Below are positions 1 to 64,000 of a stretch of 64,000 nt of DNA, one piece after another (position 1 is the stretch's first letter; each line of letters begins with the position of its first letter). The position numbers were made by a program, and so were the translations under genes. This DNA comes from a virus (Duplodnaviria > Heunggongvirae > Uroviricota > Caudoviricetes). The stretch spans positions 182,482 through 246,481 of IMG/VR virus record IMGVR_UViG_3300028833_000054. One strand, 5' to 3'. The notes beneath the pieces are model-generated. The model was not told where the DNA came from, made no database searches, and saw only the letters and a program-made list of their open reading frames with translations.

Positions 1-104
1 CTATAAATCCTTACTCAACAGGTAGTCAAATATCTCCTTATAGTTCTGGACAAGGAGGAATGTTCAATCCGTATTCTTCTGGTACACCGATGACATATTC
101 ATCT

Positions 105-956
105 CTAATGAGATAAAAAAGAGGCCTCTTTTTTATTAACAATTTTGCTTAATTCCTCATTTGAAGCATCATATTTTGTAGCAACAGTTTCATAATGCAA
201 ATACGGAACTAAAAAATTACTGTCAAGACCTTGGCGGTAAATTCCGTCTTTTACGCTCCAAGGAGAAACTTCAAGATACTCACCATCTACTACAATTCCA
301 AGAAGTTCACCATCTTTTATTGATTTTGGTTTTCCTGTGATTTGTTTAGGAGGCCAGATTTCTGATCCTCTTGTAAACTTATGTTTTCTCTTTTTTGTTG
401 TTTCAACAATGCTTGTGCTAGCTGTGTCATTAACTGTTTGTTTTTCGCGTGTGCTTCTGCCAGCTCTTTCTGTGCTATTATCGCTGACTGCTTTATTTCT
501 TCTGTTTGTTCCTTTGTCAATATCACTTTTACTACGCTTGACAGGTTTGTCAGGTTTCTCTGCATGCTGTTTACTAGTGCTTGTATTTTTTGTAGAGGTT
601 TTAGAAGATTTTCTTGATTTTTCTGAAGAGTCAGATGTTCCTTTTGATTTTCTTCCTCCATCTTTTTTATCTTCTTTCTTAGCAGTATTTCTCTTGTTTC
701 TAATGCTATTACGTCCGCTAGAAGTATTCCCAGCAGTATCTTTATCCACATTTTTCTTTGCAGGTTTTGTTTCTTTCTTTGGTTTCTTATCCTCCTTTGG
801 AGAGGACTTAGTTTCCTTTGACGGTTTACTTGTCTTCTTCTTTATTTCCTTTTTGGCTGCCTTAGAAGTTTGTTTAGAGGCTTCCTGCTTTTTGATAGCA
901 GGAGCCTCATCATCAAACAATGCAACGCTGGCCAGTATTTCTTTTTTCTTTGCCAT
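105..956 (-). CDS. Lys/Ser-rich basic protein (histone-H1-like disordered N-terminal ~200 aa plus ~80-aa globular C-terminal domain)
   Basis: 283-aa ORF. N-terminal two thirds is K/S/T/E low-complexity (KKEIKKKTSKPSKETK...). C-terminal 80 aa has ordinary composition. Start overlaps the stop of the upstream gene by 1 nt. Confidence 0.5.
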   Translation of the reverse strand: MAKKKEILASVALFDDEAPAIKKQEASKQTSKAAKKEIKKKTSKPSKETKSSPKEDKKPKKETKPAKKNVDKDTAGNTSSGRNSIRNKRNTAKKEDKKDGGRKSKGTSDSSEKSRKSSKTSTKNTSTSKQHAEKPDKPVKRSKSDIDKGTNRRNKAVSDNSTERAGRSTREKQTVNDTASTSIVETTKKRKHKFTRGSEIWPPKQITGKPKSIKDGELLGIVVDGEYLEVSPWSVKDGIYRQGLDSNFLVPYLHYETVATKYDASNEELSKIVNKKEASFLSH

Positions 957-1828
957 TAAAATTCTATAATTTTAAGAAGATGATTCTTATGTTTTCTGTT
1001 GTAGATGTAATAATTGTCTTCATTAAAATGGTTGACATCATAAGAATTATATCTCATCATATCAAGACCGATAAATCTTACTGGCCAAAATCTTGCAATT
1101 TCATCATTCATTCTTGGACTGTTGTAAAGAATGTCATGATAATGACCATATACCCACAAACTAAGAGTATTCCTATTAGCACGGTAAAGAGTATATGCAC
1201 CCTTGCTAAGAGTTTCTCTTTCCTGCTTGATATCATCTTTAAGAGTCATATCTCTTAAATACCAACCCTCAAGATTAGAGTCATTGACAGGAAGACAAAA
1301 ATCTGGAGCAGAATGAGTACAAACACAATTGATTTCTTTATCAGTTGCAAATTCTCCAGGAAGTGGAGTAATCGCTTCACCATACCAATAGCTCTTAGTA
1401 GGAACTCTCATATTTCTGTCAATGCTGATAGCTCCTCCCCAAAGCAAAATCTTATATGGATATTTGTCATTGTCGTGTTCAACAATTGTAAAATCTTCTG
1501 CAATGATTACATTAGGATAATCAGAAGCAAACTCATCATCAATATACTCAAACCAAATTGGGTCATCATGATTACCGCGGAAGAAAATAACAAAGATATT
1601 TCTTGAAGAAAACATTGTTTGCATTCTCTGGAAAAACTCTTTAGTTTTTTCTCTTGAATAAAAACCAAGACCGATATCTCCGCAAACAATAACACAACAA
1701 TTCTTAACCTTGCAAGAATTTACAAGGTCATCTGCAAATGTAAGAAACTCTCCATGAATATCTCCTACACTATAGATAGTTTTAACTAAATCAGTTTTAA
1801 GTTTAATTATTTTGTTTTGATATCTCAT
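956..1828 (-). CDS. Calcineurin-like metallophosphoesterase (PPP/ApaH-like)
   Basis: Motifs VGDIHGE, CGDIGLG and RGNHDD in the canonical order and spacing of the MPP superfamily. Confidence 0.65.
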   Translation of the reverse strand: MRYQNKIIKLKTDLVKTIYSVGDIHGEFLTFADDLVNSCKVKNCCVIVCGDIGLGFYSREKTKEFFQRMQTMFSSRNIFVIFFRGNHDDPIWFEYIDDEFASDYPNVIIAEDFTIVEHDNDKYPYKILLWGGAISIDRNMRVPTKSYWYGEAITPLPGEFATDKEINCVCTHSAPDFCLPVNDSNLEGWYLRDMTLKDDIKQERETLSKGAYTLYRANRNTLSLWVYGHYHDILYNSPRMNDEIARFWPVRFIGLDMMRYNSYDVNHFNEDNYYIYNRKHKNHLLKIIEF

Positions 1829-1829
1829 A

Positions 1830-2723
1830 TCAATTAGATTTGATTTTTACACTTTCTCCCTCTAATAACTTCAAAAGTGCATTATTTGTAATTCCTAAAA
1901 CAAATGAATGATTTTTTGTGTGTATTTTAATATATGAATCTTCTTTCGTTTCTGAAAAATTTTCTCTAAGATCTTTAGCAGCTTCTTCTCTCATCTTACT
2001 GGTTACCAATCCATTATGATAACAGCTGATAAAGAAATTATTATTTCTCATCCAAGGTTTGTTTCCTTGATAAATCATATCACGGTCAATATTCTGTTCA
2101 TTCCTATAAATCTTATTCATAAATTTATAGTCATAATCTCTTGTATTCTCAAATCCGCCTATAGATAATAATGTATTCAAACGAATAACTAATTGGCTTG
2201 GGTCACAACTTGCACACGGATGAATAATTCTATATCCTTTGTTATTTCCTACTCCATCTATAAAGGCAAGACGGTCAGCATATCTAACAAAACGTTGAGA
2301 ACCAAATTCATCTACCATATTCATCCATAAAGGCCTTTCATTTCCAATGCAATATTCTTTAACAGTGTCAATAAAATTTGGATGAATAATATTGTCATCA
2401 TCAAGGACATAAACAAGAGGATTTGAATCTTTATATACTCTATTCTTCAAATCTTGCAGCGGGCCATTCATCAGCTCTCCACCATAATTGTCTTGTCCTT
2501 CCTTTCCTTGATAGTACATTACATATGATATGTCATTTTCTAAACAAACTACTTCTGCTCTTTTAATATTCAACGGAGACATATCTGAATTGTATTGGTC
2601 AAAACACAATACCCATACGGGATGAAGCTCTTTTTCATCTTTGAATCTTGTTGCAATATTTTTAGCAATAGGATACAAATTCTCTGTCCTTACTACTGCA
2701 GTAACTAACAATATGTCTGTCAT
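1830..2723 (-). CDS. Putative GT-A-fold glycosyltransferase (DxD-type)
   Basis: 297-aa ORF with YVLDDDNIIHPNF (hydrophobic beta-strand followed by a DDD metal/sugar-nucleotide-binding-type motif). No other family assignment is possible by eye. Confidence 0.35.
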   Translation of the reverse strand: MTDILLVTAVVRTENLYPIAKNIATRFKDEKELHPVWVLCFDQYNSDMSPLNIKRAEVVCLENDISYVMYYQGKEGQDNYGGELMNGPLQDLKNRVYKDSNPLVYVLDDDNIIHPNFIDTVKEYCIGNERPLWMNMVDEFGSQRFVRYADRLAFIDGVGNNKGYRIIHPCASCDPSQLVIRLNTLLSIGGFENTRDYDYKFMNKIYRNEQNIDRDMIYQGNKPWMRNNNFFISCYHNGLVTSKMREEAAKDLRENFSETKEDSYIKIHTKNHSFVLGITNNALLKLLEGESVKIKSN

Positions 2724-3787
2724 AATTGTACTATTTTGTTTTTATCAGGAATCATTTCTCCAAATACAAGATAAATGTTATTTTCCCATTCTACTGGTTC
2801 CAAAAGGCATTTCCTTTTAATAAGCTGCATATCAATTATTTTGCTATCATAATTTTTCAAACAGTCCTGTATTTTTTCACAAAGAGATGATATACCGTTA
2901 TCAGTGTATTTGTCAAATTTATATGAATTTGGAATAGGATAGTCATCAAATGTACTTGCACATCCTTCATTAGGAAGCAATAGCAAGCAATCTCTTATAG
3001 CAGCTTCTCTTGGACACATCTCCCTACCTTCATATTCATAAAAATCTACATATACTTTAGCCTTATCATATAAAGCTATCATTTCTTCTTTTGTCAAATA
3101 TTTTCCAGATTTGTCTGGGCCTAGGCCAACAAATTCAATATTTGGCAAACTACCTTTTACAAGTTCAATGTACTTTCTATTTACTTCTTTGCAAGCATTA
3201 TAAAGTACAATATCTTCTTTTGTACTATTTCTTTTACTGTAAAATGAAGGATAAAGACCATGTTGAAATTTAATTCTATTTGTTATTCCATAATACAACA
3301 AATCTCTTCCTATCATCTCATTTTCATACAAATGCAAACAACGGTCTTCAATAGATTTAAGCTTCAGCAATTGTCTTCTTCTTGATATTTTTACTGAGGT
3401 ATCATTATAATCAAATCCAGATGAAAGCCACCATATAATCAATTGCAAATGTTTAAAATTACAAAAGAAATCTAAATTTTTTGGATTCTCTATCATAATC
3501 TCAGGGATAAGAAGCACGGTGTTTTCATCATCTGTTACTTCTTTCCATGTACCGTAATTTATGTCATATAGATTTTTATAATAATCATTTTGTTCAAAAA
3601 TACCGTCAAATCTATAATTGAACATTTTTGCATTTACTCCAAGAGATTTAAGATGAGCAGCCAATTTTTGCAACACTTCAGCTCCTCCTGATTTAACTTC
3701 AGGAGTATTTCCCCAAATCATCAATTTAGAATCTTTTGTAATTTTAATCATTTTTGTATGGACCGAATCTTTTTTCATAAATCTCAA
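2720..3787 (-). CDS. Putative GT-B-fold (GT4-like) glycosyltransferase
   Basis: 355-aa ORF. The C-terminal region EGREMCPREAAIRDCLLLLPNEGCAST resembles the E-x7-E / EG...EA...G nucleotide-sugar-binding motif of retaining GT-B enzymes. The real start may be an internal Met (3751 or 3721), which would remove the 43-nt overlap with the pol fragment. Confidence 0.35.
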   Translation of the reverse strand: MRFMKKDSVHTKMIKITKDSKLMIWGNTPEVKSGGAEVLQKLAAHLKSLGVNAKMFNYRFDGIFEQNDYYKNLYDINYGTWKEVTDDENTVLLIPEIMIENPKNLDFFCNFKHLQLIIWWLSSGFDYNDTSVKISRRRQLLKLKSIEDRCLHLYENEMIGRDLLYYGITNRIKFQHGLYPSFYSKRNSTKEDIVLYNACKEVNRKYIELVKGSLPNIEFVGLGPDKSGKYLTKEEMIALYDKAKVYVDFYEYEGREMCPREAAIRDCLLLLPNEGCASTFDDYPIPNSYKFDKYTDNGISSLCEKIQDCLKNYDSKIIDMQLIKRKCLLEPVEWENNIYLVFGEMIPDKNKIVQL

Positions 3788-5228
3788 TCAGATGATATTT
3801 TTCATCAATTGCTGTCATCATCTCTTTCTTATATGCTTTTCTTTGCATATAGAAATCAGTACAAATCTTTGGAATAAATCCTGGTAGATTACGTTTGTAG
3901 ACAGCACCAGATGTACACATAATTTCATCTGCTTGTCTTCTATGATTTTTGTTTTTCTCTATGAATGTTTCAGGAGAAATATTAAACTGTCTGATTGTTG
4001 TAGGATAAAGTGAAGCAAAGTCAAGTGCAATAACATTCTTATAAATTCCTGCAATTGGTTGATACACAAATGCTCCTTCATATCCTTCATCATTTCCGTC
4101 TGCTTTTTTCTTTCCCTGGTTTGGCATTACTCTGCCTTCTTTGTAAAGATATTCAGACTGAACGATTTCAAGACTTCTCACTGGACTGAATGCAGTCAAT
4201 GCATCAACATGCATAAGATTTGCAAGACCTAAGAATGCAGAACTTGTTTTAATCTTGTTGTCAATTTCACGAACAAGAATACTATCAATTGCATTATAAA
4301 AAACATATTCTGCAGGCTTTTGCCTCCACAGTTCTTTGAATCCCAATTGATGTTCTACCTTCTTTGCACCAACTACTGTATGTGATACCCAGTCAAGTTT
4401 GTTTGATTCTTTGACTTCAACAGACCTATCCCATTTGATATAAATCTCCATATAGTCATACAACAACTTATGCTTTGGAAGACTAATCTTCACTCCTGCC
4501 TCTGCCTGCTGTGGAGTATAATTATACCAAGTTCCAGTCGGTGACAAATATGAAATATCAATACCTAAATTGCTTGCACGATTGAACAAATATGGATAGT
4601 CATATCCAAAGAAATTCCAACCTGTTGCACATGGAGCTGGGTAAAGAAAACTCCTGAAAAATGTTTGCAACAATTCAACTTCAGTATCAAATGACAAATA
4701 TGTAAACTTGTAATTGGTTTTGAATCCCTTACAATGTTCATCAATCTGTTCTTGAATCCATTTTATTTCTGTTTCACTAAGCTTTACTCTTCCAAGAACA
4801 TATGCTTGGTCATCTACAACCCATGAAATTGTATTTACAGGATTTTTTGCCAAACTAGCTTCAGGAAATCCATCATCATCTACATCAACCTCAATATCAC
4901 AGAATGAAGTTTTTGGCATGTACAACTTATTGATTTCTGCAATTTCAGGGTTTGCTGCAATCAAATCTAAAAGAATTTCATGAATTCTTTGTTCAGTTAA
5001 AAATCCATTTACTGGGTCTTTTACAACAGCTTTATAATCCCAAGACTTAAATGAACCATCTGGAACTTCTCCTCGTTTACAATATTTCCATTGATACAGT
5101 TGTGTCTGTGGAATAATATAAGTTAAATATGATATTCCACCTTCTTTATTGATATAAGACAGCACAAGCTGACGAGCTGGCTGTCCTTGTTCATTCAATA
5201 CATCTCGTATTTCTGTAGTAACTATCAT
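3744..5228 (-). CDS. Family-B DNA polymerase, N-terminal fragment (3'-5' exonuclease domain plus palm motif A), T4 gp43-like; C-terminal half missing from the window
   Basis: Exo I FCDIEVD, Exo II GWNFFGYDYPYL, Exo III YNAIDSILV, motif A IALDFASLYPTTIRQFNISPETF (compare T4 gp43 DLTSLYPSIIRQVNISPETI), then GFIPKICTDFYMQRKAYKKEMM (compare T4 GIIPKEIAKVFFQRKDWKKKMF). The ORF stops about 30 aa later, before motif B (KxxxNSxYG) and motif C (YGDTDS). Confidence 0.8.
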   Translation of the reverse strand: MIVTTEIRDVLNEQGQPARQLVLSYINKEGGISYLTYIIPQTQLYQWKYCKRGEVPDGSFKSWDYKAVVKDPVNGFLTEQRIHEILLDLIAANPEIAEINKLYMPKTSFCDIEVDVDDDGFPEASLAKNPVNTISWVVDDQAYVLGRVKLSETEIKWIQEQIDEHCKGFKTNYKFTYLSFDTEVELLQTFFRSFLYPAPCATGWNFFGYDYPYLFNRASNLGIDISYLSPTGTWYNYTPQQAEAGVKISLPKHKLLYDYMEIYIKWDRSVEVKESNKLDWVSHTVVGAKKVEHQLGFKELWRQKPAEYVFYNAIDSILVREIDNKIKTSSAFLGLANLMHVDALTAFSPVRSLEIVQSEYLYKEGRVMPNQGKKKADGNDEGYEGAFVYQPIAGIYKNVIALDFASLYPTTIRQFNISPETFIEKNKNHRRQADEIMCTSGAVYKRNLPGFIPKICTDFYMQRKAYKKEMMTAIDEKYHLIEIYEKRFGPYKND

Positions 5229-5242
5229 ATAAATTATATCTT

Positions 5243-5785
5243 TTACTGGCTTACATTACTACCGAATCCTTTTTCTCCTCTTTTACTTTCTGAATGATAC
5301 TCTTCAAATTCTTTGGCACTAATCAAATTAGGCTTGCTCAAAATAATTGGTGAATGAATAAACTGAACAAGCTTCTGTCCTGTTCTGATAATAGTTGCTT
5401 CATCTGTAAAGTTTGCAATACCAAGATGAACTTCACCAGAGTAATCAGAATCAACAATCTCCGCAGTATAAACAAGACCTTGCTTTGTTGAAACACCAGA
5501 CTTATTTGCAGCCATCAACATTGTTCCAGGAGCAATTGCAGTCTTAATTCCTGAAGGAATAAGAATCCTTGACCCAGGAAGAAGAGTAATCTCAAGAACA
5601 GTCTTATCTTCAATTTTGGTGATATTATATCTTACATGAGCGTTTGGATTTTTAGATATTAAATCATGCAAGAAATCTCTCCCATATTCAGGTACATAAA
5701 AATCAACACCAGCTGCTTCAGCAGTTCCTCTTGTCAAATCATGTACATTTCTAACTTTAATGTAATTAAATTCATCTAATTTCAT
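5243..5785 (-). CDS. dut: dUTPase / dCTPase-family (trimeric dUTPase fold) nucleotidohydrolase
   Basis: All five dUTPase motifs are present: AAGVD, KSGVSTKQG, IVDSDYSGE, GQKLVQ and RGEKGFGSN. In T4-like phages the homolog (gp56) is a dCTPase/dUTPase. Confidence 0.75.
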   Translation of the reverse strand: MKLDEFNYIKVRNVHDLTRGTAEAAGVDFYVPEYGRDFLHDLISKNPNAHVRYNITKIEDKTVLEITLLPGSRILIPSGIKTAIAPGTMLMAANKSGVSTKQGLVYTAEIVDSDYSGEVHLGIANFTDEATIIRTGQKLVQFIHSPIILSKPNLISAKEFEEYHSESKRGEKGFGSNVSQ

Positions 5786-5809
5786 AAATTCAATATTTCT
5801 TTAGTTTCT

Positions 5810-5817
5810 TATAAATA
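5810..5817 (+). promoter_or_regulatory. TATAAATA box (T4 late-promoter-like) upstream of the plus-strand gene at 5849
   Basis: Exact TATAAATA 32 nt upstream of the ATG. Similar (A/T)ATAAATA(T) elements precede other plus-strand genes (16114-16124, 23733-23741). Confidence 0.3.
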
Positions 5818-5848
5818 TTCTATAACAAATTGGATTGAAAGTTTAAGT

Positions 5849-6841
5849 ATGGCATTATTAAATACTGAATATTCTGAAGTAATGAATTTTATTGCTATTC
5901 GCAGGTATCTTGACCTTTCAAAGGGCATCATAAATACTTGTAACGGTTATATCAATAAAACTTTAATTACTTATGGTCAAGGTGACACAAAAGATGCAGA
6001 ACATTCAAATGAAGATATTTTGAAATCAAAAATAGGTGATTTTGTCGAAAAGATAAAAAGATACACAAACATTGTAACAACTCTTACTAAACACATAGGA
6101 GAGTTGACTGAATTGATGAAATATTGTGTAGACCATATAAAGTATTATAGTGCTAAATATCTTATAAAAGAAATTCAATTATTGGGTTTAAGAATAAAAG
6201 CAATTGTAGTCAATATTAAAATAAAGATTGCACAAGCTTTAAGACAAGTTCTTGTAAATATTCTTCACGGAAAAGCAGCAGCTATCACAAATGCACTTGT
6301 AGCTGCAATCATATTAAAAGTACAAGTTATAGGACAATTAATTGGTGTAGCATTGGCAGCTATTGATAGTTTATTAAATATGCTTCCTCCTATGATAACT
6401 GTAAAACCTCATACTATGGCATTCTTCCCAACTCCTAAGAGTATGTCAAAGGTTGACCTTGTTCCAATCAATACAAATAGAAGTATCTGTGAAAGACTTC
6501 CTGAACCTGTGAATGTAGCTATAAGAGAAGCAGTAAAGATTACTGACAAATTGAATGTACCTATAAAACTAGCAATTGTAGCTGCTTGTGCTGCAAGTGG
6601 AATTGCTCAGGCTTCAAGCAAGAGTCATGAATTTAATATTATCGGTTGTAAACGTATAAACTTAATAGACCCAAAGAAGATAATAAAAGCTATAGAATTT
6701 ATTGTTGCATTAATTCCTATACCGCAAGCACTACCAAAGTATGAAAAAATTTCAATAATCAATCTTGGTTATCTTGCTTGGTTATTAACTACATTTGAAT
6801 TTGGCGGAAAGCGGTCATTTGGAATGATGGGCATGCCATAA
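5849..6841 (+). CDS. Hypothetical protein (Ile/Ala/Lys-rich, partly hydrophobic)
   Basis: 330-aa plus-strand ORF, flanked by a TATAAATA box (5810-5817) and a downstream hairpin terminator. No recognisable motifs. Confidence 0.4.
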   Translation: MALLNTEYSEVMNFIAIRRYLDLSKGIINTCNGYINKTLITYGQGDTKDAEHSNEDILKSKIGDFVEKIKRYTNIVTTLTKHIGELTELMKYCVDHIKYYSAKYLIKEIQLLGLRIKAIVVNIKIKIAQALRQVLVNILHGKAAAITNALVAAIILKVQVIGQLIGVALAAIDSLLNMLPPMITVKPHTMAFFPTPKSMSKVDLVPINTNRSICERLPEPVNVAIREAVKITDKLNVPIKLAIVAACAASGIAQASSKSHEFNIIGCKRINLIDPKKIIKAIEFIVALIPIPQALPKYEKISIINLGYLAWLLTTFEFGGKRSFGMMGMP

Positions 6842-6846
6842 ACAAA

Positions 6847-6876
6847 AGAGGAAATCATTTTGATTTCCTCTCTTTG
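6847..6876 (+). terminator. Rho-independent terminator-like hairpin
   Basis: agaggaaatc / gatttcctct 10-bp stem with a 5-nt loop, followed by a T-rich tract, immediately after the stop of the 5849-6841 gene. Confidence 0.5.
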
Positions 6877-7000
6877 TATTCTTTACAAACATGTTTCGGA
6901 GCTGGTAAAAATCCATCTGCAGTCAATTCAGTCTCTGTATATACTTTAGGCTTTAGATGTTTTCTTTTTCTATTAGAAATCCATTTTCTAATGAAATACA

Positions 7001-7432
7001 TTAATGTTTTTCTTTTGGGATTGGAATTGGTCTGCATTCTATAATCTTAGTTTTTTTGAATGTAGGGAAAAATATTATTTCATCAAAAAATGAATAATAT
7101 GCTTTAAGCTTAGGAGTGTCATAATCATCAAGCAAAGTTATTTCTTCAACTTGTGACTTTGTAATATCAGTCAAAGATTTCTTTATACCCATTATTACAT
7201 CACAATTAAGCTTGCTGTTGATATAAATAACTCCTGTATATCTTTTTGACTTAGCACCAGCAGCAATGAGTCTTTCAATTTCAGTATTGACAATGAACCT
7301 ATGGGTAGGTTTTGTAATATCCAACCCAGAATCTGCTATAAGTGTATCAATATCAATAATGTAAAAAGTATTGAGATTTGTAAATACATTCTTAAGTTTT
7401 CTATACGGTTCTATTGTAATATAAAACTTCAT
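7001..7432 (-). CDS. Hypothetical protein
   Basis: 143-aa ORF in the minus-strand gene string. Confidence 0.4.
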   Translation of the reverse strand: MKFYITIEPYRKLKNVFTNLNTFYIIDIDTLIADSGLDITKPTHRFIVNTEIERLIAAGAKSKRYTGVIYINSKLNCDVIMGIKKSLTDITKSQVEEITLLDDYDTPKLKAYYSFFDEIIFFPTFKKTKIIECRPIPIPKEKH

Positions 7433-7484
7433 TAAAAGAGACTTATTTTTCTTCTACTGTGTATTTATTCATTAAAATACAACA

Positions 7485-8264
7485 TTACTCTTCTTCGTAA
7501 GACATTCTAAGAGCGTCAGAAATGCTCTTAACTATTTCATTTACATCCATTTGTTCAACCAAACAGTCAACAAATTTCTCACCACCATTATCAAATTCAG
7601 CCTTTGCAATATTGTAAATTGATTTGCTAGGAAGATTGATTGTCAATGACAATGATACCTCAGTTGGATGCTTCTTGCAGGTCTTAGCCAAAATCTTTAC
7701 AGGGTCTGACTCTGCAACACCTGAGATTGATACAGGTTTGTTAACTACTGTAGGAGCAACAACAGTTGGCTCTATATAAGCAGGTTCTGGACGTCTTGTT
7801 GGAATTCTTGTAGGAGTTATATCTTCAACATAGTCTCCATTGTATTCATCATAAGATGGAAGAGGAAGCATATTACCTCTATATTTAGGAGGAGTATATC
7901 TTTTTTCTCCAATCTTTGACCTATCAATATTCAAACTATTTCCATTACCAGATGCACCTGTAATATCTTCAAGAGGTGGAACATCAACAGTCTGCTCACC
8001 TGCTGCTGGGTCCATATATGTATATTTTCCCATTTTGATAGTTTCAAATTTCCAAGTGTCAGAAGGATTTACAATTTCAACCATTACTTTTCCTTTAAGG
8101 TCTGCTGCATTTCTTGTCATTTGTGAAATAAATCTCTGATTACAAGCTTCTCCGCTTTTGAAATTGAAGAAATATTCTCCATCTGTACAAGTAATATTGT
8201 CAAGCGTTTCTACCTGACCTGCATTTTCACCATCTAACCACTGGAAATATCTTCTCTGTCTCAT
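7485..8264 (-). CDS. Hypothetical protein
   Basis: 259-aa ORF. Pro/Thr-rich linker in the middle. Confidence 0.45.
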   Translation of the reverse strand: MRQRRYFQWLDGENAGQVETLDNITCTDGEYFFNFKSGEACNQRFISQMTRNAADLKGKVMVEIVNPSDTWKFETIKMGKYTYMDPAAGEQTVDVPPLEDITGASGNGNSLNIDRSKIGEKRYTPPKYRGNMLPLPSYDEYNGDYVEDITPTRIPTRRPEPAYIEPTVVAPTVVNKPVSISGVAESDPVKILAKTCKKHPTEVSLSLTINLPSKSIYNIAKAEFDNGGEKFVDCLVEQMDVNEIVKSISDALRMSYEEE

Positions 8265-8297
8265 TATTCTTTAATATTAATTTTATTTACTTTTATA

Positions 8298-8660
8298 TTA
8301 GTTATTTGTACTTTTTGGCAAGATGAATCTTCCGTATTGCTGTTGGTATTCTTTGACCCAGGGGGTTTGCTCCCATCCTGGGGTTTCAAACCAGGAGAGG
8401 TAGTCTTCTCTGAAGTTTTCAAGAGCTTCTGTAAAATGCGCTTTATAATTTGCATGAGATATTACATTCAGTCTTCTTTCATAAATTGTAAAAGTGTGTC
8501 GTGTACCTTGTACTCTCCACACAACAGATAGCATTGGATCATATTTACTTACTTGTGCTTCAGAATATTCAATCGTAATTGGTCCTCTCCATCCCTTTGG
8601 ATTTATTTCTACTGTTTTAATTTCTGATATACAATTAGAAAAATCAAAATTGTTTGGCAT
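8298..8660 (-). CDS. Hypothetical protein
   Basis: 120-aa ORF. Confidence 0.4.
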   Translation of the reverse strand: MPNNFDFSNCISEIKTVEINPKGWRGPITIEYSEAQVSKYDPMLSVVWRVQGTRHTFTIYERRLNVISHANYKAHFTEALENFREDYLSWFETPGWEQTPWVKEYQQQYGRFILPKSTNN

Positions 8661-8662
8661 AA

Positions 8663-9088
8663 TTAAGCATCTACCTCCTCTTCTTCAGGATTACCTTGTG
8701 TGTAATTTGCACTTGCATCTGCATAAAACATTTTTCTGCGAACAATCTTTTCATCTCTTTCCTCTTTAGCTTCAATTGCTTCTTCTACCATCTTGATAAC
8801 ATCAGCATTTGACCGTCTATTTGCAAGAGCTCCAGAAATCTTTCTTGTTCCAAGCAAAGCAGAACCAATACCAAGGATAACGATTACTTTATCAACAAAC
8901 TCTAATATATTTCCTGCCTCGTCCTGATTTACAAGATAAAATACAAACAATCCAAGAAAAACAAGAATAGCAGTAAATGTTAAAATAACTCCGCAAAATC
9001 CAGTAGCTGAAGTTTCACCTGTCATTCCAGATGTAACCATTTCTTTGAATGACACTGTAATTTTGCCTGTTTCTTTATTTCTGCACAT
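8663..9088 (-). CDS. Small membrane protein (two predicted TM helices)
   Basis: 141-aa ORF with hydrophobic stretches GFCGVILTFTAILVFLGLFVFYLV and VIVILGIGSALLG. Confidence 0.45.
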   Translation of the reverse strand: MCRNKETGKITVSFKEMVTSGMTGETSATGFCGVILTFTAILVFLGLFVFYLVNQDEAGNILEFVDKVIVILGIGSALLGTRKISGALANRRSNADVIKMVEEAIEAKEERDEKIVRRKMFYADASANYTQGNPEEEEVDA

Positions 9089-9120
9089 TTCTCACCTACA
9101 TTTATTTAATATTATATATG

Positions 9121-9150
9121 AGAAAAAGAGTTAAGATTTCTCTTAACTCT
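9121..9150 (-). terminator. Rho-independent terminator-like hairpin
   Basis: agagttaaga/tcttaactct 10-bp stem with a 4-nt loop. The A-run on the plus side gives a U-run after the hairpin on the minus-strand transcript, just downstream of the 9190 stop. Confidence 0.5.
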
Positions 9151-9189
9151 CCCTAAAAATATGTTCAACAAAAATGATAAGTAAAGGAA

Positions 9190-9432
9190 TTAATCCTTTT
9201 TAGCGTCTAAAATATCATCGAGCTTCTCTGCTTTGACTGATACGATACTCCACTCATCCATGCAATGCTCGAACTCTTTCTCAACTCTGTCTGCAGCTTC
9301 CTGAGGAGAACCACAATTAGTAACCAAATATGTTTCTCTTGATTTCTTGATTTTAGGTTCACCCTGCTTGTTGACGATACCGGTATCTTCTTCAATAGAT
9401 ACTGTAACTTTGTAATACTCTGTAACTTTCAT
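9190..9432 (-). CDS. Hypothetical protein
   Basis: 80-aa ORF. Confidence 0.4.
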   Translation of the reverse strand: MKVTEYYKVTVSIEEDTGIVNKQGEPKIKKSRETYLVTNCGSPQEAADRVEKEFEHCMDEWSIVSVKAEKLDDILDAKKD

Positions 9433-9435
9433 TGT

Positions 9436-9720
9436 TTATTTAATTAAAATTGAACTTTCTTCTTTCTTTTCTTCTGTTTCACCAAGGATTTCCTTAGCAG
9501 CTGATTTGCTTACAAATTCATCAGGAATTGTACCACATTTATCGCAAACATAAACAGGAATAGGATACAATTCTTCTTTGCCAGTAGGACTAACAAGAGC
9601 TGACAATTTCTTAAGAATAATAGCTTCTCTAAAAACTTTGCTTCCACATTTCGGACAAACAACATTAGGAGATTTATAAATCGCCTTTGCTGTATTCAAC
9701 ATTTGTAAATTATCTGCCAT
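9436..9720 (-). CDS. Zinc-ribbon protein
   Basis: Two CxxC pairs: CPKCGSK ... CDKCGT. Confidence 0.45.
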   Translation of the reverse strand: MADNLQMLNTAKAIYKSPNVVCPKCGSKVFREAIILKKLSALVSPTGKEELYPIPVYVCDKCGTIPDEFVSKSAAKEILGETEEKKEESSILIK

Positions 9721-9735
9721 GATTATATAAATTAT

Positions 9736-10437
9736 TTATGCATTGATTTCTGGGTCATCTTTATGAATATACTGTTCAATAAACTTGAAATGCCTCTCAT
9801 AAATATGAATACTTCCACATGAAAAAATTATTTCAGGATAAAAATCAACATCAATATTGTTGTCTCTTAAATCCTTTACCAATTTGTTTGCAACATACTG
9901 ATGCCAAGCTAAATCATTCCTGAATCCAAATATTGCATCACAGCTTCTTTGATAAACAATGTAAACAAGCTTTTTATTTCTGACAAACTGATGTGTATAA
10001 CAAGTACACATAAAATCTGACATTCCATTCTTGTTATATTCATACTGCATTTCAGGACGAGTATAAATCATAACAGCTCTTCTTGTATAAGGGTCATCAA
10101 TAAGTTGTCTCAAACAATTTCTGTATTGATTTTTATTCTCTTCACTAAAAATACACCAACCATAATTTGAATTGATGAACCCGTCTTTGTCAGCAACTTG
10201 TTTCCAAACTTCTGGAACTTTACCAGGAATATCATATACATTCAAAGACTGTGACAAATACCAACTAAGTTCTCTTTCAACATAATCTTGATTTACTTGA
10301 TGAAATATTGTATTGTCAGTAGCAATGAAATTCTCACCGACAATTTCAACTGTCTTCCTTCCTTGACTGTCTACTGTAAACTCACCATTCTGATATTTCT
10401 TTGCAAACTCGTGTCTAATATCTTCTACTGTCTTCAT
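9736..10437 (-). CDS. ThyA-fold pyrimidine hydroxymethylase, dCMP-hydroxymethylase type (T4 gp42-like)
   Basis: Strong similarity along its length to the thymidylate synthase/dCMP hydroxymethylase fold: KTVEIVGENFIATD, INSNYGWCIFSEEN, RRAVMIYTRPEMQYEYNKNGMSDFMCT (catalytic Cys), YQRSCDAIFGFRNDLAW. The FGFRND position carries Asp (cytosine-specific dCH type) rather than the Asn of ThyA. Length 233 aa, like gp42 and unlike 264-aa ThyA. Confidence 0.7.
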   Translation of the reverse strand: MKTVEDIRHEFAKKYQNGEFTVDSQGRKTVEIVGENFIATDNTIFHQVNQDYVERELSWYLSQSLNVYDIPGKVPEVWKQVADKDGFINSNYGWCIFSEENKNQYRNCLRQLIDDPYTRRAVMIYTRPEMQYEYNKNGMSDFMCTCYTHQFVRNKKLVYIVYQRSCDAIFGFRNDLAWHQYVANKLVKDLRDNNIDVDFYPEIIFSCGSIHIYERHFKFIEQYIHKDDPEINA

Positions 10438-11057
10438 ATCAATTCTACATTCATTTCTTTTAACTTAGAGAGGATTTCATTACAGATATCATCAATATTA
10501 CGGTAATTACCATCTACTGTCTCTACATTGATTTTCATATAGTATCTCGGATGCAACCTATCCATAATTTCATTAAACAATTTAACCTCTCTTGTAACTG
10601 TCTTCAATCTTTTTTCTGGGTCATATTTTGATGTAAAAGACTTGTCATCATCATGAGATATAACAAATTCTGGACTAGCATCGAGATGAATTACAACTGG
10701 AGTAAAATACAAATTTTTGTTATGAATATCTCTTATCATTTCAAAAATTTTATCTGGGTCACCATTTCTGTAAATTTGTCCATACACATATTCACCAATA
10801 TGACTTCTGTCCATAAATGCGATTGTTTTATTACATCTCTTAAGAACATATTCTTGCATTGCCATTGTACTGCATTTTACAACTGCTTGCTTGAATGTTT
10901 CTCTTTGAACTTCATTTTGGTCTTCACCTTCTTCACATTTCGGCCCAGTAGCATGCATAAGAAAAATATCTGCAACGTTCTTATACTTATCTGCTAATTT
11001 GTTAATGATTGTGCTTTTACCAAGGTTGTCAGCTCCTTCAAATATCAATGTTACCAT
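10434..11057 (-). CDS. Thymidylate-kinase-family dNMP kinase
   Basis: P-loop IFEGADNLGKST and DRS motif (FMDRSHIGEYVYG). 207 aa. Overlaps the hydroxymethylase gene by 4 nt. Confidence 0.65.
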   Translation of the reverse strand: MVTLIFEGADNLGKSTIINKLADKYKNVADIFLMHATGPKCEEGEDQNEVQRETFKQAVVKCSTMAMQEYVLKRCNKTIAFMDRSHIGEYVYGQIYRNGDPDKIFEMIRDIHNKNLYFTPVVIHLDASPEFVISHDDDKSFTSKYDPEKRLKTVTREVKLFNEIMDRLHPRYYMKINVETVDGNYRNIDDICNEILSKLKEMNVELI

Positions 11058-11104
11058 ACTTTACAATTTTCTTGAAAATTATATCAGCACAGCTTTTAAG
11101 ATAT

Positions 11105-11131
11105 TAAAAAAGAGGAGCAAAAGCTCCTCTT
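11105..11131 (-). terminator. Rho-independent terminator-like hairpin
   Basis: aagaggagc/gctcctctt 9-bp stem with a 4-nt loop, flanked by an A-run (a U-run on the minus transcript), 14 nt downstream of the 11145 stop. Confidence 0.55.
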
Positions 11132-11144
11132 AATTGTGTAGTAA

Positions 11145-12206
11145 TTACTCTTCTTCTTTGTTAGGAAGATTGACCTTCTGCAAAGTGTCAGACAAAACAA
11201 TTCTGTACTTGCCGTTGTTTTCGAGAATGTCTGAGATGAATGCACGCATTTCATCATTGACTCTAAATTCGTGATGGTCAAATCTCTCTTCGAAATCCTT
11301 GCTCATTACACTGCGGTGAATAAGACCGCTGAAGATCCATTCTCCTGCATTGTCCTTGAATTGGACAAATACGCCATTCTTTGAAGAACCAGTAACTTTA
11401 CAGCTGACCTCTTGTCCAATTGTAAGTTCTTGTTCAATCTTGGAAGGAAGAATAATTTCGAGATACTTCTTGTAGCTGACAACAAATCCAGAGAAAGGAA
11501 GATAGTTGACAATCATAACAGGAATTGTCTTTCCAAGAAGAGCTTCAAAATCAGTAAGAATTCCAGCAGCTGCAAGTGAACCAGGCAAGAAGCACTTAAT
11601 TCCTTGGATATCAACGATATAACCACCGTTATTGATTTCCTTTACAGTTGCATAGTAAGCAGAAGTAGGATTCTTAATCTGTGCAACAAACTCTGCTTCA
11701 ATCTTAGCAAGATGACCGTCCCAAAGTGATACACGACCATTGTCCATAACCTTAGCATTAAGGTTGCTTTCAATAAGTGACTTCTTGAAATCAGGACGAG
11801 TCTTTACAGCAGCAACAAACAAATCGACAGACCTGCAGTTGAGAGTATCAAGATACTGTTTCTCCTTATTGAGGTCAATGACAGCTGACATTCCATTGAC
11901 AGTATCAATTGAAATCTCATGGTCAGAAACTGCTCTGACATCAGTAACAGAATAAACTGTTCCCTTCAATGCGTCCTTAGGATTGAACTTGTTGCTTCCA
12001 TCCATGTGTGCCTCATACATATCATACAACTCTTGTGCATAAGGCTCATGACAATAAACTTTGTCGTTTTGTGATTTTACCTTGACTGATTTGTTGACGA
12101 CAAGAGAATTACCTCCCTTATAACCGTTGTCATACAATGACCAATCAAAATTGTCATCTGACTTGGCAAGTATTTTACCAGTTAAAACAGTCTTTGTTTT
12201 TCCCAT
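11145..12206 (-). CDS. S1-domain RNA-binding protein (at least two S1/OB repeats)
   Basis: GTVYSVTDVRAVSDHEISIDTVNGMSAVIDLNKE and GQEVSCKVTGSSKNGVFVQFKDNAGEWIFSGLIHRSVMS...KYRIVLS fit the S1 pattern G.V.G.V....G.FV.....GL.H.S ... LS. Confidence 0.5.
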   Translation of the reverse strand: MGKTKTVLTGKILAKSDDNFDWSLYDNGYKGGNSLVVNKSVKVKSQNDKVYCHEPYAQELYDMYEAHMDGSNKFNPKDALKGTVYSVTDVRAVSDHEISIDTVNGMSAVIDLNKEKQYLDTLNCRSVDLFVAAVKTRPDFKKSLIESNLNAKVMDNGRVSLWDGHLAKIEAEFVAQIKNPTSAYYATVKEINNGGYIVDIQGIKCFLPGSLAAAGILTDFEALLGKTIPVMIVNYLPFSGFVVSYKKYLEIILPSKIEQELTIGQEVSCKVTGSSKNGVFVQFKDNAGEWIFSGLIHRSVMSKDFEERFDHHEFRVNDEMRAFISDILENNGKYRIVLSDTLQKVNLPNKEEE

Positions 12207-12208
12207 AC

Positions 12209-13096
12209 TTAACCTTCATTAATAATAGAAATAACAACCTTTGTGGTGGTAGTAGTAGAATCAAACAAAATTCTATCTACAACATAATCACCAGATGGAG
12301 TAGGACGGCGACCAAGAATAATTTTGTAAGTTTCATCAGTCTTATCCATCATATCAATGAACTTTGCTCTGAAGATAGATGCCTTGATTGCATAATCAGG
12401 AGCAGTTTCAAGCTCACCAATCTTATATACAAAGTTAGAAGGCTTATCCTTTGCAATATAGTCCTTGACGTAAACGTCCTTTCCTTCAACATAGAAAACC
12501 AATGCATCCTTTCTGTCATCAACCTTGATAATATCAGAGGTCTTAATGATTGAAGAAATAGTTGCAGCAGAAAGTTCTAGTGAAACGGGGTCCTGTACGG
12601 AGAAAACTGCATTATTGAACTTCTCATCAGACAAATACTGAAGTTCAGAAATTCTGAATCCGTCCATCTTCATCTTGAGGATGTCAGAAACAAACGAGAT
12701 AGATGTTGTCACATAATCTTCTGTGCCGTCTTGATTCTTCAAAACGTCATAAGCAATGACAATATCGAAATTAGAGTTACCCTTATCATCAACAGAAGCA
12801 CCAAAGCGCTCTACAATTTTGATAAGTTTTGGAAGTTGAATAAGAATGCCGGCCTTAATTCGATTCTCGCCGAGCTCCTTTTCCCCATCATGTTCAACAA
12901 CTGTCATATGACAGTCATCGAATGTAATCGATGAGAATCTCACACTGCCGCGGTCTTCAGAAAATGTTTTCGCGACAAATGCTTTGAGATTTGTGTCGAT
13001 TTCTATCAACAAACTTGGACGAATCTTTGCAAAATTCTTCAAGTAGTTGACAAACGGATCAACACTACCGTTAAGATTTAATTTTAACTGCATCAA
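12209..13096 (-). CDS. Hypothetical protein; possible gp45-like sliding clamp
   Basis: 295-aa ORF. N-terminal LKNFAKI resembles T4 gp45 LLKNFATI. The position in the replication module fits. Otherwise weak. Confidence 0.3.
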   Translation of the reverse strand: MMQLKLNLNGSVDPFVNYLKNFAKIRPSLLIEIDTNLKAFVAKTFSEDRGSVRFSSITFDDCHMTVVEHDGEKELGENRIKAGILIQLPKLIKIVERFGASVDDKGNSNFDIVIAYDVLKNQDGTEDYVTTSISFVSDILKMKMDGFRISELQYLSDEKFNNAVFSVQDPVSLELSAATISSIIKTSDIIKVDDRKDALVFYVEGKDVYVKDYIAKDKPSNFVYKIGELETAPDYAIKASIFRAKFIDMMDKTDETYKIILGRRPTPSGDYVVDRILFDSTTTTTKVVISIINEG

Positions 13097-13158
13097 GCAA
13101 AGTGTTTTAAAAGATTAAACATAATTCAAGCATTTAAAATGCTTTGAAATAATATATG

Positions 13159-13185
13159 AAAAAAGCAAGAATGATTAATTCTTGC
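13159..13185 (-). terminator. Terminator-like hairpin overlapping the 3' end of the tail-fibre gene
   Basis: gcaagaat/attcttgc 8-bp stem around the stop codon, with a 6-nt A-run on the plus side (U6 on the minus transcript). A second hairpin, aagcat/atgctt, lies at 13128-13144. Confidence 0.45.
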
Positions 13186-14161
13186 TTGATTTCAAAGTTT
13201 CAATTTGTGCTTCTAATTCTGTTATTCTCTCATGTAGTTTATCAATTGCGGCAAGAGCAATAACAGAAAGTTTAGAATAATCTACTGCTAAATGACCGTC
13301 TGTAGATGTTACAATTTCTGGATATAATGCTTCAACAGTTTGAGCAGAAACACCAATATTTGAAATCTTATCAGGGTCTGATCTCCAATAGAATATACCC
13401 TTTTTAATTGTTGCAAGATTATCTAAATTTATATCAATATTTCCAGTAAATGTCTTAAGAGTCTCATCTGAAGCGTGATATAAATTTCCAGCTCTGAAAT
13501 AAATTCTTTGGTCATAATATAATTTACTTGGAGCTGTATCATTGTCATATACTGTATTATTTGCAACTAAATAATAATTAGTAGTATTATCATCAATATT
13601 TGCTTTTGAAAGCATTGCTCCTGCCGCACCCCAAGTTATAGCTCCACTAGAATTCAAAATAAGTGCTTGATTGTATGCTTTTTGTTCTGGAACTTCATAA
13701 TAAACTGTATTTTGTTCACCGGTTCCAGTAATTGACAAAATAGGAACATATTTTGACTGAGGTGTAACAGTTCCAGCATTGTATAATGAATCTGCATATT
13801 TTACCCTTGAGTGAAACTGTCCATCTCCTCCAAAAACAGTAGTTGCTACATCACCCGCTGAACTTCCACCTGTGCCTTCATTCTTTGCAAGAACTTTGAA
13901 CTTTCCTGCAGCATTGTTACTATCACTGTTATCCCATATCAAAAGATATTGATTATCTGATATTTTACTTTCTGCGTTTTGAGAAGTGTTAAAAATATCA
14001 GTATTCATCTTTTCATATATCAAATTCATTCCTGCAGTCTCTTTGTCCTTTTCACATATACAATCAAGCAATGTAAAAGGTGCTAATGTATTAGCAGCAT
14101 AATCTACCAATGTTTGCGGAGTATAAGAACCACTTTGGAATTTTATATTGTTGTCTGCCAT
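13175..14161 (-). CDS. Tail fibre/spike protein with C-terminal intramolecular-chaperone (peptidase S74-like) domain
   Basis: The C-terminal ~110 aa, ASDETLK...ISNIGVSAQTVEALYPEIVTSTDGHLAVDYSKLSVIALAAIDKLHERITELEAQ, matches the auto-cleaving chaperone domain of endosialidase-type fibres (Ser-Lys dyad, GFIAQE-like, VDY motif). Confidence 0.6.
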   Translation of the reverse strand: MADNNIKFQSGSYTPQTLVDYAANTLAPFTLLDCICEKDKETAGMNLIYEKMNTDIFNTSQNAESKISDNQYLLIWDNSDSNNAAGKFKVLAKNEGTGGSSAGDVATTVFGGDGQFHSRVKYADSLYNAGTVTPQSKYVPILSITGTGEQNTVYYEVPEQKAYNQALILNSSGAITWGAAGAMLSKANIDDNTTNYYLVANNTVYDNDTAPSKLYYDQRIYFRAGNLYHASDETLKTFTGNIDINLDNLATIKKGIFYWRSDPDKISNIGVSAQTVEALYPEIVTSTDGHLAVDYSKLSVIALAAIDKLHERITELEAQIETLKSSKN

Positions 14162-14199
14162 GTTATAGTATTTCTCTTTAATTATTTATTTTAGATATA

Positions 14200-16053
14200 T
14201 TAAGACCTTCCTCTCAAGGTAATGTTTATTGGTCCTACAAGAGAATCCAATGATGTTCCATATTCAATTCCTTGTGATGAAGTAAATCCTCCTCTGAATA
14301 TAGGTTGTAAATCATTTATTTCTACAATATTTCCTAATTTGTCTTTTACCAATCTTGTAAGAACAATATCACCGTATTCATCTATTCCGTAATTTCCTTC
14401 ACCATAATAATATGAATTGTTCTTATCAGCATCAAAGAATATTGAAACAGAGTCAACACCTGCAACAGATTCTACTATTCTTACTAAATCAGAAACTGGA
14501 AGTCTGTCACGTCTTGTATTCTTAATAAAGTAATTTGACAATACAGTAATTATAGCACTTTTAACAGCATTGAAATTATAATTAGCCCAAATTTGAACAA
14601 AGATATTAACTGCAAAGTTTACAAATATAGGGTCAAGAATTCTGTTTTCTACTGTTATAATCTTTTGTCCTGAGTCATCAATAAGATTGATAATTCCTTG
14701 TTTCTCATCTTCTGTCAATAAGAATCTATCCTTTGAACAAGTGAAATAATTTTCACCAGTATTTATACGTTTGCTTATGTCAGGAACAAGATACAAATAA
14801 ACAATATTGTCATCTAACTTGGAATCATCATATTTCTCTTTAAGAATATCATACTCATTCTGTGCTTCAATCATTTGGTCATAAGCTTCTTCTGCTGCTT
14901 CAGAATTCTTTCCTGTGAGATTAACTTGTGCCATATAAGTTTCTTTTGTATACTCATACTTGTTCTTTGCTGTCAAATATTCTTTTTCAATCTTTGAATC
15001 TTCAACAGTATCAAATCCGCTGAATGCATCAATAATTGAGAACATATTCAATTTTGTTAAGAAATATCTGTAATTAATAGCATTTGCAAGAACAAAGCTT
15101 CTTGAAACATGAGGTGCAAGTTGTCTTGTTATTTCTATTGCTTCTTTTTCTGCACCAAACAATACTTCAGATGCAGATGAAAGAGTATATATACTGTTCA
15201 AATCAATTATATTTCCTTCAACATCATAACCACCTTCATCAAATGTCCAATAATTAACATCATCATTTTCAAGAATATTTCCAAGTGGACCAGCAGAAAC
15301 AATATATTCACAAAGAATTGATGCTCCCTTTTCAGGAACTGCACCAGAATTTCCTGTTCCAAAGAATACATCTATTCCTCCGTTAAAGGCAGGTTTGACA
15401 ATGCATGCTTTTTGCTCATATCCCATATCTAATAATGATGGAACTGCCATCCAAAGTTCTCCATTAACATAAATATTAACAAAGAAATTATCAACAAGTT
15501 CATTTGCTTTATTTGCAAAATTGAAAGATTGCAAAGCATAACCAGTTCCAGTAGCTTGTTGATACTTCAATTCACCTTGAATAATAGGAATTTCTATCTT
15601 ATTGTCATGAGCACCAACAGTAAGTCTCATATGTTTTCCAGGAAAAACTGCCATATAAGTCAAACCGTTTGAAGTATTTCTAATTTTTGTGAAATTGTTT
15701 ATTCTTATTGTTTGACCTGCTAAATCACTGCTATTATTGTATGTCATATACAATGCACCTCTTGCAGCAAGACCGGTTGAAGGAGTGTGACCTGCAAGAG
15801 AAGCAAGACCTCTGATAGATCTCTCGTGGAATGCTGTAGCGATATTAAGTTCAGTTATAGATGTTTCAATATAATACAATATCATTCTTCCGAGATGAAG
15901 AACAACATTTATAAGTTGAGCAAAAGGTGAAGCGATTGTAAATTCTTGATTGTTTAACTTATAAACATTTCTCAAATATTCATATACATCATCACGAAGC
16001 TCATTGAATCTTAATCTATTCGCTTTAAATATTTTAAATTCAGGAGTCATCAA
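14200..16053 (-). CDS. Hypothetical large protein (possible virion/baseplate component)
   Basis: 617-aa ORF adjacent to the fibre gene. No clear motifs. Confidence 0.45.
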   Translation of the reverse strand: MMTPEFKIFKANRLRFNELRDDVYEYLRNVYKLNNQEFTIASPFAQLINVVLHLGRMILYYIETSITELNIATAFHERSIRGLASLAGHTPSTGLAARGALYMTYNNSSDLAGQTIRINNFTKIRNTSNGLTYMAVFPGKHMRLTVGAHDNKIEIPIIQGELKYQQATGTGYALQSFNFANKANELVDNFFVNIYVNGELWMAVPSLLDMGYEQKACIVKPAFNGGIDVFFGTGNSGAVPEKGASILCEYIVSAGPLGNILENDDVNYWTFDEGGYDVEGNIIDLNSIYTLSSASEVLFGAEKEAIEITRQLAPHVSRSFVLANAINYRYFLTKLNMFSIIDAFSGFDTVEDSKIEKEYLTAKNKYEYTKETYMAQVNLTGKNSEAAEEAYDQMIEAQNEYDILKEKYDDSKLDDNIVYLYLVPDISKRINTGENYFTCSKDRFLLTEDEKQGIINLIDDSGQKIITVENRILDPIFVNFAVNIFVQIWANYNFNAVKSAIITVLSNYFIKNTRRDRLPVSDLVRIVESVAGVDSVSIFFDADKNNSYYYGEGNYGIDEYGDIVLTRLVKDKLGNIVEINDLQPIFRGGFTSSQGIEYGTSLDSLVGPINITLRGRS

Positions 16054-16133
16054 TAACTAATATCATTTGAATATTTATCTTGCTAATTTGTATACCAAAA
16101 ATCTCATACAACCAATAAATATACAAATATAAC

Positions 16134-16520
16134 TTGATTTGTATGAAGAAACTATTTGCTTTATTAGTTGCAGTTTCATTATTATCAGGATGTGGTCTTA
16201 TTCAAAAGATTTCACATAAGGACCAAAATAACACTGATGTAGAAAATACTCTCGGTGTTTCTTATATGAGATTTACTATGAACAAAGTTCTTGGTATTTC
16301 CCAGGTAGATTCTATGATTGTTGCAGACCATCTTACTCCTCTTAATGAATGGCTTTATGCCCCAATTGTTGGAGAAGATAAGAAGGCAATTTCTCAGTAC
16401 ATGTATATAAAATCTCTTGAAGAGGACAATGAATTGATTTATGTAGTAACTCAGACAAAAGTTGATACTTTGTTTAAATGTACAAAGAGAATAACAGAAA
16501 AAGTAATGCTTGATGAATAA
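16134..16520 (+). CDS. Lipoprotein (signal peptide plus lipobox)
   Basis: MKKLFALLVAVSLLSGCGL. The likely true start is at 16143 (MKKLF). Confidence 0.55.
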   Translation: MICMKKLFALLVAVSLLSGCGLIQKISHKDQNNTDVENTLGVSYMRFTMNKVLGISQVDSMIVADHLTPLNEWLYAPIVGEDKKAISQYMYIKSLEEDNELIYVVTQTKVDTLFKCTKRITEKVMLDE

Positions 16521-17196
16521 TATGAAAGAGATGGTATTCGGTTTTGTTCCAACACAATTTGATGGTACTGAATATGTAATTACTGAGGAGAATCTTGGTA
16601 CACTTCCTCTCCCTAATGCATATTCATATCTTCCATTTATGTCTCCTATTATGGACCAAGGCAGTGCTTCTACTTGTGTTCCTCACTCTATCAGTGCAGT
16701 ATATGATTATTATATTGCAATGAATCATCCTGAACTTACAAATAATGGTAAATTTGCAAACTCTGGTATTTCAATCCAACAAATTTATAAAAGCAGAACA
16801 AATTACGGTGATGGAATGTCATACAAAGAAGCATTTAAGTTCTGTCTTCACAAAGGTGTAGTATCAGAGCAGGATTACAAAAACAAGAAGTTTGACAATC
16901 CTATGAAGATTTACATGTACGGCCGTGTAATGTCAATTGGTGTTCTTAAAAGAGCAATTGTTGCAAACGGTCCTTGTCCTATTGCTACAATGGTAAGAAG
17001 TCTTGATAGAGATGATTTCTGGAACGGCAGTGGAAACTATGGCGGCCATGCAACTTGTTTGATTGGATATTCTGACAAGAAAGAAGCTTTTATACTTAGA
17101 AATTCTTGGGGAAGGTCATTTGGTTCTGGCGGATATGTTTGGTTCCCTTATTCTGATTTTGAGAAGATTCTTGAAGCTTGGACTGTGTTAATATAA
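16510..17196 (+). CDS. Papain-like cysteine peptidase (C1 family)
   Basis: QGSASTCVPHSISAV (Q-G-x-x-x-x-C...S, catalytic Cys), GGHATCLIGYSD (His) and FILRNSWGRSFGSGGYVWFPY (Asn-Ser-Trp-Gly), in papain order and spacing. Confidence 0.7.
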   Translation: MMNNMKEMVFGFVPTQFDGTEYVITEENLGTLPLPNAYSYLPFMSPIMDQGSASTCVPHSISAVYDYYIAMNHPELTNNGKFANSGISIQQIYKSRTNYGDGMSYKEAFKFCLHKGVVSEQDYKNKKFDNPMKIYMYGRVMSIGVLKRAIVANGPCPIATMVRSLDRDDFWNGSGNYGGHATCLIGYSDKKEAFILRNSWGRSFGSGGYVWFPYSDFEKILEAWTVLI

Positions 17197-17223
17197 AAAA
17201 TCCTATATAAAAAATTTCCTATA

Positions 17224-17246
17224 AGAGAGGCTAAGCCTCTCTTTTG
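17224..17246 (+). terminator. Rho-independent terminator-like hairpin
   Basis: agagaggc/gcctctct 8-bp stem with a 3-nt loop, followed by tttgcatttt. Confidence 0.55.
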
Positions 17247-17293
17247 CATTTTATATATTGACCAATAAATAATAAAATAGAAATTTTCACTCA

Positions 17294-17545
17294 ATGATTA
17301 AGAGAAATAAAGTGAATGCAAGGTATATCTCTGAACACGCACAAGATGTTTATACTGATTTGGGATTTGACTATAGAGGAAAATTGTTTGCACGAACATC
17401 TTCCCCTATAATATTCCGAAATATAAACAACTTTTATTTCATTGGTCAAATAGATAAGATGATATCATTACTAGTAGATATGACAAAACAGATAAAGTTG
17501 CAGTATATGATTTCATTACATAAAAATGATAGAAACGTAAATTAA
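17294..17545 (+). CDS. Hypothetical protein
   Basis: 83-aa ORF immediately upstream of the giant gene, separated from it by 1 nt. Confidence 0.35.
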   Translation: MIKRNKVNARYISEHAQDVYTDLGFDYRGKLFARTSSPIIFRNINNFYFIGQIDKMISLLVDMTKQIKLQYMISLHKNDRNVN

Positions 17546-17546
17546 T

Positions 17547-20500
17547 ATGAGCCAATTCAATTATACTAACTTGCATTTCTTTGATAAGCATGGAATAGAA
17601 CTTCCAATAACTTACAGCTCAAATTACATCGCAGAAATAATAAATGAAAGCGGTGATAATGCTGTATTCTATGGTTTGAAGGACTGTTCTACCGGAGAAT
17701 TTGAATTCATAAAGAAAAAAGCAGGAAATCGTTTTTCAGATAAAAGTGAAGAGGTTTGCCATTTAACAGTAGGAAACACTACATATGAAACTACTGCAAC
17801 CGTTGTCAAAGAAGATACTCCTGCATTTATTGGAGGAGAACAAACTACAGTAAAATATGTAAATGAAATTTCAGATATTGTTGTAAGTGATGATATTCAA
17901 GCAAAGATAGATGCTCTTCCTTTTCCTACTATAACTTTATCAAGTTCATTGTCTCTTCCTCCTGTATCTGTAGATTTGGTAGAGACACAATCAATTTATG
18001 TATTATGTGAATACAATAATGCTTTTGCAAAATTAGCAGAAGTTACAGGTGAAGATATTATTGATTTCAAAAATCATTATAAGATTCTTTTTTATCTTGA
18101 CAATAGAAGCCAAAAGGATTTCAGATTTTTCAGTGTAGATAATTCTGAATTGAAGTGGTCTGACAGAGCTATATTAAATTTCAACAAAGGAGATTTCAAA
18201 GTAAATATTGGTTTCTGTGGAGCAGAAGAAGGAATATATGAACAGATAATGTATGTTTGTATCCTTAAAGATTATAAAGAGTCTGACCCAACTTCTGGTG
18301 AAATTTATCCTATTGGTTCTATCAAATTAGAAGCAGAAGCAATAGGAGAAGATGAAAGATATAGAACATTATTCTCAAACTTCGGTATTCCAGACCCTAT
18401 CCATTATCAAGAAGTTTTTGCAAATACTTCTCTTGATGAGGGAAAAATGGACTACATGAAGCTTAACGAGAATTCTAAGAAATTATTCTTATCATATTCT
18501 GAAATATTCTCTTACATTGGTTCTTATAAAGCATTGATGAATGCAGTCAATGTGTTAGGTTATCATGATATTTTCTTCAAAGAATGGTATAAAGAAACTG
18601 GAAAAAATATAGTTTCAAAGGGTTATGTTACATATGATATGAGTTATAAATCAGATGCAAATGCTAACATAATTGACAATATTCCAATTGAAGAAAGAAT
18701 ATCATTGAAGAAGCTAAATTGGCTTTCAATGGTTTATAGAATAAACAAAGAGTTGTTAGATGAAGCAGAAGACCAATGGGGTTTCCCACAAATCATTGAA
18801 ATATATGACTATAACAATGAAGAGATAATAACAAAATTGTATAGTTTAAAGAAATGGTTGGAGAAATATATCATTGGATTAAACTGCAAAATCATTGATG
18901 TTTCAGGCGAAGGAATATATTTTGAGAGATATAAGCTTGATACTTACGGAATGTATCAGCAAGTGTTTGATTGGAACAACTCAAACAATCTTATTCCTAC
19001 TGTTGTAACTTCAGATGAAAATGGTCCTCTTGATTATTATCTTATTGACTCATCTGCATATTTGAATGTAGATATTGGACTATACAATGCTGCAACAATT
19101 GAAGATTATAAAAACTATACATTAGAGCAGTTCTGTGATGGTTATATTGGTACTGATAATATATATCATCAGAGAATGCCTGATGATGAGGAGGCCGCTT
19201 CTGTATATGTTGGAAGAACATTTGAATGCCTTAACAGATTTGAAGATTATGAATTGAAAGCAACATCATACGGTGAAGATTTCTTATTTGGAAAAGAATA
19301 TCTTGCAAAAGATAGTGCAGGAATTAGAATCCATGACAATGAAATCTATTTCAATCCATTTGAACTTCTTGAAAAAGAGCAACAAGCTGCATTTACTCTT
19401 CTTCCATTCATTCAACTTGAAAAGGCAAATATAAGAAAGAAAGAGACTAATTGGAACAATTCAGTAAAATACAGAATTAATCCTGAATTGACTGATGATT
19501 CATTAGAATCATATACAATAAAGAATTTGGAAACAGGAGATACATATTCAAGCACTGATTATATCATGCTTATTCCTCCTACATATTCTGAAATGGATGA
19601 TGTTGTCACAATAACTAGTTTCTCTGGGACAGAAATAGAAAAAGATGTGTATTATGTTCCAGAATTTCAAGAAGATGACTCTTCACTTTCAACAATAGTC
19701 AAGCACAATCAAACTATTAGAACATACGGTTTAAGATATTCAGCAATCAATAAGATGAATATGCCATTATTCTCTATTGCTGGATATGAAGTTGATGGAA
19801 AATCTGATTTCATTGATTTGCAAGAAGAATATTACATTGAAATCCTTGATGGAAAAATGTTGTTCAATGATGTTGAACATGATAGAAAAATATTCTTGAA
19901 TTTCAATTTTGATAAAGAAACAAATGAACAAGAAGTAAAGATAAGCATTATCTATACATCTGACAATTTCAAAATTGAATCATATGAAGATGAAGACTAT
20001 ATTCCTGCATTTATTCCTGGAAATGAATATTCTACATTTGTTGATAATTATGAAAATGATATAGACAATGCAATAATATATGACAATGTTCATTCTATAA
20101 AAGTAATGAACACCGGAGAATTCACTATAGATGTATATGCAAAAGATTTGCAAAACAATATATTTGCAAAGAATTGCGAAAATACAGTAAATGTATATCT
20201 TCCTAATTTCTCAATAAGCACTTATACGAATTCAAGCAATTCCGGTGAAGAACATAATTCAATTGCAGAATATATTTCAGAAGAAGAAAGAACATTCTTG
20301 AGAGATAACTATACAGATTTCTGTATTTACAACAATGCTTATATGATTAATGGATTTGTTAAAACAATTAATGACAGTAACAAAGAATTATCAATACAAT
20401 ATCCATCTTATAGTTATAGTATGCATAACCCAAAGGGTGGTGATTACTTGCATTTCATGAATATATCAGACAGATATTATACAGATGCTGTAGAATTTGA

Positions 20501-23500
20501 AGTAAACTCTACTCTTGATAAGACATACACAGGATATTTTATGGTCCTCGAAAAGAATGGTATCAATGCTTATACGAGAGTTATTGAAGAAAGTGATTCT
20601 CCTGCTTTGCTTGCAATAAGTAATGATATTATAACAGATGAAGTATATTCTGCTGCATCTTATATGTCTGCATTGTATAGTGCTGATAGTAATTTAGATT
20701 ATACAGATGTAAATTTAATATTGTATAACAATCTTGGAAATTATCCTATAATGCAAACATATGCATCTATGGTTAATGCAAATGCTATTCCTTACAGTGA
20801 TATCATTGAAGGATATACAGATGGAAAATATCGTTTGCTTATAGGTGAATATTCAGAACGTTCTTATATCTGGGCTTCACTTCTTGAACATATTGAACAA
20901 GATATTCCAAAGATTATAAATCATTATATTGATGATGCATCAAGTGAGATGATTATTATTCCTGATGATTCATCTTTCAATGATGATGAAGAAGAGTCAC
21001 AAGAAGATGAAGTTGTAATAGAAGAACCAACAGAAGAAGATGTTATCAATGACTGGTATTATATAGAACCACAACCTAGTGATTTTCTTGATGTTGTAGT
21101 AGATTTTGTTGAAAATCTTAAAACTGTAAATATAACAGTTCCTGCAAGTAAAATAGAAGAAGAGGAATTAGAAAATACTCTTGCTGATTTCAAAGAATCA
21201 TTAGAGAATATAATTGATTCTTCTGCAGAATTATATACTTATGAAGATGAAACTTTGTTTGATACTTCAACAGAAGTAATTGATTATATCAAATCTAAAG
21301 TAAATGATTTGTATTATACTATAGGAGATGTTTCTTCTAATTTGTATGTAGATACTAAATCATGTGTATGTTTGAACAATTATGAAACATATGATGTATT
21401 GATGAATATCTATCTCAAAAATATTTTGATAAATGAAGATGATACTGATACTTATGGAATAAAATACATATTAGGAGAACATAATGATTTGTATTCTGGT
21501 ACAGTAGGAGAACAAATATATGCAAAATATAAAGAAGATACAAATCTTGCTATGATGATGTCAAATGCAAAGATAACAGATGATATAATAAAGCAAGTTT
21601 GTTCATCTATTACAAATGCATTAAAAGTCAGAGGAAACAATATAGCAGAAATGCATAGAACATTTATAGAAGATTTTTATTCTAATTATGGAAATATAAC
21701 ATCTGCTTTTACCTCTGCTGTTGAAGTAGAATATTATGAAGAAGATGAGCTTACATCAGCATATTCAATTCTTTTTGAATCTGGTACAAGTAAAAATGAG
21801 TTGAGAAGCTCTGCACAAAAGATAATACTTCATACATTGGAAAGATTAGAAACTTATCCAGATGAAGATATTATACAATTGCAGTCATTTATTCCTCAAT
21901 ATTCTAAAATCTTGTTTGCAATATGTGTTTACATAGCTGATTGTACATTCTACAATATGCAAGATATTGTCGACTACAAAGATACTGCACTTAATTGTCT
22001 TTATGCTGAATATTTAGGAACTTATAGAGATGATGTGATTGTATTGTCATATGAAAATACATTAAAGGTTGCAGGAGGATTATACAATACATTCTTTACA
22101 GATAACGGAAAATTAGATGTAAATTCTGCATTGATTGAAGAATATGATATGACTAATGCAAGTGAATTTAAATTGTATGAAAAAATATTGTATAATTTAA
22201 CATCTCTTACTGCTAAGTTCTTGTCTGATAAATGGGTAACAAAGAACAATCCTAAGAATGAGTATGATGTCCTATATGCAGTTGCAGGAATTATTGCAAG
22301 TGAAGAAGAGGAAGAAACAGAAAATTCTGAATCTAATGAGGAGGAAACCTTTGTAGACAATCCTACTCCTGTATCTGAAAACGAAGAAGAGTCTGAAGAT
22401 GAAGAGACAGCATCATTGTACTACGTAAAGCCAAAAGGAAATGTATATGAAGGTCTATTATATACAAATCCTGTAAATACTGTTACTGCTTCAGGAAGAC
22501 CTATCAGCAAGGTAAACAACAAAAATGTTCTTCCTGATATTACAGCATTAATTCAAAAGCCTTACGTATCAGTATATATTCAGCCTACATGGAAAGCACA
22601 AGTAAGTATATCATTGATAACTCCTGAAAATGCTATTAAACTTGGATTTATACAAAATGAAGATGAATATGAAGAGATTGAAAACAAATATCTTTGTATA
22701 ATGTATTCTAATTCAGATTTCATGTGGCACTTCAGAAAAGGTGAAATGATTAAACTTATATTTGAATCTTTGACAAACAAAGAATATATTGGTCAATCAT
22801 CTTATGAAGTTGTTGGATATGATACTGAAGAACAAGTTGTAATAGTTAAAGGTGCTATCAATGCTGCATATGCTAGAAAAGAGAAACGTGAAGTTTGGGC
22901 AGAATTGCTTATCGATGACCCTAAATTCCCCCAAGCAGATATTGATAAATTGAAGGAATTTGCTAATGCTACAAATGTAGATGAAAGAAAGGTAGAACCA
23001 TTGATAAGAACATATAGATATATGATAGGAAATGATTCTCCTGCAGAAACTACTTACCGCTTGCCTATTAAGAAGTTAAATGGTACTTGGTATTATAAAG
23101 TATTCTATTTCGTCAATGGTATTCCTAGACCAATTGAAACTGTTAAAATTGACCCTCAAGAAAAGGTTAATATGTATATAAGTTATGCTCACAATGCATT
23201 TGTTGATTATACTATGACTGCTAACAAGTCAAAAGAAAACAGTAATGGAACTACTGATTTGTCAATTGATTACAACATATTGAACTGCAGAAAAATGCAA
23301 TTTATAGATGATACCTTTGTAGTATATGCTAAAGAATTTGACATCAATGAAGGCCTTGCAGCATGGATGAACAGTACAGTTCTTGATGAGCAAACAGTAG
23401 GAGAAATCTCAAAGAAGACTATTTACAAATATCGCTCTGAGAACGGATTTGTTCCTATCAAGATTTCTCCAGATTCTCCAAATGTTGCATTTACAGTAAA

Positions 23501-23726
23501 CTTTGAAGATATGGGTATTGATTTTGAAGAATCATATGTACAGTGGAAAGTTTACAGAAAACTTCCAACTAATAATGAAAGAGAATACATGTTTGAGTCA
23601 TTCAATAAAGTATTGTATTTAGATTATGTAGAGCCAGGAATATATGATATTGAGGCAAATGTATTTGATAAATACGGAAACACAGCAACAAAAGTATTCA
23701 AAGGTGCATATAAAGTAACAATTTAA
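17547..23726 (+). CDS. Giant acidic protein (2059 aa), function unknown; possible virion-associated or host-interaction protein
   Basis: Uninterrupted 6.2-kb ORF. D/E/Y/N/I-rich, with poly-acidic tracts (EEEEETENSESNEEE, DDEEESQEDE). No polymerase-type DxDGD or other catalytic motif seen. Confidence 0.6.
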   Translation: MSQFNYTNLHFFDKHGIELPITYSSNYIAEIINESGDNAVFYGLKDCSTGEFEFIKKKAGNRFSDKSEEVCHLTVGNTTYETTATVVKEDTPAFIGGEQTTVKYVNEISDIVVSDDIQAKIDALPFPTITLSSSLSLPPVSVDLVETQSIYVLCEYNNAFAKLAEVTGEDIIDFKNHYKILFYLDNRSQKDFRFFSVDNSELKWSDRAILNFNKGDFKVNIGFCGAEEGIYEQIMYVCILKDYKESDPTSGEIYPIGSIKLEAEAIGEDERYRTLFSNFGIPDPIHYQEVFANTSLDEGKMDYMKLNENSKKLFLSYSEIFSYIGSYKALMNAVNVLGYHDIFFKEWYKETGKNIVSKGYVTYDMSYKSDANANIIDNIPIEERISLKKLNWLSMVYRINKELLDEAEDQWGFPQIIEIYDYNNEEIITKLYSLKKWLEKYIIGLNCKIIDVSGEGIYFERYKLDTYGMYQQVFDWNNSNNLIPTVVTSDENGPLDYYLIDSSAYLNVDIGLYNAATIEDYKNYTLEQFCDGYIGTDNIYHQRMPDDEEAASVYVGRTFECLNRFEDYELKATSYGEDFLFGKEYLAKDSAGIRIHDNEIYFNPFELLEKEQQAAFTLLPFIQLEKANIRKKETNWNNSVKYRINPELTDDSLESYTIKNLETGDTYSSTDYIMLIPPTYSEMDDVVTITSFSGTEIEKDVYYVPEFQEDDSSLSTIVKHNQTIRTYGLRYSAINKMNMPLFSIAGYEVDGKSDFIDLQEEYYIEILDGKMLFNDVEHDRKIFLNFNFDKETNEQEVKISIIYTSDNFKIESYEDEDYIPAFIPGNEYSTFVDNYENDIDNAIIYDNVHSIKVMNTGEFTIDVYAKDLQNNIFAKNCENTVNVYLPNFSISTYTNSSNSGEEHNSIAEYISEEERTFLRDNYTDFCIYNNAYMINGFVKTINDSNKELSIQYPSYSYSMHNPKGGDYLHFMNISDRYYTDAVEFEVNSTLDKTYTGYFMVLEKNGINAYTRVIEESDSPALLAISNDIITDEVYSAASYMSALYSADSNLDYTDVNLILYNNLGNYPIMQTYASMVNANAIPYSDIIEGYTDGKYRLLIGEYSERSYIWASLLEHIEQDIPKIINHYIDDASSEMIIIPDDSSFNDDEEESQEDEVVIEEPTEEDVINDWYYIEPQPSDFLDVVVDFVENLKTVNITVPASKIEEEELENTLADFKESLENIIDSSAELYTYEDETLFDTSTEVIDYIKSKVNDLYYTIGDVSSNLYVDTKSCVCLNNYETYDVLMNIYLKNILINEDDTDTYGIKYILGEHNDLYSGTVGEQIYAKYKEDTNLAMMMSNAKITDDIIKQVCSSITNALKVRGNNIAEMHRTFIEDFYSNYGNITSAFTSAVEVEYYEEDELTSAYSILFESGTSKNELRSSAQKIILHTLERLETYPDEDIIQLQSFIPQYSKILFAICVYIADCTFYNMQDIVDYKDTALNCLYAEYLGTYRDDVIVLSYENTLKVAGGLYNTFFTDNGKLDVNSALIEEYDMTNASEFKLYEKILYNLTSLTAKFLSDKWVTKNNPKNEYDVLYAVAGIIASEEEEETENSESNEEETFVDNPTPVSENEEESEDEETASLYYVKPKGNVYEGLLYTNPVNTVTASGRPISKVNNKNVLPDITALIQKPYVSVYIQPTWKAQVSISLITPENAIKLGFIQNEDEYEEIENKYLCIMYSNSDFMWHFRKGEMIKLIFESLTNKEYIGQSSYEVVGYDTEEQVVIVKGAINAAYARKEKREVWAELLIDDPKFPQADIDKLKEFANATNVDERKVEPLIRTYRYMIGNDSPAETTYRLPIKKLNGTWYYKVFYFVNGIPRPIETVKIDPQEKVNMYISYAHNAFVDYTMTANKSKENSNGTTDLSIDYNILNCRKMQFIDDTFVVYAKEFDINEGLAAWMNSTVLDEQTVGEISKKTIYKYRSENGFVPIKISPDSPNVAFTVNFEDMGIDFEESYVQWKVYRKLPTNNEREYMFESFNKVLYLDYVEPGIYDIEANVFDKYGNTATKVFKGAYKVTI

Positions 23727-23761
23727 AAGTAGATAAATATTTAAAGAAAATTTGATTAAAC

Positions 23762-24103
23762 ATGAGCTATCGTTCTGGTTATACTGGACCACAAGTAAGT
23801 AAAGCCGTTAAATATATGACACATCCTAATGTTGGAACTGTGTTAACATTTGATACATCTGCAAATTTTCCTCCTAGAACAGGCGGAGATGATGCATTAG
23901 ATGGTCCTTATTTTGGTGGAAATGCTGAGAAGTTCTTATTTGTTGATGCAGCAAACAATATGATGTATAGATGGAGACACCTTACCCAAGAACAGTGGTT
24001 AGAAACACACGACAATTTAGATGATTATCCTGAAGACGGATATTCTTATGTACTTTGTTCTGGTGCTGGTTCTGGAGATTTAGTTTGGACTCCACTTGAA
24101 TAA
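23762..24103 (+). CDS. Hypothetical protein
   Basis: 113-aa ORF, followed by a hairpin terminator. Confidence 0.4.
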   Translation: MSYRSGYTGPQVSKAVKYMTHPNVGTVLTFDTSANFPPRTGGDDALDGPYFGGNAEKFLFVDAANNMMYRWRHLTQEQWLETHDNLDDYPEDGYSYVLCSGAGSGDLVWTPLE

Positions 24104-24107
24104 AAAA

Positions 24108-24134
24108 GAGGGATTGCAATTGCAATCCCTTTTA
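24108..24134 (+). terminator. Rho-independent terminator-like hairpin
   Basis: agggattgca/tgcaatccct stem followed by tttaattt. Ends the plus-strand block. Confidence 0.55.
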
Positions 24135-24419
24135 ATTTATCAAATAAAGCAAACACAACAAATAATGCAGTATTTGATCTTGTGCGTAAGTAAGTTTATG
24201 ATATCTTGCCTTTAATGCATCAATTGGAAAATGCGCAATAGTTATTACTCCTAATTGCCAACACCACCCAAATATAAGATAAAAAGGAAGACCATAAAGA
24301 ATACAGTGGATAAACAAATGATACCAATTGTTTCCTTTAGTTTCTGCCAAAAATGGAGTCTGAAGTAAATAATCTCCAATCAAATGACAGATAAGCAGTT
24401 TAACAAATATTTCTATCAT
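24132..24419 (-). CDS. Small integral membrane protein
   Basis: 95-aa ORF with two to three hydrophobic helices. Confidence 0.4.
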   Translation of the reverse strand: MIEIFVKLLICHLIGDYLLQTPFLAETKGNNWYHLFIHCILYGLPFYLIFGWCWQLGVITIAHFPIDALKARYHKLTYAQDQILHYLLCLLYLIN

Positions 24420-24639
24420 ATTCCATTATTAAATCTTTCAATTCTCTAAGCGCATTTACAGAAAGAACTTCTGACCAATTTCCGTGTACAAATCTAATAC
24501 CTCCGTTATATCTCGTATTGTATCTACTCCATACAGCTGCAATCTCATTAATATTGATTACAATTGTATCTTCAGGTTCGAAATTATCTACAATTTCAAC
24601 CCAAGGCCAATTAACTCTTTTTATATACTTGTACTCCAT
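24400..24639 (-). CDS. Hypothetical protein
   Basis: 79-aa ORF. Confidence 0.35.
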   Translation of the reverse strand: MEYKYIKRVNWPWVEIVDNFEPEDTIVININEIAAVWSRYNTRYNGGIRFVHGNWSEVLSVNALRELKDLIMEYDRNIC

Positions 24640-24640
24640 A

Positions 24641-25297
24641 TTAAATTATAGTTTCTTGTTTATTATAAACATTCTGCATATATTGTGCAAGTGAAATATC
24701 ACCTGCTTTGTGAAGCATATATTCATATATCTCATCAAATGAGAGAATCTTCATGTATCCAAGTTTTGCATCAACTCCAACATCTACTCTTAAATCAGGA
24801 GACTGTTCATTGAACTCATCCATAGAACCATGAACATGACCGTGAAGCATGATGCTTCCTCTTCCCTTTTGAGGCCAAGACAATGCAGGATAGTGAGACA
24901 TATAAATCAATTGGTCAGTTCCGTTAATCTTGCTTTTGCAGCGGATAAAATCTGCTCTTTCACAAGAGTGAAAACAACCGAAGTTAGAGCCAGTCTTTCC
25001 ATCTGCAGTCTTCTCCTTGTCGTGGTTTCCAAGAACAATACAAATTTTGCCATGAAGCTCTTTGTTCATTGACTTCAAGCGTTCAGCATTGGAACCCCAA
25101 AGAACATCACCAAGAATAAACACATAATCATCTGGACCAACCTTTGAGTTCCAGTCCTTCTTAAAATGCTCCCACATCTCATCACAATTTTCAAATGGAC
25201 GTTTGTTCATCCATAAGATATTGTCATGATAAAGATGCAAATCTGCAGTAAAGAAGACTTTGTGTTTATCAAGGTCTATTTCAGTGTTCCACTTCAT
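24641..25297 (-). CDS. Metallophosphoesterase (MPP superfamily)
   Basis: FFTADLHLYHD, ILGDVLWG, LGNHDKE and LHGHVHG are the metal-ligand motifs of calcineurin-like phosphoesterases. Confidence 0.65.
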   Translation of the reverse strand: MKWNTEIDLDKHKVFFTADLHLYHDNILWMNKRPFENCDEMWEHFKKDWNSKVGPDDYVFILGDVLWGSNAERLKSMNKELHGKICIVLGNHDKEKTADGKTGSNFGCFHSCERADFIRCKSKINGTDQLIYMSHYPALSWPQKGRGSIMLHGHVHGSMDEFNEQSPDLRVDVGVDAKLGYMKILSFDEIYEYMLHKAGDISLAQYMQNVYNKQETII

Positions 25298-25300
25298 ATA

Positions 25301-25747
25301 TTATTCTTTAATTTTTACAGGTACAAAAACATCATAACCACTTCCGTCATCATCTTGAAAATGATTGATGTCTTCATCATAAGTATATCCGAACTTAGTT
25401 CGCTTGTAAACAAACTTTTTACCGTTCCATACTGCTTCTGATGCATTTCTACATGTGCCAAAATATGTTTTTCCTTCAATCAGTTTATCCTTTGGAATTG
25501 CACCACAACGGATAAAGTTAGGAATTACATATTTTTCATACAGCTCTTTGTCAAGAACTGGTGGCTCTGGAATGCTATCCAAATTATCAACGTCGAACGG
25601 TTCCATTTCTTCCATCCACTTGATGATTCTTGGAACTCTTTCCTCTCGTTGCTTTTTCAATTTTTCTATTATATCTTCTTTCATATACTTAAATATATGA
25701 ATTTTTCTTAATATTAAAAAAGGAGATTGTTCAATCTCCTCTTTCAA
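25301..25747 (-). CDS. Hypothetical protein
   Basis: 148-aa ORF. Confidence 0.4.
   Translation of the reverse strand: MKEEIEQSPFLILRKIHIFKYMKEDIIEKLKKQREERVPRIIKWMEEMEPFDVDNLDSIPEPPVLDKELYEKYVIPNFIRCGAIPKDKLIEGKTYFGTCRNASEAVWNGKKFVYKRTKFGYTYDEDINHFQDDDGSGYDVFVPVKIKE
25714..25743 (-). terminator. Terminator-like hairpin
   Basis: aggagattg/caatctcct 9-bp stem with a 2-nt loop, flanked by an A-run, just below the 25748 stop. Confidence 0.45.
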
Positions 25748-26389
25748 TTATTCTGCGGCAGGTTCTGCAGTTTCAGCAGAATTATCCTGTGCTGCAGCTT
25801 CATCTGTAAATACAAGAAAATAACCCTGAGCAAGCATTCCCCAGCGCTGCTTCAAACGCTCACACATCTTAGCTTCTTTGTTGTACCATTCAACATGGTC
25901 ACGGAGAGTGTCATAAATAGGAACATACTCATCCCACATTTCAGCCATCTTCTTAGCAGCCTCAAGACCGAAACCTGCATAGTTTTCAAACATCAACATA
26001 CAGAACTGAAGAGGACCGTATTCCATAACAAGGTCTTTCTCTTCCTTTTCACACTCTGCAATAAACTTGTCAATATACTCTGCAAAGTTGATAACTCCAA
26101 CAAAGTATCTCTGAGCCCAGAAACCGTTCTCAATAAAATTCTTGATGAACTTTGCAACACGAAGAGCATTAGGCTTGTCAGCGACAAGATAATCATTCTT
26201 CTCCTGAAGAGCCTTAGTCCTGTCTTCAAACTCCTTCTTTGCTTGTGCTACCTCTTCTTCAGTAGGAACATGATTAGGGTCAATCCAAGACTCACCCATG
26301 TTATTAACATTGTACTCGCGAATAGCAGCCAATCTCTGTTCTGCTTGCTTTGCTACTTCATCAACTTCTTTAACTTTCTTTTTAGCCAT
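25748..26389 (-). CDS. Hypothetical protein (noticeably higher GC than neighbours)
   Basis: 213-aa ORF. Ala/Glu-rich termini. Confidence 0.45.
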   Translation of the reverse strand: MAKKKVKEVDEVAKQAEQRLAAIREYNVNNMGESWIDPNHVPTEEEVAQAKKEFEDRTKALQEKNDYLVADKPNALRVAKFIKNFIENGFWAQRYFVGVINFAEYIDKFIAECEKEEKDLVMEYGPLQFCMLMFENYAGFGLEAAKKMAEMWDEYVPIYDTLRDHVEWYNKEAKMCERLKQRWGMLAQGYFLVFTDEAAAQDNSAETAEPAAE

Positions 26390-26419
26390 ATAAATTCTTA
26401 TATTTGTTTGTATATTATA

Positions 26420-26647
26420 TTATAAAATCCTTTGTAAGTTTTTCCATTCTGAGAAATTACACTCACAATCCATATATAAATCCTTATCATTGTCAAAATT
26501 TTTAGGAAGAGCTGATACATCACAATATATCTTTCCTCTGTACATCAATGTTTTTCTTCCTGTAAGCTTTTGATAAGGAAATCTCTTGTATCCTTTTACA
26601 TAAATATCTCTATAGATTTTTATCCCAAAAAATGACATAATGCCCAA
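26420..26647 (-). CDS. Hypothetical small protein
   Basis: 75-aa ORF. Confidence 0.3.
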   Translation of the reverse strand: MGIMSFFGIKIYRDIYVKGYKRFPYQKLTGRKTLMYRGKIYCDVSALPKNFDNDKDLYMDCECNFSEWKNLQRIL

Positions 26648-27072
26648 ATTCCTCCACCAAGTAGTCCAAGTGTTACAAGAATATTGATAATTGCTTTGGT
26701 GAAAGTAAGTCTGTAACCACTAAAAACAAACAATACTCCAAATGACAATGAAGGATTTCCATCTTCATCTACAAAGTTTGAAATTTGAGGAGTAAGATAA
26801 TCACCCCAACCAAGTTCAGAACTAAGATATGTAACAATTGGGCTGAGTTTCATTTTAAGCATTGTTTCAGAATCATAATTTGCATTCATCAAATCTTCAT
26901 CTGAACAATCAATTTGAACATAAACAACATTTCCAAGCCAATTTTTCTGAAGCTTATATTTGTTGAATAGAGAATCTCTTCTCTGAATTTCTCTTTTTAT
27001 GTCCTTCTTAAATTTTCTAAAATTGGATAAGTCCTTGATGCATTGAACAAACCCTATTTCATAAATATCCAT
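26620..27072 (-). CDS. Hypothetical membrane-anchored protein (C-terminal TM helix)
   Basis: 150-aa ORF ending INILVTLGLLGGGIWALCHFLG. Confidence 0.35.
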   Translation of the reverse strand: MDIYEIGFVQCIKDLSNFRKFKKDIKREIQRRDSLFNKYKLQKNWLGNVVYVQIDCSDEDLMNANYDSETMLKMKLSPIVTYLSSELGWGDYLTPQISNFVDEDGNPSLSFGVLFVFSGYRLTFTKAIINILVTLGLLGGGIWALCHFLG

Positions 27073-27074
27073 AA

Positions 27075-27821
27075 TTAAGCACTTGCTCCTACTTCCATGT
27101 ACATATCATACAATGTAGGATAATTATTTTTTATTATACTTTGAAGTTCTGTCTTTCCTTTTCTAAGCCAGTTCTTCACACTTGATACAGGAATATTGTT
27201 ATCAAGAGCAATATCATCAATCTTCTTCTGATTGATAAGACGGTCATGCATAACAACTCTTAAATTATCAGGCAATCTGTCAATGCTCTTCAATGAAGCA
27301 TCATAGAATTCTGCAATAATTCTTTCCTTATCATATGCTTCATATGTTCCATTTGTATAAACGAGATTTACATCTCCAGAAACAGAATAAGATTCTGCAG
27401 CAGTATTCTGGTCAGCATCAGCTCCAATTGTTGAGTCATACAAATCACTAAAATCTACGCCAATCCTGTTTGAATACTTATCTTTTTCTTGGATATATTT
27501 CAATGCATTGTTTCTTGCAATTCTATACATCCATGTTGAAAATTGTGCAATCTTTGGGTCAAACTGGTCTCTTTTGAAATAAATGTTTTCAAGAGTCTTT
27601 GTAATGACCTCAGTTGTTGCATCATCGTCATTGACGATTTTGAAAATATAAGAACGAAGTCCCCAGTTAATTCTTTCACAAAGAAGACCAAAATTCTTGT
27701 CAGATGGGTCTTCAATGAATTGAACTGCTAATTTTTGAATACTCTTTTCCTTTTTAGGTTTTGCAACCTTTATTGCTTCTTTTGTGGTGAATAATTTCTC
27801 TGCTTTCGTCTTCTTACTCAT
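27075..27821 (-). CDS. Sigma-70-family RNA polymerase sigma factor (region 2 plus region 4)
   Basis: Region-2-like FSTWMYRIARNNALKYI and region-4 HTH LINQKKIDDIALDNNIPVSSVKNWLRKGKTEL. Confidence 0.6.
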   Translation of the reverse strand: MSKKTKAEKLFTTKEAIKVAKPKKEKSIQKLAVQFIEDPSDKNFGLLCERINWGLRSYIFKIVNDDDATTEVITKTLENIYFKRDQFDPKIAQFSTWMYRIARNNALKYIQEKDKYSNRIGVDFSDLYDSTIGADADQNTAAESYSVSGDVNLVYTNGTYEAYDKERIIAEFYDASLKSIDRLPDNLRVVMHDRLINQKKIDDIALDNNIPVSSVKNWLRKGKTELQSIIKNNYPTLYDMYMEVGASA

Positions 27822-27829
27822 AGTGAAAA

Positions 27830-28159
27830 TTATTTTTGTTCTTGCTTATTTTCAATTAATGTAAAATACTTTCCGAAGTTGTCTTTGTTAGAGATACTTC
27901 TCATCAACGGTTCAACATATTTATACGGCAAATTCCCAAGAGCTCTAATATATTCATTGAGAGCTGCGGCAGGAATTCCTTGTGGATACATATTTATTCC
28001 ATCAATGAAACGAGCTGCATCAGCATACGGAAGTTCTTTAAGAACAGTAGTCAAATCGTTCTTAAACAAGTCAGTAACATTGTAAGTTTTATCGTAAGAG
28101 AAAATTTGAGGAGTAGGCATATCAGAAGTACCTACATTTGCATTAGGATTATCTTGCAT
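27830..28159 (-). CDS. Hypothetical protein
   Basis: 109-aa ORF. Confidence 0.35.
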   Translation of the reverse strand: MQDNPNANVGTSDMPTPQIFSYDKTYNVTDLFKNDLTTVLKELPYADAARFIDGINMYPQGIPAAALNEYIRALGNLPYKYVEPLMRSISNKDNFGKYFTLIENKQEQK

Positions 28160-28192
28160 ATCGGTGATGATTTTTGATTTGATTATTTATTA

Positions 28193-29983
28193 TCAATATA
28201 ATAAAGTTGAACTTGGAATAATTTGTATTCTATCAATGAATTCTTGAGGAAACATACTTCTGCTGCTTGACAACAAATTATTGAAACATCCGTCAAGAAT
28301 AAAAGTTACACACCAATCTCTTTCACTTCTTACTCCTCGGCCTACACCTTGAAGAACAGAAATTGTTGTAGTGTCAGAGTACCATTGTGGGTTGAAATCC
28401 CTCTTTGCAGAAATGAATTTATCAGCCAAAGAAGGATAAGGAACCTTCATTATGATTTGGAATCGGCAGAGGTCATCATTTAGAGACAGACCTTCAACAA
28501 GACTCGGTCCTATCAATATTTTATCTGTCGAGTATTTGAAAACCTCTAGGTTGTCCTGTTTTCCTGCAGAGTCCTCATACAAAAGAACTCTTTTTTGTAT
28601 ATCATCAGGTAAAGCTTCTTTAAGTTGCTTTGCAAATGAATAACTTCCTGTCTGAACAATACCTCTTTTTCCTTTATACATATTAATAATATTTCCTATC
28701 ATCTTTGTTATATAAGGAAAACTTGTGTCTTTTTCCTTATATGACATCTTATAATCAGGAACATAGAATATTGGAGATTTTGAATAGTCAAATACTATTG
28801 GAAGTTTATAATACTTATAATTTTTAAAAGCTGTTTCTGTTGCAAATTTATCTGGGTCACCTATTGTTGCTGACATATACAAACGTTTCTTACAATTAGC
28901 ATGAAACGTTCTGTTCATAAGATATGACTCATTAATACAATTGAAAGATATGTCATCTTTCTCTTTGTCATTCTTTACAAGATATATAGTTCCTATTCGG
29001 TCAATGATATTGATATAGTCTTCAAATTTGCAATTGCAGTCAGTAACAAATTCGCAGTCATACAAAAGAGTTCTTGCAGCCTTCGTCAATTTTTCCTGCT
29101 CTTTATCATTACTTCCTCTGCCCAGATCTGACTTTATATATTCTGCCTCTTTTGCAAGTTTACTAATATAAGTGAAATAGTTTCGTAACAATTCTAACAA
29201 CTTGTCTTTATCATTTTCAAGATAGACCTTTTCTCTTATCTCTTCTATCTCGTCAATGAACTTTCCCTTATCTGTCAATCTTGAACCGTCAATAACATTT
29301 CTAAATTTTGTAATATCATTCTTACCAAATCTCGGACTAAAATGATTTTGAACAATATTTACAAGTTTATGTGCTTCATCGCATATAACAAAATCTCTAG
29401 AGTCAAACGGAACTACTGTACTTCCATTTGCTCTCAACTGAGGATTGACATAATTCTGTTGCAACAACCAATGAGTATACGTACAACAAGTTACTGGAGC
29501 TTTGATTGCTTTTTCTCGCTCTACCATATACTCACAAAACGGAGCACACTCTGTATAAAATGATTGTATTTCACCATAGCTTCTTGCTCCTTGCAATTTG
29601 CAAACACCAACTTTGAAATTAAGTCCATTAATCAAACAAGTGTAAGTTTGCTGTCCGCGTATTACACCCCAATTCGGAAGATAAATTTGTATATCATTTT
29701 GATACTGCTCTAACAATGACAAATCAGAGATTAGTATATATCCTCGCATATCAAAATACTCAGACAATACTCCTCCAATTGTCATTGCTATTACAGATTT
29801 TCCAGAACCTGTCGGCGCATCAAGAATAACATTGTCAGTGTCATTCAACCAATTAAGAATAATTCCGATTGCTGTTTCCTTCTGTTTTGGGCGATATTTG
29901 AAAGTTGGTCCAAATGTGTTCTTTGCCCATTCATCAACAAGTTCAGTAAGTTTTTCTTTAGTTATATTCTTGTCGTACTTCAT
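28193..29983 (-). CDS. SF2 DNA helicase, Rad3/XPD/DinG-like with putative Fe-S cluster domain
   Basis: Walker A DAPTGSGKS. Four Cys between Walker A and B (TCLING...VCKL...TECAPFCEY). DEAH box VICDEAHKL. Motif VI QGVGRGVRS. Confidence 0.65.
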   Translation of the reverse strand: MKYDKNITKEKLTELVDEWAKNTFGPTFKYRPKQKETAIGIILNWLNDTDNVILDAPTGSGKSVIAMTIGGVLSEYFDMRGYILISDLSLLEQYQNDIQIYLPNWGVIRGQQTYTCLINGLNFKVGVCKLQGARSYGEIQSFYTECAPFCEYMVEREKAIKAPVTCCTYTHWLLQQNYVNPQLRANGSTVVPFDSRDFVICDEAHKLVNIVQNHFSPRFGKNDITKFRNVIDGSRLTDKGKFIDEIEEIREKVYLENDKDKLLELLRNYFTYISKLAKEAEYIKSDLGRGSNDKEQEKLTKAARTLLYDCEFVTDCNCKFEDYINIIDRIGTIYLVKNDKEKDDISFNCINESYLMNRTFHANCKKRLYMSATIGDPDKFATETAFKNYKYYKLPIVFDYSKSPIFYVPDYKMSYKEKDTSFPYITKMIGNIINMYKGKRGIVQTGSYSFAKQLKEALPDDIQKRVLLYEDSAGKQDNLEVFKYSTDKILIGPSLVEGLSLNDDLCRFQIIMKVPYPSLADKFISAKRDFNPQWYSDTTTISVLQGVGRGVRSERDWCVTFILDGCFNNLLSSSRSMFPQEFIDRIQIIPSSTLLY

Positions 29984-30015
29984 TATGATATTATATCACA
30001 AGTAACAAATTAAGA

Positions 30016-30567
30016 TTACTTTTTAATCCAATATCCGTAAATTGAATAATTGCCGCAATCCCAAATATCATAATACTTGCCGTCCCTTGATGAGGAATAG
30101 TGTCCAGAGAGGCTCAATACTGCCGGATTAGTATTCTGTTTAGCAAACTCAGAAACCTTTGGACGCGTCATTCCTTTGCTTACCTTGACAGGAACCCAAA
30201 CAAATCCCTCATCAGTAAGATATTTGTCAACCACTTCACGTTCAGCTGGCATCAACTGCATCTTCCTTCCGATTTCACAGAGCTTATCATATACAGTATA
30301 CCAAGATTTTCCAAGAGCCTTTGCAACTGCTCTTACAGAACAGTCACCACAAACATGGTCATTAGGTTGAAAATACTCGAAATTGTCGTGATAAATTCTT
30401 ACTTTCTTTCTGCCGATTTTGATAATTTTCTGCAGAGTAATTGGTATAGAATATCCCATATTAAATATCATTAAATCCCATGCACTCTCTATTGAACTGT
30501 ATAATAGGATTATTTGTTGAAACATATCCTCTATAGATAGTATCTCTAATCTGTTCAATCGGATCAA
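30016..30567 (-). CDS. Hypothetical protein; possible papain-fold (C39-like) cysteine peptidase
   Basis: QPNDHVCGDCSVRAVAKALGKSW resembles the Q...DCGxA...G active-site region of C39-type peptidases, with a downstream His (SGHYS). Weak. Confidence 0.3.
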   Translation of the reverse strand: MIRLNRLEILSIEDMFQQIILLYSSIESAWDLMIFNMGYSIPITLQKIIKIGRKKVRIYHDNFEYFQPNDHVCGDCSVRAVAKALGKSWYTVYDKLCEIGRKMQLMPAEREVVDKYLTDEGFVWVPVKVSKGMTRPKVSEFAKQNTNPAVLSLSGHYSSSRDGKYYDIWDCGNYSIYGYWIKK

Positions 30568-31003
30568 AAATACATCTGCTCAATATATTGCACATTAAAA
30601 TATTTGAACTGTCTATAAGATTCTGGTCCTCAGGAAGATTGTATCGTCTTGCCTCGCTAAGCTCTGATACAAACATACCAGTTGCAAAAGCATTCAAATC
30701 ATACTTCTCTGCAAAGATATTGGCATTGCACCAGAAACAAATGCACTCCTTGTCTCTGAAGAACTGCAAATCTCTTGAAGTAACCAAATACCTCCAATCA
30801 TATCTCATATCAAGAAGACCGAGCTCAGTGCCGTGACCAAGAAATACAATTCTGTCATGGGTTCGAAGAGCATCTGTAAGTACATTCCTTGATATATGAT
30901 TTCCTGTAATAAGAGTAACATTGTCCCACCGCAAATAGTCCTGGTAAATTGCAGAACAAAATGCAGTAGAAGGGTCAGTTGGATGAATGAACAATGTTCT
31001 CAT
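30461..31003 (-). CDS. Hypothetical protein
   Basis: 180-aa ORF. Its 3' end overlaps the 30016-30567 ORF by 107 nt, so one of the two may use a later start. Confidence 0.35.
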   Translation of the reverse strand: MRTLFIHPTDPSTAFCSAIYQDYLRWDNVTLITGNHISRNVLTDALRTHDRIVFLGHGTELGLLDMRYDWRYLVTSRDLQFFRDKECICFWCNANIFAEKYDLNAFATGMFVSELSEARRYNLPEDQNLIDSSNILMCNILSRCIFDPIEQIRDTIYRGYVSTNNPIIQFNRECMGFNDI

Positions 31004-31054
31004 ATTATACTTTATTTAATACAAATATATGTACTTTTTTGTAAAAAAGAAAAT

Positions 31055-31074
31055 GGAGAGTATTTCTACTCTCC
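31055..31074 (-). terminator. Terminator-like hairpin
   Basis: ggagagta/tactctcc 8-bp stem with a 4-nt loop, flanked by an A7 run, downstream of the flotillin gene stop (31097). Confidence 0.45.
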
Positions 31075-31096
31075 ATCATATTGACAGGCAAGAGGT

Positions 31097-32881
31097 TTAG
31101 TCGTTGAGCGGCTGCTGCGGCTGTTCTTCAGCGGGCTGCTGTCCGTTCAGACCCTGGCCCATACCCGCACCGAGGGCGGCGCCAGCGAGAAGGCCGGCAG
31201 CATTCTTGAACCAGTTTCCACTCTGACCGGGGAGAGGAATGCTGTCCACAGCACCGATGGTAGGGGCGACAGTCTGAACCATGTTCTTCATGAAGTTGGC
31301 AGCGGTCTTACCATCTCCGGAGTCGTAGATGTTGATGTTGCCAAGGTTCATCTTCTCGAAGGCAGCGGCCTGAGCCTTAGCCATATCGGTGTAATTAATC
31401 TTTTCAACAATCTTGAACTGGATTGCAATTTCAGGGTGAGCCTCAGAGGCCTCAAGCATCTGCTTGTACGCTTCAGCTTCAGCGAGCAAGGACTGTTTCT
31501 TACCTTCAGCTTCAGCAAGCAACTTAGCCTGACTTGCCTTAGCCTCAGCCTCACCTCTCATGCGGGTAGCCTCAGCATCAGCCTTAGCTCTGGCAAGAGT
31601 AGCGGCAGAATAACCATCAGCTTCCTTCTTGAGCTTCTCCGCTTCAGCCTCAGCCTTAATGACGGTCTCCTTCTTGGCCATTTCAGCAGGAATAACCTTT
31701 TCCGCCTGGAGCTGCTGTTCAACCTTAGCAGCCTTGGCAGCTTCAACCTCACGTTCCTTTTCCTGACGCTTGATAGCAACCTGGGTCTCAGCATCAACCT
31801 GAGCTTCACCAGCAAGACGCTTAGCCTCTGCCTTCTTCACCTCAAGTTCAGCCTCAGACTGGGCAACTTCCTGCTTAGCAAGGTTAGTAGCAACCTGAGC
31901 CTTCTTGTCAGCATTGGCCTGACGGATGTCACGGTCAGCCTCAGCTTCAGCGACCTTTGCTTCCTTGTCAGCATTGGCCTTAGCCACATTGGTCTCCTTG
32001 TCAGCGTTGGCCTGAGCAACACTGGTCTCCTTCTCCGCGATAGCGCGAGCGACGTTGGTCTCCTTTTCAGCCTTAGCCTGCTCAACACCAGTGATACGTT
32101 CCTTTTCGGCCTGAGCAATAGCAAGGTCACGAGTCTTATTGGCATCAGCAACCTTAGACTTCTCTTCAGCATCTGCCTTAGCAATTGCAATCTCCTTCTC
32201 CTTGTTCTCACCAGCAATCCTGGACTTACCGAGTTTCTCCTGCTCAGCGATGCGGAACAGAGCTTCATTCTCCGTACGGGCAGCAGCTTCCTTACCCATA
32301 TTGACAATGATGTTGGCAGCATCCTGAATGTTGATGATGTTGATGTTCATCAGCTTCAGACCGTACTTCTTAAGTTCGTTGGTCACGTTCTCCGTAATCA
32401 TCTGCTGGAACTTCTCACGGTCAGTATTCATTTCAGAAATAGTCAACCGCGCGATGACGATACGCATCTGACCGTAAATAACCTCAGAGACAAGTTTTTC
32501 AATATCTCGCGGTTCCATTCCGAGCAAACGTTCTGCAGCAGTCTGCATCATAGCATCATCAGTATCAATTGCCACAGTAAGGTTGGTAGGAACATCAACA
32601 CGAATGTTCTCAGCAGAAAGAGCTCCCTTGAAATCAAGGTTCATCTGAATAGGCTGCAAGGACATAGTGGCATAACCCTGGACGATAGGCCACACAAAAG
32701 TACCCTTACCGTGAACAATCTTTGCAGAACGAATAGAACCTGCCTTTCCGGTCTTACCGTACTTGATAAGGATTTCATTAGGCTTACACTTCACATAATG
32801 TTTGATGACAACAAAGACGGAAGCGATGAGGACGGCGACGAGGACGCCAATCAAGATAGCAGCATTAACACTAATACTCAT
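31097..32881 (-). CDS. Flotillin-like SPFH/band-7 protein (YqiK/FloT-like) with long Ala/Glu/Lys coiled-coil and Gly-rich C-terminus
   Basis: N-terminal TM helix, SPFH domain (KPNEILIKYGKTGKAG...IVQGYATMSLQPIQ), then ~300 aa of AEAEA/KAEAE heptad-like repeats including five 12-aa KANADKETNVA repeats. Very high GC (about 55-60%) compared with the rest of the window. Confidence 0.75.
   Translation of the reverse strand: MSISVNAAILIGVLVAVLIASVFVVIKHYVKCKPNEILIKYGKTGKAGSIRSAKIVHGKGTFVWPIVQGYATMSLQPIQMNLDFKGALSAENIRVDVPTNLTVAIDTDDAMMQTAAERLLGMEPRDIEKLVSEVIYGQMRIVIARLTISEMNTDREKFQQMITENVTNELKKYGLKLMNINIINIQDAANIIVNMGKEAAARTENEALFRIAEQEKLGKSRIAGENKEKEIAIAKADAEEKSKVADANKTRDLAIAQAEKERITGVEQAKAEKETNVARAIAEKETSVAQANADKETNVAKANADKEAKVAEAEADRDIRQANADKKAQVATNLAKQEVAQSEAELEVKKAEAKRLAGEAQVDAETQVAIKRQEKEREVEAAKAAKVEQQLQAEKVIPAEMAKKETVIKAEAEAEKLKKEADGYSAATLARAKADAEATRMRGEAEAKASQAKLLAEAEGKKQSLLAEAEAYKQMLEASEAHPEIAIQFKIVEKINYTDMAKAQAAAFEKMNLGNINIYDSGDGKTAANFMKNMVQTVAPTIGAVDSIPLPGQSGNWFKNAAGLLAGAALGAGMGQGLNGQQPAEEQPQQPLND
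31890..32085 (-). repeat. Imperfect tandem DNA repeats (~36-39 bp unit, ~5 copies) encoding the KANADKETNVA coiled-coil repeats
   Basis: Recurring cttgtcagcattggcct / ggtctccttgtcagcgttggcctgagc units. Confidence 0.6.
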
Positions 32882-32917
32882 AATAAATTGTATTGTTAAA
32901 AATTAGTAAATAATTGA

Positions 32918-33544
32918 TTAAGCTTTGGAAGTACTTTCCGAGTCAGGAGTAGAACAAGGAGTACAGTAAATAGTAGTATTAACTTCAGATGTACTGTGAA
33001 CCCTTGAAATGTATGCATAGTCACCAGTCTTAAAATCGTCTGCAATATATCCGGTGTCAGGATGTGCAATAATTTCATTGATACGACCGTCCTGCTCAAT
33101 CTGCAGAATGACAATACCATTGCCTACAGTATACACCTGTCCATGCCGTCCAACAAGATCAGTCGGTTTTTCATGTACAATTGTTCCTTCAAGTTTCATA
33201 CATGCTCGGTAAGCAAGTAGCAGCAAGAAGAACATAACAATGCCGACAAAAACAGCAAGAACAGCATTCCAACCTTCAAGGCCAAACAACGCCCAAGAAC
33301 AAGAAAAACCTACACCAAAATTGATAAATCCCTTAAGAGAGAAAACATCAGATACTGAAAATCCGTATCCATCAACATTGGCATCAGCATCAGGAGTGCC
33401 ATCACCATCAAAATCAATGTCTCCATCGGCATCAACATCTCCGCCAGCAAGGGCAAGAATGACCTTAACGACAAAGAAAAGAAGGAAAAACAAAGCAACC
33501 CAACCACCAGTAGGATCTTTGATAATACTAATAAGAGGAATCAT
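32918..33544 (-). CDS. NfeD-like membrane protein (YqiJ-type partner of flotillin)
   Basis: Multi-TM N-terminal half plus C-terminal OB-fold beta-barrel (GRHGQVYTVGNGIVILQIEQDGRINEIIAHPD). Sits immediately upstream of the SPFH gene, as in bacterial nfeD-flotillin operons. Elevated GC. Confidence 0.6.
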   Translation of the reverse strand: MIPLISIIKDPTGGWVALFFLLFFVVKVILALAGGDVDADGDIDFDGDGTPDADANVDGYGFSVSDVFSLKGFINFGVGFSCSWALFGLEGWNAVLAVFVGIVMFFLLLLAYRACMKLEGTIVHEKPTDLVGRHGQVYTVGNGIVILQIEQDGRINEIIAHPDTGYIADDFKTGDYAYISRVHSTSEVNTTIYCTPCSTPDSESTSKA

Positions 33545-33607
33545 ATAATTATTACTTTAAAATTTACAATATAAATATATGTAATTTAGTTGATACTAAA
33601 AAATATT

Positions 33608-33811
33608 TTAGGAAATTATATTCTTATTATCATTTCCTTCTTTGAGTCCGTGTGCAAATCCATATTCATATACTTCATCAAGAACCTCAGTAATAGTTTT
33701 TGTTGAATACATTATATCTGAATATGCTTCTCTAATAATTTCTTTTTTTGTTTTCATTTTATGCTTCTGGAATTTCATCTGAAAATGGAGCAGGAGACGG
33801 TTTGATTGCAA
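33608..33811 (-). CDS. Hypothetical small protein
   Basis: 67-aa ORF. Confidence 0.3.
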   Translation of the reverse strand: MQSNRLLLHFQMKFQKHKMKTKKEIIREAYSDIMYSTKTITEVLDEVYEYGFAHGLKEGNDNKNIIS

Positions 33812-34064
33812 CTAAACCGCTATCTGCTTCAAGTTGATTTTTGTATTCTTTTGCTTTGTTCAAATACCAGTCTTCCTTCTTAAGGTCTTGTTCAATAGGA
33901 GTTTCTGGCTTCTCGCCAAGACGCAACCTATATTTAAATGCAGTCATTTCACACCAAAGAGCTGTTGCTGCAGTTCCAAAAACTCTTCTCAAAATCTCAA
34001 TTGCCTCAATATCATACTTGTTGTAATGAGACGGATGGTTCACCATTTCGTAATCTTTTGCCAT
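33759..34064 (-). CDS. Hypothetical protein
   Basis: 101-aa ORF. Overlaps the previous ORF by 53 nt. Confidence 0.35.
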   Translation of the reverse strand: MAKDYEMVNHPSHYNKYDIEAIEILRRVFGTAATALWCEMTAFKYRLRLGEKPETPIEQDLKKEDWYLNKAKEYKNQLEADSGLVAIKPSPAPFSDEIPEA

Positions 34065-34348
34065 ATTCTATAAAATATATTCTTTTTCTTTTTATTGATA
34101 TCTTTAATAATACTTCTTACTACTTCTCCGTAGCACTGACTAGGAGATAAAGGATCTGAGAAATAGAAATCATCGCCATAATATGCTTTAATCAGTTCTA
34201 CTGAAATTTTATTGTATATAGCCAATTGATTTCTATAAGCATGATATTCATATTCTTCTATAAGCATTAATTTGTCACCACGCTCTGCTTGCTCAAATTC
34301 TATATTATCAAACCACTTACCAAATATATCATAATCACCATCACCCAT
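34040..34348 (-). CDS. Hypothetical protein
   Basis: 102-aa ORF. Confidence 0.35.
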   Translation of the reverse strand: MGDGDYDIFGKWFDNIEFEQAERGDKLMLIEEYEYHAYRNQLAIYNKISVELIKAYYGDDFYFSDPLSPSQCYGEVVRSIIKDINKKKKNIFYRIWQKITKW

Positions 34349-34349
34349 A

Positions 34350-35153
34350 TCACTTAATCATATTGAGATATTCATCTTCAGTGAACTTAGAAATTCCTAA
34401 CTCATTGGCTTTCTTAATCTTAGCAGCACCTGCTTTGTCACCAACAATAAGAAATGTCAATCCTCTGGATATTCCAGATGCATATGTACCACCATTTGCA
34501 ATAACAGATTCTTTGATTTCATCTCTAGAGAAGTTCTTTAAAGTACCTGTTGCAAGAATAGTCATTCCGAACAATTTGTTACCAGTTGTCATAGGCTTAT
34601 CAAACTTTGTATTAAAATATTTGTAAACATTCTGAAGTTCTTCCTTTTCAGATGCCATGTAATTATGTACATTATTTCCTGCAACTTCACCAAGAACACC
34701 AACAACATCATCTAATGATGCCTTTTCTATTTCTTCAATAGAACCAAATCTCTCAAGAAGTTTCTTAGCATTTACTTTTCCAATACCTGCAATACCAAGA
34801 GACATCAAAACATTTTCTGCCTTTGCTTTGTTTCTTGAATTCATCAATTCATCAACAATATTTCTTGCAACAACTGGTCCACAACCTGCATGCTGCAATT
34901 GTTCTGCAGTAAGATTATATAAATCCCACCAGTTTCTGATATTAAGTGCAGGAACAATCTTTCGGAGAGTCTTTTCAGACAATCCATCAATATTCATACA
35001 CTCCTTAGTTACAAAATAATTTAATTTTGCAATTCTTCTTTCTTCACAATCAGGATTGCTACAATAAAGATGAGCACCATCTTCAAGGAGTCTTACTATC
35101 GGAGCTCCACAAAACGGACAAACAGTCGGTTCTTCAATTTTAATAGCTTTCAT
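34350..35153 (-). CDS. ligA: NAD-dependent DNA ligase, C-terminal fragment (Zn-finger, HhH and BRCT domains)
   Basis: CPFCGAPIVRLLEDGAHLYCSNPDC (Cys4 Zn finger), HhH region, and BRCT GMTILATGTLKNFSRDEIKESVIANGGTYASGISRGLTFLIVGDKAGAAKIKKANELGISKFTEDEYLNMI. The start codon overlaps the stop of the inserted GT2 gene (TAATG). Confidence 0.8.
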   Translation of the reverse strand: MKAIKIEEPTVCPFCGAPIVRLLEDGAHLYCSNPDCEERRIAKLNYFVTKECMNIDGLSEKTLRKIVPALNIRNWWDLYNLTAEQLQHAGCGPVVARNIVDELMNSRNKAKAENVLMSLGIAGIGKVNAKKLLERFGSIEEIEKASLDDVVGVLGEVAGNNVHNYMASEKEELQNVYKYFNTKFDKPMTTGNKLFGMTILATGTLKNFSRDEIKESVIANGGTYASGISRGLTFLIVGDKAGAAKIKKANELGISKFTEDEYLNMIK

Positions 35154-36406
35154 TAATTAGCAGGAGTATATATGTTACACAATGTTTTTAATTTTTCCTT
35201 TTCAAAAGGTTTACTCATATCAGTGCATTGATATTCTTCATTCCACAAAGGGTCATCAGAACCAAGTTCAAGAATTCTATTATGAATTTGTTCATCATAT
35301 TTTTTTCTCAAAAGAGAATTGGTTCTTTGTATTTCATCAAACCTATGTGATTGAGCAGTAGTTCCATCCCTTCTTGTTGTATTGTTTCCTTCATGTTGAA
35401 TATACAAAACTTTATCAACAATAGAAATTTTTCCATACAGAAATGTGCGAATCAACAAATCCATATCATCAAGAACTGATAACTCTATATTATGACCGCC
35501 AATCTTATGATAAAATTCTTTTTTCCAACATCTAACATGATTAGGAAGAGCATGAATTCCTCTGACAGAAACTGCATTAACAAGTGCAGTCAATGCAATA
35601 TTTCGTTCTTGGCCCATTACAAATACTTTTCTGTATTCGCCAAGACCATAAGCAAAATTCTCAGAATAATAAATTTCATGTCCATTTACTTCTTCCATTG
35701 CATGAGAATAAACAAAATCACTGTCAGGATATGCAGCAAAAGTATTATTCAGTTGTTCAAGACAATCTGGAAGAAGTTCATCATCATGGTCTACTTCAAC
35801 AAGATAATCTCCATCACAAGCAGAAGCAATCATATGCTTGTTGAAACCAATATTTCCATGATTAGTGATATTCTTGACTACTACAATTCTTGGGTCATGG
35901 AAATGTTCAATCATTTCAGAAGTAGCAGGAGAAGTACTATCATCAAGAATATACCAATTCCAATTGTGATAAGTTTGATTTAGCAAAGACTCATACAGTC
36001 TTACAAACATCTTTTTTGGAGTATTGAATGTACAAGTGAAAATTGAAAACAACTTTACTTCTTGTGGACGTTCTCTATTAATATTATTAAGAAATACTCC
36101 AATAATTGCTCTTGCTAAAGTATCAGGTTCAAAAGTATCTTTGTGAATCCATTTCTTTCTGAACTCAAATGACATTTCATTAAGAGGTTTGAAATCAATA
36201 TTTTCACCTACTGTAATAATACAATCAAATCCTTTTGCTTTATTGAGTTCAGACAAAAGATTGTTAGTATTTTTAACTATATGAAAATCAAACCCTTTCT
36301 CACCATAATACCACTTATACTCTGGGTCAGTTGAAGTAGTGACCAAAGAGTAATCATGTTCATCGGCGAGAGGGTCAATGATAAATGCTGAAATTCTATT
36401 CTTCAT
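35153..36406 (-). CDS. GT2-family (GT-A fold) glycosyltransferase inserted between the two halves of ligA
   Basis: FSIFTCTFNTPKKMFVRLYESLLNQTYHNWNWYILDDSTSPAT (classic GT2 N-terminus) and DxD motif VEVDHDDELLPD. Extra ~130-aa N-terminal domain of unknown function. Both ends overlap the ligA fragments by 1 nt. Confidence 0.7.
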   Translation of the reverse strand: MKNRISAFIIDPLADEHDYSLVTTSTDPEYKWYYGEKGFDFHIVKNTNNLLSELNKAKGFDCIITVGENIDFKPLNEMSFEFRKKWIHKDTFEPDTLARAIIGVFLNNINRERPQEVKLFSIFTCTFNTPKKMFVRLYESLLNQTYHNWNWYILDDSTSPATSEMIEHFHDPRIVVVKNITNHGNIGFNKHMIASACDGDYLVEVDHDDELLPDCLEQLNNTFAAYPDSDFVYSHAMEEVNGHEIYYSENFAYGLGEYRKVFVMGQERNIALTALVNAVSVRGIHALPNHVRCWKKEFYHKIGGHNIELSVLDDMDLLIRTFLYGKISIVDKVLYIQHEGNNTTRRDGTTAQSHRFDEIQRTNSLLRKKYDEQIHNRILELGSDDPLWNEEYQCTDMSKPFEKEKLKTLCNIYTPAN

Positions 36407-37680
36407 TATTCTAATTCTATATTTTCAGTAAGGCAGCGTTCATAGTCAACTCCAGTGACTTTCGGAATGACAGCTCCTCCTTTCTCTACAAAGACGTAAG
36501 CACCTATCTGTAGATTCAATTGATTGATATAATCAATGTTGTTCAAAGAGGCTTTAGATACAGTAGAACCGTCAATCTCAACAGGTTCAAGGATTCCTAC
36601 TGGAGTAAGCTTGCCAGTTCTACCCATCTGCCACTCAACACTAAGAAGCTTAGTAGAAGCAGATTCTTGTTTGAACTTGAAAGCCTTGGCCCATTTAGGT
36701 ACCTTCTGTGTATAACCCATCTGAAGTTGTTTCTCAATTGAGTCAAATTTGATCACACAACCGTCCATGCAGTAATCCTGCTTCTTCAAAAATCTATCTT
36801 CAAATTCTTTGATGAATGTAAGAACAGTATGTTGGTCAAGCGCAAGCCAATAATTAGGTGCATTGAAACCAAAAATATTTGCTACGGTAAGAGCCTTTGC
36901 TTGGCTGTCAAGATAAAGTTTATTGAATAAATCGTCATCATCAACAAATACTGCAAACGGCATAAACAAAAGCTTACGACTAGCTGTAACTTTCGGGTCA
37001 AGTTGTTTAATAGAGCCGGCAGCACAATTTCTCTCATTCGCAAACAAAGGAAGACCTTGCTCTTCACGTTCTTTATTGATTCTTTTGAATTCTGCTTTTG
37101 ACATCAGAATCTCACCGCGGATTTCAACATACTTAGGAACATAAATCTCCCAAAAATGATAGTCATTGACTACATCTGGATATATCATTCCATTTTCGTT
37201 TTTGTTTCCGTTAATTTTTAACTTCAAAGGAATAGACCTGATAGTCTTTACATTCTCAAGAATATTGTCACCTTTAAGACCAGAACCTCTAGTAGAAGCA
37301 GAAACAAGAACACCATCAACATAGATAAGAGAACAAGAAACTCCATCATATTTAGGCTCAACTATCCATGTATTGTATCCGTCATCTACAGATTCCATCC
37401 AAGACTTAAGCTCTTCCATATCATAGCAATTTGCAATAGAGCCCATGATACGTTTTCTTTCAACCGTAGTGAAGCCATCTTGCAAATCAGAACCTACACG
37501 TTGAGTCGGAGAATAAGGAAGAATGTAACCAGTCTCAGCCTCGAGTTCTTCCAACTGTTTCATTTTCATATCAAACATATAGTCTGACATGGTAGGTTCA
37601 CACTTTACATAATAATCATAATTTGCCTGGTTGAGTTCTTCAACAAGGTCTTCAATCAAACCATTTTTACTAATATCCAT
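36406..37680 (-). CDS. ligA: NAD-dependent DNA ligase, N-terminal fragment (Ia, adenylation/NTase and OB domains)
   Basis: SPTQRVG, adenylation motif EPKYDGVSCSLIY (KxDG), TRGSG, NERNCAAGS, AFKFK, MGRTGKLTPVGILEPV, collinear with E. coli LigA residues 1-~405. Ends exactly at the OB/Zn-finger boundary. Confidence 0.8.
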   Translation of the reverse strand: MDISKNGLIEDLVEELNQANYDYYVKCEPTMSDYMFDMKMKQLEELEAETGYILPYSPTQRVGSDLQDGFTTVERKRIMGSIANCYDMEELKSWMESVDDGYNTWIVEPKYDGVSCSLIYVDGVLVSASTRGSGLKGDNILENVKTIRSIPLKLKINGNKNENGMIYPDVVNDYHFWEIYVPKYVEIRGEILMSKAEFKRINKEREEQGLPLFANERNCAAGSIKQLDPKVTASRKLLFMPFAVFVDDDDLFNKLYLDSQAKALTVANIFGFNAPNYWLALDQHTVLTFIKEFEDRFLKKQDYCMDGCVIKFDSIEKQLQMGYTQKVPKWAKAFKFKQESASTKLLSVEWQMGRTGKLTPVGILEPVEIDGSTVSKASLNNIDYINQLNLQIGAYVFVEKGGAVIPKVTGVDYERCLTENIELE

Positions 37681-37710
37681 AACAAATATTGTATATTAGA
37701 ATATTATTAG

Positions 37711-38454
37711 TTATTTTACAAAAGTTCCGTCTTTGACAATCCAGCCACCTTCATCTTCAAACATCTCATAAAGGTCTTTCTTTGTATTCCAGTCTTCTGC
37801 CGTTTTCAGATATTCAGGAATTTTGTCGCAACATTCAAACACATTGAAACGATAATCTTTTGTCTTAATTACATAAGCATTCTTGACAGTTTTCTGAAGA
37901 GACTCATCTTCACAATATTTCTTAAATTCCTGTTCAATTGTATCATATTTGTCGAGTCTCGTCTTAAAACAAACATGATTTCCACCGTAATCTTCAATAA
38001 AGAAAATATAATGGTCTACAGTAGCAGAAACATTTTCATCAAGTTTAAGTTTATCTTTGAATACATCTGAAATCTTCAAATCAAATCCTTTTCTTTCAAG
38101 AATAACATTGATAGTATTCATCTTAGACATAAATACTCTATCATGTGCAATCTCGTGTGAACATCTTTTATAGCGTTCTTCAGAAACATGAGAGTCTTGC
38201 CACAAATGAATCATCTCATGAATAAGAATTTCCTGAATCTGTCGCTCAGTAAATACAAAATACCTGCAGAAAGCAATATCATGAATATTACCGTTCTTCG
38301 TTGGCTTATCACGATGACGAGAAAATCCTGCAGCATAAGCAAGACGATGAAGCATGAAATTTATTTTGTTTGCTCTTGGAAGAGAATTATTAAAGAGCAA
38401 AGCATTAAATAATTCATAATTTGATTTGATATTTTCAAGGTCTTTCTTATTCAT
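37711..38454 (-). CDS. HExxH zinc-metallopeptidase-like protein (SprT/WLM-like)
   Basis: ILIHEMIHLWQDSH ... CSHEIAH motif arrangement. 247 aa. Confidence 0.4.
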   Translation of the reverse strand: MNKKDLENIKSNYELFNALLFNNSLPRANKINFMLHRLAYAAGFSRHRDKPTKNGNIHDIAFCRYFVFTERQIQEILIHEMIHLWQDSHVSEERYKRCSHEIAHDRVFMSKMNTINVILERKGFDLKISDVFKDKLKLDENVSATVDHYIFFIEDYGGNHVCFKTRLDKYDTIEQEFKKYCEDESLQKTVKNAYVIKTKDYRFNVFECCDKIPEYLKTAEDWNTKKDLYEMFEDEGGWIVKDGTFVK

Positions 38455-39109
38455 AATTGTAAATATACTTAAATTTTGTTAAATCTATTTGTACATGATA
38501 TTCTTTTTCCTTTGTGGTACTAAACACTTCAGAAGAAACCAATACTGTGTCTTTACCAGAATAAACTAAAAATTTATTAGCATCAGAAATATATTGATAG
38601 TAAGAACAATAATCTTTAACAAATGGAAGAAAATAATCTCTCCATCTTTCAAGAAGTTCATCTGCTGCGCTTCTTGATATTTCTGCAAAAACTTTTTGAA
38701 AATTAGAAGAGATATATATTTTTTCTAAAAATACAAATGGATATACGGGATTAAAAATAAAACTATTGAAATCTTTTAAATTTCTCATATATGTCGGACT
38801 GGGTGCATACGGATATATCAAGCTTTTTTGAAATTTTACTGCGTATGATGGATTTTTACTAGCATAATCTTGTTGCAGTGTCATTGGCTTTCTTTCATAA
38901 ATACCAAATTCACCATAAGCAAAACCTTGTCCTTGTGTTCTAAGTATATTTTTTATATAATCATAATATTCTTCCTTTGTATAAATAACAGTATTGTTTG
39001 AAGAAAATCTCTTACCTAAGAAAATATCTTCAAACAATATCTTATCTTCTTCAGAAGCAATATTTTCAATATAATTTTTAAATATATCTACTAAATTCAG
39101 TACTTCCAT
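38447..39109 (-). CDS. Hypothetical protein
   Basis: 220-aa ORF. Confidence 0.4.
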   Translation of the reverse strand: MEVLNLVDIFKNYIENIASEEDKILFEDIFLGKRFSSNNTVIYTKEEYYDYIKNILRTQGQGFAYGEFGIYERKPMTLQQDYASKNPSYAVKFQKSLIYPYAPSPTYMRNLKDFNSFIFNPVYPFVFLEKIYISSNFQKVFAEISRSAADELLERWRDYFLPFVKDYCSYYQYISDANKFLVYSGKDTVLVSSEVFSTTKEKEYHVQIDLTKFKYIYNYE

Positions 39110-39200
39110 ATACTTTTGGTTTAAACAAATATATGAAAAATCTCAGACAATAAAAAATTTTATTGCCTGAGAACAAAGAATATATAGAGATAGAAACCTT

Positions 39201-39440
39201 TTACTTAGTGGAATTTTTACCACCTATGGTAGTTGTTTGCCACTCGCCTTCCAATCCCTTAGTCGTATACCCTGGTACAAATCCCGGGAAAGCTGTACCA
39301 CGAGTAGTTACTTTACCCATGTGCGCGTTATCAAGTGCCTTCCGCATACCGGCATATGATGCTGGATGATCAGATAAATTACCTTGAGGAATCAGACGTG
39401 GTGCGCCAACATCTACAGGTTTCATGTGTTCATTACTCAT
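39201..39440 (-). CDS. Hypothetical small protein in a GC-rich patch
   Basis: 79-aa ORF. A plus-strand 68-aa ORF (39163-39369) overlaps it. The coding strand is uncertain. Confidence 0.25.
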   Translation of the reverse strand: MSNEHMKPVDVGAPRLIPQGNLSDHPASYAGMRKALDNAHMGKVTTRGTAFPGFVPGYTTKGLEGEWQTTTIGGKNSTK

Positions 39441-39491
39441 AATATTATATACATAACTTTTTATATTTATTACAAAAATAAAAATAAAAGT

Positions 39492-40112
39492 TTATCGTCT
39501 TCCTCCACGGTGTTGATTTCCATTAGGTCTGTGATTTTCACTAGGTCTTGAACCAGGTTGTGGCTTTGGTGGAGGTGGTGTAGGACGATACCTTGGAAGA
39601 GGCATTGGTCTTGGACGATAATATAGTCTTGTATGATTATATGGAATAATTGTTCTTTCATAATAAAAATCATAAATTCTTCTATAAAGAACATGATTTC
39701 TAATTACTCCTGTATCTTTATCAACATACTTGTAAATACCTGTAATATCAATTACACCATTTAAATACATTTGATATAACTCAGGAAAATGATTCTTCAA
39801 TACTTCCATCATTTCAGAATGATTTCTGTAATAGTACTTCATAAAATGATACTTGACTTTGTAATCAACTGTACCATCTTCAAGTACAACTTCTTTCATT
39901 GAGTCAACATCCAAAACTCCTTCCATATAATATGTATAAAGTTGAGGATAATGATTTGCAAGAACATAAGAAATCTCGTCCATCTCTTTGACTCTTCTTT
40001 GATTTGCATAAGATGCTGTTGCACAAGATATGAAAATCATTGATGAAATCAATACGAGTAATAAACTAAATTTTTTCATAGTTAACGATCTTTGTAATTT
40101 TTCTCTAGCCAA
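39492..40112 (-). CDS. Secreted/lipoprotein with two ~45-aa internal repeats and a Pro-rich basic C-terminal tail
   Basis: Signal peptide MKKFSLLLVLISSMIFISCATA (the likely start is the internal Met at ~40079). Repeats LKNHFPELYQMY / LANHYPQLYTYYM. C-terminal PRPMPLPRYRPTPPPPKPQPGSRP. Confidence 0.45.
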   Translation of the reverse strand: MAREKLQRSLTMKKFSLLLVLISSMIFISCATASYANQRRVKEMDEISYVLANHYPQLYTYYMEGVLDVDSMKEVVLEDGTVDYKVKYHFMKYYYRNHSEMMEVLKNHFPELYQMYLNGVIDITGIYKYVDKDTGVIRNHVLYRRIYDFYYERTIIPYNHTRLYYRPRPMPLPRYRPTPPPPKPQPGSRPSENHRPNGNQHRGGRR

Positions 40113-41185
40113 GTTTGATATGTTCCAGAAATAACATTGTTCAACCAGTCTTCATTGTCTAAATACCATTTGACAGTTTTTTCAATTCCGGTGTCAAATG
40201 TTTCTTCTGGCTTCCAACCAAGTTCATTCTGCAATTTACTTGAGTCAATAGCATATCTCAAATCATGGCCTTTTCTATCTGTTACAAATTGTATGCTAGA
40301 CTCATAAGTTCTAACCCACAACGGCTCAGGATTTGTAATATATTTTTTATTGCTTCTAAGTTGTTTTTCATGTGCAAATACTTTAATAATCTTCTTGATT
40401 ATATCAATATTGCTCATTTCGTGGTTTCCTCCAACATTGTAAGTTTCACCAGACTTTCCATTGTGAAAAATAACATCAATTGCTGCTGCATGGTCTTCAA
40501 CATATAACCAATCTCTTACATTTTCACCTGTTCCATAAACTGGTATTTCTTCATGATTCTTCAACTTGTTTATTACAAGCGGAATAAGTTTTTCTGGAAA
40601 TTGATTTGGTCCGTAATTGTTACTGCAATTGCTAATTGTAACATTCAATCCATAAGTATCATGATAAGCTTTTACAATATGGTCTGAACTTGCTTTACTT
40701 GCAGAATACGGAGAATGAGGATTATATGGAGTAGTTTCAGTAAACTTATTCTCTGGATTCATATCAAGTGCACCATAAACTTCATCAGTTGAAACATGAT
40801 GAAATCTATGAATTGCAAGATTATCTTTCCACTTGTTAAGTGCAACTTCTAACAATCTGTATGTTCCAACAATATTAGTATTGATAAACTCACCCGGGTC
40901 AAGAATACTTCTGTCAACGTGACTTTCTGCAGCAAGATTGATTATATCCGTAACATTGTATAAATCAAATGCGTTTTCAACATCTGCTTTATTTGCAATA
41001 TCACCACAGAAAAACTTGTAATTCTTACTTTCTTCAATATCTTTCAAGTTTTCAAGGTTTCCCGCATAAGTAAGTTTGTCAAAATTAATAATCAAATAAT
41101 TAGGATAGTTTTTAACGAATCTCCTAACAACGTGACTACCGATGAAGCCTGCTCCACCGGTAATCATTATAACTTTCTCAAACAT
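40082..41185 (-). CDS. rmlB: dTDP-glucose 4,6-dehydratase
   Basis: ITGGAGFIGSHVVRRFVKNYPNYLIINFDKLTYAGNLENL N-terminus. SDR YxxxK (YSASKASSDH). Full-length colinearity with RfbB. Confidence 0.85.
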   Translation of the reverse strand: MFEKVIMITGGAGFIGSHVVRRFVKNYPNYLIINFDKLTYAGNLENLKDIEESKNYKFFCGDIANKADVENAFDLYNVTDIINLAAESHVDRSILDPGEFINTNIVGTYRLLEVALNKWKDNLAIHRFHHVSTDEVYGALDMNPENKFTETTPYNPHSPYSASKASSDHIVKAYHDTYGLNVTISNCSNNYGPNQFPEKLIPLVINKLKNHEEIPVYGTGENVRDWLYVEDHAAAIDVIFHNGKSGETYNVGGNHEMSNIDIIKKIIKVFAHEKQLRSNKKYITNPEPLWVRTYESSIQFVTDRKGHDLRYAIDSSKLQNELGWKPEETFDTGIEKTVKWYLDNEDWLNNVISGTYQTWLEKNYKDR

Positions 41186-42107
41186 AAAATCTAAATACTT
41201 TTTCTACTACTCTATCAACAGAAGTTGCCCACTGTGGAATAAAAGCATTATAAATGTTAATAACTTTGTCTTTTGATAACAAACCAAACTTAGGTCTCTC
41301 GACATTGGTAGGATAGTCTGATGTCTTACAAGGTTTGATTACTCCTCCAAAGAACATTGACCTCTTAGCAGCTTCTCTCTTATATGCAGCGAGAACCTCA
41401 CAAGCAAAATCATACCAAGTTGTATAACCTAAATTTGAAAAATGATAAATTCCTGATGTAAATGGTACAGTATTAGATGAATCACCAACAATGACATCAG
41501 TAACAATGAATTTTGCCAAATCACCAGCATAAGTAGGAGTTCCGAACTGGTCATCAACAACATTCATATCCTTGTTGTCCTTCATATTCTGAAGAGTAGT
41601 CAATACGAAATTCTTTCCGTATTCAGAATACAACCAAGATGTTCTGATAATCATATACTCAAGGTCTCCGCGTTTTGCAATATTCTGAATCTCTGTCTCA
41701 CCAAGAAGTTTTGTTCTTCCATAAGTGTTGAGAGGACCAGTAGGAGAATCTTCAGTCTTCAAATCAGGACTTCCGTCAAATACATAATCAGTTGAAATAT
41801 GGATAAGACGAATTTTTGACTTCTCGCAAGCTTCAGCAAGAAGCTTAGGACCATATCCATTTGCAAGGATAGCTGCATCTTCATTGTCAGTACAACCACC
41901 AACATTTGTATATGCAGCACAATTGATTACATAATCATAATCGCCGTCTTCGACATATTTCTTTACATGAGTAGAATCCGAAATATTCATTTCAGGCAAA
42001 TCTACTGCATCATATTCAAAAGAATCTCCGTAATTCTTTATAGCATCAATAATACACTTGCCAAGTTGACCATTGGCACCAGTGATAAGAATTTTAGTTT
42101 TCTGCAT
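41178..42107 (-). CDS. rmlD: dTDP-4-dehydrorhamnose reductase
   Basis: KILITGANGQLGKCI Rossmann start and YGRTKLLGE (YxxxK). About 300 aa. Confidence 0.8.
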   Translation of the reverse strand: MQKTKILITGANGQLGKCIIDAIKNYGDSFEYDAVDLPEMNISDSTHVKKYVEDGDYDYVINCAAYTNVGGCTDNEDAAILANGYGPKLLAEACEKSKIRLIHISTDYVFDGSPDLKTEDSPTGPLNTYGRTKLLGETEIQNIAKRGDLEYMIIRTSWLYSEYGKNFVLTTLQNMKDNKDMNVVDDQFGTPTYAGDLAKFIVTDVIVGDSSNTVPFTSGIYHFSNLGYTTWYDFACEVLAAYKREAAKRSMFFGGVIKPCKTSDYPTNVERPKFGLLSKDKVINIYNAFIPQWATSVDRVVEKVFRFYV

Positions 42108-42675
42108 AATAATCTATATTATAATCAAATAAATTGTTTTCATCTATATCTCCCCAAGTAGGGTGGCAGCAATCCTTCTTAGATAAAATAATAGCTCCAT
42201 CATATACCTTTCCCCAATCAATTCCCACAGAATTCCAGTCAAGTGCTGCTTCAGATTCTTTATCATAAGGATTATCACACTTGTATTGGAAGATTGTATC
42301 ATCTTTCAATGCAATAAATCCGTGGGCAAATCCACGAGGAATGAAAAATTGTTTATGATTGTCTTCAGTAAGAAATACACCGACAAATTTTCCAAAGGTA
42401 GGAGAACCTTTTCTAATATCTACTGCAACATCATAGACTGCACCTTTTACTACTCTAACGAGTTTTGACTGTGCAAATGGTGGTTTCTGCCAGTGAAGAC
42501 CTCTGATAACTCCAGCTCTTGATTTACTTTCATTATCTTGAACGAAAGTTGTGTTGCAAACTAATTCTCTAAACTGTTTGTCATTAAACGATTCAAAAAA
42601 ATGACCTCTGTCATCTTTAAAAATATCTGGGTCAATCACATAGACACCAGGAATTTCTTGTTCTGTTACTTTCAT
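42094..42675 (-). CDS. rmlC: dTDP-4-dehydrorhamnose 3,5-epimerase
   Basis: Cupin signature FVQDNESKSRAGVIRGLHWQ...KLVRVVKGAVYDVAVDIRKGSPTFGKF...PRGFAHGF. Confidence 0.8.
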   Translation of the reverse strand: MKVTEQEIPGVYVIDPDIFKDDRGHFFESFNDKQFRELVCNTTFVQDNESKSRAGVIRGLHWQKPPFAQSKLVRVVKGAVYDVAVDIRKGSPTFGKFVGVFLTEDNHKQFFIPRGFAHGFIALKDDTIFQYKCDNPYDKESEAALDWNSVGIDWGKVYDGAIILSKKDCCHPTWGDIDENNLFDYNIDYYAEN

Positions 42676-42739
42676 ACAATTATAACTATACTATTCTTTA
42701 AAATTGTATAAAATATATGAACAAAATATTAAACAAAAA

Positions 42740-42767
42740 AGGAATCTTTTTCAGATTCCTTTCTTTT
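42740..42767 (-). terminator. Bidirectional terminator-like hairpin downstream of the portal gene
   Basis: aggaatct/agattcct 8-bp stem with a 5-nt loop, between an A6 run and a T-rich run. Confidence 0.5.
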
Positions 42768-44577
42768 ACATTCCAAGGTCAGGTGGTGGAGCTTGTGGTA
42801 ATTCTCCTGTACCTGCTCCCATATCTGGTGCTTCTTCTGGGCCGCCACCTGCTTCTTCTGGGCCTCCGCCCATATCCATGCCGCCACCCATGTCAGGACC
42901 GCCCATATCCATTCCACCGCCGAGGTCCATGCCTCCCATATCTCCGCCAGGACCTCCAGGACCGGCACCTGCTTGAGCTTCCTTCTGAGCTTTTTCTGCT
43001 TTCTTCTTCTCATCTTCAAGCATCTTTTGATTGAGTGCCCAGTCATCATCAGTAAAACTTAAATATCTCTGAAGCAAGAACTTCATACTGAATACTGGAG
43101 ATTGGTCTGGATTTTGAAGTTGTGCCAATGTTTGGACTATACCTGTTCCTTGCTCCAGGATAGCCTTTTCCTTTGCTAAAGCGAATACATTCTCTTCAAC
43201 AAACTCTAATCCTAAGGCATTTTTTAGAATATTACTTGATGCAAATTCAGGATATTTCAAGCAGAACTGGTTCCACATTGGCTTCAAAAGAAGTTCCTTG
43301 ATAATATCACGGATTCTTCCAATGAACAAGCTATATTTGTATTCTTCCCTTGTCATATTGCTGTTATCAGGAACAACAGAAACTTCTTGTCCATCAAACA
43401 ACATATTGAATCTATCCTTAGGCAATCTTGTTTCAATCATGAATCTCTGCCAGAACCATTTCAAAGTTTCAGTAGAATTCAAATCATGACCTTCAACACC
43501 AAGTTCTGAAATTTCAGTTTGCTGACCATCTTTACTTGGAAATACAAAGTTCTTTGCAAATGCAAATTTAGGTTGACCATTGACAGTAATTTCACCAGAC
43601 ATGTTGTCAATGTTAATATCTTCTTTGTACCTTGACTCAAGCTCACGAAGTCTTGTCTTAATTCTTTGTTCTGATTGAGTTCCTACAGGAACAACAATTT
43701 TAATTCTCTTCTGTGCATTCTGAATATTCCAAATAATATGAGAATTTTCAAGAGTACGAAGCATATTAAAAGAGTGAATAAGTCTTTCACAATATGACAA
43801 ATGAGATACAAAACTGTTCTTTGCCCATGAAATATAGATAACATTAGTATCAGGAAGAATTCTTTCCTTTACACTGTCACCTTTATACTGAATCCAAACT
43901 TTATACTCATTTCCATAAGCATCTGTTTTAATTTCAGGTTGCAATGTAATAGGATCAAGTTCTTGGAAACCAACTATATCAGTAGCCTTTGTTCCTTCTT
44001 TATTGGATGAATAAATTATTTCAAATGCAAGAAAACCGTCAATCAAGAATTTCTTAACATAAGACCAAGCATCATTTCCTTCATTAAAATGGAATAAATG
44101 ATATACTCTTCTGTATGCTAAATTGATACCATCTACAATTTCTTTACCATTCTCTTTCTTAAGAATTGATTTCAATTGTTTTGTATTCGGATATGCGAAG
44201 TAATGCATATCATCATTAACAATGGTCTCATCAGCAATTGTTTCAAGAACATAGTTGATTTCACCTTGAAGTGCAAACTTTCTAAGGAAATCACGACGCA
44301 TCTGATAAGATTGGTCATAATATGCAATATAGTCATTTTGACCTGCAATATTAGCATGCTTTCTGTATTCCTCATTGTCATATATCATTTGGTTGGTGAG
44401 ATTGTCATTCATGGCAGTCTCATCAGCACCAATACCTCTCATCTGTTTGATAAGAGAACTATTCCATTTAATGCCAATTGCAGACAAATTAAGAAGATTA
44501 GACTCTAGCCTTCTTCTTGCATTTCCGTCAGTATCATTCTTATTGTCTAAGGTTTTTAATATGTATCTCTTAGGCAT
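42766..44577 (-). CDS. Portal protein (T4 gp20-like) with C-terminal Gly/Met/Asp-rich repetitive tail
   Basis: Core resembles gp20 (ERLIHSFNMLRTLENSHIIWNI..., TETLKWFWQRFMIETRLPKDRF compared with T4 [22 protein letters not shown]). C-terminal ~70 aa GPGGPGGDMGGMDLGGGMDMGGPDMGGGMDMGGGPEEAGGGPEEAP. Confidence 0.6.
   Translation of the reverse strand: MPKRYILKTLDNKNDTDGNARRRLESNLLNLSAIGIKWNSSLIKQMRGIGADETAMNDNLTNQMIYDNEEYRKHANIAGQNDYIAYYDQSYQMRRDFLRKFALQGEINYVLETIADETIVNDDMHYFAYPNTKQLKSILKKENGKEIVDGINLAYRRVYHLFHFNEGNDAWSYVKKFLIDGFLAFEIIYSSNKEGTKATDIVGFQELDPITLQPEIKTDAYGNEYKVWIQYKGDSVKERILPDTNVIYISWAKNSFVSHLSYCERLIHSFNMLRTLENSHIIWNIQNAQKRIKIVVPVGTQSEQRIKTRLRELESRYKEDINIDNMSGEITVNGQPKFAFAKNFVFPSKDGQQTEISELGVEGHDLNSTETLKWFWQRFMIETRLPKDRFNMLFDGQEVSVVPDNSNMTREEYKYSLFIGRIRDIIKELLLKPMWNQFCLKYPEFASSNILKNALGLEFVEENVFALAKEKAILEQGTGIVQTLAQLQNPDQSPVFSMKFLLQRYLSFTDDDWALNQKMLEDEKKKAEKAQKEAQAGAGPGGPGGDMGGMDLGGGMDMGGPDMGGGMDMGGGPEEAGGGPEEAPDMGAGTGELPQAPPPDLGM
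42790..42960 (-). repeat. Short tandem coding repeats (GGMDMGG units) at the portal C-terminus
   Basis: Repeated ccatatccat gcc(a/g)cc(a/g)cc units. Generates spurious ORFs in other frames. Confidence 0.55.
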
Positions 44578-44601
44578 TATAATACAATTTCATTTTTATA
44601 T

Positions 44602-45246
44602 TTATTTGTCCTTTCTTATGATAGACTCTTGCACTACAGCTAAATTTGCACCTCTAATTGAATCTGTAAATACTAAATAAGGAATATATTCCCAAACGTC
44701 ATATTCAATGAGACGGATATTTTCAATTGCACTCTTCTTATATTTTCTATATGCTTTTGATATTGGAACTCCACACATGCCGTCAAATACCTTAAGCAAT
44801 TCCTTTCTTCTTGTCTCATCAACTAAGTTCATCATCAAAGAATTACTGAGTTGCAGTCCTTCATTATAAATTCCATAAGAATAAAAATCAGGATTTGATT
44901 TTGCAATTATATCAAGCAATCTACCTCTTACATCATTAGGAAGAAGATTAAAATTTATTCCATATATATACTTGTCATCAACATTTGTACAGAATATAAC
45001 AGGAACATAATCTCTAAATTCATATTTTCCTTCTTTGTCAATATGTTCAGAATTATACTTAAATGTATAAATTAAAGACGGCAATACATCCTTTGTGTAA
45101 TCTTCCATATGTAATCCTGTAACCTGCTTTGATTTATATGGCCCTCTTAAATTTTTATCAAGTGTGTCTGTTACAAGATATTCAAATGCCAACTTTTCAA
45201 GAGTTCGTTTGTCAGAATTATTTCTATAACTATCGTAAAATCCCAT
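44602..45246 (-). CDS. Hypothetical protein
   Basis: 214-aa ORF between the portal and gp4-like genes. Confidence 0.4.
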   Translation of the reverse strand: MGFYDSYRNNSDKRTLEKLAFEYLVTDTLDKNLRGPYKSKQVTGLHMEDYTKDVLPSLIYTFKYNSEHIDKEGKYEFRDYVPVIFCTNVDDKYIYGINFNLLPNDVRGRLLDIIAKSNPDFYSYGIYNEGLQLSNSLMMNLVDETRRKELLKVFDGMCGVPISKAYRKYKKSAIENIRLIEYDVWEYIPYLVFTDSIRGANLAVVQESIIRKDK

Positions 45247-45247
45247 A

Positions 45248-45832
45248 TTAAATTATTCCCATTTTTTGAAGAGTAACCTCTGTAAATACTCTAAATTCAA
45301 TTCCTCTTTCTTCACACCAAGCAACTGCTGCTTTCCACTTTGCATTATTCTGCAAATAAGTTCTTGCAGCTTCATTAAATCTTTTCTGCTCTTGTAATTT
45401 TGCACCAACAGGAGGAGGAACAGGTCTCTCTGTTTGATGTTTCGGTTTTATTTCAATGAACATCTTTTTTGTCTTTGTTCCATCTTCATCATCATCTGCT
45501 CTAATCTCAAGATAAAAATCTGGATAATAATTGTTTATTGGCCAATTTGCTGGGTCAAGAGGAGAAGAATTATATTTTCTGCAAGCATCTAAGTCAACAG
45601 CTGCAGGATTCTTATATTGAATTGAAGCAGTCTCACAGCCCCACTCAATAACAGCAGGATTGTCATCACACCAACGAGCAAATGCCATTTCCCAAGCTGA
45701 ACGGTAAATAACTTCACCTCCAACTACTTTACTTGGATTTTTTGGAACATAGACACCTTGATGCGGTTTTCCCGATTTCTCCTCATTCATTATGTTTGGT
45801 CTATGAGATTTTTTATATGCTAAGGTACTCAT
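45248..45832 (-). CDS. Head completion protein (T4 gp4-like, nuclease fold)
   Basis: GVYVPKNPSKVVGGEVIYRSAWEMAF...VIEWGCETASIQYKNP and C-terminal AKWKAAVAWCEERGIEFRVFTE parallel gp4 (KWVPKNPQKY..., AKWEAAERYANKLGVKF). PD-(D/E)xK-like YPDFYLEI...FIEIKP. Confidence 0.55.
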   Translation of the reverse strand: MSTLAYKKSHRPNIMNEEKSGKPHQGVYVPKNPSKVVGGEVIYRSAWEMAFARWCDDNPAVIEWGCETASIQYKNPAAVDLDACRKYNSSPLDPANWPINNYYPDFYLEIRADDDEDGTKTKKMFIEIKPKHQTERPVPPPVGAKLQEQKRFNEAARTYLQNNAKWKAAVAWCEERGIEFRVFTEVTLQKMGII

Positions 45833-46716
45833 TGTTGTAATTCTTCTTTTTTAATTAAATTTTCAAAGTATCTTACTGTATTTTCAAATACTCTGATTTT
45901 TGCAGCGTCTTCTGGTTTATTCTCTATTTTCAACAATCTAACTTTTGCTTTTGCTAAATCCAATTCAAAATAGTAATTAACTTTAAACCAGCTTCCAGTA
46001 TGTGAAATAGAATCTTTATGTATTCTATATATCAATAATTTATCTTTAAGCTTGTATGCAGTTCCTCCAAAAGAAAAGAATTCTGTCCAAAACATATAAT
46101 CTCCATAACTCGAATATTTGAATTTCAATTTATATTTAAGCAAAATATCTCTTCTTATACAAGAGCATTGATTACACCAAGATAATGGATGAAATACATG
46201 TTCTAAAGCAGGAGATTCATTAAATTTATCTGTTGCTTCATCATTAGGAAATACATCAAACCATCTTCTCTTCAAATCTGGCCATACTTCTTTTGACTCC
46301 TCTGGATTCTCCAATTGTCCAGTTAAGCTATTAGACCATTTCGGAATAACTGTACTACAACACGCATCATATTCATGATGATTATCCATAAATTCTACAT
46401 ACTTTTCAATCAATGTTTTATCAGGTATATCATCACCATCTAAACGAATAATATATTCTGTATCACAAAGTTGATATGATAAATTGTGTGCATCAATATA
46501 TGGCTTTGTCTTGTCTGTGCAATTTATATATAACTTAAATCTTTCATCTTGTTTACAAAACATTTCATAAATAATCTGAATGCTGTTGTCAGTTGACCAG
46601 TCATCAACAATATAGCACACAAAATCTTTGTAAGTTTGTGACTGAATAGCTTTGAGTGTAGGAATTATAAAATTTTCTACATTATGTACGGCCATTGCGA
46701 TTCCAACTTTCATCAT
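45829..46716 (-). CDS. GT2-family glycosyltransferase (paralog A)
   Basis: VGIAMAVHNVENFIIPTLKAIQSQTYKDFVCYIVDDWSTDNS, ERFKLYIN, YIDAHNLSY, DGDD. Confidence 0.75.
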   Translation of the reverse strand: MMKVGIAMAVHNVENFIIPTLKAIQSQTYKDFVCYIVDDWSTDNSIQIIYEMFCKQDERFKLYINCTDKTKPYIDAHNLSYQLCDTEYIIRLDGDDIPDKTLIEKYVEFMDNHHEYDACCSTVIPKWSNSLTGQLENPEESKEVWPDLKRRWFDVFPNDEATDKFNESPALEHVFHPLSWCNQCSCIRRDILLKYKLKFKYSSYGDYMFWTEFFSFGGTAYKLKDKLLIYRIHKDSISHTGSWFKVNYYFELDLAKAKVRLLKIENKPEDAAKIRVFENTVRYFENLIKKEELQQ

Positions 46717-47876
46717 CTCAAATCCATTATAAAATATGTTTCACCTACACCGTTGTTATATTTTAAGTATGCTCTCCAAACCTCATCTTGATTTCTTGCA
46801 TAAACAACATGATTTCCAGTCTGTATTGCATATTCCAAAAATATAGCAAACATTGTATCATCTATATGCTCTTCAGTAAATACAAAAGTATGTCCTTTAA
46901 CACAATTCATAACAGATATAACCTGTGTCATCAGAGCATATACTTGTTTAGTAGAATTGTTAAATTGAATAACATTATATGAATTAAGTATATCTTTCCA
47001 TTTTTCTCCTATCTTATGCATATCTTGTGAATTGATAAAGAATGCATTGATATACTTTTCTATAGAAAAATTAGATTCATTTTCACATAGAAAATAATTT
47101 GATGTGTTCAAAGTAGGAGTTCCATCAGGCCAACCTCTGCTTGCTTTCTTAATCCATTCATCAAATGATTTTGTATAATAATGTTTCACATAACCGCATC
47201 TATATTTAGGAGGAAAATGAGTATGTGATTGATAATCAACTACATGTAATCCTCCAATATTGTATTTAACTGGATTTGAACACATTGGAATATGTGAACC
47301 GTTAAACCAACAATTTTGAAATCTATCATATCCTCCTCTCAATATTGATTTGACAAATACATTTTCTTTGAACATCAATATTGGTTTAACAGGCTCTGGA
47401 AATCTTTCTTGTACTGAACCCTCTTCTTTATGATATTTTCCATTACTTCCATATACAATCCAATTAAAAGATATTGCATCTTCTTGAATCGTATCCAAAA
47501 ATTCCTTTATGTTACTATATACTCCTAATTCAAGAAATTCGTCAGCGTCAAAATATCCACACCATTTGTAATTTCCTTCATGCGCAAACATAGAATATAT
47601 CTGAACTTGAAAAGAGTCAAATCCTCTACAATCAAATATTTCTACTGTTTTATTTTCAATATAGTCTTTCAACAAAGTTTCTACAGAAGCATCATCATTA
47701 TTATCACATATAATAACTTTGTCAAATCCTAAATTAAGATAATGATCTACATATTCTATTAAATAATCATTTTCTCCTTTTGCACATGTAAATACAAGAT
47801 ACTTTTCTGCATCATCTGGGTCTTTATGATAGTATCTATCTATTTTATCTGTATGAAAATGATACACTTCGTTCAT
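46713..47876 (-). CDS. Putative GT-A-fold glycosyltransferase (DUF23/GT92-like)
   Basis: YLVFTCAKGENDYLIEYVDHYLNLGFDKVIICDNNDD and FDADEFLE (DxD). Confidence 0.45.
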   Translation of the reverse strand: MNEVYHFHTDKIDRYYHKDPDDAEKYLVFTCAKGENDYLIEYVDHYLNLGFDKVIICDNNDDASVETLLKDYIENKTVEIFDCRGFDSFQVQIYSMFAHEGNYKWCGYFDADEFLELGVYSNIKEFLDTIQEDAISFNWIVYGSNGKYHKEEGSVQERFPEPVKPILMFKENVFVKSILRGGYDRFQNCWFNGSHIPMCSNPVKYNIGGLHVVDYQSHTHFPPKYRCGYVKHYYTKSFDEWIKKASRGWPDGTPTLNTSNYFLCENESNFSIEKYINAFFINSQDMHKIGEKWKDILNSYNVIQFNNSTKQVYALMTQVISVMNCVKGHTFVFTEEHIDDTMFAIFLEYAIQTGNHVVYARNQDEVWRAYLKYNNGVGETYFIMDLR

Positions 47877-48325
47877 TACTTTTTAATTTGATTTATCAAT
47901 TCCTCAATTCTTATTCTATTATTTATAGCATAAATAATTGAGTCAATTGTTTTTATAGTTTCCAACATATACTTTGCATGTTGGTCTAGAAGTTCAATTT
48001 GATATTTTTCATCTTTTAAATCAGCATCAATTTGTGCATTGATTGCAGCCTCAGAAGAATATCTAATTTGTGCTTGTGTTTTATAATAGTTGTATTTTTG
48101 TGAATACTTAAATTTATATTCTCTGCTCAAGTATGAAATTTTAGACAACAACCCAAAATAATAATCAAGAGAATCTTGTCTTCTTGAATATATGACATTT
48201 TGCAGGTCTGGTAGATCTGCAAAATTTTTCATTTTTCCATTGAGTTCAGTAATCAAACTTGACCATTTCTGCTGATGCTCAAGAATATAATCTTCTAAAG
48301 TTTGTGGTTTCTGCTCTTCCATCAA
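47876..48325 (-). CDS. Hypothetical protein (coiled-coil-like)
   Basis: 149-aa ORF. Confidence 0.4.
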   Translation of the reverse strand: MMEEQKPQTLEDYILEHQQKWSSLITELNGKMKNFADLPDLQNVIYSRRQDSLDYYFGLLSKISYLSREYKFKYSQKYNYYKTQAQIRYSSEAAINAQIDADLKDEKYQIELLDQHAKYMLETIKTIDSIIYAINNRIRIEELINQIKK

Positions 48326-49146
48326 TCACAAAGATTTTTATATTTTATCTTTTCTTCTTTATACTTTTTTACTTGTTCATAATCTTTTTGCAAAGCAAAT
48401 CTTGTTTCTTTAAATTCTGACAATTTTGCCATAATATTATAGGGCACAAAGTAAAAATCAGAAGTAGAAGATGCATTTGTTTTATAATCACAATGAATAG
48501 ATTTTTCTACATTTGATTTATATAATCTTCCTCCACAGGCAAGTACATTCCACCAAAAAATATAATCACCTAATCCGTATGATATATACTTTGGATGATA
48601 TTTATCATAAAATGATTTTCTTATAGATGAAGAAGGATTTGACCAAATAACAGTATTTCCGCAATATGAATAGGCATTGTTTTTGTTGAACCAATCTAAT
48701 TCTTCTTTGCTGTGTGCATCTGCAAAGTCTTTGTCTTCTTCATATGTCAATTCAATTATTTCTCCATTTACAGCTTTGCATCTTTTCATTTTTGTTGAAA
48801 ATGCATCTATATTTGGATGTGTATTTAAGAATTCGACATGAAACTTTAAGTAATCTTCATATAAAATATCATCTGCATCTATTCTGAACAAATATTCTCC
48901 ATTTGCATATTCATAAGATAAATTGTGTGAATCAATATACTTGTCTGCTGTTATATTTACAAACAACTTAAATCTATTATCTTTCAAACAATACTCTTCA
49001 AGAATAATTTTTGCAGTATTATCTGTAGAATGATCATCTACTATAATAACTTCAAAATCAGTATATGTCTGTTTGATAATAGAATCTAATGTTTTTCGTA
49101 TACTTAATTCATTGTTATATGTTCCTATGCAAATACTAACTAACAT
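48322..49146 (-). CDS. GT2-family glycosyltransferase (paralog B)
   Basis: VSICIGTYNNELSIRKTLDSIIKQTYTDFEVIIVDDHSTDNT, NRFKLFVN, YIDSHNLSYEYA, DADD. Confidence 0.75.
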   Translation of the reverse strand: MLVSICIGTYNNELSIRKTLDSIIKQTYTDFEVIIVDDHSTDNTAKIILEEYCLKDNRFKLFVNITADKYIDSHNLSYEYANGEYLFRIDADDILYEDYLKFHVEFLNTHPNIDAFSTKMKRCKAVNGEIIELTYEEDKDFADAHSKEELDWFNKNNAYSYCGNTVIWSNPSSSIRKSFYDKYHPKYISYGLGDYIFWWNVLACGGRLYKSNVEKSIHCDYKTNASSTSDFYFVPYNIMAKLSEFKETRFALQKDYEQVKKYKEEKIKYKNLCD

Positions 49147-50387
49147 TATTCTGCAGTATCACTTTCAAGGAATTCATCAATGTCAGATGCAGCATCTTGT
49201 GAAGGAAGTTCAAATGAAGGACGAATTATAGTTTCATCAAGATTATGAAGTACTTCATCAGTCAATACTTTACTTGTCCACAATTCTGTAATAGGAAGTT
49301 CTTCTCCAAGGTGTTTAACGATAATCTTCCTACTCTTCTGTGTTGCACCAATCTTAGGAAAAGCATATTTTGTTTCACCGTTGAACTCGAATATCTTAAC
49401 AATTTCTTTGTCCTTATCACTAAGCTTATCATATTCTTTTTGAGTCAATAAAATTCCTTCCATAATTCCAGAATTCTCCCATGTCAAATATGCTTCAAGA
49501 CCAACATAAGGATTAGGTGCTTTGAAAAAAGGAATATTAAACTTAACCTTCTGCGGAATAGTAAATCTTGATTTCTCAGGTTTTGCAGTAACAATAACAC
49601 CAGTCTTTGTAAAATCACCAATTTTCTTCTCTGCAATCTTATCAGATTCTTTATCATCAAGCTTTGCGGTTGAAAGCATCAAAGTGACTGAAGAATTGTA
49701 TTGAATACCAGAGCCGCCAGAAACTACACTCTTAGAGAACAAATCCTGTGTCTGATAAATGTGGGAGCAAACAATCATTGGTGCTTGAGCCCTTGCAAGA
49801 GCAGTAGCATTTGTTCTGAACAAAGCTTTAATCTCTTGCTGTTTTGTCATATCTCTCTTTTGATTAGCTTCAAGAGTATCTGTCAATTCTTTTGTAGAGG
49901 TGAGGTTTCCAAGTGAGTCAAGGACAAATATCAATTTCGGCCTAGAGTCCTCAGGTTGGTCATTTACCTTCTTCAGGAGGTTTGCCATAAAAGTACTTAC
50001 CTCTGAAATAGTAGTAACTTGTTTAATAACAAACTTTGTCGCGTCACAACCAAGTCTCTCAATAAAGTCTTTGTCAATTGCTCCTTCAGAATCCATATAA
50101 ACTGGTGTATATCCTTTCTTCTGTGCTTCACGACAAGCAGAAACTGCAAGATAAGATTTACCTGCACCTGGAGCACCTGCAAGAGTTGTAACTCTGCCAG
50201 ACGGAATTCCTTTGAACAAAGAACCTGTCATACAAGCATTAAGAATATAACTTCCTGAATTGATATATTCTTTGATAACAGCTGTCTTACTTTCAGAAAG
50301 AATTTCTGCAGAATTATCAACAGAACTAATTAAATCAAACACTGACATTTCTTTATCAGTAGTTGTTATAGATGATTTCTTTGCCAT
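49146..50387 (-). CDS. uvsX: UvsX-like (RecA/Rad51 superfamily) recombinase
   Basis: Walker A LAGAPGAGKS. FVLDSLGNLTSTKE and DMTKQQEIKALFR compare with T4 UvsX VFIDSLGNLASKKE and DMTRAKTMKSLFR. Confidence 0.8.
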   Translation of the reverse strand: MAKKSSITTTDKEMSVFDLISSVDNSAEILSESKTAVIKEYINSGSYILNACMTGSLFKGIPSGRVTTLAGAPGAGKSYLAVSACREAQKKGYTPVYMDSEGAIDKDFIERLGCDATKFVIKQVTTISEVSTFMANLLKKVNDQPEDSRPKLIFVLDSLGNLTSTKELTDTLEANQKRDMTKQQEIKALFRTNATALARAQAPMIVCSHIYQTQDLFSKSVVSGGSGIQYNSSVTLMLSTAKLDDKESDKIAEKKIGDFTKTGVIVTAKPEKSRFTIPQKVKFNIPFFKAPNPYVGLEAYLTWENSGIMEGILLTQKEYDKLSDKDKEIVKIFEFNGETKYAFPKIGATQKSRKIIVKHLGEELPITELWTSKVLTDEVLHNLDETIIRPSFELPSQDAASDIDEFLESDTAE

Positions 50388-50442
50388 AAACTAATAATTA
50401 ACAATTTAATATTTTATCAAAAAAATAAGAAGTATATTTCTT

Positions 50443-51273
50443 TTATGAAATAACTTCTTCATAAAGGTATTCATTTTCCTTTATTTTTCTTTTTACCACT
50501 TCATCTGCATCAATTTTAACAAAACACAACCCAGGAGGAGATGGTAAAAAATCAACTATACCACTTTCTGCTACAAAAATATTTGGAACAAATTGTATTG
50601 ATGTATCAATTCCTGCATAATATTCATACAAAGCTTTATTCAAATAAGATTCTTCATTTACTTTTGGTATATAGTGATGGTCTTTAAGGTCTTTACCTAT
50701 CAAATATTCTATTTTTGTACACAACTTATTAAATTCTTTTGGTGCAGCGGCACAGAAACAAGCACCTATCCATAAAAATTCAGAATAAGGAATGTATGAA
50801 GCCTTTGTATTATCTGTTTCTTGTAAAGTTTGAATACATTTTATATCATAATATGGATTTTGACCGGGTATATAAATTTCATCATGAATCGCTTTAGTAT
50901 ACATAATATGATATGATATAAGAACCTTTCCTGTATAAAAATGATTACTTATATTTGTCCAAAAGTCGGCAGGTCTTTCAATAAAAGAACTGTCAGCATC
51001 AACAAATATAGTAGCATCTGCATCATAGTCTAAAACTCCTTTAATATATGAAAACTTCATATAATTTACTATTGGATACGGAAGTTGATATATTTTATGT
51101 ACATTGAACTTCAAAAATGAATCATTTCTAAATTTCTCGAAATACTCCAAATTATCAGTAAGTATATCTATTATCTTCTGTGACCCAGGAAATAAATTAT
51201 CTAACGATGCAAAAAGCTTATCTGCAAAGATGCAATAAACACTTGTTGCTATATAAACTAATTGTATAGTCAT
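50443..51273 (-). CDS. Hypothetical protein; possible nucleotide-sugar transferase (GT-A-like)
   Basis: IFVDADSSFIE DxD-like motif after a hydrophobic strand. Weak. Confidence 0.3.
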   Translation of the reverse strand: MTIQLVYIATSVYCIFADKLFASLDNLFPGSQKIIDILTDNLEYFEKFRNDSFLKFNVHKIYQLPYPIVNYMKFSYIKGVLDYDADATIFVDADSSFIERPADFWTNISNHFYTGKVLISYHIMYTKAIHDEIYIPGQNPYYDIKCIQTLQETDNTKASYIPYSEFLWIGACFCAAAPKEFNKLCTKIEYLIGKDLKDHHYIPKVNEESYLNKALYEYYAGIDTSIQFVPNIFVAESGIVDFLPSPPGLCFVKIDADEVVKRKIKENEYLYEEVIS

Positions 51274-51275
51274 AA

Positions 51276-52142
51276 TTACTTAAATTCTATTAAGTTTTCT
51301 TTTATGTAGTCAACAAAATTAAAAAAGTTTTTAAGGTCTTCAGGAAGATACAAATAGGAAATTATATGTCTGTAATTAGCATAGAAATCGTTTTCAGGGT
51401 CTTCATAATCTCTAAAGTCATCGAAGAAGAATTCAGACATTCCTTTTGCTCTTTGTTGAACAATAGATGAAGTTTTCAACGGAAGATAATTTCCTGGAAA
51501 ATCCTCTGCATAAAATCTATTATGCATTACAGGAAGAGGTCTCCGCAAAGATTCTTCATACAAGGCAGGAACATTAATCCAATAAAATGAACCAGGGTAT
51601 TGCCAACGATATTTTGAACAAGTTAATCGTTCAGAATAATATGCAAAATGACCACAAAGTATTTGTCTATTGACACGTATCAATCTATTTTTTAATTCTT
51701 CAATATCATGCAAATTGAAATAATACATAGATAATACCCAATCTATTGTAGAGTCATTTAAAGAATTTGTTGCTCCTTTACTATGTGCAAAAAATACAAT
51801 TGATTTTTCTGCTGACATCTTATCAAATACTCTTGTTTTAAGAGTTTCTCCTTCTCTGTAGTCAATATTATTTTGTACTACATTAAATGTAACATTTTTA
51901 TAAATTCCTATATTGAAAAATCTTTCCTCCCAAGTTCTTATAAGTTTTTCATCATTTGTATCAGAAACAGAAAATGTTATATCATATTCATCAAATACAT
52001 TTGCAAACTCCTTTAAGCACGTAAAATGATATTTGTATATCTCAGGAATTTCACCATCTGGGATATACAAATGATAAACTAATTTGAATTTTGGAGTTTC
52101 CATATTATTTCCAATAAGAATAAAGTCCTTTATTAATTTCAT
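51276..52142 (-). CDS. Hypothetical protein
   Basis: 288-aa ORF within the glycosyltransferase cluster. Confidence 0.35.
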   Translation of the reverse strand: MKLIKDFILIGNNMETPKFKLVYHLYIPDGEIPEIYKYHFTCLKEFANVFDEYDITFSVSDTNDEKLIRTWEERFFNIGIYKNVTFNVVQNNIDYREGETLKTRVFDKMSAEKSIVFFAHSKGATNSLNDSTIDWVLSMYYFNLHDIEELKNRLIRVNRQILCGHFAYYSERLTCSKYRWQYPGSFYWINVPALYEESLRRPLPVMHNRFYAEDFPGNYLPLKTSSIVQQRAKGMSEFFFDDFRDYEDPENDFYANYRHIISYLYLPEDLKNFFNFVDYIKENLIEFK

Positions 52143-53124
52143 ATTCAGGCCACTTAAACCTGTCTCTCATCTTAAGAGTCTTTGCCCAATTCCACATCTT
52201 TCTCAATCCTATTTCAAGACCATGATTGTCTGCATAATCAAGCAAGTCAATTGATTTTTGATATGAAGGAACTGCATGCTTAACTTCATATCTTGCCTCC
52301 TTGTAAACAACTTCAGCATCCCAACCAAATACTTCGAGCATCATTTCTTTAGCTTCATTGATTGTGCAAGCCTTTGTACCGCCAACATTTATAATCTGTT
52401 TACTTGCTTCTTTATATGTTGCTGCAGCCCACAAACAAGGTGTTGTATCATCAATATAGCTGAATGCTCTTGTCTGTTCACCAGAACCATACACTGTAAG
52501 TGGTTCACCATTAAGATGTTGATACATCCAAATACCTAATACATTTCTATATCTGTCAAAAATATTCTGACCGATTCCATAAACATTGTGAGGTCTGATT
52601 ATACACCAATCAAGACCGTGTTGTAATCCTGCAGATTGTATATCAAGTTCACAAGCATATTTTGATATTGCATAAGGGTCAAGAGGATGAGGAGTAAGTG
52701 TTTCATCAAATAATTCACCTTTTATTCCATCACCGTAAACACTCATTGATGATGTGTAAACAAGACGCTTAACATCATATTCAATACAACAATTGATTAT
52801 ATTAGCAGTTGAAATAGAGTTGTTACTCCAATTGAATCTTCTAATAAATGGTGACAATCCTTCTGCGGCATAAGCAGCAAGATGAAAAACATAAGTAGGA
52901 CGGTACTTGTCAAAAATTTCCATCAACTTGACATCTTCAACATCAGATTTTATAAAAACAAAATTCTTATAATTCTCTGTCAGTCCATCAAGATTCTCTT
53001 GCAACCCACCAAACAAGTTGTCAATTCCAACGACAGTATATTCAGGAAATCTTCTTAAAATATAATCTGCTAAATTAGAACCTAATAAACCAGCTACTCC
53101 TGTGATAATTATTGATTTTCCCAT
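52105..53124 (-). CDS. NAD-dependent sugar epimerase/dehydratase (extended SDR)
   Basis: Rossmann ITGVAGLLGSNLADYIL, catalytic SMSVYG and YAISKYACE (YxxxK). Confidence 0.7.
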   Translation of the reverse strand: MGKSIIITGVAGLLGSNLADYILRRFPEYTVVGIDNLFGGLQENLDGLTENYKNFVFIKSDVEDVKLMEIFDKYRPTYVFHLAAYAAEGLSPFIRRFNWSNNSISTANIINCCIEYDVKRLVYTSSMSVYGDGIKGELFDETLTPHPLDPYAISKYACELDIQSAGLQHGLDWCIIRPHNVYGIGQNIFDRYRNVLGIWMYQHLNGEPLTVYGSGEQTRAFSYIDDTTPCLWAAATYKEASKQIINVGGTKACTINEAKEMMLEVFGWDAEVVYKEARYEVKHAVPSYQKSIDLLDYADNHGLEIGLRKMWNWAKTLKMRDRFKWPEYEINKGLYSYWK

Positions 53125-53591
53125 TCTCGTAAATGAATTATTCTTTGGTTTGAACTTCCTCTAAAAGGAAGACTCAAATCCCGTTGAGCATATCTATATG
53201 GACCATCAACAAGTATATCACATTTTTTAAGTATTGCTTTCTTCAACGGGTGTTTAATAAGATTTTCATATACATCTCCACTATAAACCCAAATATCTTT
53301 ATCAGGAAATTTTGTTTTTATTTCACAAATAAGAAAGTACAACTCAATTAAACTCTTTAAATTCTGGTCTAAAGGGTCTCCTCCTGACAGTGTAATTCCT
53401 TTGATATAAGATTTATCAAGTTTGGTAAAAAGGTCCTTCTTAATTTCTCTAAGAGCCTTCCCTTGTTTGTAATTCCATGTTTCTGGATTATGACAACCTT
53501 TACAATGATGAGAACAACCTGCTACCCAGAGCGTTACCCTAAATCCTTCTCCATTATTTACATCTGGCGATGTTATATTCAAATATCTCAT
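53109..53591 (-). CDS. nrdG: Anaerobic ribonucleotide reductase activating protein (radical SAM)
   Basis: VAGCSHHCKGCHNPETW (Cx3Cx2C) plus glycine-rich SAM motif GITLSGGDPL. 160 aa. Confidence 0.7.
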   Translation of the reverse strand: MRYLNITSPDVNNGEGFRVTLWVAGCSHHCKGCHNPETWNYKQGKALREIKKDLFTKLDKSYIKGITLSGGDPLDQNLKSLIELYFLICEIKTKFPDKDIWVYSGDVYENLIKHPLKKAILKKCDILVDGPYRYAQRDLSLPFRGSSNQRIIHLREWENQ

Positions 53592-53594
53592 ATA

Positions 53595-54551
53595 TTATAT
53601 AATATTCTCTATCTTATATTTTTCTATAACTTTATCATAATTGCCTTCTTCGACAAGACAGTCTTTAAAATACATTGCAGTATTAAACATCACTTCTTTA
53701 ACATTTGCAACGGTAACATCATTCTTTACTATATGTTTGTCATCATATAGAGTTAAAGCAATATAAGTAAAATATGCAATATAGTAGTATTGTAAATTGC
53801 TATATTTTTGATAACATGCTGGTTCTTCTACTTCCTTTTCATAATCCCATGTTGAAGAAGCATTTGGACCTGTATATATAATTTTATACTCATCTACTAT
53901 ATGAAGTTTTCCACCTAATGCCATTACTTGTAACCAAAATATAGTATCACCTGCCATATAATGAATACATTTTGGATGATGTTTGTCATAAAATGATTTT
54001 CTTAAACAAGACCCAGGATTGTGATACAAATATACATCATCACAATATCCTGCCAAATGAGATATTGCTGGAGGACAATTATTAAAATATGAAACCCACT
54101 CATCATAATTTTTAATAATATGTGGTTCATATCTGCTTTTATCAATATTATTGATATCTATTATCCTCGTATTTTCATAAAATATCAATTTTCCGCTACA
54201 TCCATCTATATCAGGATGTGCATCCATATAATTAACAAAGCACTCTAAAAAGTCTGGAAGCAATACATCGTCATGGTCAAGTCTAAAAAGCAATTCGCCG
54301 GAAGCATATTCATATGATTTGTTGAAAGAATCAATATATGGCCATTTACAATTTGTAGTATTTACAAATAATTTAAACCTCTTGTCTCTTACACAATATT
54401 CATTTGAAACAATATTTACCGTATTGTCTGTAGAATAATCATCTACTATAATTACCTCATAATCATTGAAAGTTTGAGACAATACAGAATCTAATGTCCG
54501 GCGAATTGTTTTTTCAGAGTTATATGTTGTTACACATATACTTACTTTCAT
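53595..54551 (-). CDS. GT2-family glycosyltransferase (paralog C) between nrdD and nrdG
   Basis: VSICVTTYNSEKTIRRTLDSVLSQTFNDYEVIIVDDYSTDNT, KRFKLFVN, YIDSFNKSYEYA, DHDDVLLPDFLE. Confidence 0.75.
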   Translation of the reverse strand: MKVSICVTTYNSEKTIRRTLDSVLSQTFNDYEVIIVDDYSTDNTVNIVSNEYCVRDKRFKLFVNTTNCKWPYIDSFNKSYEYASGELLFRLDHDDVLLPDFLECFVNYMDAHPDIDGCSGKLIFYENTRIIDINNIDKSRYEPHIIKNYDEWVSYFNNCPPAISHLAGYCDDVYLYHNPGSCLRKSFYDKHHPKCIHYMAGDTIFWLQVMALGGKLHIVDEYKIIYTGPNASSTWDYEKEVEEPACYQKYSNLQYYYIAYFTYIALTLYDDKHIVKNDVTVANVKEVMFNTAMYFKDCLVEEGNYDKVIEKYKIENII

Positions 54552-54554
54552 ATA

Positions 54555-56297
54555 TTAATTTTTAATATGTTTTACTCTATCTTTTGTTTCTGCAATTTTA
54601 CCGTTGTTAAAAGCAGTAGTATAATTACCTGTAAGATAACCAGTTACACGACGAAGTCTTGTAATATTGTCACTTCCACACTTTGGACATTTTTCACCAA
54701 TCTCATCTTGATAACCGCAATCCTCACAGCAGTCAAGAGGAAGGTTGACAGCAAAATAAGGAATATCCTTGTCCATTGCATAATTGACAAGAGTTTCAAG
54801 AGCATCAATGTTGTTCTTTACTGTAGAAGGAAGCTCAACATAAGTAATTGTTCCTGCATTTCCCTTGTTTGCCCACTGTGACTCAATATCGATCTTCTGG
54901 AAGGGGTCCATCTCTTTCCAAACAGGAACGTGGATAGAGTTGGTGAAATAATCTCTGTCAGAAACTCCTTCAATGATTCCGTATTTCTTTCTGAAGTTCT
55001 TCAATGCAGTGTAGCAAAGATTCTCTGCAGGTGTGAAATAAACACCGAAATTAAGTTTGTATTCCTCCTTATACTTCTTGCAAGTATCACCATACAACTT
55101 AACTATTTCATCTGTGAGTTCCTTTCCTATACCAACAAAATGGTCACAGCCAAACAAAGCGTGAGAAGTCTCATTCATACCGAGAAGGCCGATGGTCAAA
55201 GTTCCGTGCTTGAGAGCCGATACAATTCCTTCTTCAGGAATATAACCAGCCATTGTGTGATTTTCATACATAAACTTTGCTGACTCCATAGGTTGTTTGC
55301 AAATCCAGTTGAAACGCTCAATCAACATATCCTTTGCTTCTTCCAACTTTGTCTTCATCATCTCAATGAAATATCTCTTCAACATTTCATCGGTATACAT
55401 ATTGTTGGTCTCTGCAATACATTTCTCCTTAGCTTCCATTGCAATTGTAGGAAGAATAATTGTAACAGGACAAATGTTTCCTCTACCGTCTTTCTGCTGT
55501 CCGAGACCATTAATATCAAATCCATTAACAGTTCTGCAACCCATTGTAGCATAATATGTTAAAGGATTATTTCTATCCCAACCAGCATTCATTGTAGTAT
55601 CACAGTTACAGTAGTTAGGATAAATTCTCTGCGCAGTTGACTTCAATGCAAGGCGGAACAAATCGTAGTTAGGTGAATCAGGTTCGCGGTTTACTCCCTT
55701 CATACATTGGAAAATTCCACAAGGGAAGATTGAAGTTCTGCCAAATTTACCAAGACCTTCAATTGAAACTTCAAGAAGAGCCTTAGTAATCATTCTTCCT
55801 TCATCAGAAGTACAGGTACCGTAGTTGATACTTGTAAAAGGAAGTTGATTTCCTGAACGTGACTGAAGAGTATTCAAATTATGATACATTCCTTCAACTG
55901 CCTGATGGATTTCTTTCTTAAGCATATCCATTGCATAATTGTAAACCTTAGCAGTGCAAGTTGCATAGAATTGGTCATTGATTGAAAGATTTTTCAACTC
56001 TTCTCTTGTCTTATTATCAATATCTTTCTCATCAATATATTTTGCTCCATCTTTAAAATGCTTGTAAAAACTCATTCTAACATAAGGAACCATTGTCCAA
56101 TCAAGATGGCTAGCTGAAACACCACCAAACTGTTGGAGTGACTGAAGTTGGAAAATAACAGCAACGAGCTGCATAGCAGTATTGACTGAACTTGCAGGAC
56201 GTACATCTGTCTGACGGGTATTGAAACCCTTATCTAGTAAATCATCAAAAGGAATAGTTAAACAGTTATGCATTCCTGTTGCATATGAATCTAAATC
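54555..56297 (-). CDS. nrdD: Anaerobic ribonucleoside-triphosphate reductase, exon 2
   Basis: Colinear with the NrdD body (NCLTIPFDDLLDKGF... matches E. coli NCMLIDLKGMLTQGF...). C-terminal Zn ribbon CCEDCGYQDEIGEKCPKCGS and glycyl-radical motif RLRRVTGYL. The in-frame extension upstream of the annotated Met gives ...DLDSYATGMHNC, matching NrdD HDLDYSPFFPMFNC. Confidence 0.8.
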   Translation of the reverse strand, partial: DLDSYATGMHNCLTIPFDDLLDKGFNTRQTDVRPASSVNTAMQLVAVIFQLQSLQQFGGVSASHLDWTMVPYVRMSFYKHFKDGAKYIDEKDIDNKTREELKNLSINDQFYATCTAKVYNYAMDMLKKEIHQAVEGMYHNLNTLQSRSGNQLPFTSINYGTCTSDEGRMITKALLEVSIEGLGKFGRTSIFPCGIFQCMKGVNREPDSPNYDLFRLALKSTAQRIYPNYCNCDTTMNAGWDRNNPLTYYATMGCRTVNGFDINGLGQQKDGRGNICPVTIILPTIAMEAKEKCIAETNNMYTDEMLKRYFIEMMKTKLEEAKDMLIERFNWICKQPMESAKFMYENHTMAGYIPEEGIVSALKHGTLTIGLLGMNETSHALFGCDHFVGIGKELTDEIVKLYGDTCKKYKEEYKLNFGVYFTPAENLCYTALKNFRKKYGIIEGVSDRDYFTNSIHVPVWKEMDPFQKIDIESQWANKGNAGTITYVELPSTVKNNIDALETLVNYAMDKDIPYFAVNLPLDCCEDCGYQDEIGEKCPKCGSDNITRLRRVTGYLTGNYTTAFNNGKIAETKDRVKHIKN

Positions 56298-56381
56298 CGT
56301 TTACTTCTATATTTTCATATAAAAACTGACTATATCATCAACCGTTTGGTTGTTGCGCACTTCGAATAGTTCTGCATTACT

Positions 56382-56690
56382 CTATTCTACATCCTTACAC
56401 TCATCAGGATTAGTCGATACACTGTTATGAGTTCTTTTTTCTCTTCTAATTTTAAGAGATTTTAAGTGCATATGTTTTTGAAATTTTGGTTCCCAAGAAT
56501 TTTTCAGAAGTTGTTCAATTATAGTTCTTGAAATATTAAAATTATCTTTACAATACTTATATAATTTCGTATGACCTAAACAAGTATAAACTAAAATGTC
56601 ATTATAATATACAAAATATTCATAAGGACAATCTCTGTCCATCATTTTGTTATAAGCATCTTCTGATAATTTTTTTTCCTTTATTTGCAA
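56382..56690 (-). CDS. Hypothetical ORF inside the intron (possible detached/frameshifted C-terminal DNA-binding part of the homing endonuclease)
   Basis: 102-aa ORF overlapping the 3' end of the GIY-YIG ORF by 41 nt in another frame. Confidence 0.3.
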   Translation of the reverse strand: MQIKEKKLSEDAYNKMMDRDCPYEYFVYYNDILVYTCLGHTKLYKYCKDNFNISRTIIEQLLKNSWEPKFQKHMHLKSLKIRREKRTHNSVSTNPDECKDVE

Positions 56691-57210
56691 TACTTAATTT
56701 TCTTAATTCTTCTTCTGTTTTTATTCTTCCTGTATTTGCTGCAATTAATTTAGAAATATGTTCAGGAGAAAGATGCTTTCCTTTATTGATTTCACTTAAT
56801 TTTTTTCTCGTTTCTAAAGAATGTGTTTTTCCATACATCGGATTTAATTCTCCAATACGAGTTGATGCAAATTTACTAAGTTTATCATGGCGTTGAGGAC
56901 TATCATAATTTCCAGTATTTCCTCCACATCCTCCTTCATGAAAATTAGCTTTACATTCTCCTTTATCCCAGTATTCTTTTATAAGTTGTCTTTCTAAATC
57001 AAATGCTGCAGATTCTTCCAAATTTTCAAAGAGCAATTTTACATCTACATCTGTAGGATATTTAGAAATAATATTTTTGAAATAGTCATTTCTACTATGA
57101 ACAGTATCTAAATATCTATTTCCTGTTCCTTTTCCTATATAAAATATCTCATCAGTTGATTTGAAGAAATATGCGTAAATATAAAATTTTTTCATATGCA
57201 TTGAACTCAA
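56650..57210 (-). CDS. GIY-YIG homing endonuclease with NUMOD3 repeats
   Basis: YIYAYFFKSTDEIFYIGKGTGNRY (GIY...YIG), downstream Arg/Glu/Asn catalytic residues, and two NUMOD3-like repeats MYGKTHSLETRKKLSEINKGK and HLSPEHISKLIAANTGR. Confidence 0.75.
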   Translation of the reverse strand: MSSMHMKKFYIYAYFFKSTDEIFYIGKGTGNRYLDTVHSRNDYFKNIISKYPTDVDVKLLFENLEESAAFDLERQLIKEYWDKGECKANFHEGGCGGNTGNYDSPQRHDKLSKFASTRIGELNPMYGKTHSLETRKKLSEINKGKHLSPEHISKLIAANTGRIKTEEELRKLSIANKGKKIIRRCL

Positions 57211-57404
57211 TTTAGCTCGGTATTTCCAGCTATCCAGAATCTGGACCTTAGGTTCTCTTAGTCAGTGTATTCGTGAGTGATTCAATCTCCTTATTTAACT
57301 GATACCGATAGCAAACAAATATTATTTTAATATTTATTCACACCCCAGCAGTTGGGTTCACGCAATTTTCAAAATCTGTTCCCAGATTAGGCCACAATTA
57401 ATTT

Positions 57405-57902
57405 ATGGATATAAATTTCATTGTTCAAATGATTGTTTCTTGCCATTTCTGACATGCAATTCCACAAAGCAAAGTCTTTTGTAATGACTCTTGTTGCTTC
57501 ACCGACTCGGCCACCGAATGATTTCTCATCTACATTAGCATTCTGATTCTGAACATTCTTTGCTTCAAGCTTTTCCTTGATACCTTTCATTATCTTGGAT
57601 TTCTGTTCACGAACTCTTGTTCTTTTGTCTCTGTAAAGAATAAAAGCTTTTGCAACTTCAAACTTATTTTTCTTAATCAAAAACTTCTCAATGACATCTT
57701 GAATGTCTTCAATTGACGCTGTTCCTTCAGCAGAATCTTCAAACTTTGCAAGGTCTTCATCAAGAAGTTCCAAAAATTTTGGAGTGCATTCTTGCTTGCA
57801 GGAACTGAATGCTTGACCTACGGCCTTGTGTGCTTTTTCACGATTGTAAACTTCCTGTTTACCGTCTCTTTTGATTACTTTTTCTAGCATATATTTTACC
57901 AA
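57405..57902 (-). CDS. nrdD: Anaerobic ribonucleoside-triphosphate reductase, exon 1 (ATP-cone plus N-terminal region)
   Basis: ATP-cone VIKRDGKQEVYNREKAHKAV. Ends ...NNHLNNEIYIH, aligned with NrdD ...GDIHYH. The ORF reads 5 further codons (KLIVA) into the intron before a stop at 57387-57389. Confidence 0.75.
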
Positions 57903-57948
57903 TTTTTTATTTTTCTGTGAATATATTTATTGAGCCAAGAGCTCAAAT

Positions 57949-59832
57949 TCACAAGATGATATCCTTCAATTTGTTATCTAAATCTGTCCTTTCGTCACCC
58001 TGGCCAGGATTATTTTCGAGATGAAATTTTACTGAATCATAAACATATTTGAACGGAATCTCATCCTTTCTTGACTCTTCATCTTTCAAGAATTGTTGTA
58101 AATTATATATAGAAAAGTTGAAATAATTAGGAGTCCATCCACCCTTTAGTTCTGGCATATCTTTACAAGATTCAGTTATAATTCTAGAGGATTCATTCAT
58201 TATATCTTTATAACTTTCCCACCATTTTTCAGTAAAATTCAAATTTCCAAAATTAGAATCTCCTTCATTGTAATTCATTACACTAAATAGATATTTTAAT
58301 CCTATTACCGGTAAGACCATATGATGATTGATATTCAATATATTTAGAAGATGATTATCTTCAGGGAATTTATGCATTATAGCAGGAGTCATATATTTGT
58401 CAAAGTTCTCAAAAAATCCAGGAGTATACAATGTACAATATCCGCAGAACGGATAACCTCCTTGACAGAAACAATTTGCAAATGAAGATATTGCATATTT
58501 TCTTCCATAATAGTTATATGATTTAATCATTGTTTCAACAAATACAGGAGAATACAAAATATCATCATCAATGCATATAATAACATCATCTTTTGAGAAA
58601 TGTTGTATTACATACAAATGCTTTTTCCATGATTTCAATTCAGCATCATCATACCAATGAATTTGAATATTAAGATTTGATTTAATCAATTCTATGAGTT
58701 CTTGAGGAAACAGCTTATACTCTTCAAGATATTTCAAATCTTTATTATAATCAGGAATAGGAAAATCAGATTTTGCTAAATTAAGAACAATAATATCAGG
58801 AACAATACTATTTTCAAGAATAGTTTTCAATACAAGAGCAACATTGTTTATTCTATTTTTCCAACTTGATATTGTAACTATAAGTTTATTGTTTCCAATA
58901 TATTTTGTTTTATCTGAAGTTCTTTCTATATCAAGTCCTAAAGCAGGAAAATCTACTGGAGTGTTAGCAGTCAATGCATGCTTTTTATTGTTCTCATATA
59001 AAAATTTTAATGATGCTGGAGGGTCAACATAAGTGCTCTCTGAGACAGCTAATGTGTCATTAATAATATCCCAAAATCTTGGAATAAACTTCGATGGTCT
59101 GCCTCTAAAGTAGTGCCTCTGCAAAGAATCTTCCATAGATGGAAGTGTTGTTGCATACAAGTCTAATATAGGACTCTTGCTTTCTTCATGCCTGTCTGCT
59201 GCAGCTTTATCTGTCCACGCATTGACATCATTGAACAGCATTTTGCTATCTTCTGGCAAATGAAATATTTCAGGAAGAAGTATGCTTTTATTGATAGCAA
59301 ACAACACTCCTATAAAAATATCATCTACACATTTGTGTAAAACATCATCTGTCAAATACTTCTTGTAATTACCCCAGTCTTTCTTTCTGTACAATGTTGC
59401 AGGACCGTTGAAACACCACATATTGTGTGTCAATACTATCTTATTAAGAGTAACAGGATGCTGTTTACCATAAAAACAATATGAAACATACATGTTCTCT
59501 ATAAAATTCTCAGGATACAAATGGTCATCATCAACAGAAATTATAAGGTCATTGTCATCAACAATGTCAAGAGTATGAAGATGTTTCTTCCAAGCTTTAT
59601 AATTCTCAATAAACCAATAAAGCTCTATATATCCTTTGTGTTCATTTATGAGTGATAATAAATCATCGGGAAGGTCTTCCTCCATATTAGGAAAATCTTC
59701 TGTACACAAATTAAGAATTATTTTATAGGGCTTTATTGTTTGCTTTAATATAGTTTCAATAACAGGTTTTACATTATGGATTCTTTTGTACCAACTTGTC
59801 ATTGTAATATACAATTTCTCTGGTATAATCAT
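57949..59832 (-). CDS. Tandem-duplicated putative glycosyltransferase (two GT-A/DXD 'sugar-binding-region'-like modules)
   Basis: Two ~210-aa homologous halves: TSWYKRIHNVKPVIETILKQTIKPYKIILNL...WKKHLHTLDIVDDNDLIISVDDDHLYPENFIENMYVSYCFYG and SSWKNRINNVALVLKTILENSIVPDIIVLNL...WKKHLYVIQHFSKDDVIICIDDDILYSPVFVETMIKSYNYYG. Confidence 0.5.
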   Translation of the reverse strand: MIIPEKLYITMTSWYKRIHNVKPVIETILKQTIKPYKIILNLCTEDFPNMEEDLPDDLLSLINEHKGYIELYWFIENYKAWKKHLHTLDIVDDNDLIISVDDDHLYPENFIENMYVSYCFYGKQHPVTLNKIVLTHNMWCFNGPATLYRKKDWGNYKKYLTDDVLHKCVDDIFIGVLFAINKSILLPEIFHLPEDSKMLFNDVNAWTDKAAADRHEESKSPILDLYATTLPSMEDSLQRHYFRGRPSKFIPRFWDIINDTLAVSESTYVDPPASLKFLYENNKKHALTANTPVDFPALGLDIERTSDKTKYIGNNKLIVTISSWKNRINNVALVLKTILENSIVPDIIVLNLAKSDFPIPDYNKDLKYLEEYKLFPQELIELIKSNLNIQIHWYDDAELKSWKKHLYVIQHFSKDDVIICIDDDILYSPVFVETMIKSYNYYGRKYAISSFANCFCQGGYPFCGYCTLYTPGFFENFDKYMTPAIMHKFPEDNHLLNILNINHHMVLPVIGLKYLFSVMNYNEGDSNFGNLNFTEKWWESYKDIMNESSRIITESCKDMPELKGGWTPNYFNFSIYNLQQFLKDEESRKDEIPFKYVYDSVKFHLENNPGQGDERTDLDNKLKDIIL

Positions 59833-59891
59833 TTGTATAGAAAATATATTTAATATTATATCAGAGAAATTAAAGCTGTATTTATAACAAT

Positions 59892-59915
59892 AAAGGGAGG
59901 ATTTCTCCTCCCTTT
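59892..59915 (-). terminator. Terminator-like hairpin
   Basis: aaagggagga/tcctcccttt 10-bp stem with a 4-nt loop, just below the 59918 stop. Confidence 0.4.
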
Positions 59916-59917
59916 AT

Positions 59918-60145
59918 TTAATCAGATACATTGTATATCATATTTACACAATCCTTTGCAGTATCAATACATTCTCTAATAGTTCCTGCGAATAACAATG
60001 TTTTGCGGCCCTCAAAGTATTGATTAAGCTCATACAAATCATTTATTCTTTGCTCTATCTTGAATGTATTATCTCCAATTGTTGCAACTAAATTAGATGC
60101 TAACATTTTAGAAAATAGTACAAATTGCTTACGTGTCAGTGTCAT
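59918..60145 (-). CDS. Hypothetical small protein
   Basis: 75-aa ORF. Confidence 0.35.
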   Translation of the reverse strand: MTLTRKQFVLFSKMLASNLVATIGDNTFKIEQRINDLYELNQYFEGRKTLLFAGTIRECIDTAKDCVNMIYNVSD

Positions 60146-60157
60146 ATCAATTAATTT

Positions 60158-63100
60158 TTATTTTATATAATATTCAATATAATTGCTTCCAGGGCCAGTA
60201 GCAGGATATACCTTTGAATCATCTAATTTATCATACAATACTGGAGCAGAAACGTTGTTTATTACAGCATAACCAGGAACAATATCGTGAACAAGTTCGT
60301 TAATTCCGTTATAAATCTTCAACTCATAGAAGTACAAGTCTTGTGCTACATATGCAGTTGGATCTTCATATCTGTAATCAAGAGCATTATTCAAGAAGTA
60401 AGTGTAGTAGATTCTAAGTGGAAGATTTGAAGGAGTATTATTTTCATAACTCCAATTATCAACATTGAATATATTGAAGTTATTAGGATCACTCTGTCTG
60501 TAAATCTTTACCTTATTATCTTGAGTATGACAAATGTCAAGAACTATAATATCACTATTTCTTCCAATATCTCCTGAGAATACTGATGCTGGATTAGTAC
60601 CGTTTGTAGTAGCTACATTCCACTTTGTTGCGGGGCTTCCATTACGGTAAGTGAAGTATCCTGTAAAGATATTAGCTTTACCTGAATGTCCACTACCACC
60701 TCTGTGGAAGTCAGTAACTGAAGTTATTGTGCTCTCATCGTTTACATCATCTGCTGTTGCTGCACCAAACAAAGGTTGAACCTCATACCAGTCTGAGCTC
60801 TTGTTCTTAAAGATATATTCATATCTGTAATTTCCGCAAAGAGGAATTCCACCAAGCTCAAAGTAAGTCAATCCGTTTGCTCTTCCAGGATGGATGTATT
60901 TCAAAGGATTTACTCTTGCTGTTTGAGTGTATTCAGGAGTTGATGTGTTACCACCCCAGCTGTAAGGAATGCTGTCATAGTTTCCTGCTCTTACGCAACC
61001 TTCAAATGATTTCTGTGATTTGCTTGCAACTCTTACAGCGTCAGCAAAGCTACAACCGTAGAAGGTCTTCCAGAATCCAGGTACTCTTGAAATCAATGAT
61101 TCACAACCTGCGAACATTCTCTTAAGAGATACAATTTCAATGTCATCTGCTGGGTGCAAGAATGGAATATCTTCCTCTGAATTGATAGTAGAAAGAAGAG
61201 TACAATTTGCAAATGTTTCTTCGAATGAAACTGCCTTAGTGTTGTAAACGAAGAAGTTAGCAGGCAAAGTAGTTAAATTAGTATTCTTAAAGGTCTTGTT
61301 GAATGAAACAATTTCAACGCAGTTGTTAAACAATCCGCTAGTAGGAATCTGTTCAAGAGTAGTATTCTCAAACAAGCTATCTGCAGAAGTGCAATCTACA
61401 CAAGTCTTATAGATATTACCAACACTTATAAGCTTTGAGTAATCCTTATTGCTTATATTGAATCTTGGCATTGTTCTGAAGACTGCGGCACCGTTTGACT
61501 GGTATGCAACTAATCCACCAGGATTTTCAAGATTTCTAGGAACATCTGCCCAACTTGCAGGGAACAAATCTGAAGAAGTACCAGTACCGAAGCAAGGAAG
61601 TATACCTGAAACATTTCCTTCTGATATTACATGGAACCACTTAATATTCTGAGTATTAGAAGTTCTTTGTACACCATTGATTGTTCTCTCAATAGGAGTA
61701 ACTGTAATATCATATTCAGTATTAGCTGAACGGTAAGTATGGTAAATAACCTTTTCACCATCAGAATCACCAGTTATTGCATCAAGATGTGCATCAGAAG
61801 TTTGTTCTGCAGCATCACCCCAATCAATAATGATAGGTCCTACAACATTGTAGTAAAGTCTTACTGTTGTGTAGTTTCCACTGCCAGTTACTACTGTCAT
61901 GTGAAGTTCTGTTGCTTCATACTCTGTATAATTTCCTAAGTAGTCTCTTGAAATTGATATTGAGTAGTTGAAAGGATCTTCACCAGTTCCAGTAGTAATA
62001 GAACCAATATATTGGCTATATCTACCACCTCTTGTGACCTTGATATCAACATCATCTTCAAGTTCTGTGATAGTAATTTCATGCATTGTATTAGCAAGAA
62101 GCTTAACAGTTGCAGGATTATTAGAAGCAGTAACAATAACCTTGTTGAAAGGAGGTTCTGTCAAGTTTCTAATTGAAGTATTCTGCAAAGACTCAATCAA
62201 CAATCTCTTATCAGTAACCAACTTGTTAGAGTTAAGAACTGTAATATTAGCAGTAATAGGCTTGTAGAATGAAACAGTGTATTCATCATCCTTGCTTATC
62301 TCTGCAGGAAGCTCTTCCATTATGATAGGTGCTGGTTTATTGTAATAGTAACCAGGTTGTTCTGAGTAAGTAGATTCAACATTAACTACAAGACGTCTAA
62401 GACCGAAGCAACCATTTTCAGGGTCATAAACATTTGTTGGCATAGTAATTACACCGACATTTGAAGGTGAGGTCTTAATTCTGTAGATGTTAGAATCTCC
62501 ATCAACTTGAACATCTGCATAACCAGGAATTCTTTCATGCATTCCACGAGTCTCATCTTGCAAGTAAATTACACGAGAAACAATGTTGTAAACGTGGATA
62601 GGAATACTTCTGTTAATAGTAGGAAGATTCTTAGAAGAAATTCTTATTGCAGCTGCCTGAGTTCTTGAAACATCAGCACCAGTAATGCTAAGAGTTCTAG
62701 TAGTAGATGAGTATTCATATGCATTTGCACCGTAGTGAACAAGGTACTCAGGATTTGATACTACGAAATCAAGTTCATCATCTGTTGTATCAGAAGGAGT
62801 GAATACGATTGTGAATGATTGAGTTTCACCTTCATATAATGAAATTCCCTCATTGTAATCAATCTCATGATTAGTAGAATCCATAATCTGAATAGATTGA
62901 AGAGTTGCGCTAGGAGCAATTGAAAGTGATGCACTCATTGTGCTGTACTTGTTAGATACTGCTGAAATATCATAGTATCTTGTACCTGAAGTAGAACCTT
63001 CAAACATTACTTCAACTGAAGAAGATGTCATATTTCTGTATCTCAAATCAGGGTCAATTGTCCATGTAACTCCCTTGTCTGATGCAAGAACGAAGTCATC

Positions 63101-63943
63101 TGGCAAATATTTTACATTATATGTATACCACTTATTAGGAACAATATCTATAGGTCCGTCAATCTGGATTCCACTAAGACCAGTTGTAGAAGAAACGTTT
63201 ACAATAAGGTTGCAACCTACTTGTCTGAACATTGCTTCAATACCGTCCTTGTAACCGCTTGATACTGTGCAACCTGCTCCAATATTTACTACACCGGTAA
63301 GATAAGGGATATTAAGGCTGTAAGTAGTATCATCAGCAATGCCTCTCTTTGTAAGAAGAGTCTTCCAAGTATTGAACTCGGTCTGAGTTTGAATATTCCA
63401 GATGAATCCAGTCAAACGTACATTAGCAAGAACATTTCCAGTTGTTCCGATAATTCTTTCAAGAATAGTCCAAGTATTGATGTTAGGACAATTCTCAATC
63501 CACAAGGTTGAAAGGTTCTTGTAATTTACGAAGCTGATACCTGCATTTGTGATATAGTTCATATTAACAAGCTTAACAGTAGCGATTGAAGCAGGATATG
63601 CTACACTTCTAAGATTTGCACCAGTTGTTGAGAAGTCAATATTAGTGATAGCAGTATCAGTTGCCTTAACAGACTCAATAGTATTAATCTGCTGGAGACC
63701 GTTAAGCAAGCTAAGTTTCTTACAACCTCTAACATCAATGTTCTTCAATGAGGTATTAGTAGCAGATACTGTCAAGTTAGTCAAGTTCTCATTGTAGTAA
63801 GGAGAATCCCAACCAAGAAGAATATCTGTAATCTTAGTAGCATTACCAATTGCGACAGAGTCAGCGTACTTGTCAGCAAGTTGTCCGAATGAAAGTATAT
63901 ATGGAGCACCGTAGATAATAGTTTCAGTATTGTTGAATCTCAT
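60158..63943 (-). CDS. Large fibre/adhesin-like structural protein with N-terminal leucine-rich-repeat-like region
   Basis: 1261-aa ORF. N-terminal ~200 aa have LRR-like periodicity (LTNLTVSATNTSLKNIDVRGCKKLSLLNGLQQINTIESVKATDTAITNIDFS...LSTLWIENCPNINTW). Long beta-rich Ser/Thr/Asn/Tyr body typical of receptor-binding fibres. Confidence 0.5.
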   Translation of the reverse strand: MRFNNTETIIYGAPYILSFGQLADKYADSVAIGNATKITDILLGWDSPYYNENLTNLTVSATNTSLKNIDVRGCKKLSLLNGLQQINTIESVKATDTAITNIDFSTTGANLRSVAYPASIATVKLVNMNYITNAGISFVNYKNLSTLWIENCPNINTWTILERIIGTTGNVLANVRLTGFIWNIQTQTEFNTWKTLLTKRGIADDTTYSLNIPYLTGVVNIGAGCTVSSGYKDGIEAMFRQVGCNLIVNVSSTTGLSGIQIDGPIDIVPNKWYTYNVKYLPDDFVLASDKGVTWTIDPDLRYRNMTSSSVEVMFEGSTSGTRYYDISAVSNKYSTMSASLSIAPSATLQSIQIMDSTNHEIDYNEGISLYEGETQSFTIVFTPSDTTDDELDFVVSNPEYLVHYGANAYEYSSTTRTLSITGADVSRTQAAAIRISSKNLPTINRSIPIHVYNIVSRVIYLQDETRGMHERIPGYADVQVDGDSNIYRIKTSPSNVGVITMPTNVYDPENGCFGLRRLVVNVESTYSEQPGYYYNKPAPIIMEELPAEISKDDEYTVSFYKPITANITVLNSNKLVTDKRLLIESLQNTSIRNLTEPPFNKVIVTASNNPATVKLLANTMHEITITELEDDVDIKVTRGGRYSQYIGSITTGTGEDPFNYSISISRDYLGNYTEYEATELHMTVVTGSGNYTTVRLYYNVVGPIIIDWGDAAEQTSDAHLDAITGDSDGEKVIYHTYRSANTEYDITVTPIERTINGVQRTSNTQNIKWFHVISEGNVSGILPCFGTGTSSDLFPASWADVPRNLENPGGLVAYQSNGAAVFRTMPRFNISNKDYSKLISVGNIYKTCVDCTSADSLFENTTLEQIPTSGLFNNCVEIVSFNKTFKNTNLTTLPANFFVYNTKAVSFEETFANCTLLSTINSEEDIPFLHPADDIEIVSLKRMFAGCESLISRVPGFWKTFYGCSFADAVRVASKSQKSFEGCVRAGNYDSIPYSWGGNTSTPEYTQTARVNPLKYIHPGRANGLTYFELGGIPLCGNYRYEYIFKNKSSDWYEVQPLFGAATADDVNDESTITSVTDFHRGGSGHSGKANIFTGYFTYRNGSPATKWNVATTNGTNPASVFSGDIGRNSDIIVLDICHTQDNKVKIYRQSDPNNFNIFNVDNWSYENNTPSNLPLRIYYTYFLNNALDYRYEDPTAYVAQDLYFYELKIYNGINELVHDIVPGYAVINNVSAPVLYDKLDDSKVYPATGPGSNYIEYYIK

Positions 63944-64000
63944 GTTAGGAGGAGTTACCTTGTAAGGCTTATTCTTCTCTGCACGGACATAAGCATCAAC

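Follow-up and report, generated by a model that had tools for sequence, protein, structure and literature searches.

A glycosyltransferase island interleaved with core genes of a huge phage is separate in gene order from the DNA-modification module and may serve a non-DNA acceptor

The window analyzed here, 64 kb of a 363.8-kb metagenomic contig from a gut or rumen huge phage that is distant kin of the Lak megaphages, holds two separate sugar systems that are independent in gene order: a DNA-modification module beside PolB and a glycosyltransferase (GT) island in the portal region. We favor, at a probability of about 0.6, a reading in which the island is a soluble glycan-assembly line acting on an acceptor other than DNA. 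This reading starts from what was observed in the 64 kb read out of 364 kb, namely the enzyme families and folds, a split of the island into conserved and variable genes, and the gene-order independence of the two modules. Eight GT genes (nine domains) are supported in the window, and two further candidates are unverified; 8–10 of the ~62 genes are GT-like, whereas relatives sharing the backbone have between zero and several at these positions, and this load is not chance. The gene inventory of the initial annotation is correct as judged by Pfam, NCBIfam, PHROG, PDB, and AF2/Foldseek matches, all of its genes lie on the minus strand where it had placed them, and Pfam and PHROG matches bear out the core genes for portal, gp4, UvsX, NrdD, and NrdG (Table 1). 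The stretch 60158–64000 needs revision, being the last part of an ORF of 3,898 aa.

Table 1. Features of the two sugar systems and of the core genes around them
Feature	Position	Strand	Evidence or context
297-aa neighbor of GT-B gene, candidate GT-A-like	1830..2723	-	DDDN motif
GT-B-fold GT adjoining PolB	2720..3787	-	AF2 pLDDT 86; Foldseek
dUTPase/dCTP-deaminase superfamily enzyme, upstream of PolB-N	5243..5785	-	PF00692 54.5 bits; PF22769 weak
dCMP hydroxymethylase (T4 gp42 type)	9736..10437	-	PDB 1b5e, E 2e-71
P-loop nucleotide kinase, overlaps hydroxymethylase gene	10434..11057	-	weak AAA_28, guanylate-kinase, and thymidylate-kinase matches
GT2 gene, 417 aa, inside NAD-dependent DNA ligase gene	35153..36406	-	PF00535 70.9 bits
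Predicted lipoprotein, last gene of rml unit	39492..40112	-	signal peptide, lipobox Cys, Pro-rich basic tail
rmlC-rmlD-rmlB, dTDP-L-rhamnose steps 2–4	40082..42675	-	all above NCBIfam equivalog cut-offs
Hairpin with T-run, then CATATATTT motif	42676..42765	-	sequence read; upstream of rmlC
Portal, gp2-like DNA end protector, gp4-like head closure	42766..45832	-	PF07230; phrog_429; phrog_218 E 2e-39
GT2 paralog a	45829..46716	-	PF00535 66.9 bits; overlaps start of gp4-like gene's neighbor
GT92-like/Glyco_tranf_2_4 GT	46713..47876	-	PF13704 49.3 bits, PF01697 27.4 bits, both above cut-off
GT2 paralog b	48322..49146	-	PF00535 86.7 bits; between uvsX and conserved 149-aa gene
UvsX-like recombinase (core)	49146..50387	-	PF00154; phrog_97 E 2e-49
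GT6-like candidate GT	50443..51273	-	NCBIfam NF041524 only, remote; variable gap
288-aa protein, travels with GT6-like gene	51276..52142	-	variable gap
NAD-dependent SDR	52105..53124	-	PF01370, 148 bits; conserved in clade
NrdG activase (core)	53109..53591	-	PF13353, 149 bits
GT2 paralog c	53595..54551	-	PF00535 101 bits; variable gap, nrdD-nrdG
nrdD	54555..57902	-	Pfam; NUMOD3 endonuclease ORF in 1,107-bp insertion, ~56298–57395
Tandem double GT-A glycosyltransferase, 627 aa	57949..59832	-	internal repeat; AF2/Foldseek; conserved in clade
3,898-aa ORF, C-terminal third in window	60158..64000	-	lamin-tail domain

The order giant ORF, tandem GT, nrdD, nrdG, epimerase...uvsX, 149-aa gene, GT92, gp4 recurs in the relatives L055, L064, and L065, with the giant ORF upstream of the tandem GT each time, and the number and position of the GT2, GT6-like, and 288-aa genes differ among the three. 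The tandem GT, the epimerase, and the GT92-like GT form a conserved set that stays put (44–75% conserved across the clade); the GT2 copies, the GT6-like gene, rmlBDC, and the GT2 inside ligA are variable cargo in fixed gaps between core genes. Some GT genes of the island are conserved between close relatives, and others have been gained, lost, duplicated, or fused. Every GT ORF is intact and has a DXD motif; the GT genes are 97–100% conserved in L001 and L002 and are translationally coupled to essential genes. The GT and rml genes also share the low GC3 of the core genes, which marks them as long-resident.

The nrdD gene is itself interrupted. The breakpoints of its insertion were placed by blastn against an intact 742-aa allele in L060, and this 1.1-kb stretch with its homing-endonuclease gene is missing from a co-occurring allele. 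In L054, both nrdD and uvsX are in pieces. The places where GT genes lie are typical sites of homing. We infer that GT genes accumulate at recombination hot spots between or within conserved DNA-metabolism genes, in the same places used by homing endonucleases, and endonuclease activity at these very loci, here and in L054, is consistent with such a mechanism.

Within the conserved set, the tandem GT is truly duplicated, as had been proposed: residues 6–189 and 316–510 share 35% identity (E 1e-25), and the two halves align by hhalign at E 2e-55. The AF2 model (pLDDT 92.8) has two GT-A domains, each half with a DDD motif and R...DDD...ED residues. Its best Foldseek matches in the PDB are the bifunctional two-domain polymerases PmHS2 (E 2e-12), LARGE1, and K4CP; further matches include RmlT, KfiA, SpsA, and TarP (E ~2e-6). 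More than 70 full-length homologues (38–70% identity) are all metagenomic, and none was found in GenBank phages. The SDR, at 59–75% identity in L054, L055, L064, and L065, has as nearest solved relatives the UDP-glucose 4-epimerase 4zrm (E 8e-46), WbgU, WbpP, and UDP-GlcA 4-epimerases and is probably an NDP-hexose, NDP-HexNAc, or NDP-HexA 4-epimerase. The GT92-like GT is largely conserved in the clade (67–72% identity in L055, L064, and L065), is fused with a GT2 domain into a 699-aa protein in L055, and has, among GenBank phages, relatives only in the 15 Lak phages and a single phage of 595 kb.

The variable genes come and go at defined places. The three GT2 genes are paralogous, all above the PF00535 cut-off with mutual identity of 32–48% (paralog c is 48% identical to b and 32% to a). 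For paralog a, the gap is empty in L003, L004, and L007; for b, L055 and L065 have an empty gap, and L064 has two GT2 genes there. Paralog c is missing from the nrdD-nrdG gap in L055 and L064, and an unrelated 485-aa ORF sits there in L065. The GT6-like candidate matches NF041524, "family 6 glucosyltransferase," at E 2.8e-8 (33.6 bits versus a cut-off of 250), had no match in Pfam, PHROG, or PDB sequences, and has homologues of 30–32% identity in L055 and L065. For the adjoining 288-aa protein, Pfam, PHROGs, and NCBIfam gave no match and hhalign no link to GT families; two tandem paralogs of it adjoin the GT6-like gene in L065. The proposed GT2 insertion in ligA is also real, as the flanking ORFs are the two parts of the ligase (adenylation and OB on one side, Zn/HhH/BRCT on the other) and form one ORF in L003 (699 aa) and L005 (722 aa).

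The rml genes pass curated NCBIfam cut-offs: RmlB (40082–41185) scores 460.9 bits with TIGR01181 (cut-off 365), RmlD (41178–42107) 239.6 bits with TIGR01214 (cut-off 224), and RmlC (42094–42675) 222.1 bits with TIGR01221 (cut-off 156). As initially annotated, rmlA was not found in the window, with no nucleotidyltransferase-family match among ORFs of at least 80–90 aa; it may lie elsewhere on the 364-kb contig. The cassette is specific to this lineage, being present in L002 and missing between portal and ligA in L003, L005, and L007; its GC3 of 0.22–0.24 is at the core-gene level. The lipoprotein gene, whose product has the sequence LLVLISSMIFISC and a maximum hydropathy of 2.24, tracks rml: both are in L002, and it is missing where rml is missing. 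The hairpin, T-run, and CATATATTT upstream of rmlC suggest that the cassette is transcribed as a separate unit; this layout also precedes 38447–39109, 32918–33544, and 30461–31003. The CATATATTT motif, which occurs 10 times versus 2.6 expected, includes the Bacteroides-type TAnnTTTG.

The DNA-modification module lies apart from all of this. Its thymidylate-synthase homologue keeps the catalytic Cys, the Asp that sets cytosine specificity, and an Asp at the position equivalent to D169 of Escherichia coli ThyA; 5-hydroxy-dCMP synthases are recognized by an Asn there (PMC13326640). Such a T4-type dCMP hydroxymethylase, 65–74% identical in L052 and L053, makes it likely that the phage DNA carries 5hmC and upholds the original inference of hydroxymethyl-dC. 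The overlapping P-loop protein, without an NCBIfam match, is a probable dNMP kinase, and its adjacency to the hydroxymethylase is conserved in relatives. The enzyme first called dCTPase-family belongs instead to the trimeric dUTPase/dCTP-deaminase superfamily, falls below the dUTPase equivalog cut-off, and is conserved in L052, L053, and Lak-B2. The GT-B protein, from a family of only 14 clusters, matches the PBCV NY2A GT, TarM, SenB, MshA, and PimA by Foldseek, as well as T4 beta-GT at E 4e-6, and is the best candidate for a 5hmC-DNA glycosyltransferase. In the longer contigs of L052 and L053, its gene comes after PolB-N and the dUTPase-like gene, and the whole run from hydroxymethylase to the 297-aa gene is syntenic; L050 and L051 showed no other window gene besides the GT-B homologue. 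The 297-aa neighbor (52–54% identity in L052 and L053) had no family, PDB, or profile match, but D108, D110, and N111 are invariant in 69 relatives, and it is an unverified candidate for a GT-A-like protein. The hydroxymethylase, kinase, and dUTPase/dCTP-deaminase-type enzyme would supply hm-dCTP, and the GT-B protein, perhaps with its neighbor, would glycosylate 5hmC.

For the island, we propose cytoplasmic, soluble, Leloir-type glycan assembly. RmlB, RmlC, and RmlD would turn host dTDP-glucose into dTDP-L-rhamnose, the SDR would epimerize a UDP-sugar, and the tandem GT-A, GT92-like, three GT2, and GT6-like enzymes would transfer sugars sequentially, and the product would be a hetero-oligosaccharide or a short polymer of repeats, with rhamnose among its sugars; we infer the donors other than rhamnose, the order of transfer, and the acceptor. 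No membrane segment was found in the island GTs, and no initiating phosphoglycosyltransferase, flippase, polymerase, or ligase was found in the 64-kb window, so that the island is self-sufficient only for a cytoplasmic acceptor. As acceptor we tentatively favor a protein of the virion, the second option of the initial annotation; the fiber-like protein of 3,898 aa encoded just upstream of the tandem GT would be an example. The tandem GT resembles two-site polymerases, and its best viral Foldseek matches are multi-domain GTs of giant viruses; in L055, the fusion of GT2 with GT92 ties their two steps together, and relatives with empty gaps also fit. Against it, no glycoprotein, sequon, or acceptor was pinpointed, and the giant ORF may adjoin the tandem GT simply because gene order is kept along the entire backbone. 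In addition, the co-transcription of rml with the lipoprotein gene and the host-like promoter motif suit an envelope function better, and the best solved matches of the tandem GT are capsule polymerases that use lipid-linked primers.

Remodeling of host surface glycans was not among the two options of the initial annotation. The soluble GTs could act at the cytoplasmic face of the membrane, either on host precursors of O-antigen, capsule, or protein glycans carried on undecaprenyl or on a lipid-linked capsule primer. Display of the altered glycan by the host's own flippase or exporter would then keep competing phages from adsorbing and progeny from binding to debris. We regard this as rather unlikely, although it matches the published reading of multi-GT and NDP-sugar clusters in jumbo phages (PMC7824862). 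The rmlCDB-lipoprotein unit behind a terminator and TAnnTTTG-containing motif is moron-like; the lipoprotein, however, may be an unrelated exclusion gene. PmHS2 and K4CP are capsule polymerases, and K4CP partners with a UDP-GlcNAc 4-epimerase, much as the 4-epimerase-like SDR is a conserved partner of the tandem GT. An MFS transporter also lies inside the L054 cluster. By named profile, the GT2 paralogs come closest to GTs for exopolysaccharide, teichuronic acid, and colanic acid, but these NCBIfam matches (EpsE, TuaG, PglI, and WcaA) reach 66–78 bits against cut-offs of 400–500 and cover only the N-terminal half that binds the nucleotide-sugar donor. The missing initiating transferase, flippase, polymerase, and ligase count against such remodeling, and at least eight transferase domains suggest a glycan made from scratch, an unlikely substrate for host Wzx/Wzy.

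The initial annotation had instead linked the island to hydroxymethyl-dC. With dTDP-rhamnose and an epimerized UDP-sugar, the island GTs could extend the glycan on 5hmC beyond its first sugar, giving a multi-sugar, possibly rhamnose-containing hypermodification that varies between relatives under modification-dependent nucleases. A conserved T4-type hydroxymethylase is encoded, the GTs, being soluble, would need no lipid carrier, and the tandem-GT operon shares TGATATAAT with the hydroxymethylase and helicase operons. The GT genes lie within nrdD-nrdG-uvsX-ligA operons, but the portal gene shares an operon with them as well, so that this placement does not single out DNA. We consider this extension unlikely, as the hmC module already has its own conserved GT-B protein and 297-aa neighbor by PolB, the island GTs vary among close relatives, and similar cyanophage clusters are found without hmC. 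Enzymes of the GT6 and GT92 families, moreover, typically add to sugars of existing glycans. Phage enzymes with a GT-A fold have been published that act on 5hmC and make DNA di- and trisaccharides (bioRxiv 10.1101/2023.12.21.572611), as have phage-encoded NDP-sugar pathways for DNA glycans (PMC13326640); contrary to what had been suggested, GT-A-based DNA glycosylation would thus not be new, and only rhamnose on DNA still would be. Each tandem-GT half has the R...DDD...ED residues of the reported DNA GT-A motif, and its TarP match is at the level reported for those enzymes, but both are general GT2 features. At least seven extra transferase domains also exceed any known DNA glycan, for which up to three sugars are published (bioRxiv 10.1101/2023.12.21.572611; PMC13326640). 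Weighing against a non-DNA acceptor, the hydroxymethylase and the conserved GT set apparently occur together at least once more, on a contig of 110,821 bp, so that phyletic pattern leaves room for the DNA link.

Spread of the GT genes by endonuclease-driven co-conversion without a coherent pathway would fit the homing sites, the nrdD insertion lacking in a co-occurring allele, and the splitting of ligA, but it is very improbable given the intact ORFs, coupling to essential genes, core-like composition, and conservation both in L001 and L002 and across the clade. The same applies to a drain on host NDP-sugars, although sugar sequestration has been discussed as an idea (bioRxiv 10.1101/2023.12.21.572611).

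Multi-GT clusters in jumbo phages are already described, and the role proposed for the GT-B protein is like DNA glycosylation in T-even phages. With a virion protein as acceptor, the island would work much as in chloroviruses and mimiviruses, whose own enzymes glycosylate their capsids and fibrils; in mimivirus, viral enzymes make the polysaccharides of Rha-GlcNAc repeats found on the fibrils (PMC9614988).

Sugar-handling genes are dense in this part of the phage genome, with about one gene in seven across the 64 kb making or transferring sugars. Every item that the initial annotation listed for the island lies where it was placed, and its count of at least eight or nine GT-like genes holds: there are eight supported glycosyltransferase (GT) genes with nine catalytic domains. 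The three GT2 genes of the island, described there as close paralogs, share 32–48% identity and pass the Pfam cut-off, as does the GT2 gene reported inside ligA, which does split that gene. The proposed GT92-like protein passes the Glyco_tranf_2_4 profile and, marginally, the GT92 profile. Two further GT-A-like candidates fared differently. The tandem duplication has two GT-A domains, whereas the GT6-like gene remains a candidate, as its remote match does not reach the profile cut-off and phmmer gave no match to solved GT6 structures. Beside the polymerase, where GT-A and GT-B candidates had been suggested, the GT-B fold was recovered in a structural model, but the neighboring 297-aa protein gained no support as a GT-A enzyme; it has no PDB, Pfam, PHROG, or NCBIfam match, and its family profile found nothing in the PDB or in the tandem GT. 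Scattered Pfam GT matches among its multi-domain relatives may belong to other domains. This protein and a 288-aa island protein are the two candidates beyond the supported eight, and hhalign of the latter against the GT2 proteins, the GT6-like protein, and both tandem-GT halves gave probabilities below 1%. No membrane segments were found in the GTs.

Coordinates (window positions) and supporting observations for the features discussed
Feature	Position	Strand	Observation
297-aa protein	1830-2723
GT-B protein	2720-3787		model pLDDT 86, GT-B fold; T4 beta-GT among structural matches, E 4e-6
PolB-N	3744-5228		494 aa; exonuclease domain and start of polymerase domain
dUTPase-like	5243-5785		PF00692, PF22769
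dCMP hydroxymethylase	9736-10437		T4 gp42 (1b5e), E 2e-71
P-loop kinase	10434-11057		overlaps hydroxymethylase gene
2,059-aa ORF	17547-23726	+	no Pfam or PHROG match
Sigma-70-family factor	27075-27821		regions 2 and 4
SPFH/flotillin-like	31097-32881		GC 50%, GC3 53% (0.53)
102-aa ORF	34040-34348		Tad8, E 0.002, 18 bits (cut-off 27)
Split ligA	34350-37680		interrupted after OB domain
GT2 in ligA	35153-36406		417 aa; PF00535 70.9 bits (cut-off 23.3); DXD motif VDHDD
Lipoprotein	39492-40112		lipobox ...ISC
RmlB, dTDP-glucose 4,6-dehydratase			TIGR01181, 460.9 bits (cut-off 365.1)
RmlC, 3,5-epimerase			TIGR01221, 222.1 bits (cut-off 155.75)
RmlD, 4-reductase			TIGR01214, 239.6 bits (cut-off 224.05)
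Portal	42766-44577	-
GT2a	45829-46716	-	PF00535 66.9 bits (cut-off 23.3); LDGDD
GT92-like	46713-47876	-	PF01697 (GT92) 27.4 bits (cut-off 23), marginal; PF13704 49.3 (cut-off 27.5)
GT2b	48322-49146	-	PF00535 86.7 bits (cut-off 23.3); IDADD
GT6-like	50443-51273	-	NCBIfam GT6 glucosyltransferase NF041524, E 2.8e-8, 33.6 bits (cut-off 250)
288-aa protein	51276-52142	-
SDR/epimerase	52105-53124	-	nearest to 4-epimerases
GT2c	53595-54551	-	PF00535 101.3 bits (cut-off 23.3); LDHDD
nrdD	54555-57902	-
Insertion in nrdD	~56298-57395	-	1,107 bp
NUMOD3 homing-endonuclease ORF	56650-57210		within nrdD insertion
Tandem GT	57949-59832	-	model pLDDT 92.8; two GT-A domains
End of giant ORF	60158-64000		continues beyond the window (L057, 1-9675)
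Motif class 1	42711, 39127, 33573, 31023	-	CATATATTT(G)
Motif class 2	59855, 29990, 11078	-	TGATATAAT

As first noted, rmlB, rmlD, and rmlC are present without rmlA; all three products exceed NCBIfam equivalog cut-offs, and no nucleotidyltransferase match that would indicate RmlA (glucose-1-phosphate thymidylyltransferase) was found among the ORFs of the 64-kb window. The dTDP-glucose could come from the host's own enzyme. Among GenBank phages, 168 records contain RmlC homologues. The interdigitation with core genes also stands, for portal, gp4-type head closure, UvsX, NrdD, and NrdG, and a gp2-like gene can be added.

Comparison with relatives divides the island into a conserved core and variable gaps. 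Three loci with tandem-GT relatives (L055, L064, and L065) share the order giant ORF (3,898–4,091 aa), 73–75-aa ORF, tandem GT, nrdD, nrdG, epimerase, uvsX, 149-aa ORF, GT92-like, and gp4-like. A fourth, L054, is a looser version, with nrdD in three pieces (12063-15020), uvsX in two (19688-21346), and the epimerase, a 249-aa ORF, and an MFS transporter before nrdG. Identity to the window across these four loci is 44–55% for the tandem GT and 59–75% for the epimerase. Between nrdD and nrdG, the window has GT2c, L055 and L064 have nothing, and L065 has an unrelated 485-aa ORF. The epimerase/uvsX gap holds the 288-aa and GT6-like genes in the window, the GT6-like gene alone in L055, and two 288-aa paralogs with the GT6-like gene in L065; it is empty in L064. 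GT2b fills the space between uvsX and the 149-aa gene, where L064 has two GT2 genes and L055 and L065 have none. The GT92-like protein of L055 is fused to a GT2 domain. Among portal relatives, L003, L004, and L007 (portal identity 61–69%) pass directly from the 149-aa gene to gp4-like, and L003, L005, and L007 pass from portal to an intact ligA without rml genes. Because these relatives lack rml and keep ligA whole, the rmlC-rmlD-rmlB-lipoprotein unit and the GT2 insertion in ligA are specific to the species-level lineage of the window (L001 and L002). Near the GT92-like gene of Lak-B2, only gp4-like and dUTPase-like homologues were found, in a different layout.

In T-even phages, nrdD, nrdG, uvsX, ligA, and PolB are conserved genes targeted by homing endonucleases and introns. 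The GT-holding gaps of the window lie between or inside these five genes. The insertion in nrdD encodes a NUMOD3 homing endonuclease and a 102-aa ORF, and an insertion-free allele (742-aa NrdD) with flanks 99–100% identical is present in JGI sample 3300024342; the search for a group I intron in the insertion gave no Rfam match at E < 0.1. It is possible that the recombination hot spots used by homing endonucleases also collect GT cargo, and the position of GT genes beside DNA-metabolism genes might reflect gene mobility rather than function. The NAD-dependent DNA ligase gene, a single ORF of 699–722 aa in relatives, is interrupted in the window such that stop and start codons overlap on both sides of the GT2 gene. 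The GT and rml genes were not acquired recently from a host, as their GC3 (0.16–0.24) equals or lies below that of phage core genes. The SPFH/flotillin-like gene, in contrast to genome values of ~32% GC and 22% GC3, is clearly a recent foreign acquisition.

Two classes of motif stand upstream of transcription units, each 3–4 times commoner than in shuffled sequence. The first is a hairpin and T-run followed by a motif in which the Bacteroides-type −7 element TAnnTTTG is embedded, and it stands before rmlC and before three more units. The second is found ahead of three operons, those of the tandem GT, the helicase, and the kinase/hydroxymethylase. A phage-encoded sigma factor that adjoins the helicase and is kept in relatives may read one of the two classes. 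Operon or promoter class proved uninformative as a timing clue, because portal is transcribed together with uvsX and with nrd and GT genes. The rml unit ends in a gene for a predicted lipoprotein, which contains an internal repeat and has a basic tail rich in Pro; relatives without rml lack this gene.

The best portal matches among GenBank phages are Prevotella Lak megaphages (44–45% identity over 72% of the protein), and thus the T4-like core genes belong to a huge phage that is a distant relative of the Lak group. The next-best matches are other metagenomic phages of 460–735 kb. No close relative of the portal was found among GenBank phages, and megablast of the 20-kb region gave no match; near-identical copies of the window sequence are present in JGI sample 3300024342 and IMG/VR. 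Searches for identical proteins put the window at about 168,524-232,523 of the 363,826-bp ENA contig ERZ27257202 k141_5984702. Scans of IMG/VR with a PolB-N query or a tandem-GT alignment each returned the same species only, and a hydroxymethylase scan returned only relatives of ~50% identity, none of them on the L003, L005, or L007 contigs. Relatives come from SHIW14 and GenBank AUXO01 samples, which we take to be sheep rumen, and the tandem GT has distant matches in Neocallimastix and Methanobrevibacter; a gut or rumen habitat fits. The portal of L005 is spread over three consecutive ORFs under table 11 (10001-11863), possibly a sign of stop-codon reassignment of the kind known from Lak phages. 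Elsewhere in the window, the 2,059-aa ORF on the opposite strand shows weak similarity to L003 sequence, and the 102-aa ORF beside ligA has a sub-threshold match to the Thoeris inhibitor Tad8.

The initial annotation also proposed hydroxymethyl-dC (hmC) from a dCMP-hydroxymethylase-type enzyme. That proposal is strong, but the hmC genes form a module separate from the island. The hydroxymethylase keeps the catalytic Cys ('fmCtC'), the cytosine-specificity Asp that replaces ThyA Asn177 ('frnDlaw'), and an Asp at the equivalent of Escherichia coli ThyA D169 ('RSCDaifG'). Substitution D169N marks enzymes that make 5-hydroxy-dCMP rather than 5-hydroxymethyl-dCMP (Lee et al. 2026, PMC13326640); with Asp at this position and the catalytic residues kept, we predict that the product is hm-dCMP. 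The adjacent kinase has weak P-loop kinase matches, none of them in NCBIfam, and its adjacency is kept in relatives. The supposed dCTPase-family enzyme turned out to belong to the trimeric dUTPase/dCTP-deaminase superfamily, other than the gp56 type, and could remove dCTP. Two relatives (hydroxymethylases 74% and 65% identical) retain a syntenic block of kinase and hydroxymethylase, dUTPase-like gene, PolB-N, GT-B, and 297-aa gene. In L052 and L053, the two longer contigs with the module, the dUTPase-like gene and PolB-N come before GT-B; around GT-B in L050 and L051, no other window gene was found. The GT-B family comprises only 14 clusters in 5.8 billion proteins, and its modeled fold makes this protein the natural candidate for an hmC-DNA glycosyltransferase. 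The family-B polymerase ORF of this module (L049, L052, and L053) is not adjacent to a C-terminal half; GT-B, the 297-aa gene, a metallophosphatase, a Lys-rich protein, and then terminase on the other strand lie there instead. As the layout is the same in two relatives, the polymerase is split, with its parts encoded far apart.

The tandem GT is an internal duplication (E 1e-25; halves by hhalign, E 2e-55) modeled as a single chain in which each GT-A domain has a DXD motif. Its best solved Foldseek matches, over the whole length, are the bifunctional two-domain polymerases PmHS2, LARGE1, and K4 chondroitin polymerase (K4CP) (E 2e-12 to 6e-8), followed by single-domain GT2 enzymes including the rhamnosyltransferase RmlT and TarP. 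The closest viral models are giant-virus multi-domain GTs. PmHS2, K4CP, and human LARGE1 likewise carry two GT-A domains with DXD in one chain, but identity is 9–15% and whole-chain TM-scores are 0.25–0.3, such that the domain arrangement differs; moreover, the tandem-GT halves are paralogs (35% identical), whereas these polymerases join different GT families. K4CP works with the 4-epimerase KfoA, and the tandem GT too has a 4-epimerase-like partner. GT-A DNA glycosyltransferases have been recognized by R...DDD...ED(Y/F) motifs and a JGT/TarP-like fold (Pyle et al. 2023). Corresponding residues are present in the tandem GT (R17, D101–103, and ED/DD near residue 170; R327, D422–424, and E491-D492), as is a match to TarP (E ~2e-6); features of this kind are general to GT2.

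For the acceptor of the island enzymes, our analysis favors a virion protein, with a probability of about 0.35. This reading is suggested by an enzyme set that would be self-sufficient in the cytoplasm and by the giant-virus GTs that are structural neighbors of the tandem GT; Rha-HexNAc polymers on Mimivirus fibrils and multi-domain rhamnosyltransferases in chloroviruses provide precedent (PMC9614988). Also counted toward it is the giant fibre-like ORF that lies directly upstream of the tandem GT both here and in L055, L064, and L065. The 3,898-aa product of this ORF matches a lamin-tail domain and has homologues of 3,929–4,091 aa in relatives, one with a faint phage-tail C-terminal match; it is probably a giant virion fibre.

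A host-envelope glycan, the published reading of multi-GT jumbo-phage clusters (PMC7824862), is a more doubtful acceptor. The rml unit begins with a terminator and the Bacteroides-type motif and ends with the lipoprotein gene, and the tandem GT resembles capsule polymerases. Yet lipid-carrier machinery was not found, with no initiating phosphoglycosyltransferase, flippase/ABC exporter, polymerase, or ligase among the window ORFs; host enzymes could serve the undecaprenyl-pathway steps.

That the island GTs act on DNA is unlikely. The phage is predicted to contain hmC, GT-A enzymes are known to build up to trisaccharides on hmC (bioRxiv 10.1101/2023.12.21.572611), and phages make their own NDP-sugars for DNA glycans (PMC13326640), but the hmC module has a conserved GT-B apart from the island, the transferase domains are very many, and similar clusters exist in cyanophages without hmC (PMC7824862), all of which argues against it. 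In its fullest form, which we consider more improbable still, the tandem GT and the variable GT2, GT92-like, and GT6-like enzymes would extend the 5hmC sugar to a rhamnose-containing oligosaccharide, the first deoxyhexose-containing DNA glycan of more than three sugars, with strain variation driven by modification-dependent nucleases. Net charge did not discriminate DNA-acting GTs (pI 4.9–5.8 for island GTs, 6.1 for T4 alpha-GT, 9.05 for beta-GT). On contigs that are fragments, hydroxymethylase and tandem GT co-occur once, apparently on one 110,821-bp contig, and the top 120 hydroxymethylase matches do not include the 313-kb contig that carries the tandem GT. Some other acceptor or role is improbable to a similar degree.

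The huge phages that inhabit animal guts have yet to be cultured, and only a minority of their genes can be given a function. A virion-protein acceptor would extend giant virus–style self-glycosylation to tailed phages of Gram-negative gut bacteria, a DNA acceptor would mean a new class of DNA glycan, and a host-surface acceptor would give a lytic relative of the megaphages a large system for superinfection exclusion. For annotation, GT genes near a hydroxymethylase should not be assumed to modify DNA. The conserved core of tandem GT, epimerase, and GT92-like protein, with its swappable accessory GTs, is a comparative frame that indicates which genes to co-express.

T-even phages glucosylate hmC with gp42, gp1, gp56, alpha-GT, and beta-GT. 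The window resembles this set in its hydroxymethylase with catalytic residues, adjoining nucleotide kinase, and GT-B-fold transferase. It differs in that its dCTP-removing candidate has a trimeric dUTPase/dCTP-deaminase fold rather than being of gp56 type, its GT-B resembles neither alpha-GT nor beta-GT in sequence, and many GT-A genes and a rhamnose pathway are added. We know of no report of rhamnose on DNA.

Jumbo phages carry multi-GT and NDP-sugar clusters, such as the 15-gene cluster of cyanophage P-SSM2 (Iyer, Anantharaman, Krishnan, Burroughs and Aravind 2021, PMC7824862). Like the island, these combine GT paralogs from several families with an RmlC-type cupin isomerase and with NAD-dependent epimerase/dehydratases, of which there are one to four; they are sporadic, polymorphic between related phages, set in a T4-like core background, and of predicted function. 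Those clusters form one block, whereas the window genes fill separate gaps between, and once inside, replication and head genes. The window further differs in its anchor, a clade-conserved tandem double GT-A enzyme, in having no sugar kinase or nucleotidyltransferase within its bounds, in its T4-type hmC pathway, and in its gut/rumen habitat and Lak-related lineage. Phage DNA-glycan clusters (Pyle, Lund, O'Toole, Saleh 2023, bioRxiv 10.1101/2023.12.21.572611; Lee et al. 2026, PMC13326640) likewise place GT-A and GT-B enzymes beside a thymidylate-synthase homologue, polymerase, terminase, epimerases, and secondary GTs, put up to three sugars on cytosine, and use phage-made UDP-arabinose or UDP-galactofuranose, the latter via a phage mutase. 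They are compact, with one to three GTs near the base-modifying enzyme, whereas the island lies ~30–50 kb from the hydroxymethylase and has at least seven transferase domains.

PBCV-1 A064R and its partners, and Mimivirus, share with the window virus-encoded multi-domain GT-A enzymes, L-rhamnose synthesis, and, as predicted for the window, soluble cytoplasmic assembly without host ER or lipid carriers, the Rha-HexNAc repeat polymers on fibrils being theirs (PMC9614988). Their hosts are eukaryotic and their route is to UDP-rhamnose (UGD/UGER), whereas the window encodes the bacterial dTDP route (RmlB/C/D). The likeness of the tandem GT to their enzymes is one of structural neighbors. Freeman and colleagues reportedly described glycosylation of mycobacteriophage capsids and tails in 2023. 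The idea of virion glycosylation in actinobacteriophages is echoed in PMC11256854. Those phages also encode soluble GTs near structural genes, with glycans found on their virion proteins, but they have one to four GTs and no NDP-sugar pathway, and the hosts and GT families differ.

GT-A-based DNA glycosylation, first put forward as a novelty, cannot count as one, as GT-A DNA glycosyltransferases are already published; so are jumbo-phage multi-GT/NDP-sugar clusters and virus-encoded rhamnose pathways. What is new is that a gut/rumen huge phage related to Lak combines a T4-type hmC pathway and a large glycan tool-kit. New, too, are the arrangement of the island as a conserved core interrupted by variable gaps, the GT gene that splits ligA, and a clade-specific tandem GT family absent from GenBank phages.

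Follow-up and report, generated by a model that had tools for sequence, protein, structure and literature searches.

Two open reading frames on the minus strand of the window (the whole viral DNA stretch of 64,000 nucleotides analyzed here) are collinear with NrdD, and this arrangement raises the question of whether the phage carries one interrupted nrdD gene or two separate genes and what the DNA between the two frames is. All features described below are located on the minus strand. The upstream frame (57387..57902) terminates with ...NNEIYIH followed by KLIVA and a stop codon, and the rest of NrdD is encoded by a second frame (54555..56273). When this second frame was extended in the 5'-direction, beginning at 56297, it read DLDSYATGMHNC. 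The two nrdD halves are separated by 1107 nt (57404..56298), with the exon U at 57405 preceding the insert and the G at 56298 closing it. The collinearity, the NEIYIH-KLIVA-stop end and an intervening sequence of about 1107 nt that starts after an exon U and ends in G had been proposed in a first-pass annotation, and we found the sequence as claimed and the boundaries exact. Exon 1 (57405..57902) comprises the ATP-cone (Pfam ATP-cone, 2.5e-17) and the start of the NrdD core. Exon 2 (54555..56297) involves the NRDD core (Pfam NRDD, 1.4e-135), the glycyl-radical domain and the C-terminal Zn site. Joining of the exons gave a 746-aa product, which was colinear with the NrdDs of the PDB entries 8p23 (1.2e-116), 9d3x and 1h78 (T4) and aligned without any gap at the junction. 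The start codon of nrdD is likely to be the ATG at 57890 rather than the TTG at 57902, since both the alignment with the PDB proteins and the gene call in a related locus (L083) place it there.

The first-pass annotation had left room for the two frames being separate NrdD subunits. In 79 out of 80 related IMG/VR loci, the homologues of exon 1 and exon 2 follow each other at a distance of 0 nt, at residue H|D. Since these genes are fused exactly at the proposed junction, the two halves are exons and not subunits, and this locus carries a single nrdD gene rather than two genes accompanied by two small open reading frames. The insertion site is the H|D of a conserved HxHD segment and the active-site cysteine (corresponding to Cys79 of the T4 enzyme) is located 13 codons downstream. 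Both exons are open over their full length and an intact nrdG gene follows nrdD. The GC-richer flanks reported for the insert are real but modest (36% in the 5' part and 33% in the 3' part vs. 27% in the part carrying the reading frame). When 24 kb of the window were compared with the GenBank phages by megablast, no match was obtained and thus, this phage is not among the deposited genomes.

The insert (57404..56298) is very probably a mobile group I intron of the phage IA type. The first-pass annotation had already suggested a group I intron in nrdD, and RNA anatomy, covariation and the best, albeit sub-threshold, Rfam matches agree on this assignment. In P1 (57392..57408), the exon sequence CCAU (57408..57405) and two intron A residues pair with the internal guide UUGUGG (57397..57392), and the U.G wobble at the 5' splice site, with U 57405 as exon partner, is invariant in five of five homologues. 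The P2 hairpin (57373..57388; AAUCUG-GGAA-CAGAUU) shows compensatory changes in the homologues. The 5' strand of P3 (57359..57365; UUGCGUG) pairs with GUGCGCAA at 56360..56353, and this helix covaries to CUACGUG/GUGCGUAG in three same-site introns (L041, L068, L075) and in Enterococcus phage EFP01, and to CCACGUG/GUGCGUGG in Clostridium phage CS01. In the P4 region (57217..57308), UCGGUAU (57308..57302) pairs with AUACCGA (57223..57217), and these strands enclose an inserted hairpin (CAGU/ACUG), an A-rich junction and P5 with its terminal hairpin. The 5' strands of P6 and P6a follow (57203..57216), with GCU of P6 pairing with AGU (56423..56421) and UGAGUUC of P6a pairing with GAACUCA (56434..56428). 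The loop of P6a houses the endonuclease reading frame; the P6a sequence is wholly different among the homologues and yet perfectly paired in each of them.

The 3' half of the catalytic core (56326..56416) is made up of the 5' strand of P7 (CGACUA, 56416..56411), P7.1 (56410..56391), P7.2 (56387..56364), the 3' strand of P3 (56360..56353), P8 (CAACC-AAAC-GGUUG, 56352..56339) and, preceded by J8/7, the 3' strand of P7 (UAGUCAG, 56332..56326). P7 is built from the R-like CGACUA and the S-like GAUAUAGUC, and the long-range helix P3 crosses it. The P9 hairpin (UUUUAUAU-GAAA-AUAUAGAA) is located at 56305..56324 and the omega-G at 56298; the six other introns at the same site also end in G. The presence of P7.1 and P7.2 between the 5' strand of P7 and the 3' strand of P3 is a mark of subgroup IA, and P7.2 carries one compensatory change.

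The 5' half of the intron departs from the textbook layout. It contains two additional hairpins between the 5' strand of P3 and P4 (57313..57356; CCC..GGG and GAAUAAAUAUU..AAUAUUUGUUU) and one additional hairpin between the 5' strand of P4 and J4/5. The two hairpins after P3 are also present in the introns of EFP01 and CS01 and in the DNA-polymerase intron of Staphylococcus phage Romulus. A CUGACUA motif at 57265..57259 was initially taken as the 5' strand of P7, which placed the reading frame in P7.1/P7.2, but this assignment was overturned by the Rfam alignment and the comparison with T4 sunY. The motif is a perfect 7-nt complement of the 3' strand of P7 and is kept in close homologues; it could be a decoy, an alternative pairing or a coincidence.

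When the Rfam models were applied at gathering threshold to the whole window, or at E<=10 to the 1.5 kb between 56100 and 57600, no group I intron was found, and no match reached the gathering score of RF00028 (50 bits). With the 3' half alone, RF00028 ranked first among 4227 families (22.9 bits, E 2.8e-4, model positions 134-253) and its alignment placed P7, the P7.1/7.2 insert, the 3' strand of P3, P8, J8/7 and P9 as proposed. The 5' half alone did not match any Rfam family. A same-site homologue lacking a reading frame also gave RF00028 as top family, but with only 19.9 bits (E 0.0056). Thus, the group I family came out on top in both cases, although below the gathering score. The same tool gave 105 bits for the T4 nrdD intron, our positive control, as compared with about 20 bits for the window intron family. 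We attribute these low scores to the 768-nt reading frame in P6a and to the atypical 5' half with its extra hairpins.

Covariation was quantified for five introns from the same site, a small set in which three sequences are close to each other and from which the structure was partly derived. Here, 95.8% of the cells were paired vs. 32-39% in slid controls, compensatory changes occurred at 16 pairs vs. 0-3, and none of 500 shuffles reached the observed value. A few of the unpaired cells are alignment artefacts that arose when MAFFT misaligned variable hairpins of the window sequence. RNAalifold independently found P1, P2, P3, P4, P5, P7.1, P7.2, P8 and P9. Taken together, the insert can be folded into group I helices. 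P7 is invariant and its support comes from homology to T4 rather than from covariation: the segment CGACUA-AUCCUGAUGAGUGUAAGGAU-GUAG of the window matches the P7-P7.1 segment CGACUA-UCCCUGAUGAAUGUAAGGGA-GUAG of T4 sunY, the two being nearly identical.

The intron carries a homing endonuclease gene (56382..57201) encoding a GIY-YIG domain, a NUMOD3 motif and a C-terminal DNA-binding part. In the window, this gene is broken by a +1 frameshift in a run of eight A residues (56670..56677), where the relative L083 has AAAAAGA (7 nt). The unrepaired sequence consists of frame 1 (57201..56650) and frame 2 (56690..56382), and removal of one A restores an endonuclease of 272 aa. L083, the intron of which is 96.7% identical, carries an unbroken endonuclease of the same length, and intact endonucleases of 270-278 aa were found in L083 (protein P0001), L021 and L041. 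Comparison with these intact homologues showed that the frame 56690..56382 does encode the C-terminal part of this endonuclease and thus bore out the frameshifted extension suspected in the first-pass annotation. The endonuclease frame which it had placed at 57210..56650 is also present; its start is likely to be the ATG at 57201 or 57195 and not the TTG at 57210.

NUMOD3 (PF07460) was detected downstream of the catalytic domain at 42-44 bits (cut-off 20.4) and PHROG 314 ("homing endonuclease") matched with 3e-26. The Pfam models for GIY-YIG remained below threshold (only LEM-3_GIY-YIG was seen, with 14 bits vs. a cut-off of 27), and for 120 homologues, the precomputed Pfam annotation listed NUMOD3 only. 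The GIY-YIG assignment comes from the predicted fold. An AlphaFold model of P0001 (95% identity to the repaired protein of the window) had a mean pLDDT of 82, and the top 13 fold matches of the predicted N-terminal domain in the PDB (Foldseek) were all GIY-YIG domains, with probabilities of 0.98-1.00 and modest E-values (5e-3 to 0.1). These matches are the N-terminal domain of UvrC (TM 0.54-0.63) and PD-T4-3. Among 49 homologues, YIY (7-9), YIG (21-23), R29, E70 and N86 are fully or almost fully conserved; R29, E70 and N86 are invariant in the family, Y7 and Y9 are near-invariant, and all of them occupy the catalytic positions expected for GIY-YIG enzymes. When the endonuclease sequence was searched against the PDB, only spurious matches to Kunitz domains were obtained via the motif GGCGGN, and a profile search gave only weak matches, to I-TevI and a GIY-YIG protein. 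These data support a predicted GIY-YIG/NUMOD3 homing endonuclease, which is frameshifted here.

The case is not isolated, since other phage contigs and EFP01 carry homologous introns at the same nrdD site. At this site we found introns with an intact endonuclease (L083, L021, L041), the window intron with its frameshifted endonuclease, introns without reading frame (L068, 324 nt; L075, 330 nt) and an intron carrying an HNH frame instead (EFP01); at 79 loci, the intron is absent. Between the window intron and that of L083, 37 of 1107 aligned positions differ, as compared with 2 of 340 nt in the RNA core, and thus nearly all differences fall into the reading frame. Both core differences are located in loops (P4a interior and P8 loop). 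All intron-bearing alleles, including EFP01 with an NrdD that is only about 33% identical, have the exon flank TCCAT|GATTTAGAT, whereas the flank consensus of the intron-less alleles is ATTCAT|GATCTTGAT. The shared flank is consistent both with the base pairing required in P1 and with co-conversion in the course of homing. Two pattern searches were discarded. In IMG/VR, TAATTGTGGC..CGTGAACC gave 11 chance matches in addition to EFP01, and the matches of the 16-mer CGACTAATCCTGATGA occurred mostly by chance.

The first-pass annotation had equated this architecture with that of the T4 nrdD (sunY) intron and I-TevII. The equation holds for the host gene, the intron class (the T4 intron is of group IA2 and shares the R and S elements) and the endonuclease superfamily, both proteins being GIY-YIG enzymes with NUMOD3-type motifs. 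It fails for the remainder. The T4 intron is inserted after nt 538, in codon 180 and phase 1 (...AYE-Y-EVN...), whereas the window site corresponds to H66|D67 of the T4 protein in phase 0, about 135 codons away. The T4 reading frame is located 3' of a complete core, that of the window in the P6a loop. The two endonucleases share 25% identity over 185 aa (pairwise E 7e-4, hhalign probability 33%), and neither the two hairpins after P3 nor the one following the 5' strand of P4 is present in the T4 intron. Judged by these sequence features, the window intron is not the T4 nrdD/I-TevII intron, since site, position of the reading frame and endonuclease differ.

The T4 td intron has an IA2-type core with its endonuclease frame looped out of P6a. 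The window intron resembles it in this position of the frame and in encoding a modular endonuclease with N-terminal GIY-YIG domain, linker and DNA-binding part, and the window endonuclease family profile weakly matches the DNA-binding domain of I-TevI (1i3j, E 0.0075). However, the host gene of the td intron is thymidylate synthase, and no close sequence relationship was detectable between the I-TevI catalytic domain and the window endonuclease. The nrdD intron of EFP01 (NC_047796), which is unannotated and lies between gp123 and gp125, has the identical insertion site (IHFH|DLDYSP). It shares with the window intron the P1 guide AAUUGUGG, the two hairpins after P3, the covarying P3, the J8/7-P7 sequence and the location of the frame in P6a, but its frame encodes an HNH-type endonuclease, its P4-P5 is canonical without the inserted hairpin, and its P7.1/P7.2 is larger. 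The DNA-polymerase intron of the Staphylococcus phages Romulus and Remus (Silviavirus), the record of which lacks an intron annotation, shares 78% identity with the EFP01 intron over 110 nt. It has P3, the two hairpins and GCUAA-P4-P5 in common with the window intron but a different host gene and a different reading frame.

In phages, nrdD is the ribonucleotide reductase gene most often split (PMC3653736). Group I introns also fragment it in Jug gut phages, for which metatranscriptome reads support splicing (PMC12880540), in Lactococcus phage 949, Clostridium phage CS01, Fusobacterium phage Fnu1 and Thomasclavelia phages TR-TP1/2. The associated endonucleases differ from that of the window and are mostly of the HNH type. 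CS01 shares the core type but not the site (QQFG|G). Several metagenomic relatives are interrupted at MG|CRT, where the radical cysteine is located, and others at NxG|V..LNLP; in TR-TP2, an HNH-associated split lies at about aa 421, a position inferred from CDS lengths only.

We considered three rival explanations. It is highly improbable that a free-standing endonuclease cassette cut nrdD in two and that the unspliced products assemble as subunits, as in nrdA-a/nrdA-b with mobE in Aeromonas phage Aeh1. Ribonucleotide reductase genes that are split and yet functional in the absence of an intron have been described (PMC3653736), GenBank annotators listed the nrdD halves of EFP01, CS01 and TR-TP2 as separate CDS, and exon 1 runs into a stop of its own five codons past the junction. 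However, exon 2 does not open with a start codon (its first ATG lies 8 codons inside conserved sequence), and the non-coding flanks are the most conserved part of the insert and carry the compensatory base-pair changes. The short copies without reading frame would be senseless for an endonuclease cassette, and Rfam recognizes group I core elements, although below threshold.

A dead intron, the ribozyme of which no longer splices and which leaves nrdD as a pseudogene in this phage, is very unlikely. The frameshifted endonuclease indicates some decay of the element, but the core deviates from L083 only in its two loop positions, every helix is still paired in the window copy, and the open exons and the intact nrdG argue against this explanation. 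An intein or a group II intron is close to negligible as an alternative. Phage ribonucleotide reductase genes often contain inteins as well (PMC3653736), but the insert is out of frame with the exons and the exon-frame stop after five codons makes an intein impossible. As for a group II intron, the domain searches revealed neither a reverse transcriptase nor a maturase, the GIY-YIG/NUMOD3 endonuclease being the sole reading frame, and none of the Rfam scans (whole window, 1.5 kb, 3' half, 5' half) gave a group II family. Both readings were rejected on the basis of reading frame and domain content.

For the mobile group I intron, we infer the following course of splicing and homing. A single pre-mRNA would be transcribed from nrdD and the intron RNA would fold so that P1 presents the exon U.G pair to a core consisting of P3-P8, P4-P6, the guanosine site in P7 and P7.1/P7.2. 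An external guanosine would attack after U 57405 and the freed exon 1 would then attack after the omega-G at 56298. The ligated exons would read ...NEIYIH-DLDSYATGMHNC... and encode a full-length NrdD of about 742 aa. An intact GIY-YIG/NUMOD3 product would cut the intron-less nrdD of co-infecting phages near the insertion site, and repair from the intron-bearing copy would transfer the intron along with short stretches of the adjoining exons. The +1 shift in the A8 run of the endonuclease gene makes the mobility of the window copy doubtful, and thus, the element has probably retained splicing, whereas its mobility is gone or almost gone.

One wider reading is that the intron belongs to a structurally distinct IA-type phage lineage, which the Rfam group I model misses even without a reading frame, which has spread in gut Firmicutes-type phages and which exhibits all stages of the homing cycle at one nrdD site (empty site, intact endonuclease, frameshifted endonuclease, intron without reading frame, HNH replacement). 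Its marks would be the two hairpins after the 5' strand of P3, with a sub-branch adding the hairpin between the 5' strand of P4 and J4/5. We regard this reading as rather unlikely; if true, many such introns would have been missed and the interrupted genes annotated as split genes. Still less likely, the A8 run may permit low-level slippage that restores the endonuclease frame.

Group I introns in phage genes of nucleotide metabolism are well-known mobile elements; the case described here is real but ordinary, and the current understanding of how such elements work is unchanged. It matters mainly for annotation: nrdD is likewise one gene in deposited genomes such as those of EFP01, CS01 and TR-TP1/2, in which its halves appear as separate proteins. 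It adds one more insertion site to the already long list for group I introns in phage ribonucleotide reductase genes, and the same-site introns provide a natural series in which to study how one site gains a homing endonuclease and how the latter decays and is lost.

The nrdD gene of the window lies on the minus strand and is divided between two ORFs. The upstream ORF (57902..57387), with a Pfam ATP-cone domain, supplies the beginning of NrdD; its product runs through ...NNEIYIH and KLIVA to the stop codon. The downstream ORF (56273..54555) encodes the remainder of NrdD (Pfam NRDD, 1.4e-135); its frame is open upstream as far as 56297 and reads DLDSYATGMHNC. The insert between the two halves (57404..56298) is preceded by U, has G as its last base and measures 1107 nt, as the first-pass annotation had estimated. 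When 57405 was joined to 56297 (predicted junction ...ATATCCAT joined to GATTTAGATTCA), we obtained a protein that aligned end to end with NrdDs of the PDB (8p23, E 1.2e-116; 9d3x; T4 1h78) and was gapless at the joint. ATG 57890 is the likely start codon, judging from this alignment and from how the gene was called in a close relative. In a survey of 80 viral contigs, the NrdDs of which are 64-71% identical to exon 2, the homologues of the two exons were exactly 0 nt apart at residue H/D (the slash marks the insertion point) in 79 cases, and the 80th contig begins within nrdD. Similarly, nrdD is continuous at this site in the Thomasclavelia phages TR-TP1/2, the nearest cultured phages (61% identity). 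These data argue that the two ORFs are exons of a single gene, as had been proposed, and that the insert is an optional element.

At the curated threshold, Rfam returned no match to the insert in the window, and a 1.5-kb scan at E<=10 was also without a match. The same tool scored the T4 nrdD intron, our positive control, at 105 bits, so the method works, and we attribute the miss to the 768-nt ORF that sits inside the intron core. A search with the 3' half of the intron alone ranked the group I model RF00028 first among 4227 families (22.9 bits, E 2.8e-4, covering model positions 134-253), in line with the group-I-like intron suggested earlier. An ORF-less homologue scored only 19.9 bits with RF00028. 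In the alignment of the 3' half, CGACUA falls at P7 5' and an insert where P7.1/P7.2 belong, followed by P3', P8, J8/7 and P9; J8/7 together with P7 3' reads GAUGAUAUAGUC. The P7-P7.1 segment is nearly identical in sequence to that of the T4 nrdD intron (sunY).

For structural analysis we used a small alignment of five ORF-deleted introns from the same site. RNAalifold recovered P1 with its U.G pair, P2, the long-range P3, P4, P5, P7.1, P7.2, P8 and P9. Once P6 and the P7 pseudoknot were included, 95.8% of the cells were paired (32-39% for slid partners) and 16 pairs carried compensatory changes (0-3 in slid controls), values reached by 0 of 500 shuffles; the structure was partly derived from this same alignment. 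P3 occurs in three covarying versions when Enterococcus phage EFP01 and Clostridium phage CS01 are included. P6a, which encloses either the ORF or a short loop in all homologues, is wholly different in sequence in each of them, yet perfectly paired in all. P7 and P7.1 are invariant in the alignment, and their assignment is by homology only. All helices could be given window coordinates. The 5' half is atypical. Its P3 5' strand is separated from P4 by two hairpins, which are also present in EFP01, CS01 and the DNA-polymerase intron of Staphylococcus phage Romulus, and a further hairpin separates the P4 5' strand from J4/5. Taken together, the Rfam match and the covarying, paired helices indicate that the insert has the anatomy of a group I intron with the P7.1/P7.2 helices of subgroup IA and its ORF in P6a. 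All 7 nt of the motif CUGACUA in the P4-P5 region (57259-57265, minus strand), which is kept in close homologues, are complementary to the P7 3' strand (56332..56326). An alternative pairing between the two is possible.

The intron ORF is read in two overlapping frames (57201..56650 and 56690..56382, both minus strand) that belong to one gene. Deletion of one A from the A8 run at 56677..56670 yields an endonuclease of 272 aa, which bears out the frameshifted C-terminal extension suspected earlier. Its intact homologue P0001 from public data is also 272 aa long and 95% identical to the repaired protein; the contig that encodes it, L083, has the same gene order as the window and reads AAAAAGA at the site where the window has AAAAAAAA. 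At E<=0.001 the endonuclease family counts 1313 members. The GIY-YIG/NUMOD3 classification was supported by several lines: Pfam detected NUMOD3 only and PHROGs a homing endonuclease (3e-26), AlphaFold (mean pLDDT 82) modelled an N-terminal domain of beta-beta-alpha-beta-alpha fold for which each of the top 13 PDB matches was a GIY-YIG domain, and the invariant residues coincide with the expected catalytic positions. Between window and L083, the ORF differs by 16 nucleotide changes in synonymous and 18 in non-synonymous codon differences vs 2 changes in 340 nt of the RNA core; the ribozyme is thus under stronger selection than the protein. The 3' end of the ORF overlaps P6a', P7 and P7.1, and the ORF stop in the related contig L041 is 1 nt out of register with that of L021. 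This shift shows that the tail is kept as RNA and not as protein.

Introns at the H/D site of nrdD form a series. Intact ORFs are found in L083 (96.7% identical to the window), L021 (1121 nt) and L041 (1130 nt), and the introns of L068 (324 nt) and L075 (330 nt) are without an ORF. EFP01 (L002 1981-2922; NC_047796 about 116705-117646) carries a 942-nt group I intron with an HNH endonuclease ORF in P6a. In the deposited record this locus is annotated as two 'anaerobic ribonucleotide reductase' CDS plus one hypothetical protein, and our literature search found no paper describing this intron. All intron-bearing alleles, including EFP01 with an NrdD only about 33% identical, yet with the same flanking exon bases, share TCCAT before and GATTTAGAT after the site. 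The consensus of the intron-less alleles is ATTCAT followed by GATCTTGAT (one example reads ...AATGAAATTTATATTCATGATCTTGATGC...). The CC of TCCAT is presumably required for P1 pairing, and the common 3' exon tract would be the expected remnant of co-conversion during homing. The corrected nrdD annotation and this series of intact, frameshifted, ORF-less, HNH-bearing and empty alleles are the most useful outputs of the analysis.

The first-pass annotation had likened the architecture of the element to that of the T4 nrdD intron with I-TevII and taken it for an independent instance. Here, we found that the intron type is related, but that the site and the ORF position differ. The T4 intron follows nt 538 (codon 180) and has its ORF 3' of the core, whereas the window intron lies at the equivalent of T4 H66/D67, 13 codons before that of Cys79, with the ORF in P6a. 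The endonuclease and I-TevII are distant relatives only, with 25% identity and an hhalign probability of 33%. Given these differences in site and ORF position, the window intron is of a related type but was inserted separately, and it is no orthologue of the T4 element. The element belongs to a well-known kind: nrdD is the commonest split RNR gene in phages (PMC3653736), and nrdD introns of gut jumbo phages have RNA-seq support for splicing (PMC12880540, a study that used GISSD-type covariance models for the subgroups IA1/IA2/IA3).

At least three further sites in nrdD carry related IA-type introns: MG/CRT (at the radical cysteine, equivalent to T4 Cys290), NxG/V..LNLP and QQFG/G. Related introns or splits occur in the loci L069, L070, L071, L073 and L077; L030, L054, L074 and L080; L022 (CS01); L001; and L025. 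In Thomasclavelia phage TR-TP2 (L001) and Fusobacterium phage Fnu1 (L025), nrdD is also split by endonuclease genes. Matches to the P5-P4'-P6 segment (57273..57211), 74-81% identical, lie in gaps that are unannotated and beside endonuclease genes in other split genes of Bacillus phage G (L023, DnaE-like polymerase), Clostridium phage CS266P3 (L024) and Staphylococcus SPbeta-like phages; the same intron lineage is therefore present in genes other than nrdD. Hits of the lineage were also obtained across Clostridium phages CS266P1-4 and in Fnu1. Six further loci (L034, L049, L062, L063, L079, L082) have introns with the same P7-P7.1 sequence and a GIY-YIG ORF (MGFIYKITN...) after P3', which places it in the P8 region; in-frame stops interrupt several of these ORFs.

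The window also encodes an NAD-dependent DNA ligase in two ORFs (34353-37695, minus strand), one with the adenylation and OB domains (36409-37695) and one with the Zn-finger, HhH and BRCT domains (34353-35156), with a 423-aa family-2 glycosyltransferase ORF (35156-36424) of the same strand placed precisely in between. The ligase may work as two subunits. A family B DNA polymerase ORF (3747-5255, minus strand, 503 aa) encodes no more than the exonuclease domain and the beginning of the polymerase domain, and it is overlapped by about 40 nt by a 355-aa ORF without Pfam match (2723-3787, minus strand); this polymerase (2723-5255) may be split or frameshifted. The window carries several GT2 genes and an RmlB/RmlD/RmlC-like set (40085-42690). 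A family-2 glycosyltransferase gene (53595-54551, minus strand) separates nrdD from nrdG and is missing at that place in L083 (7272-7329).
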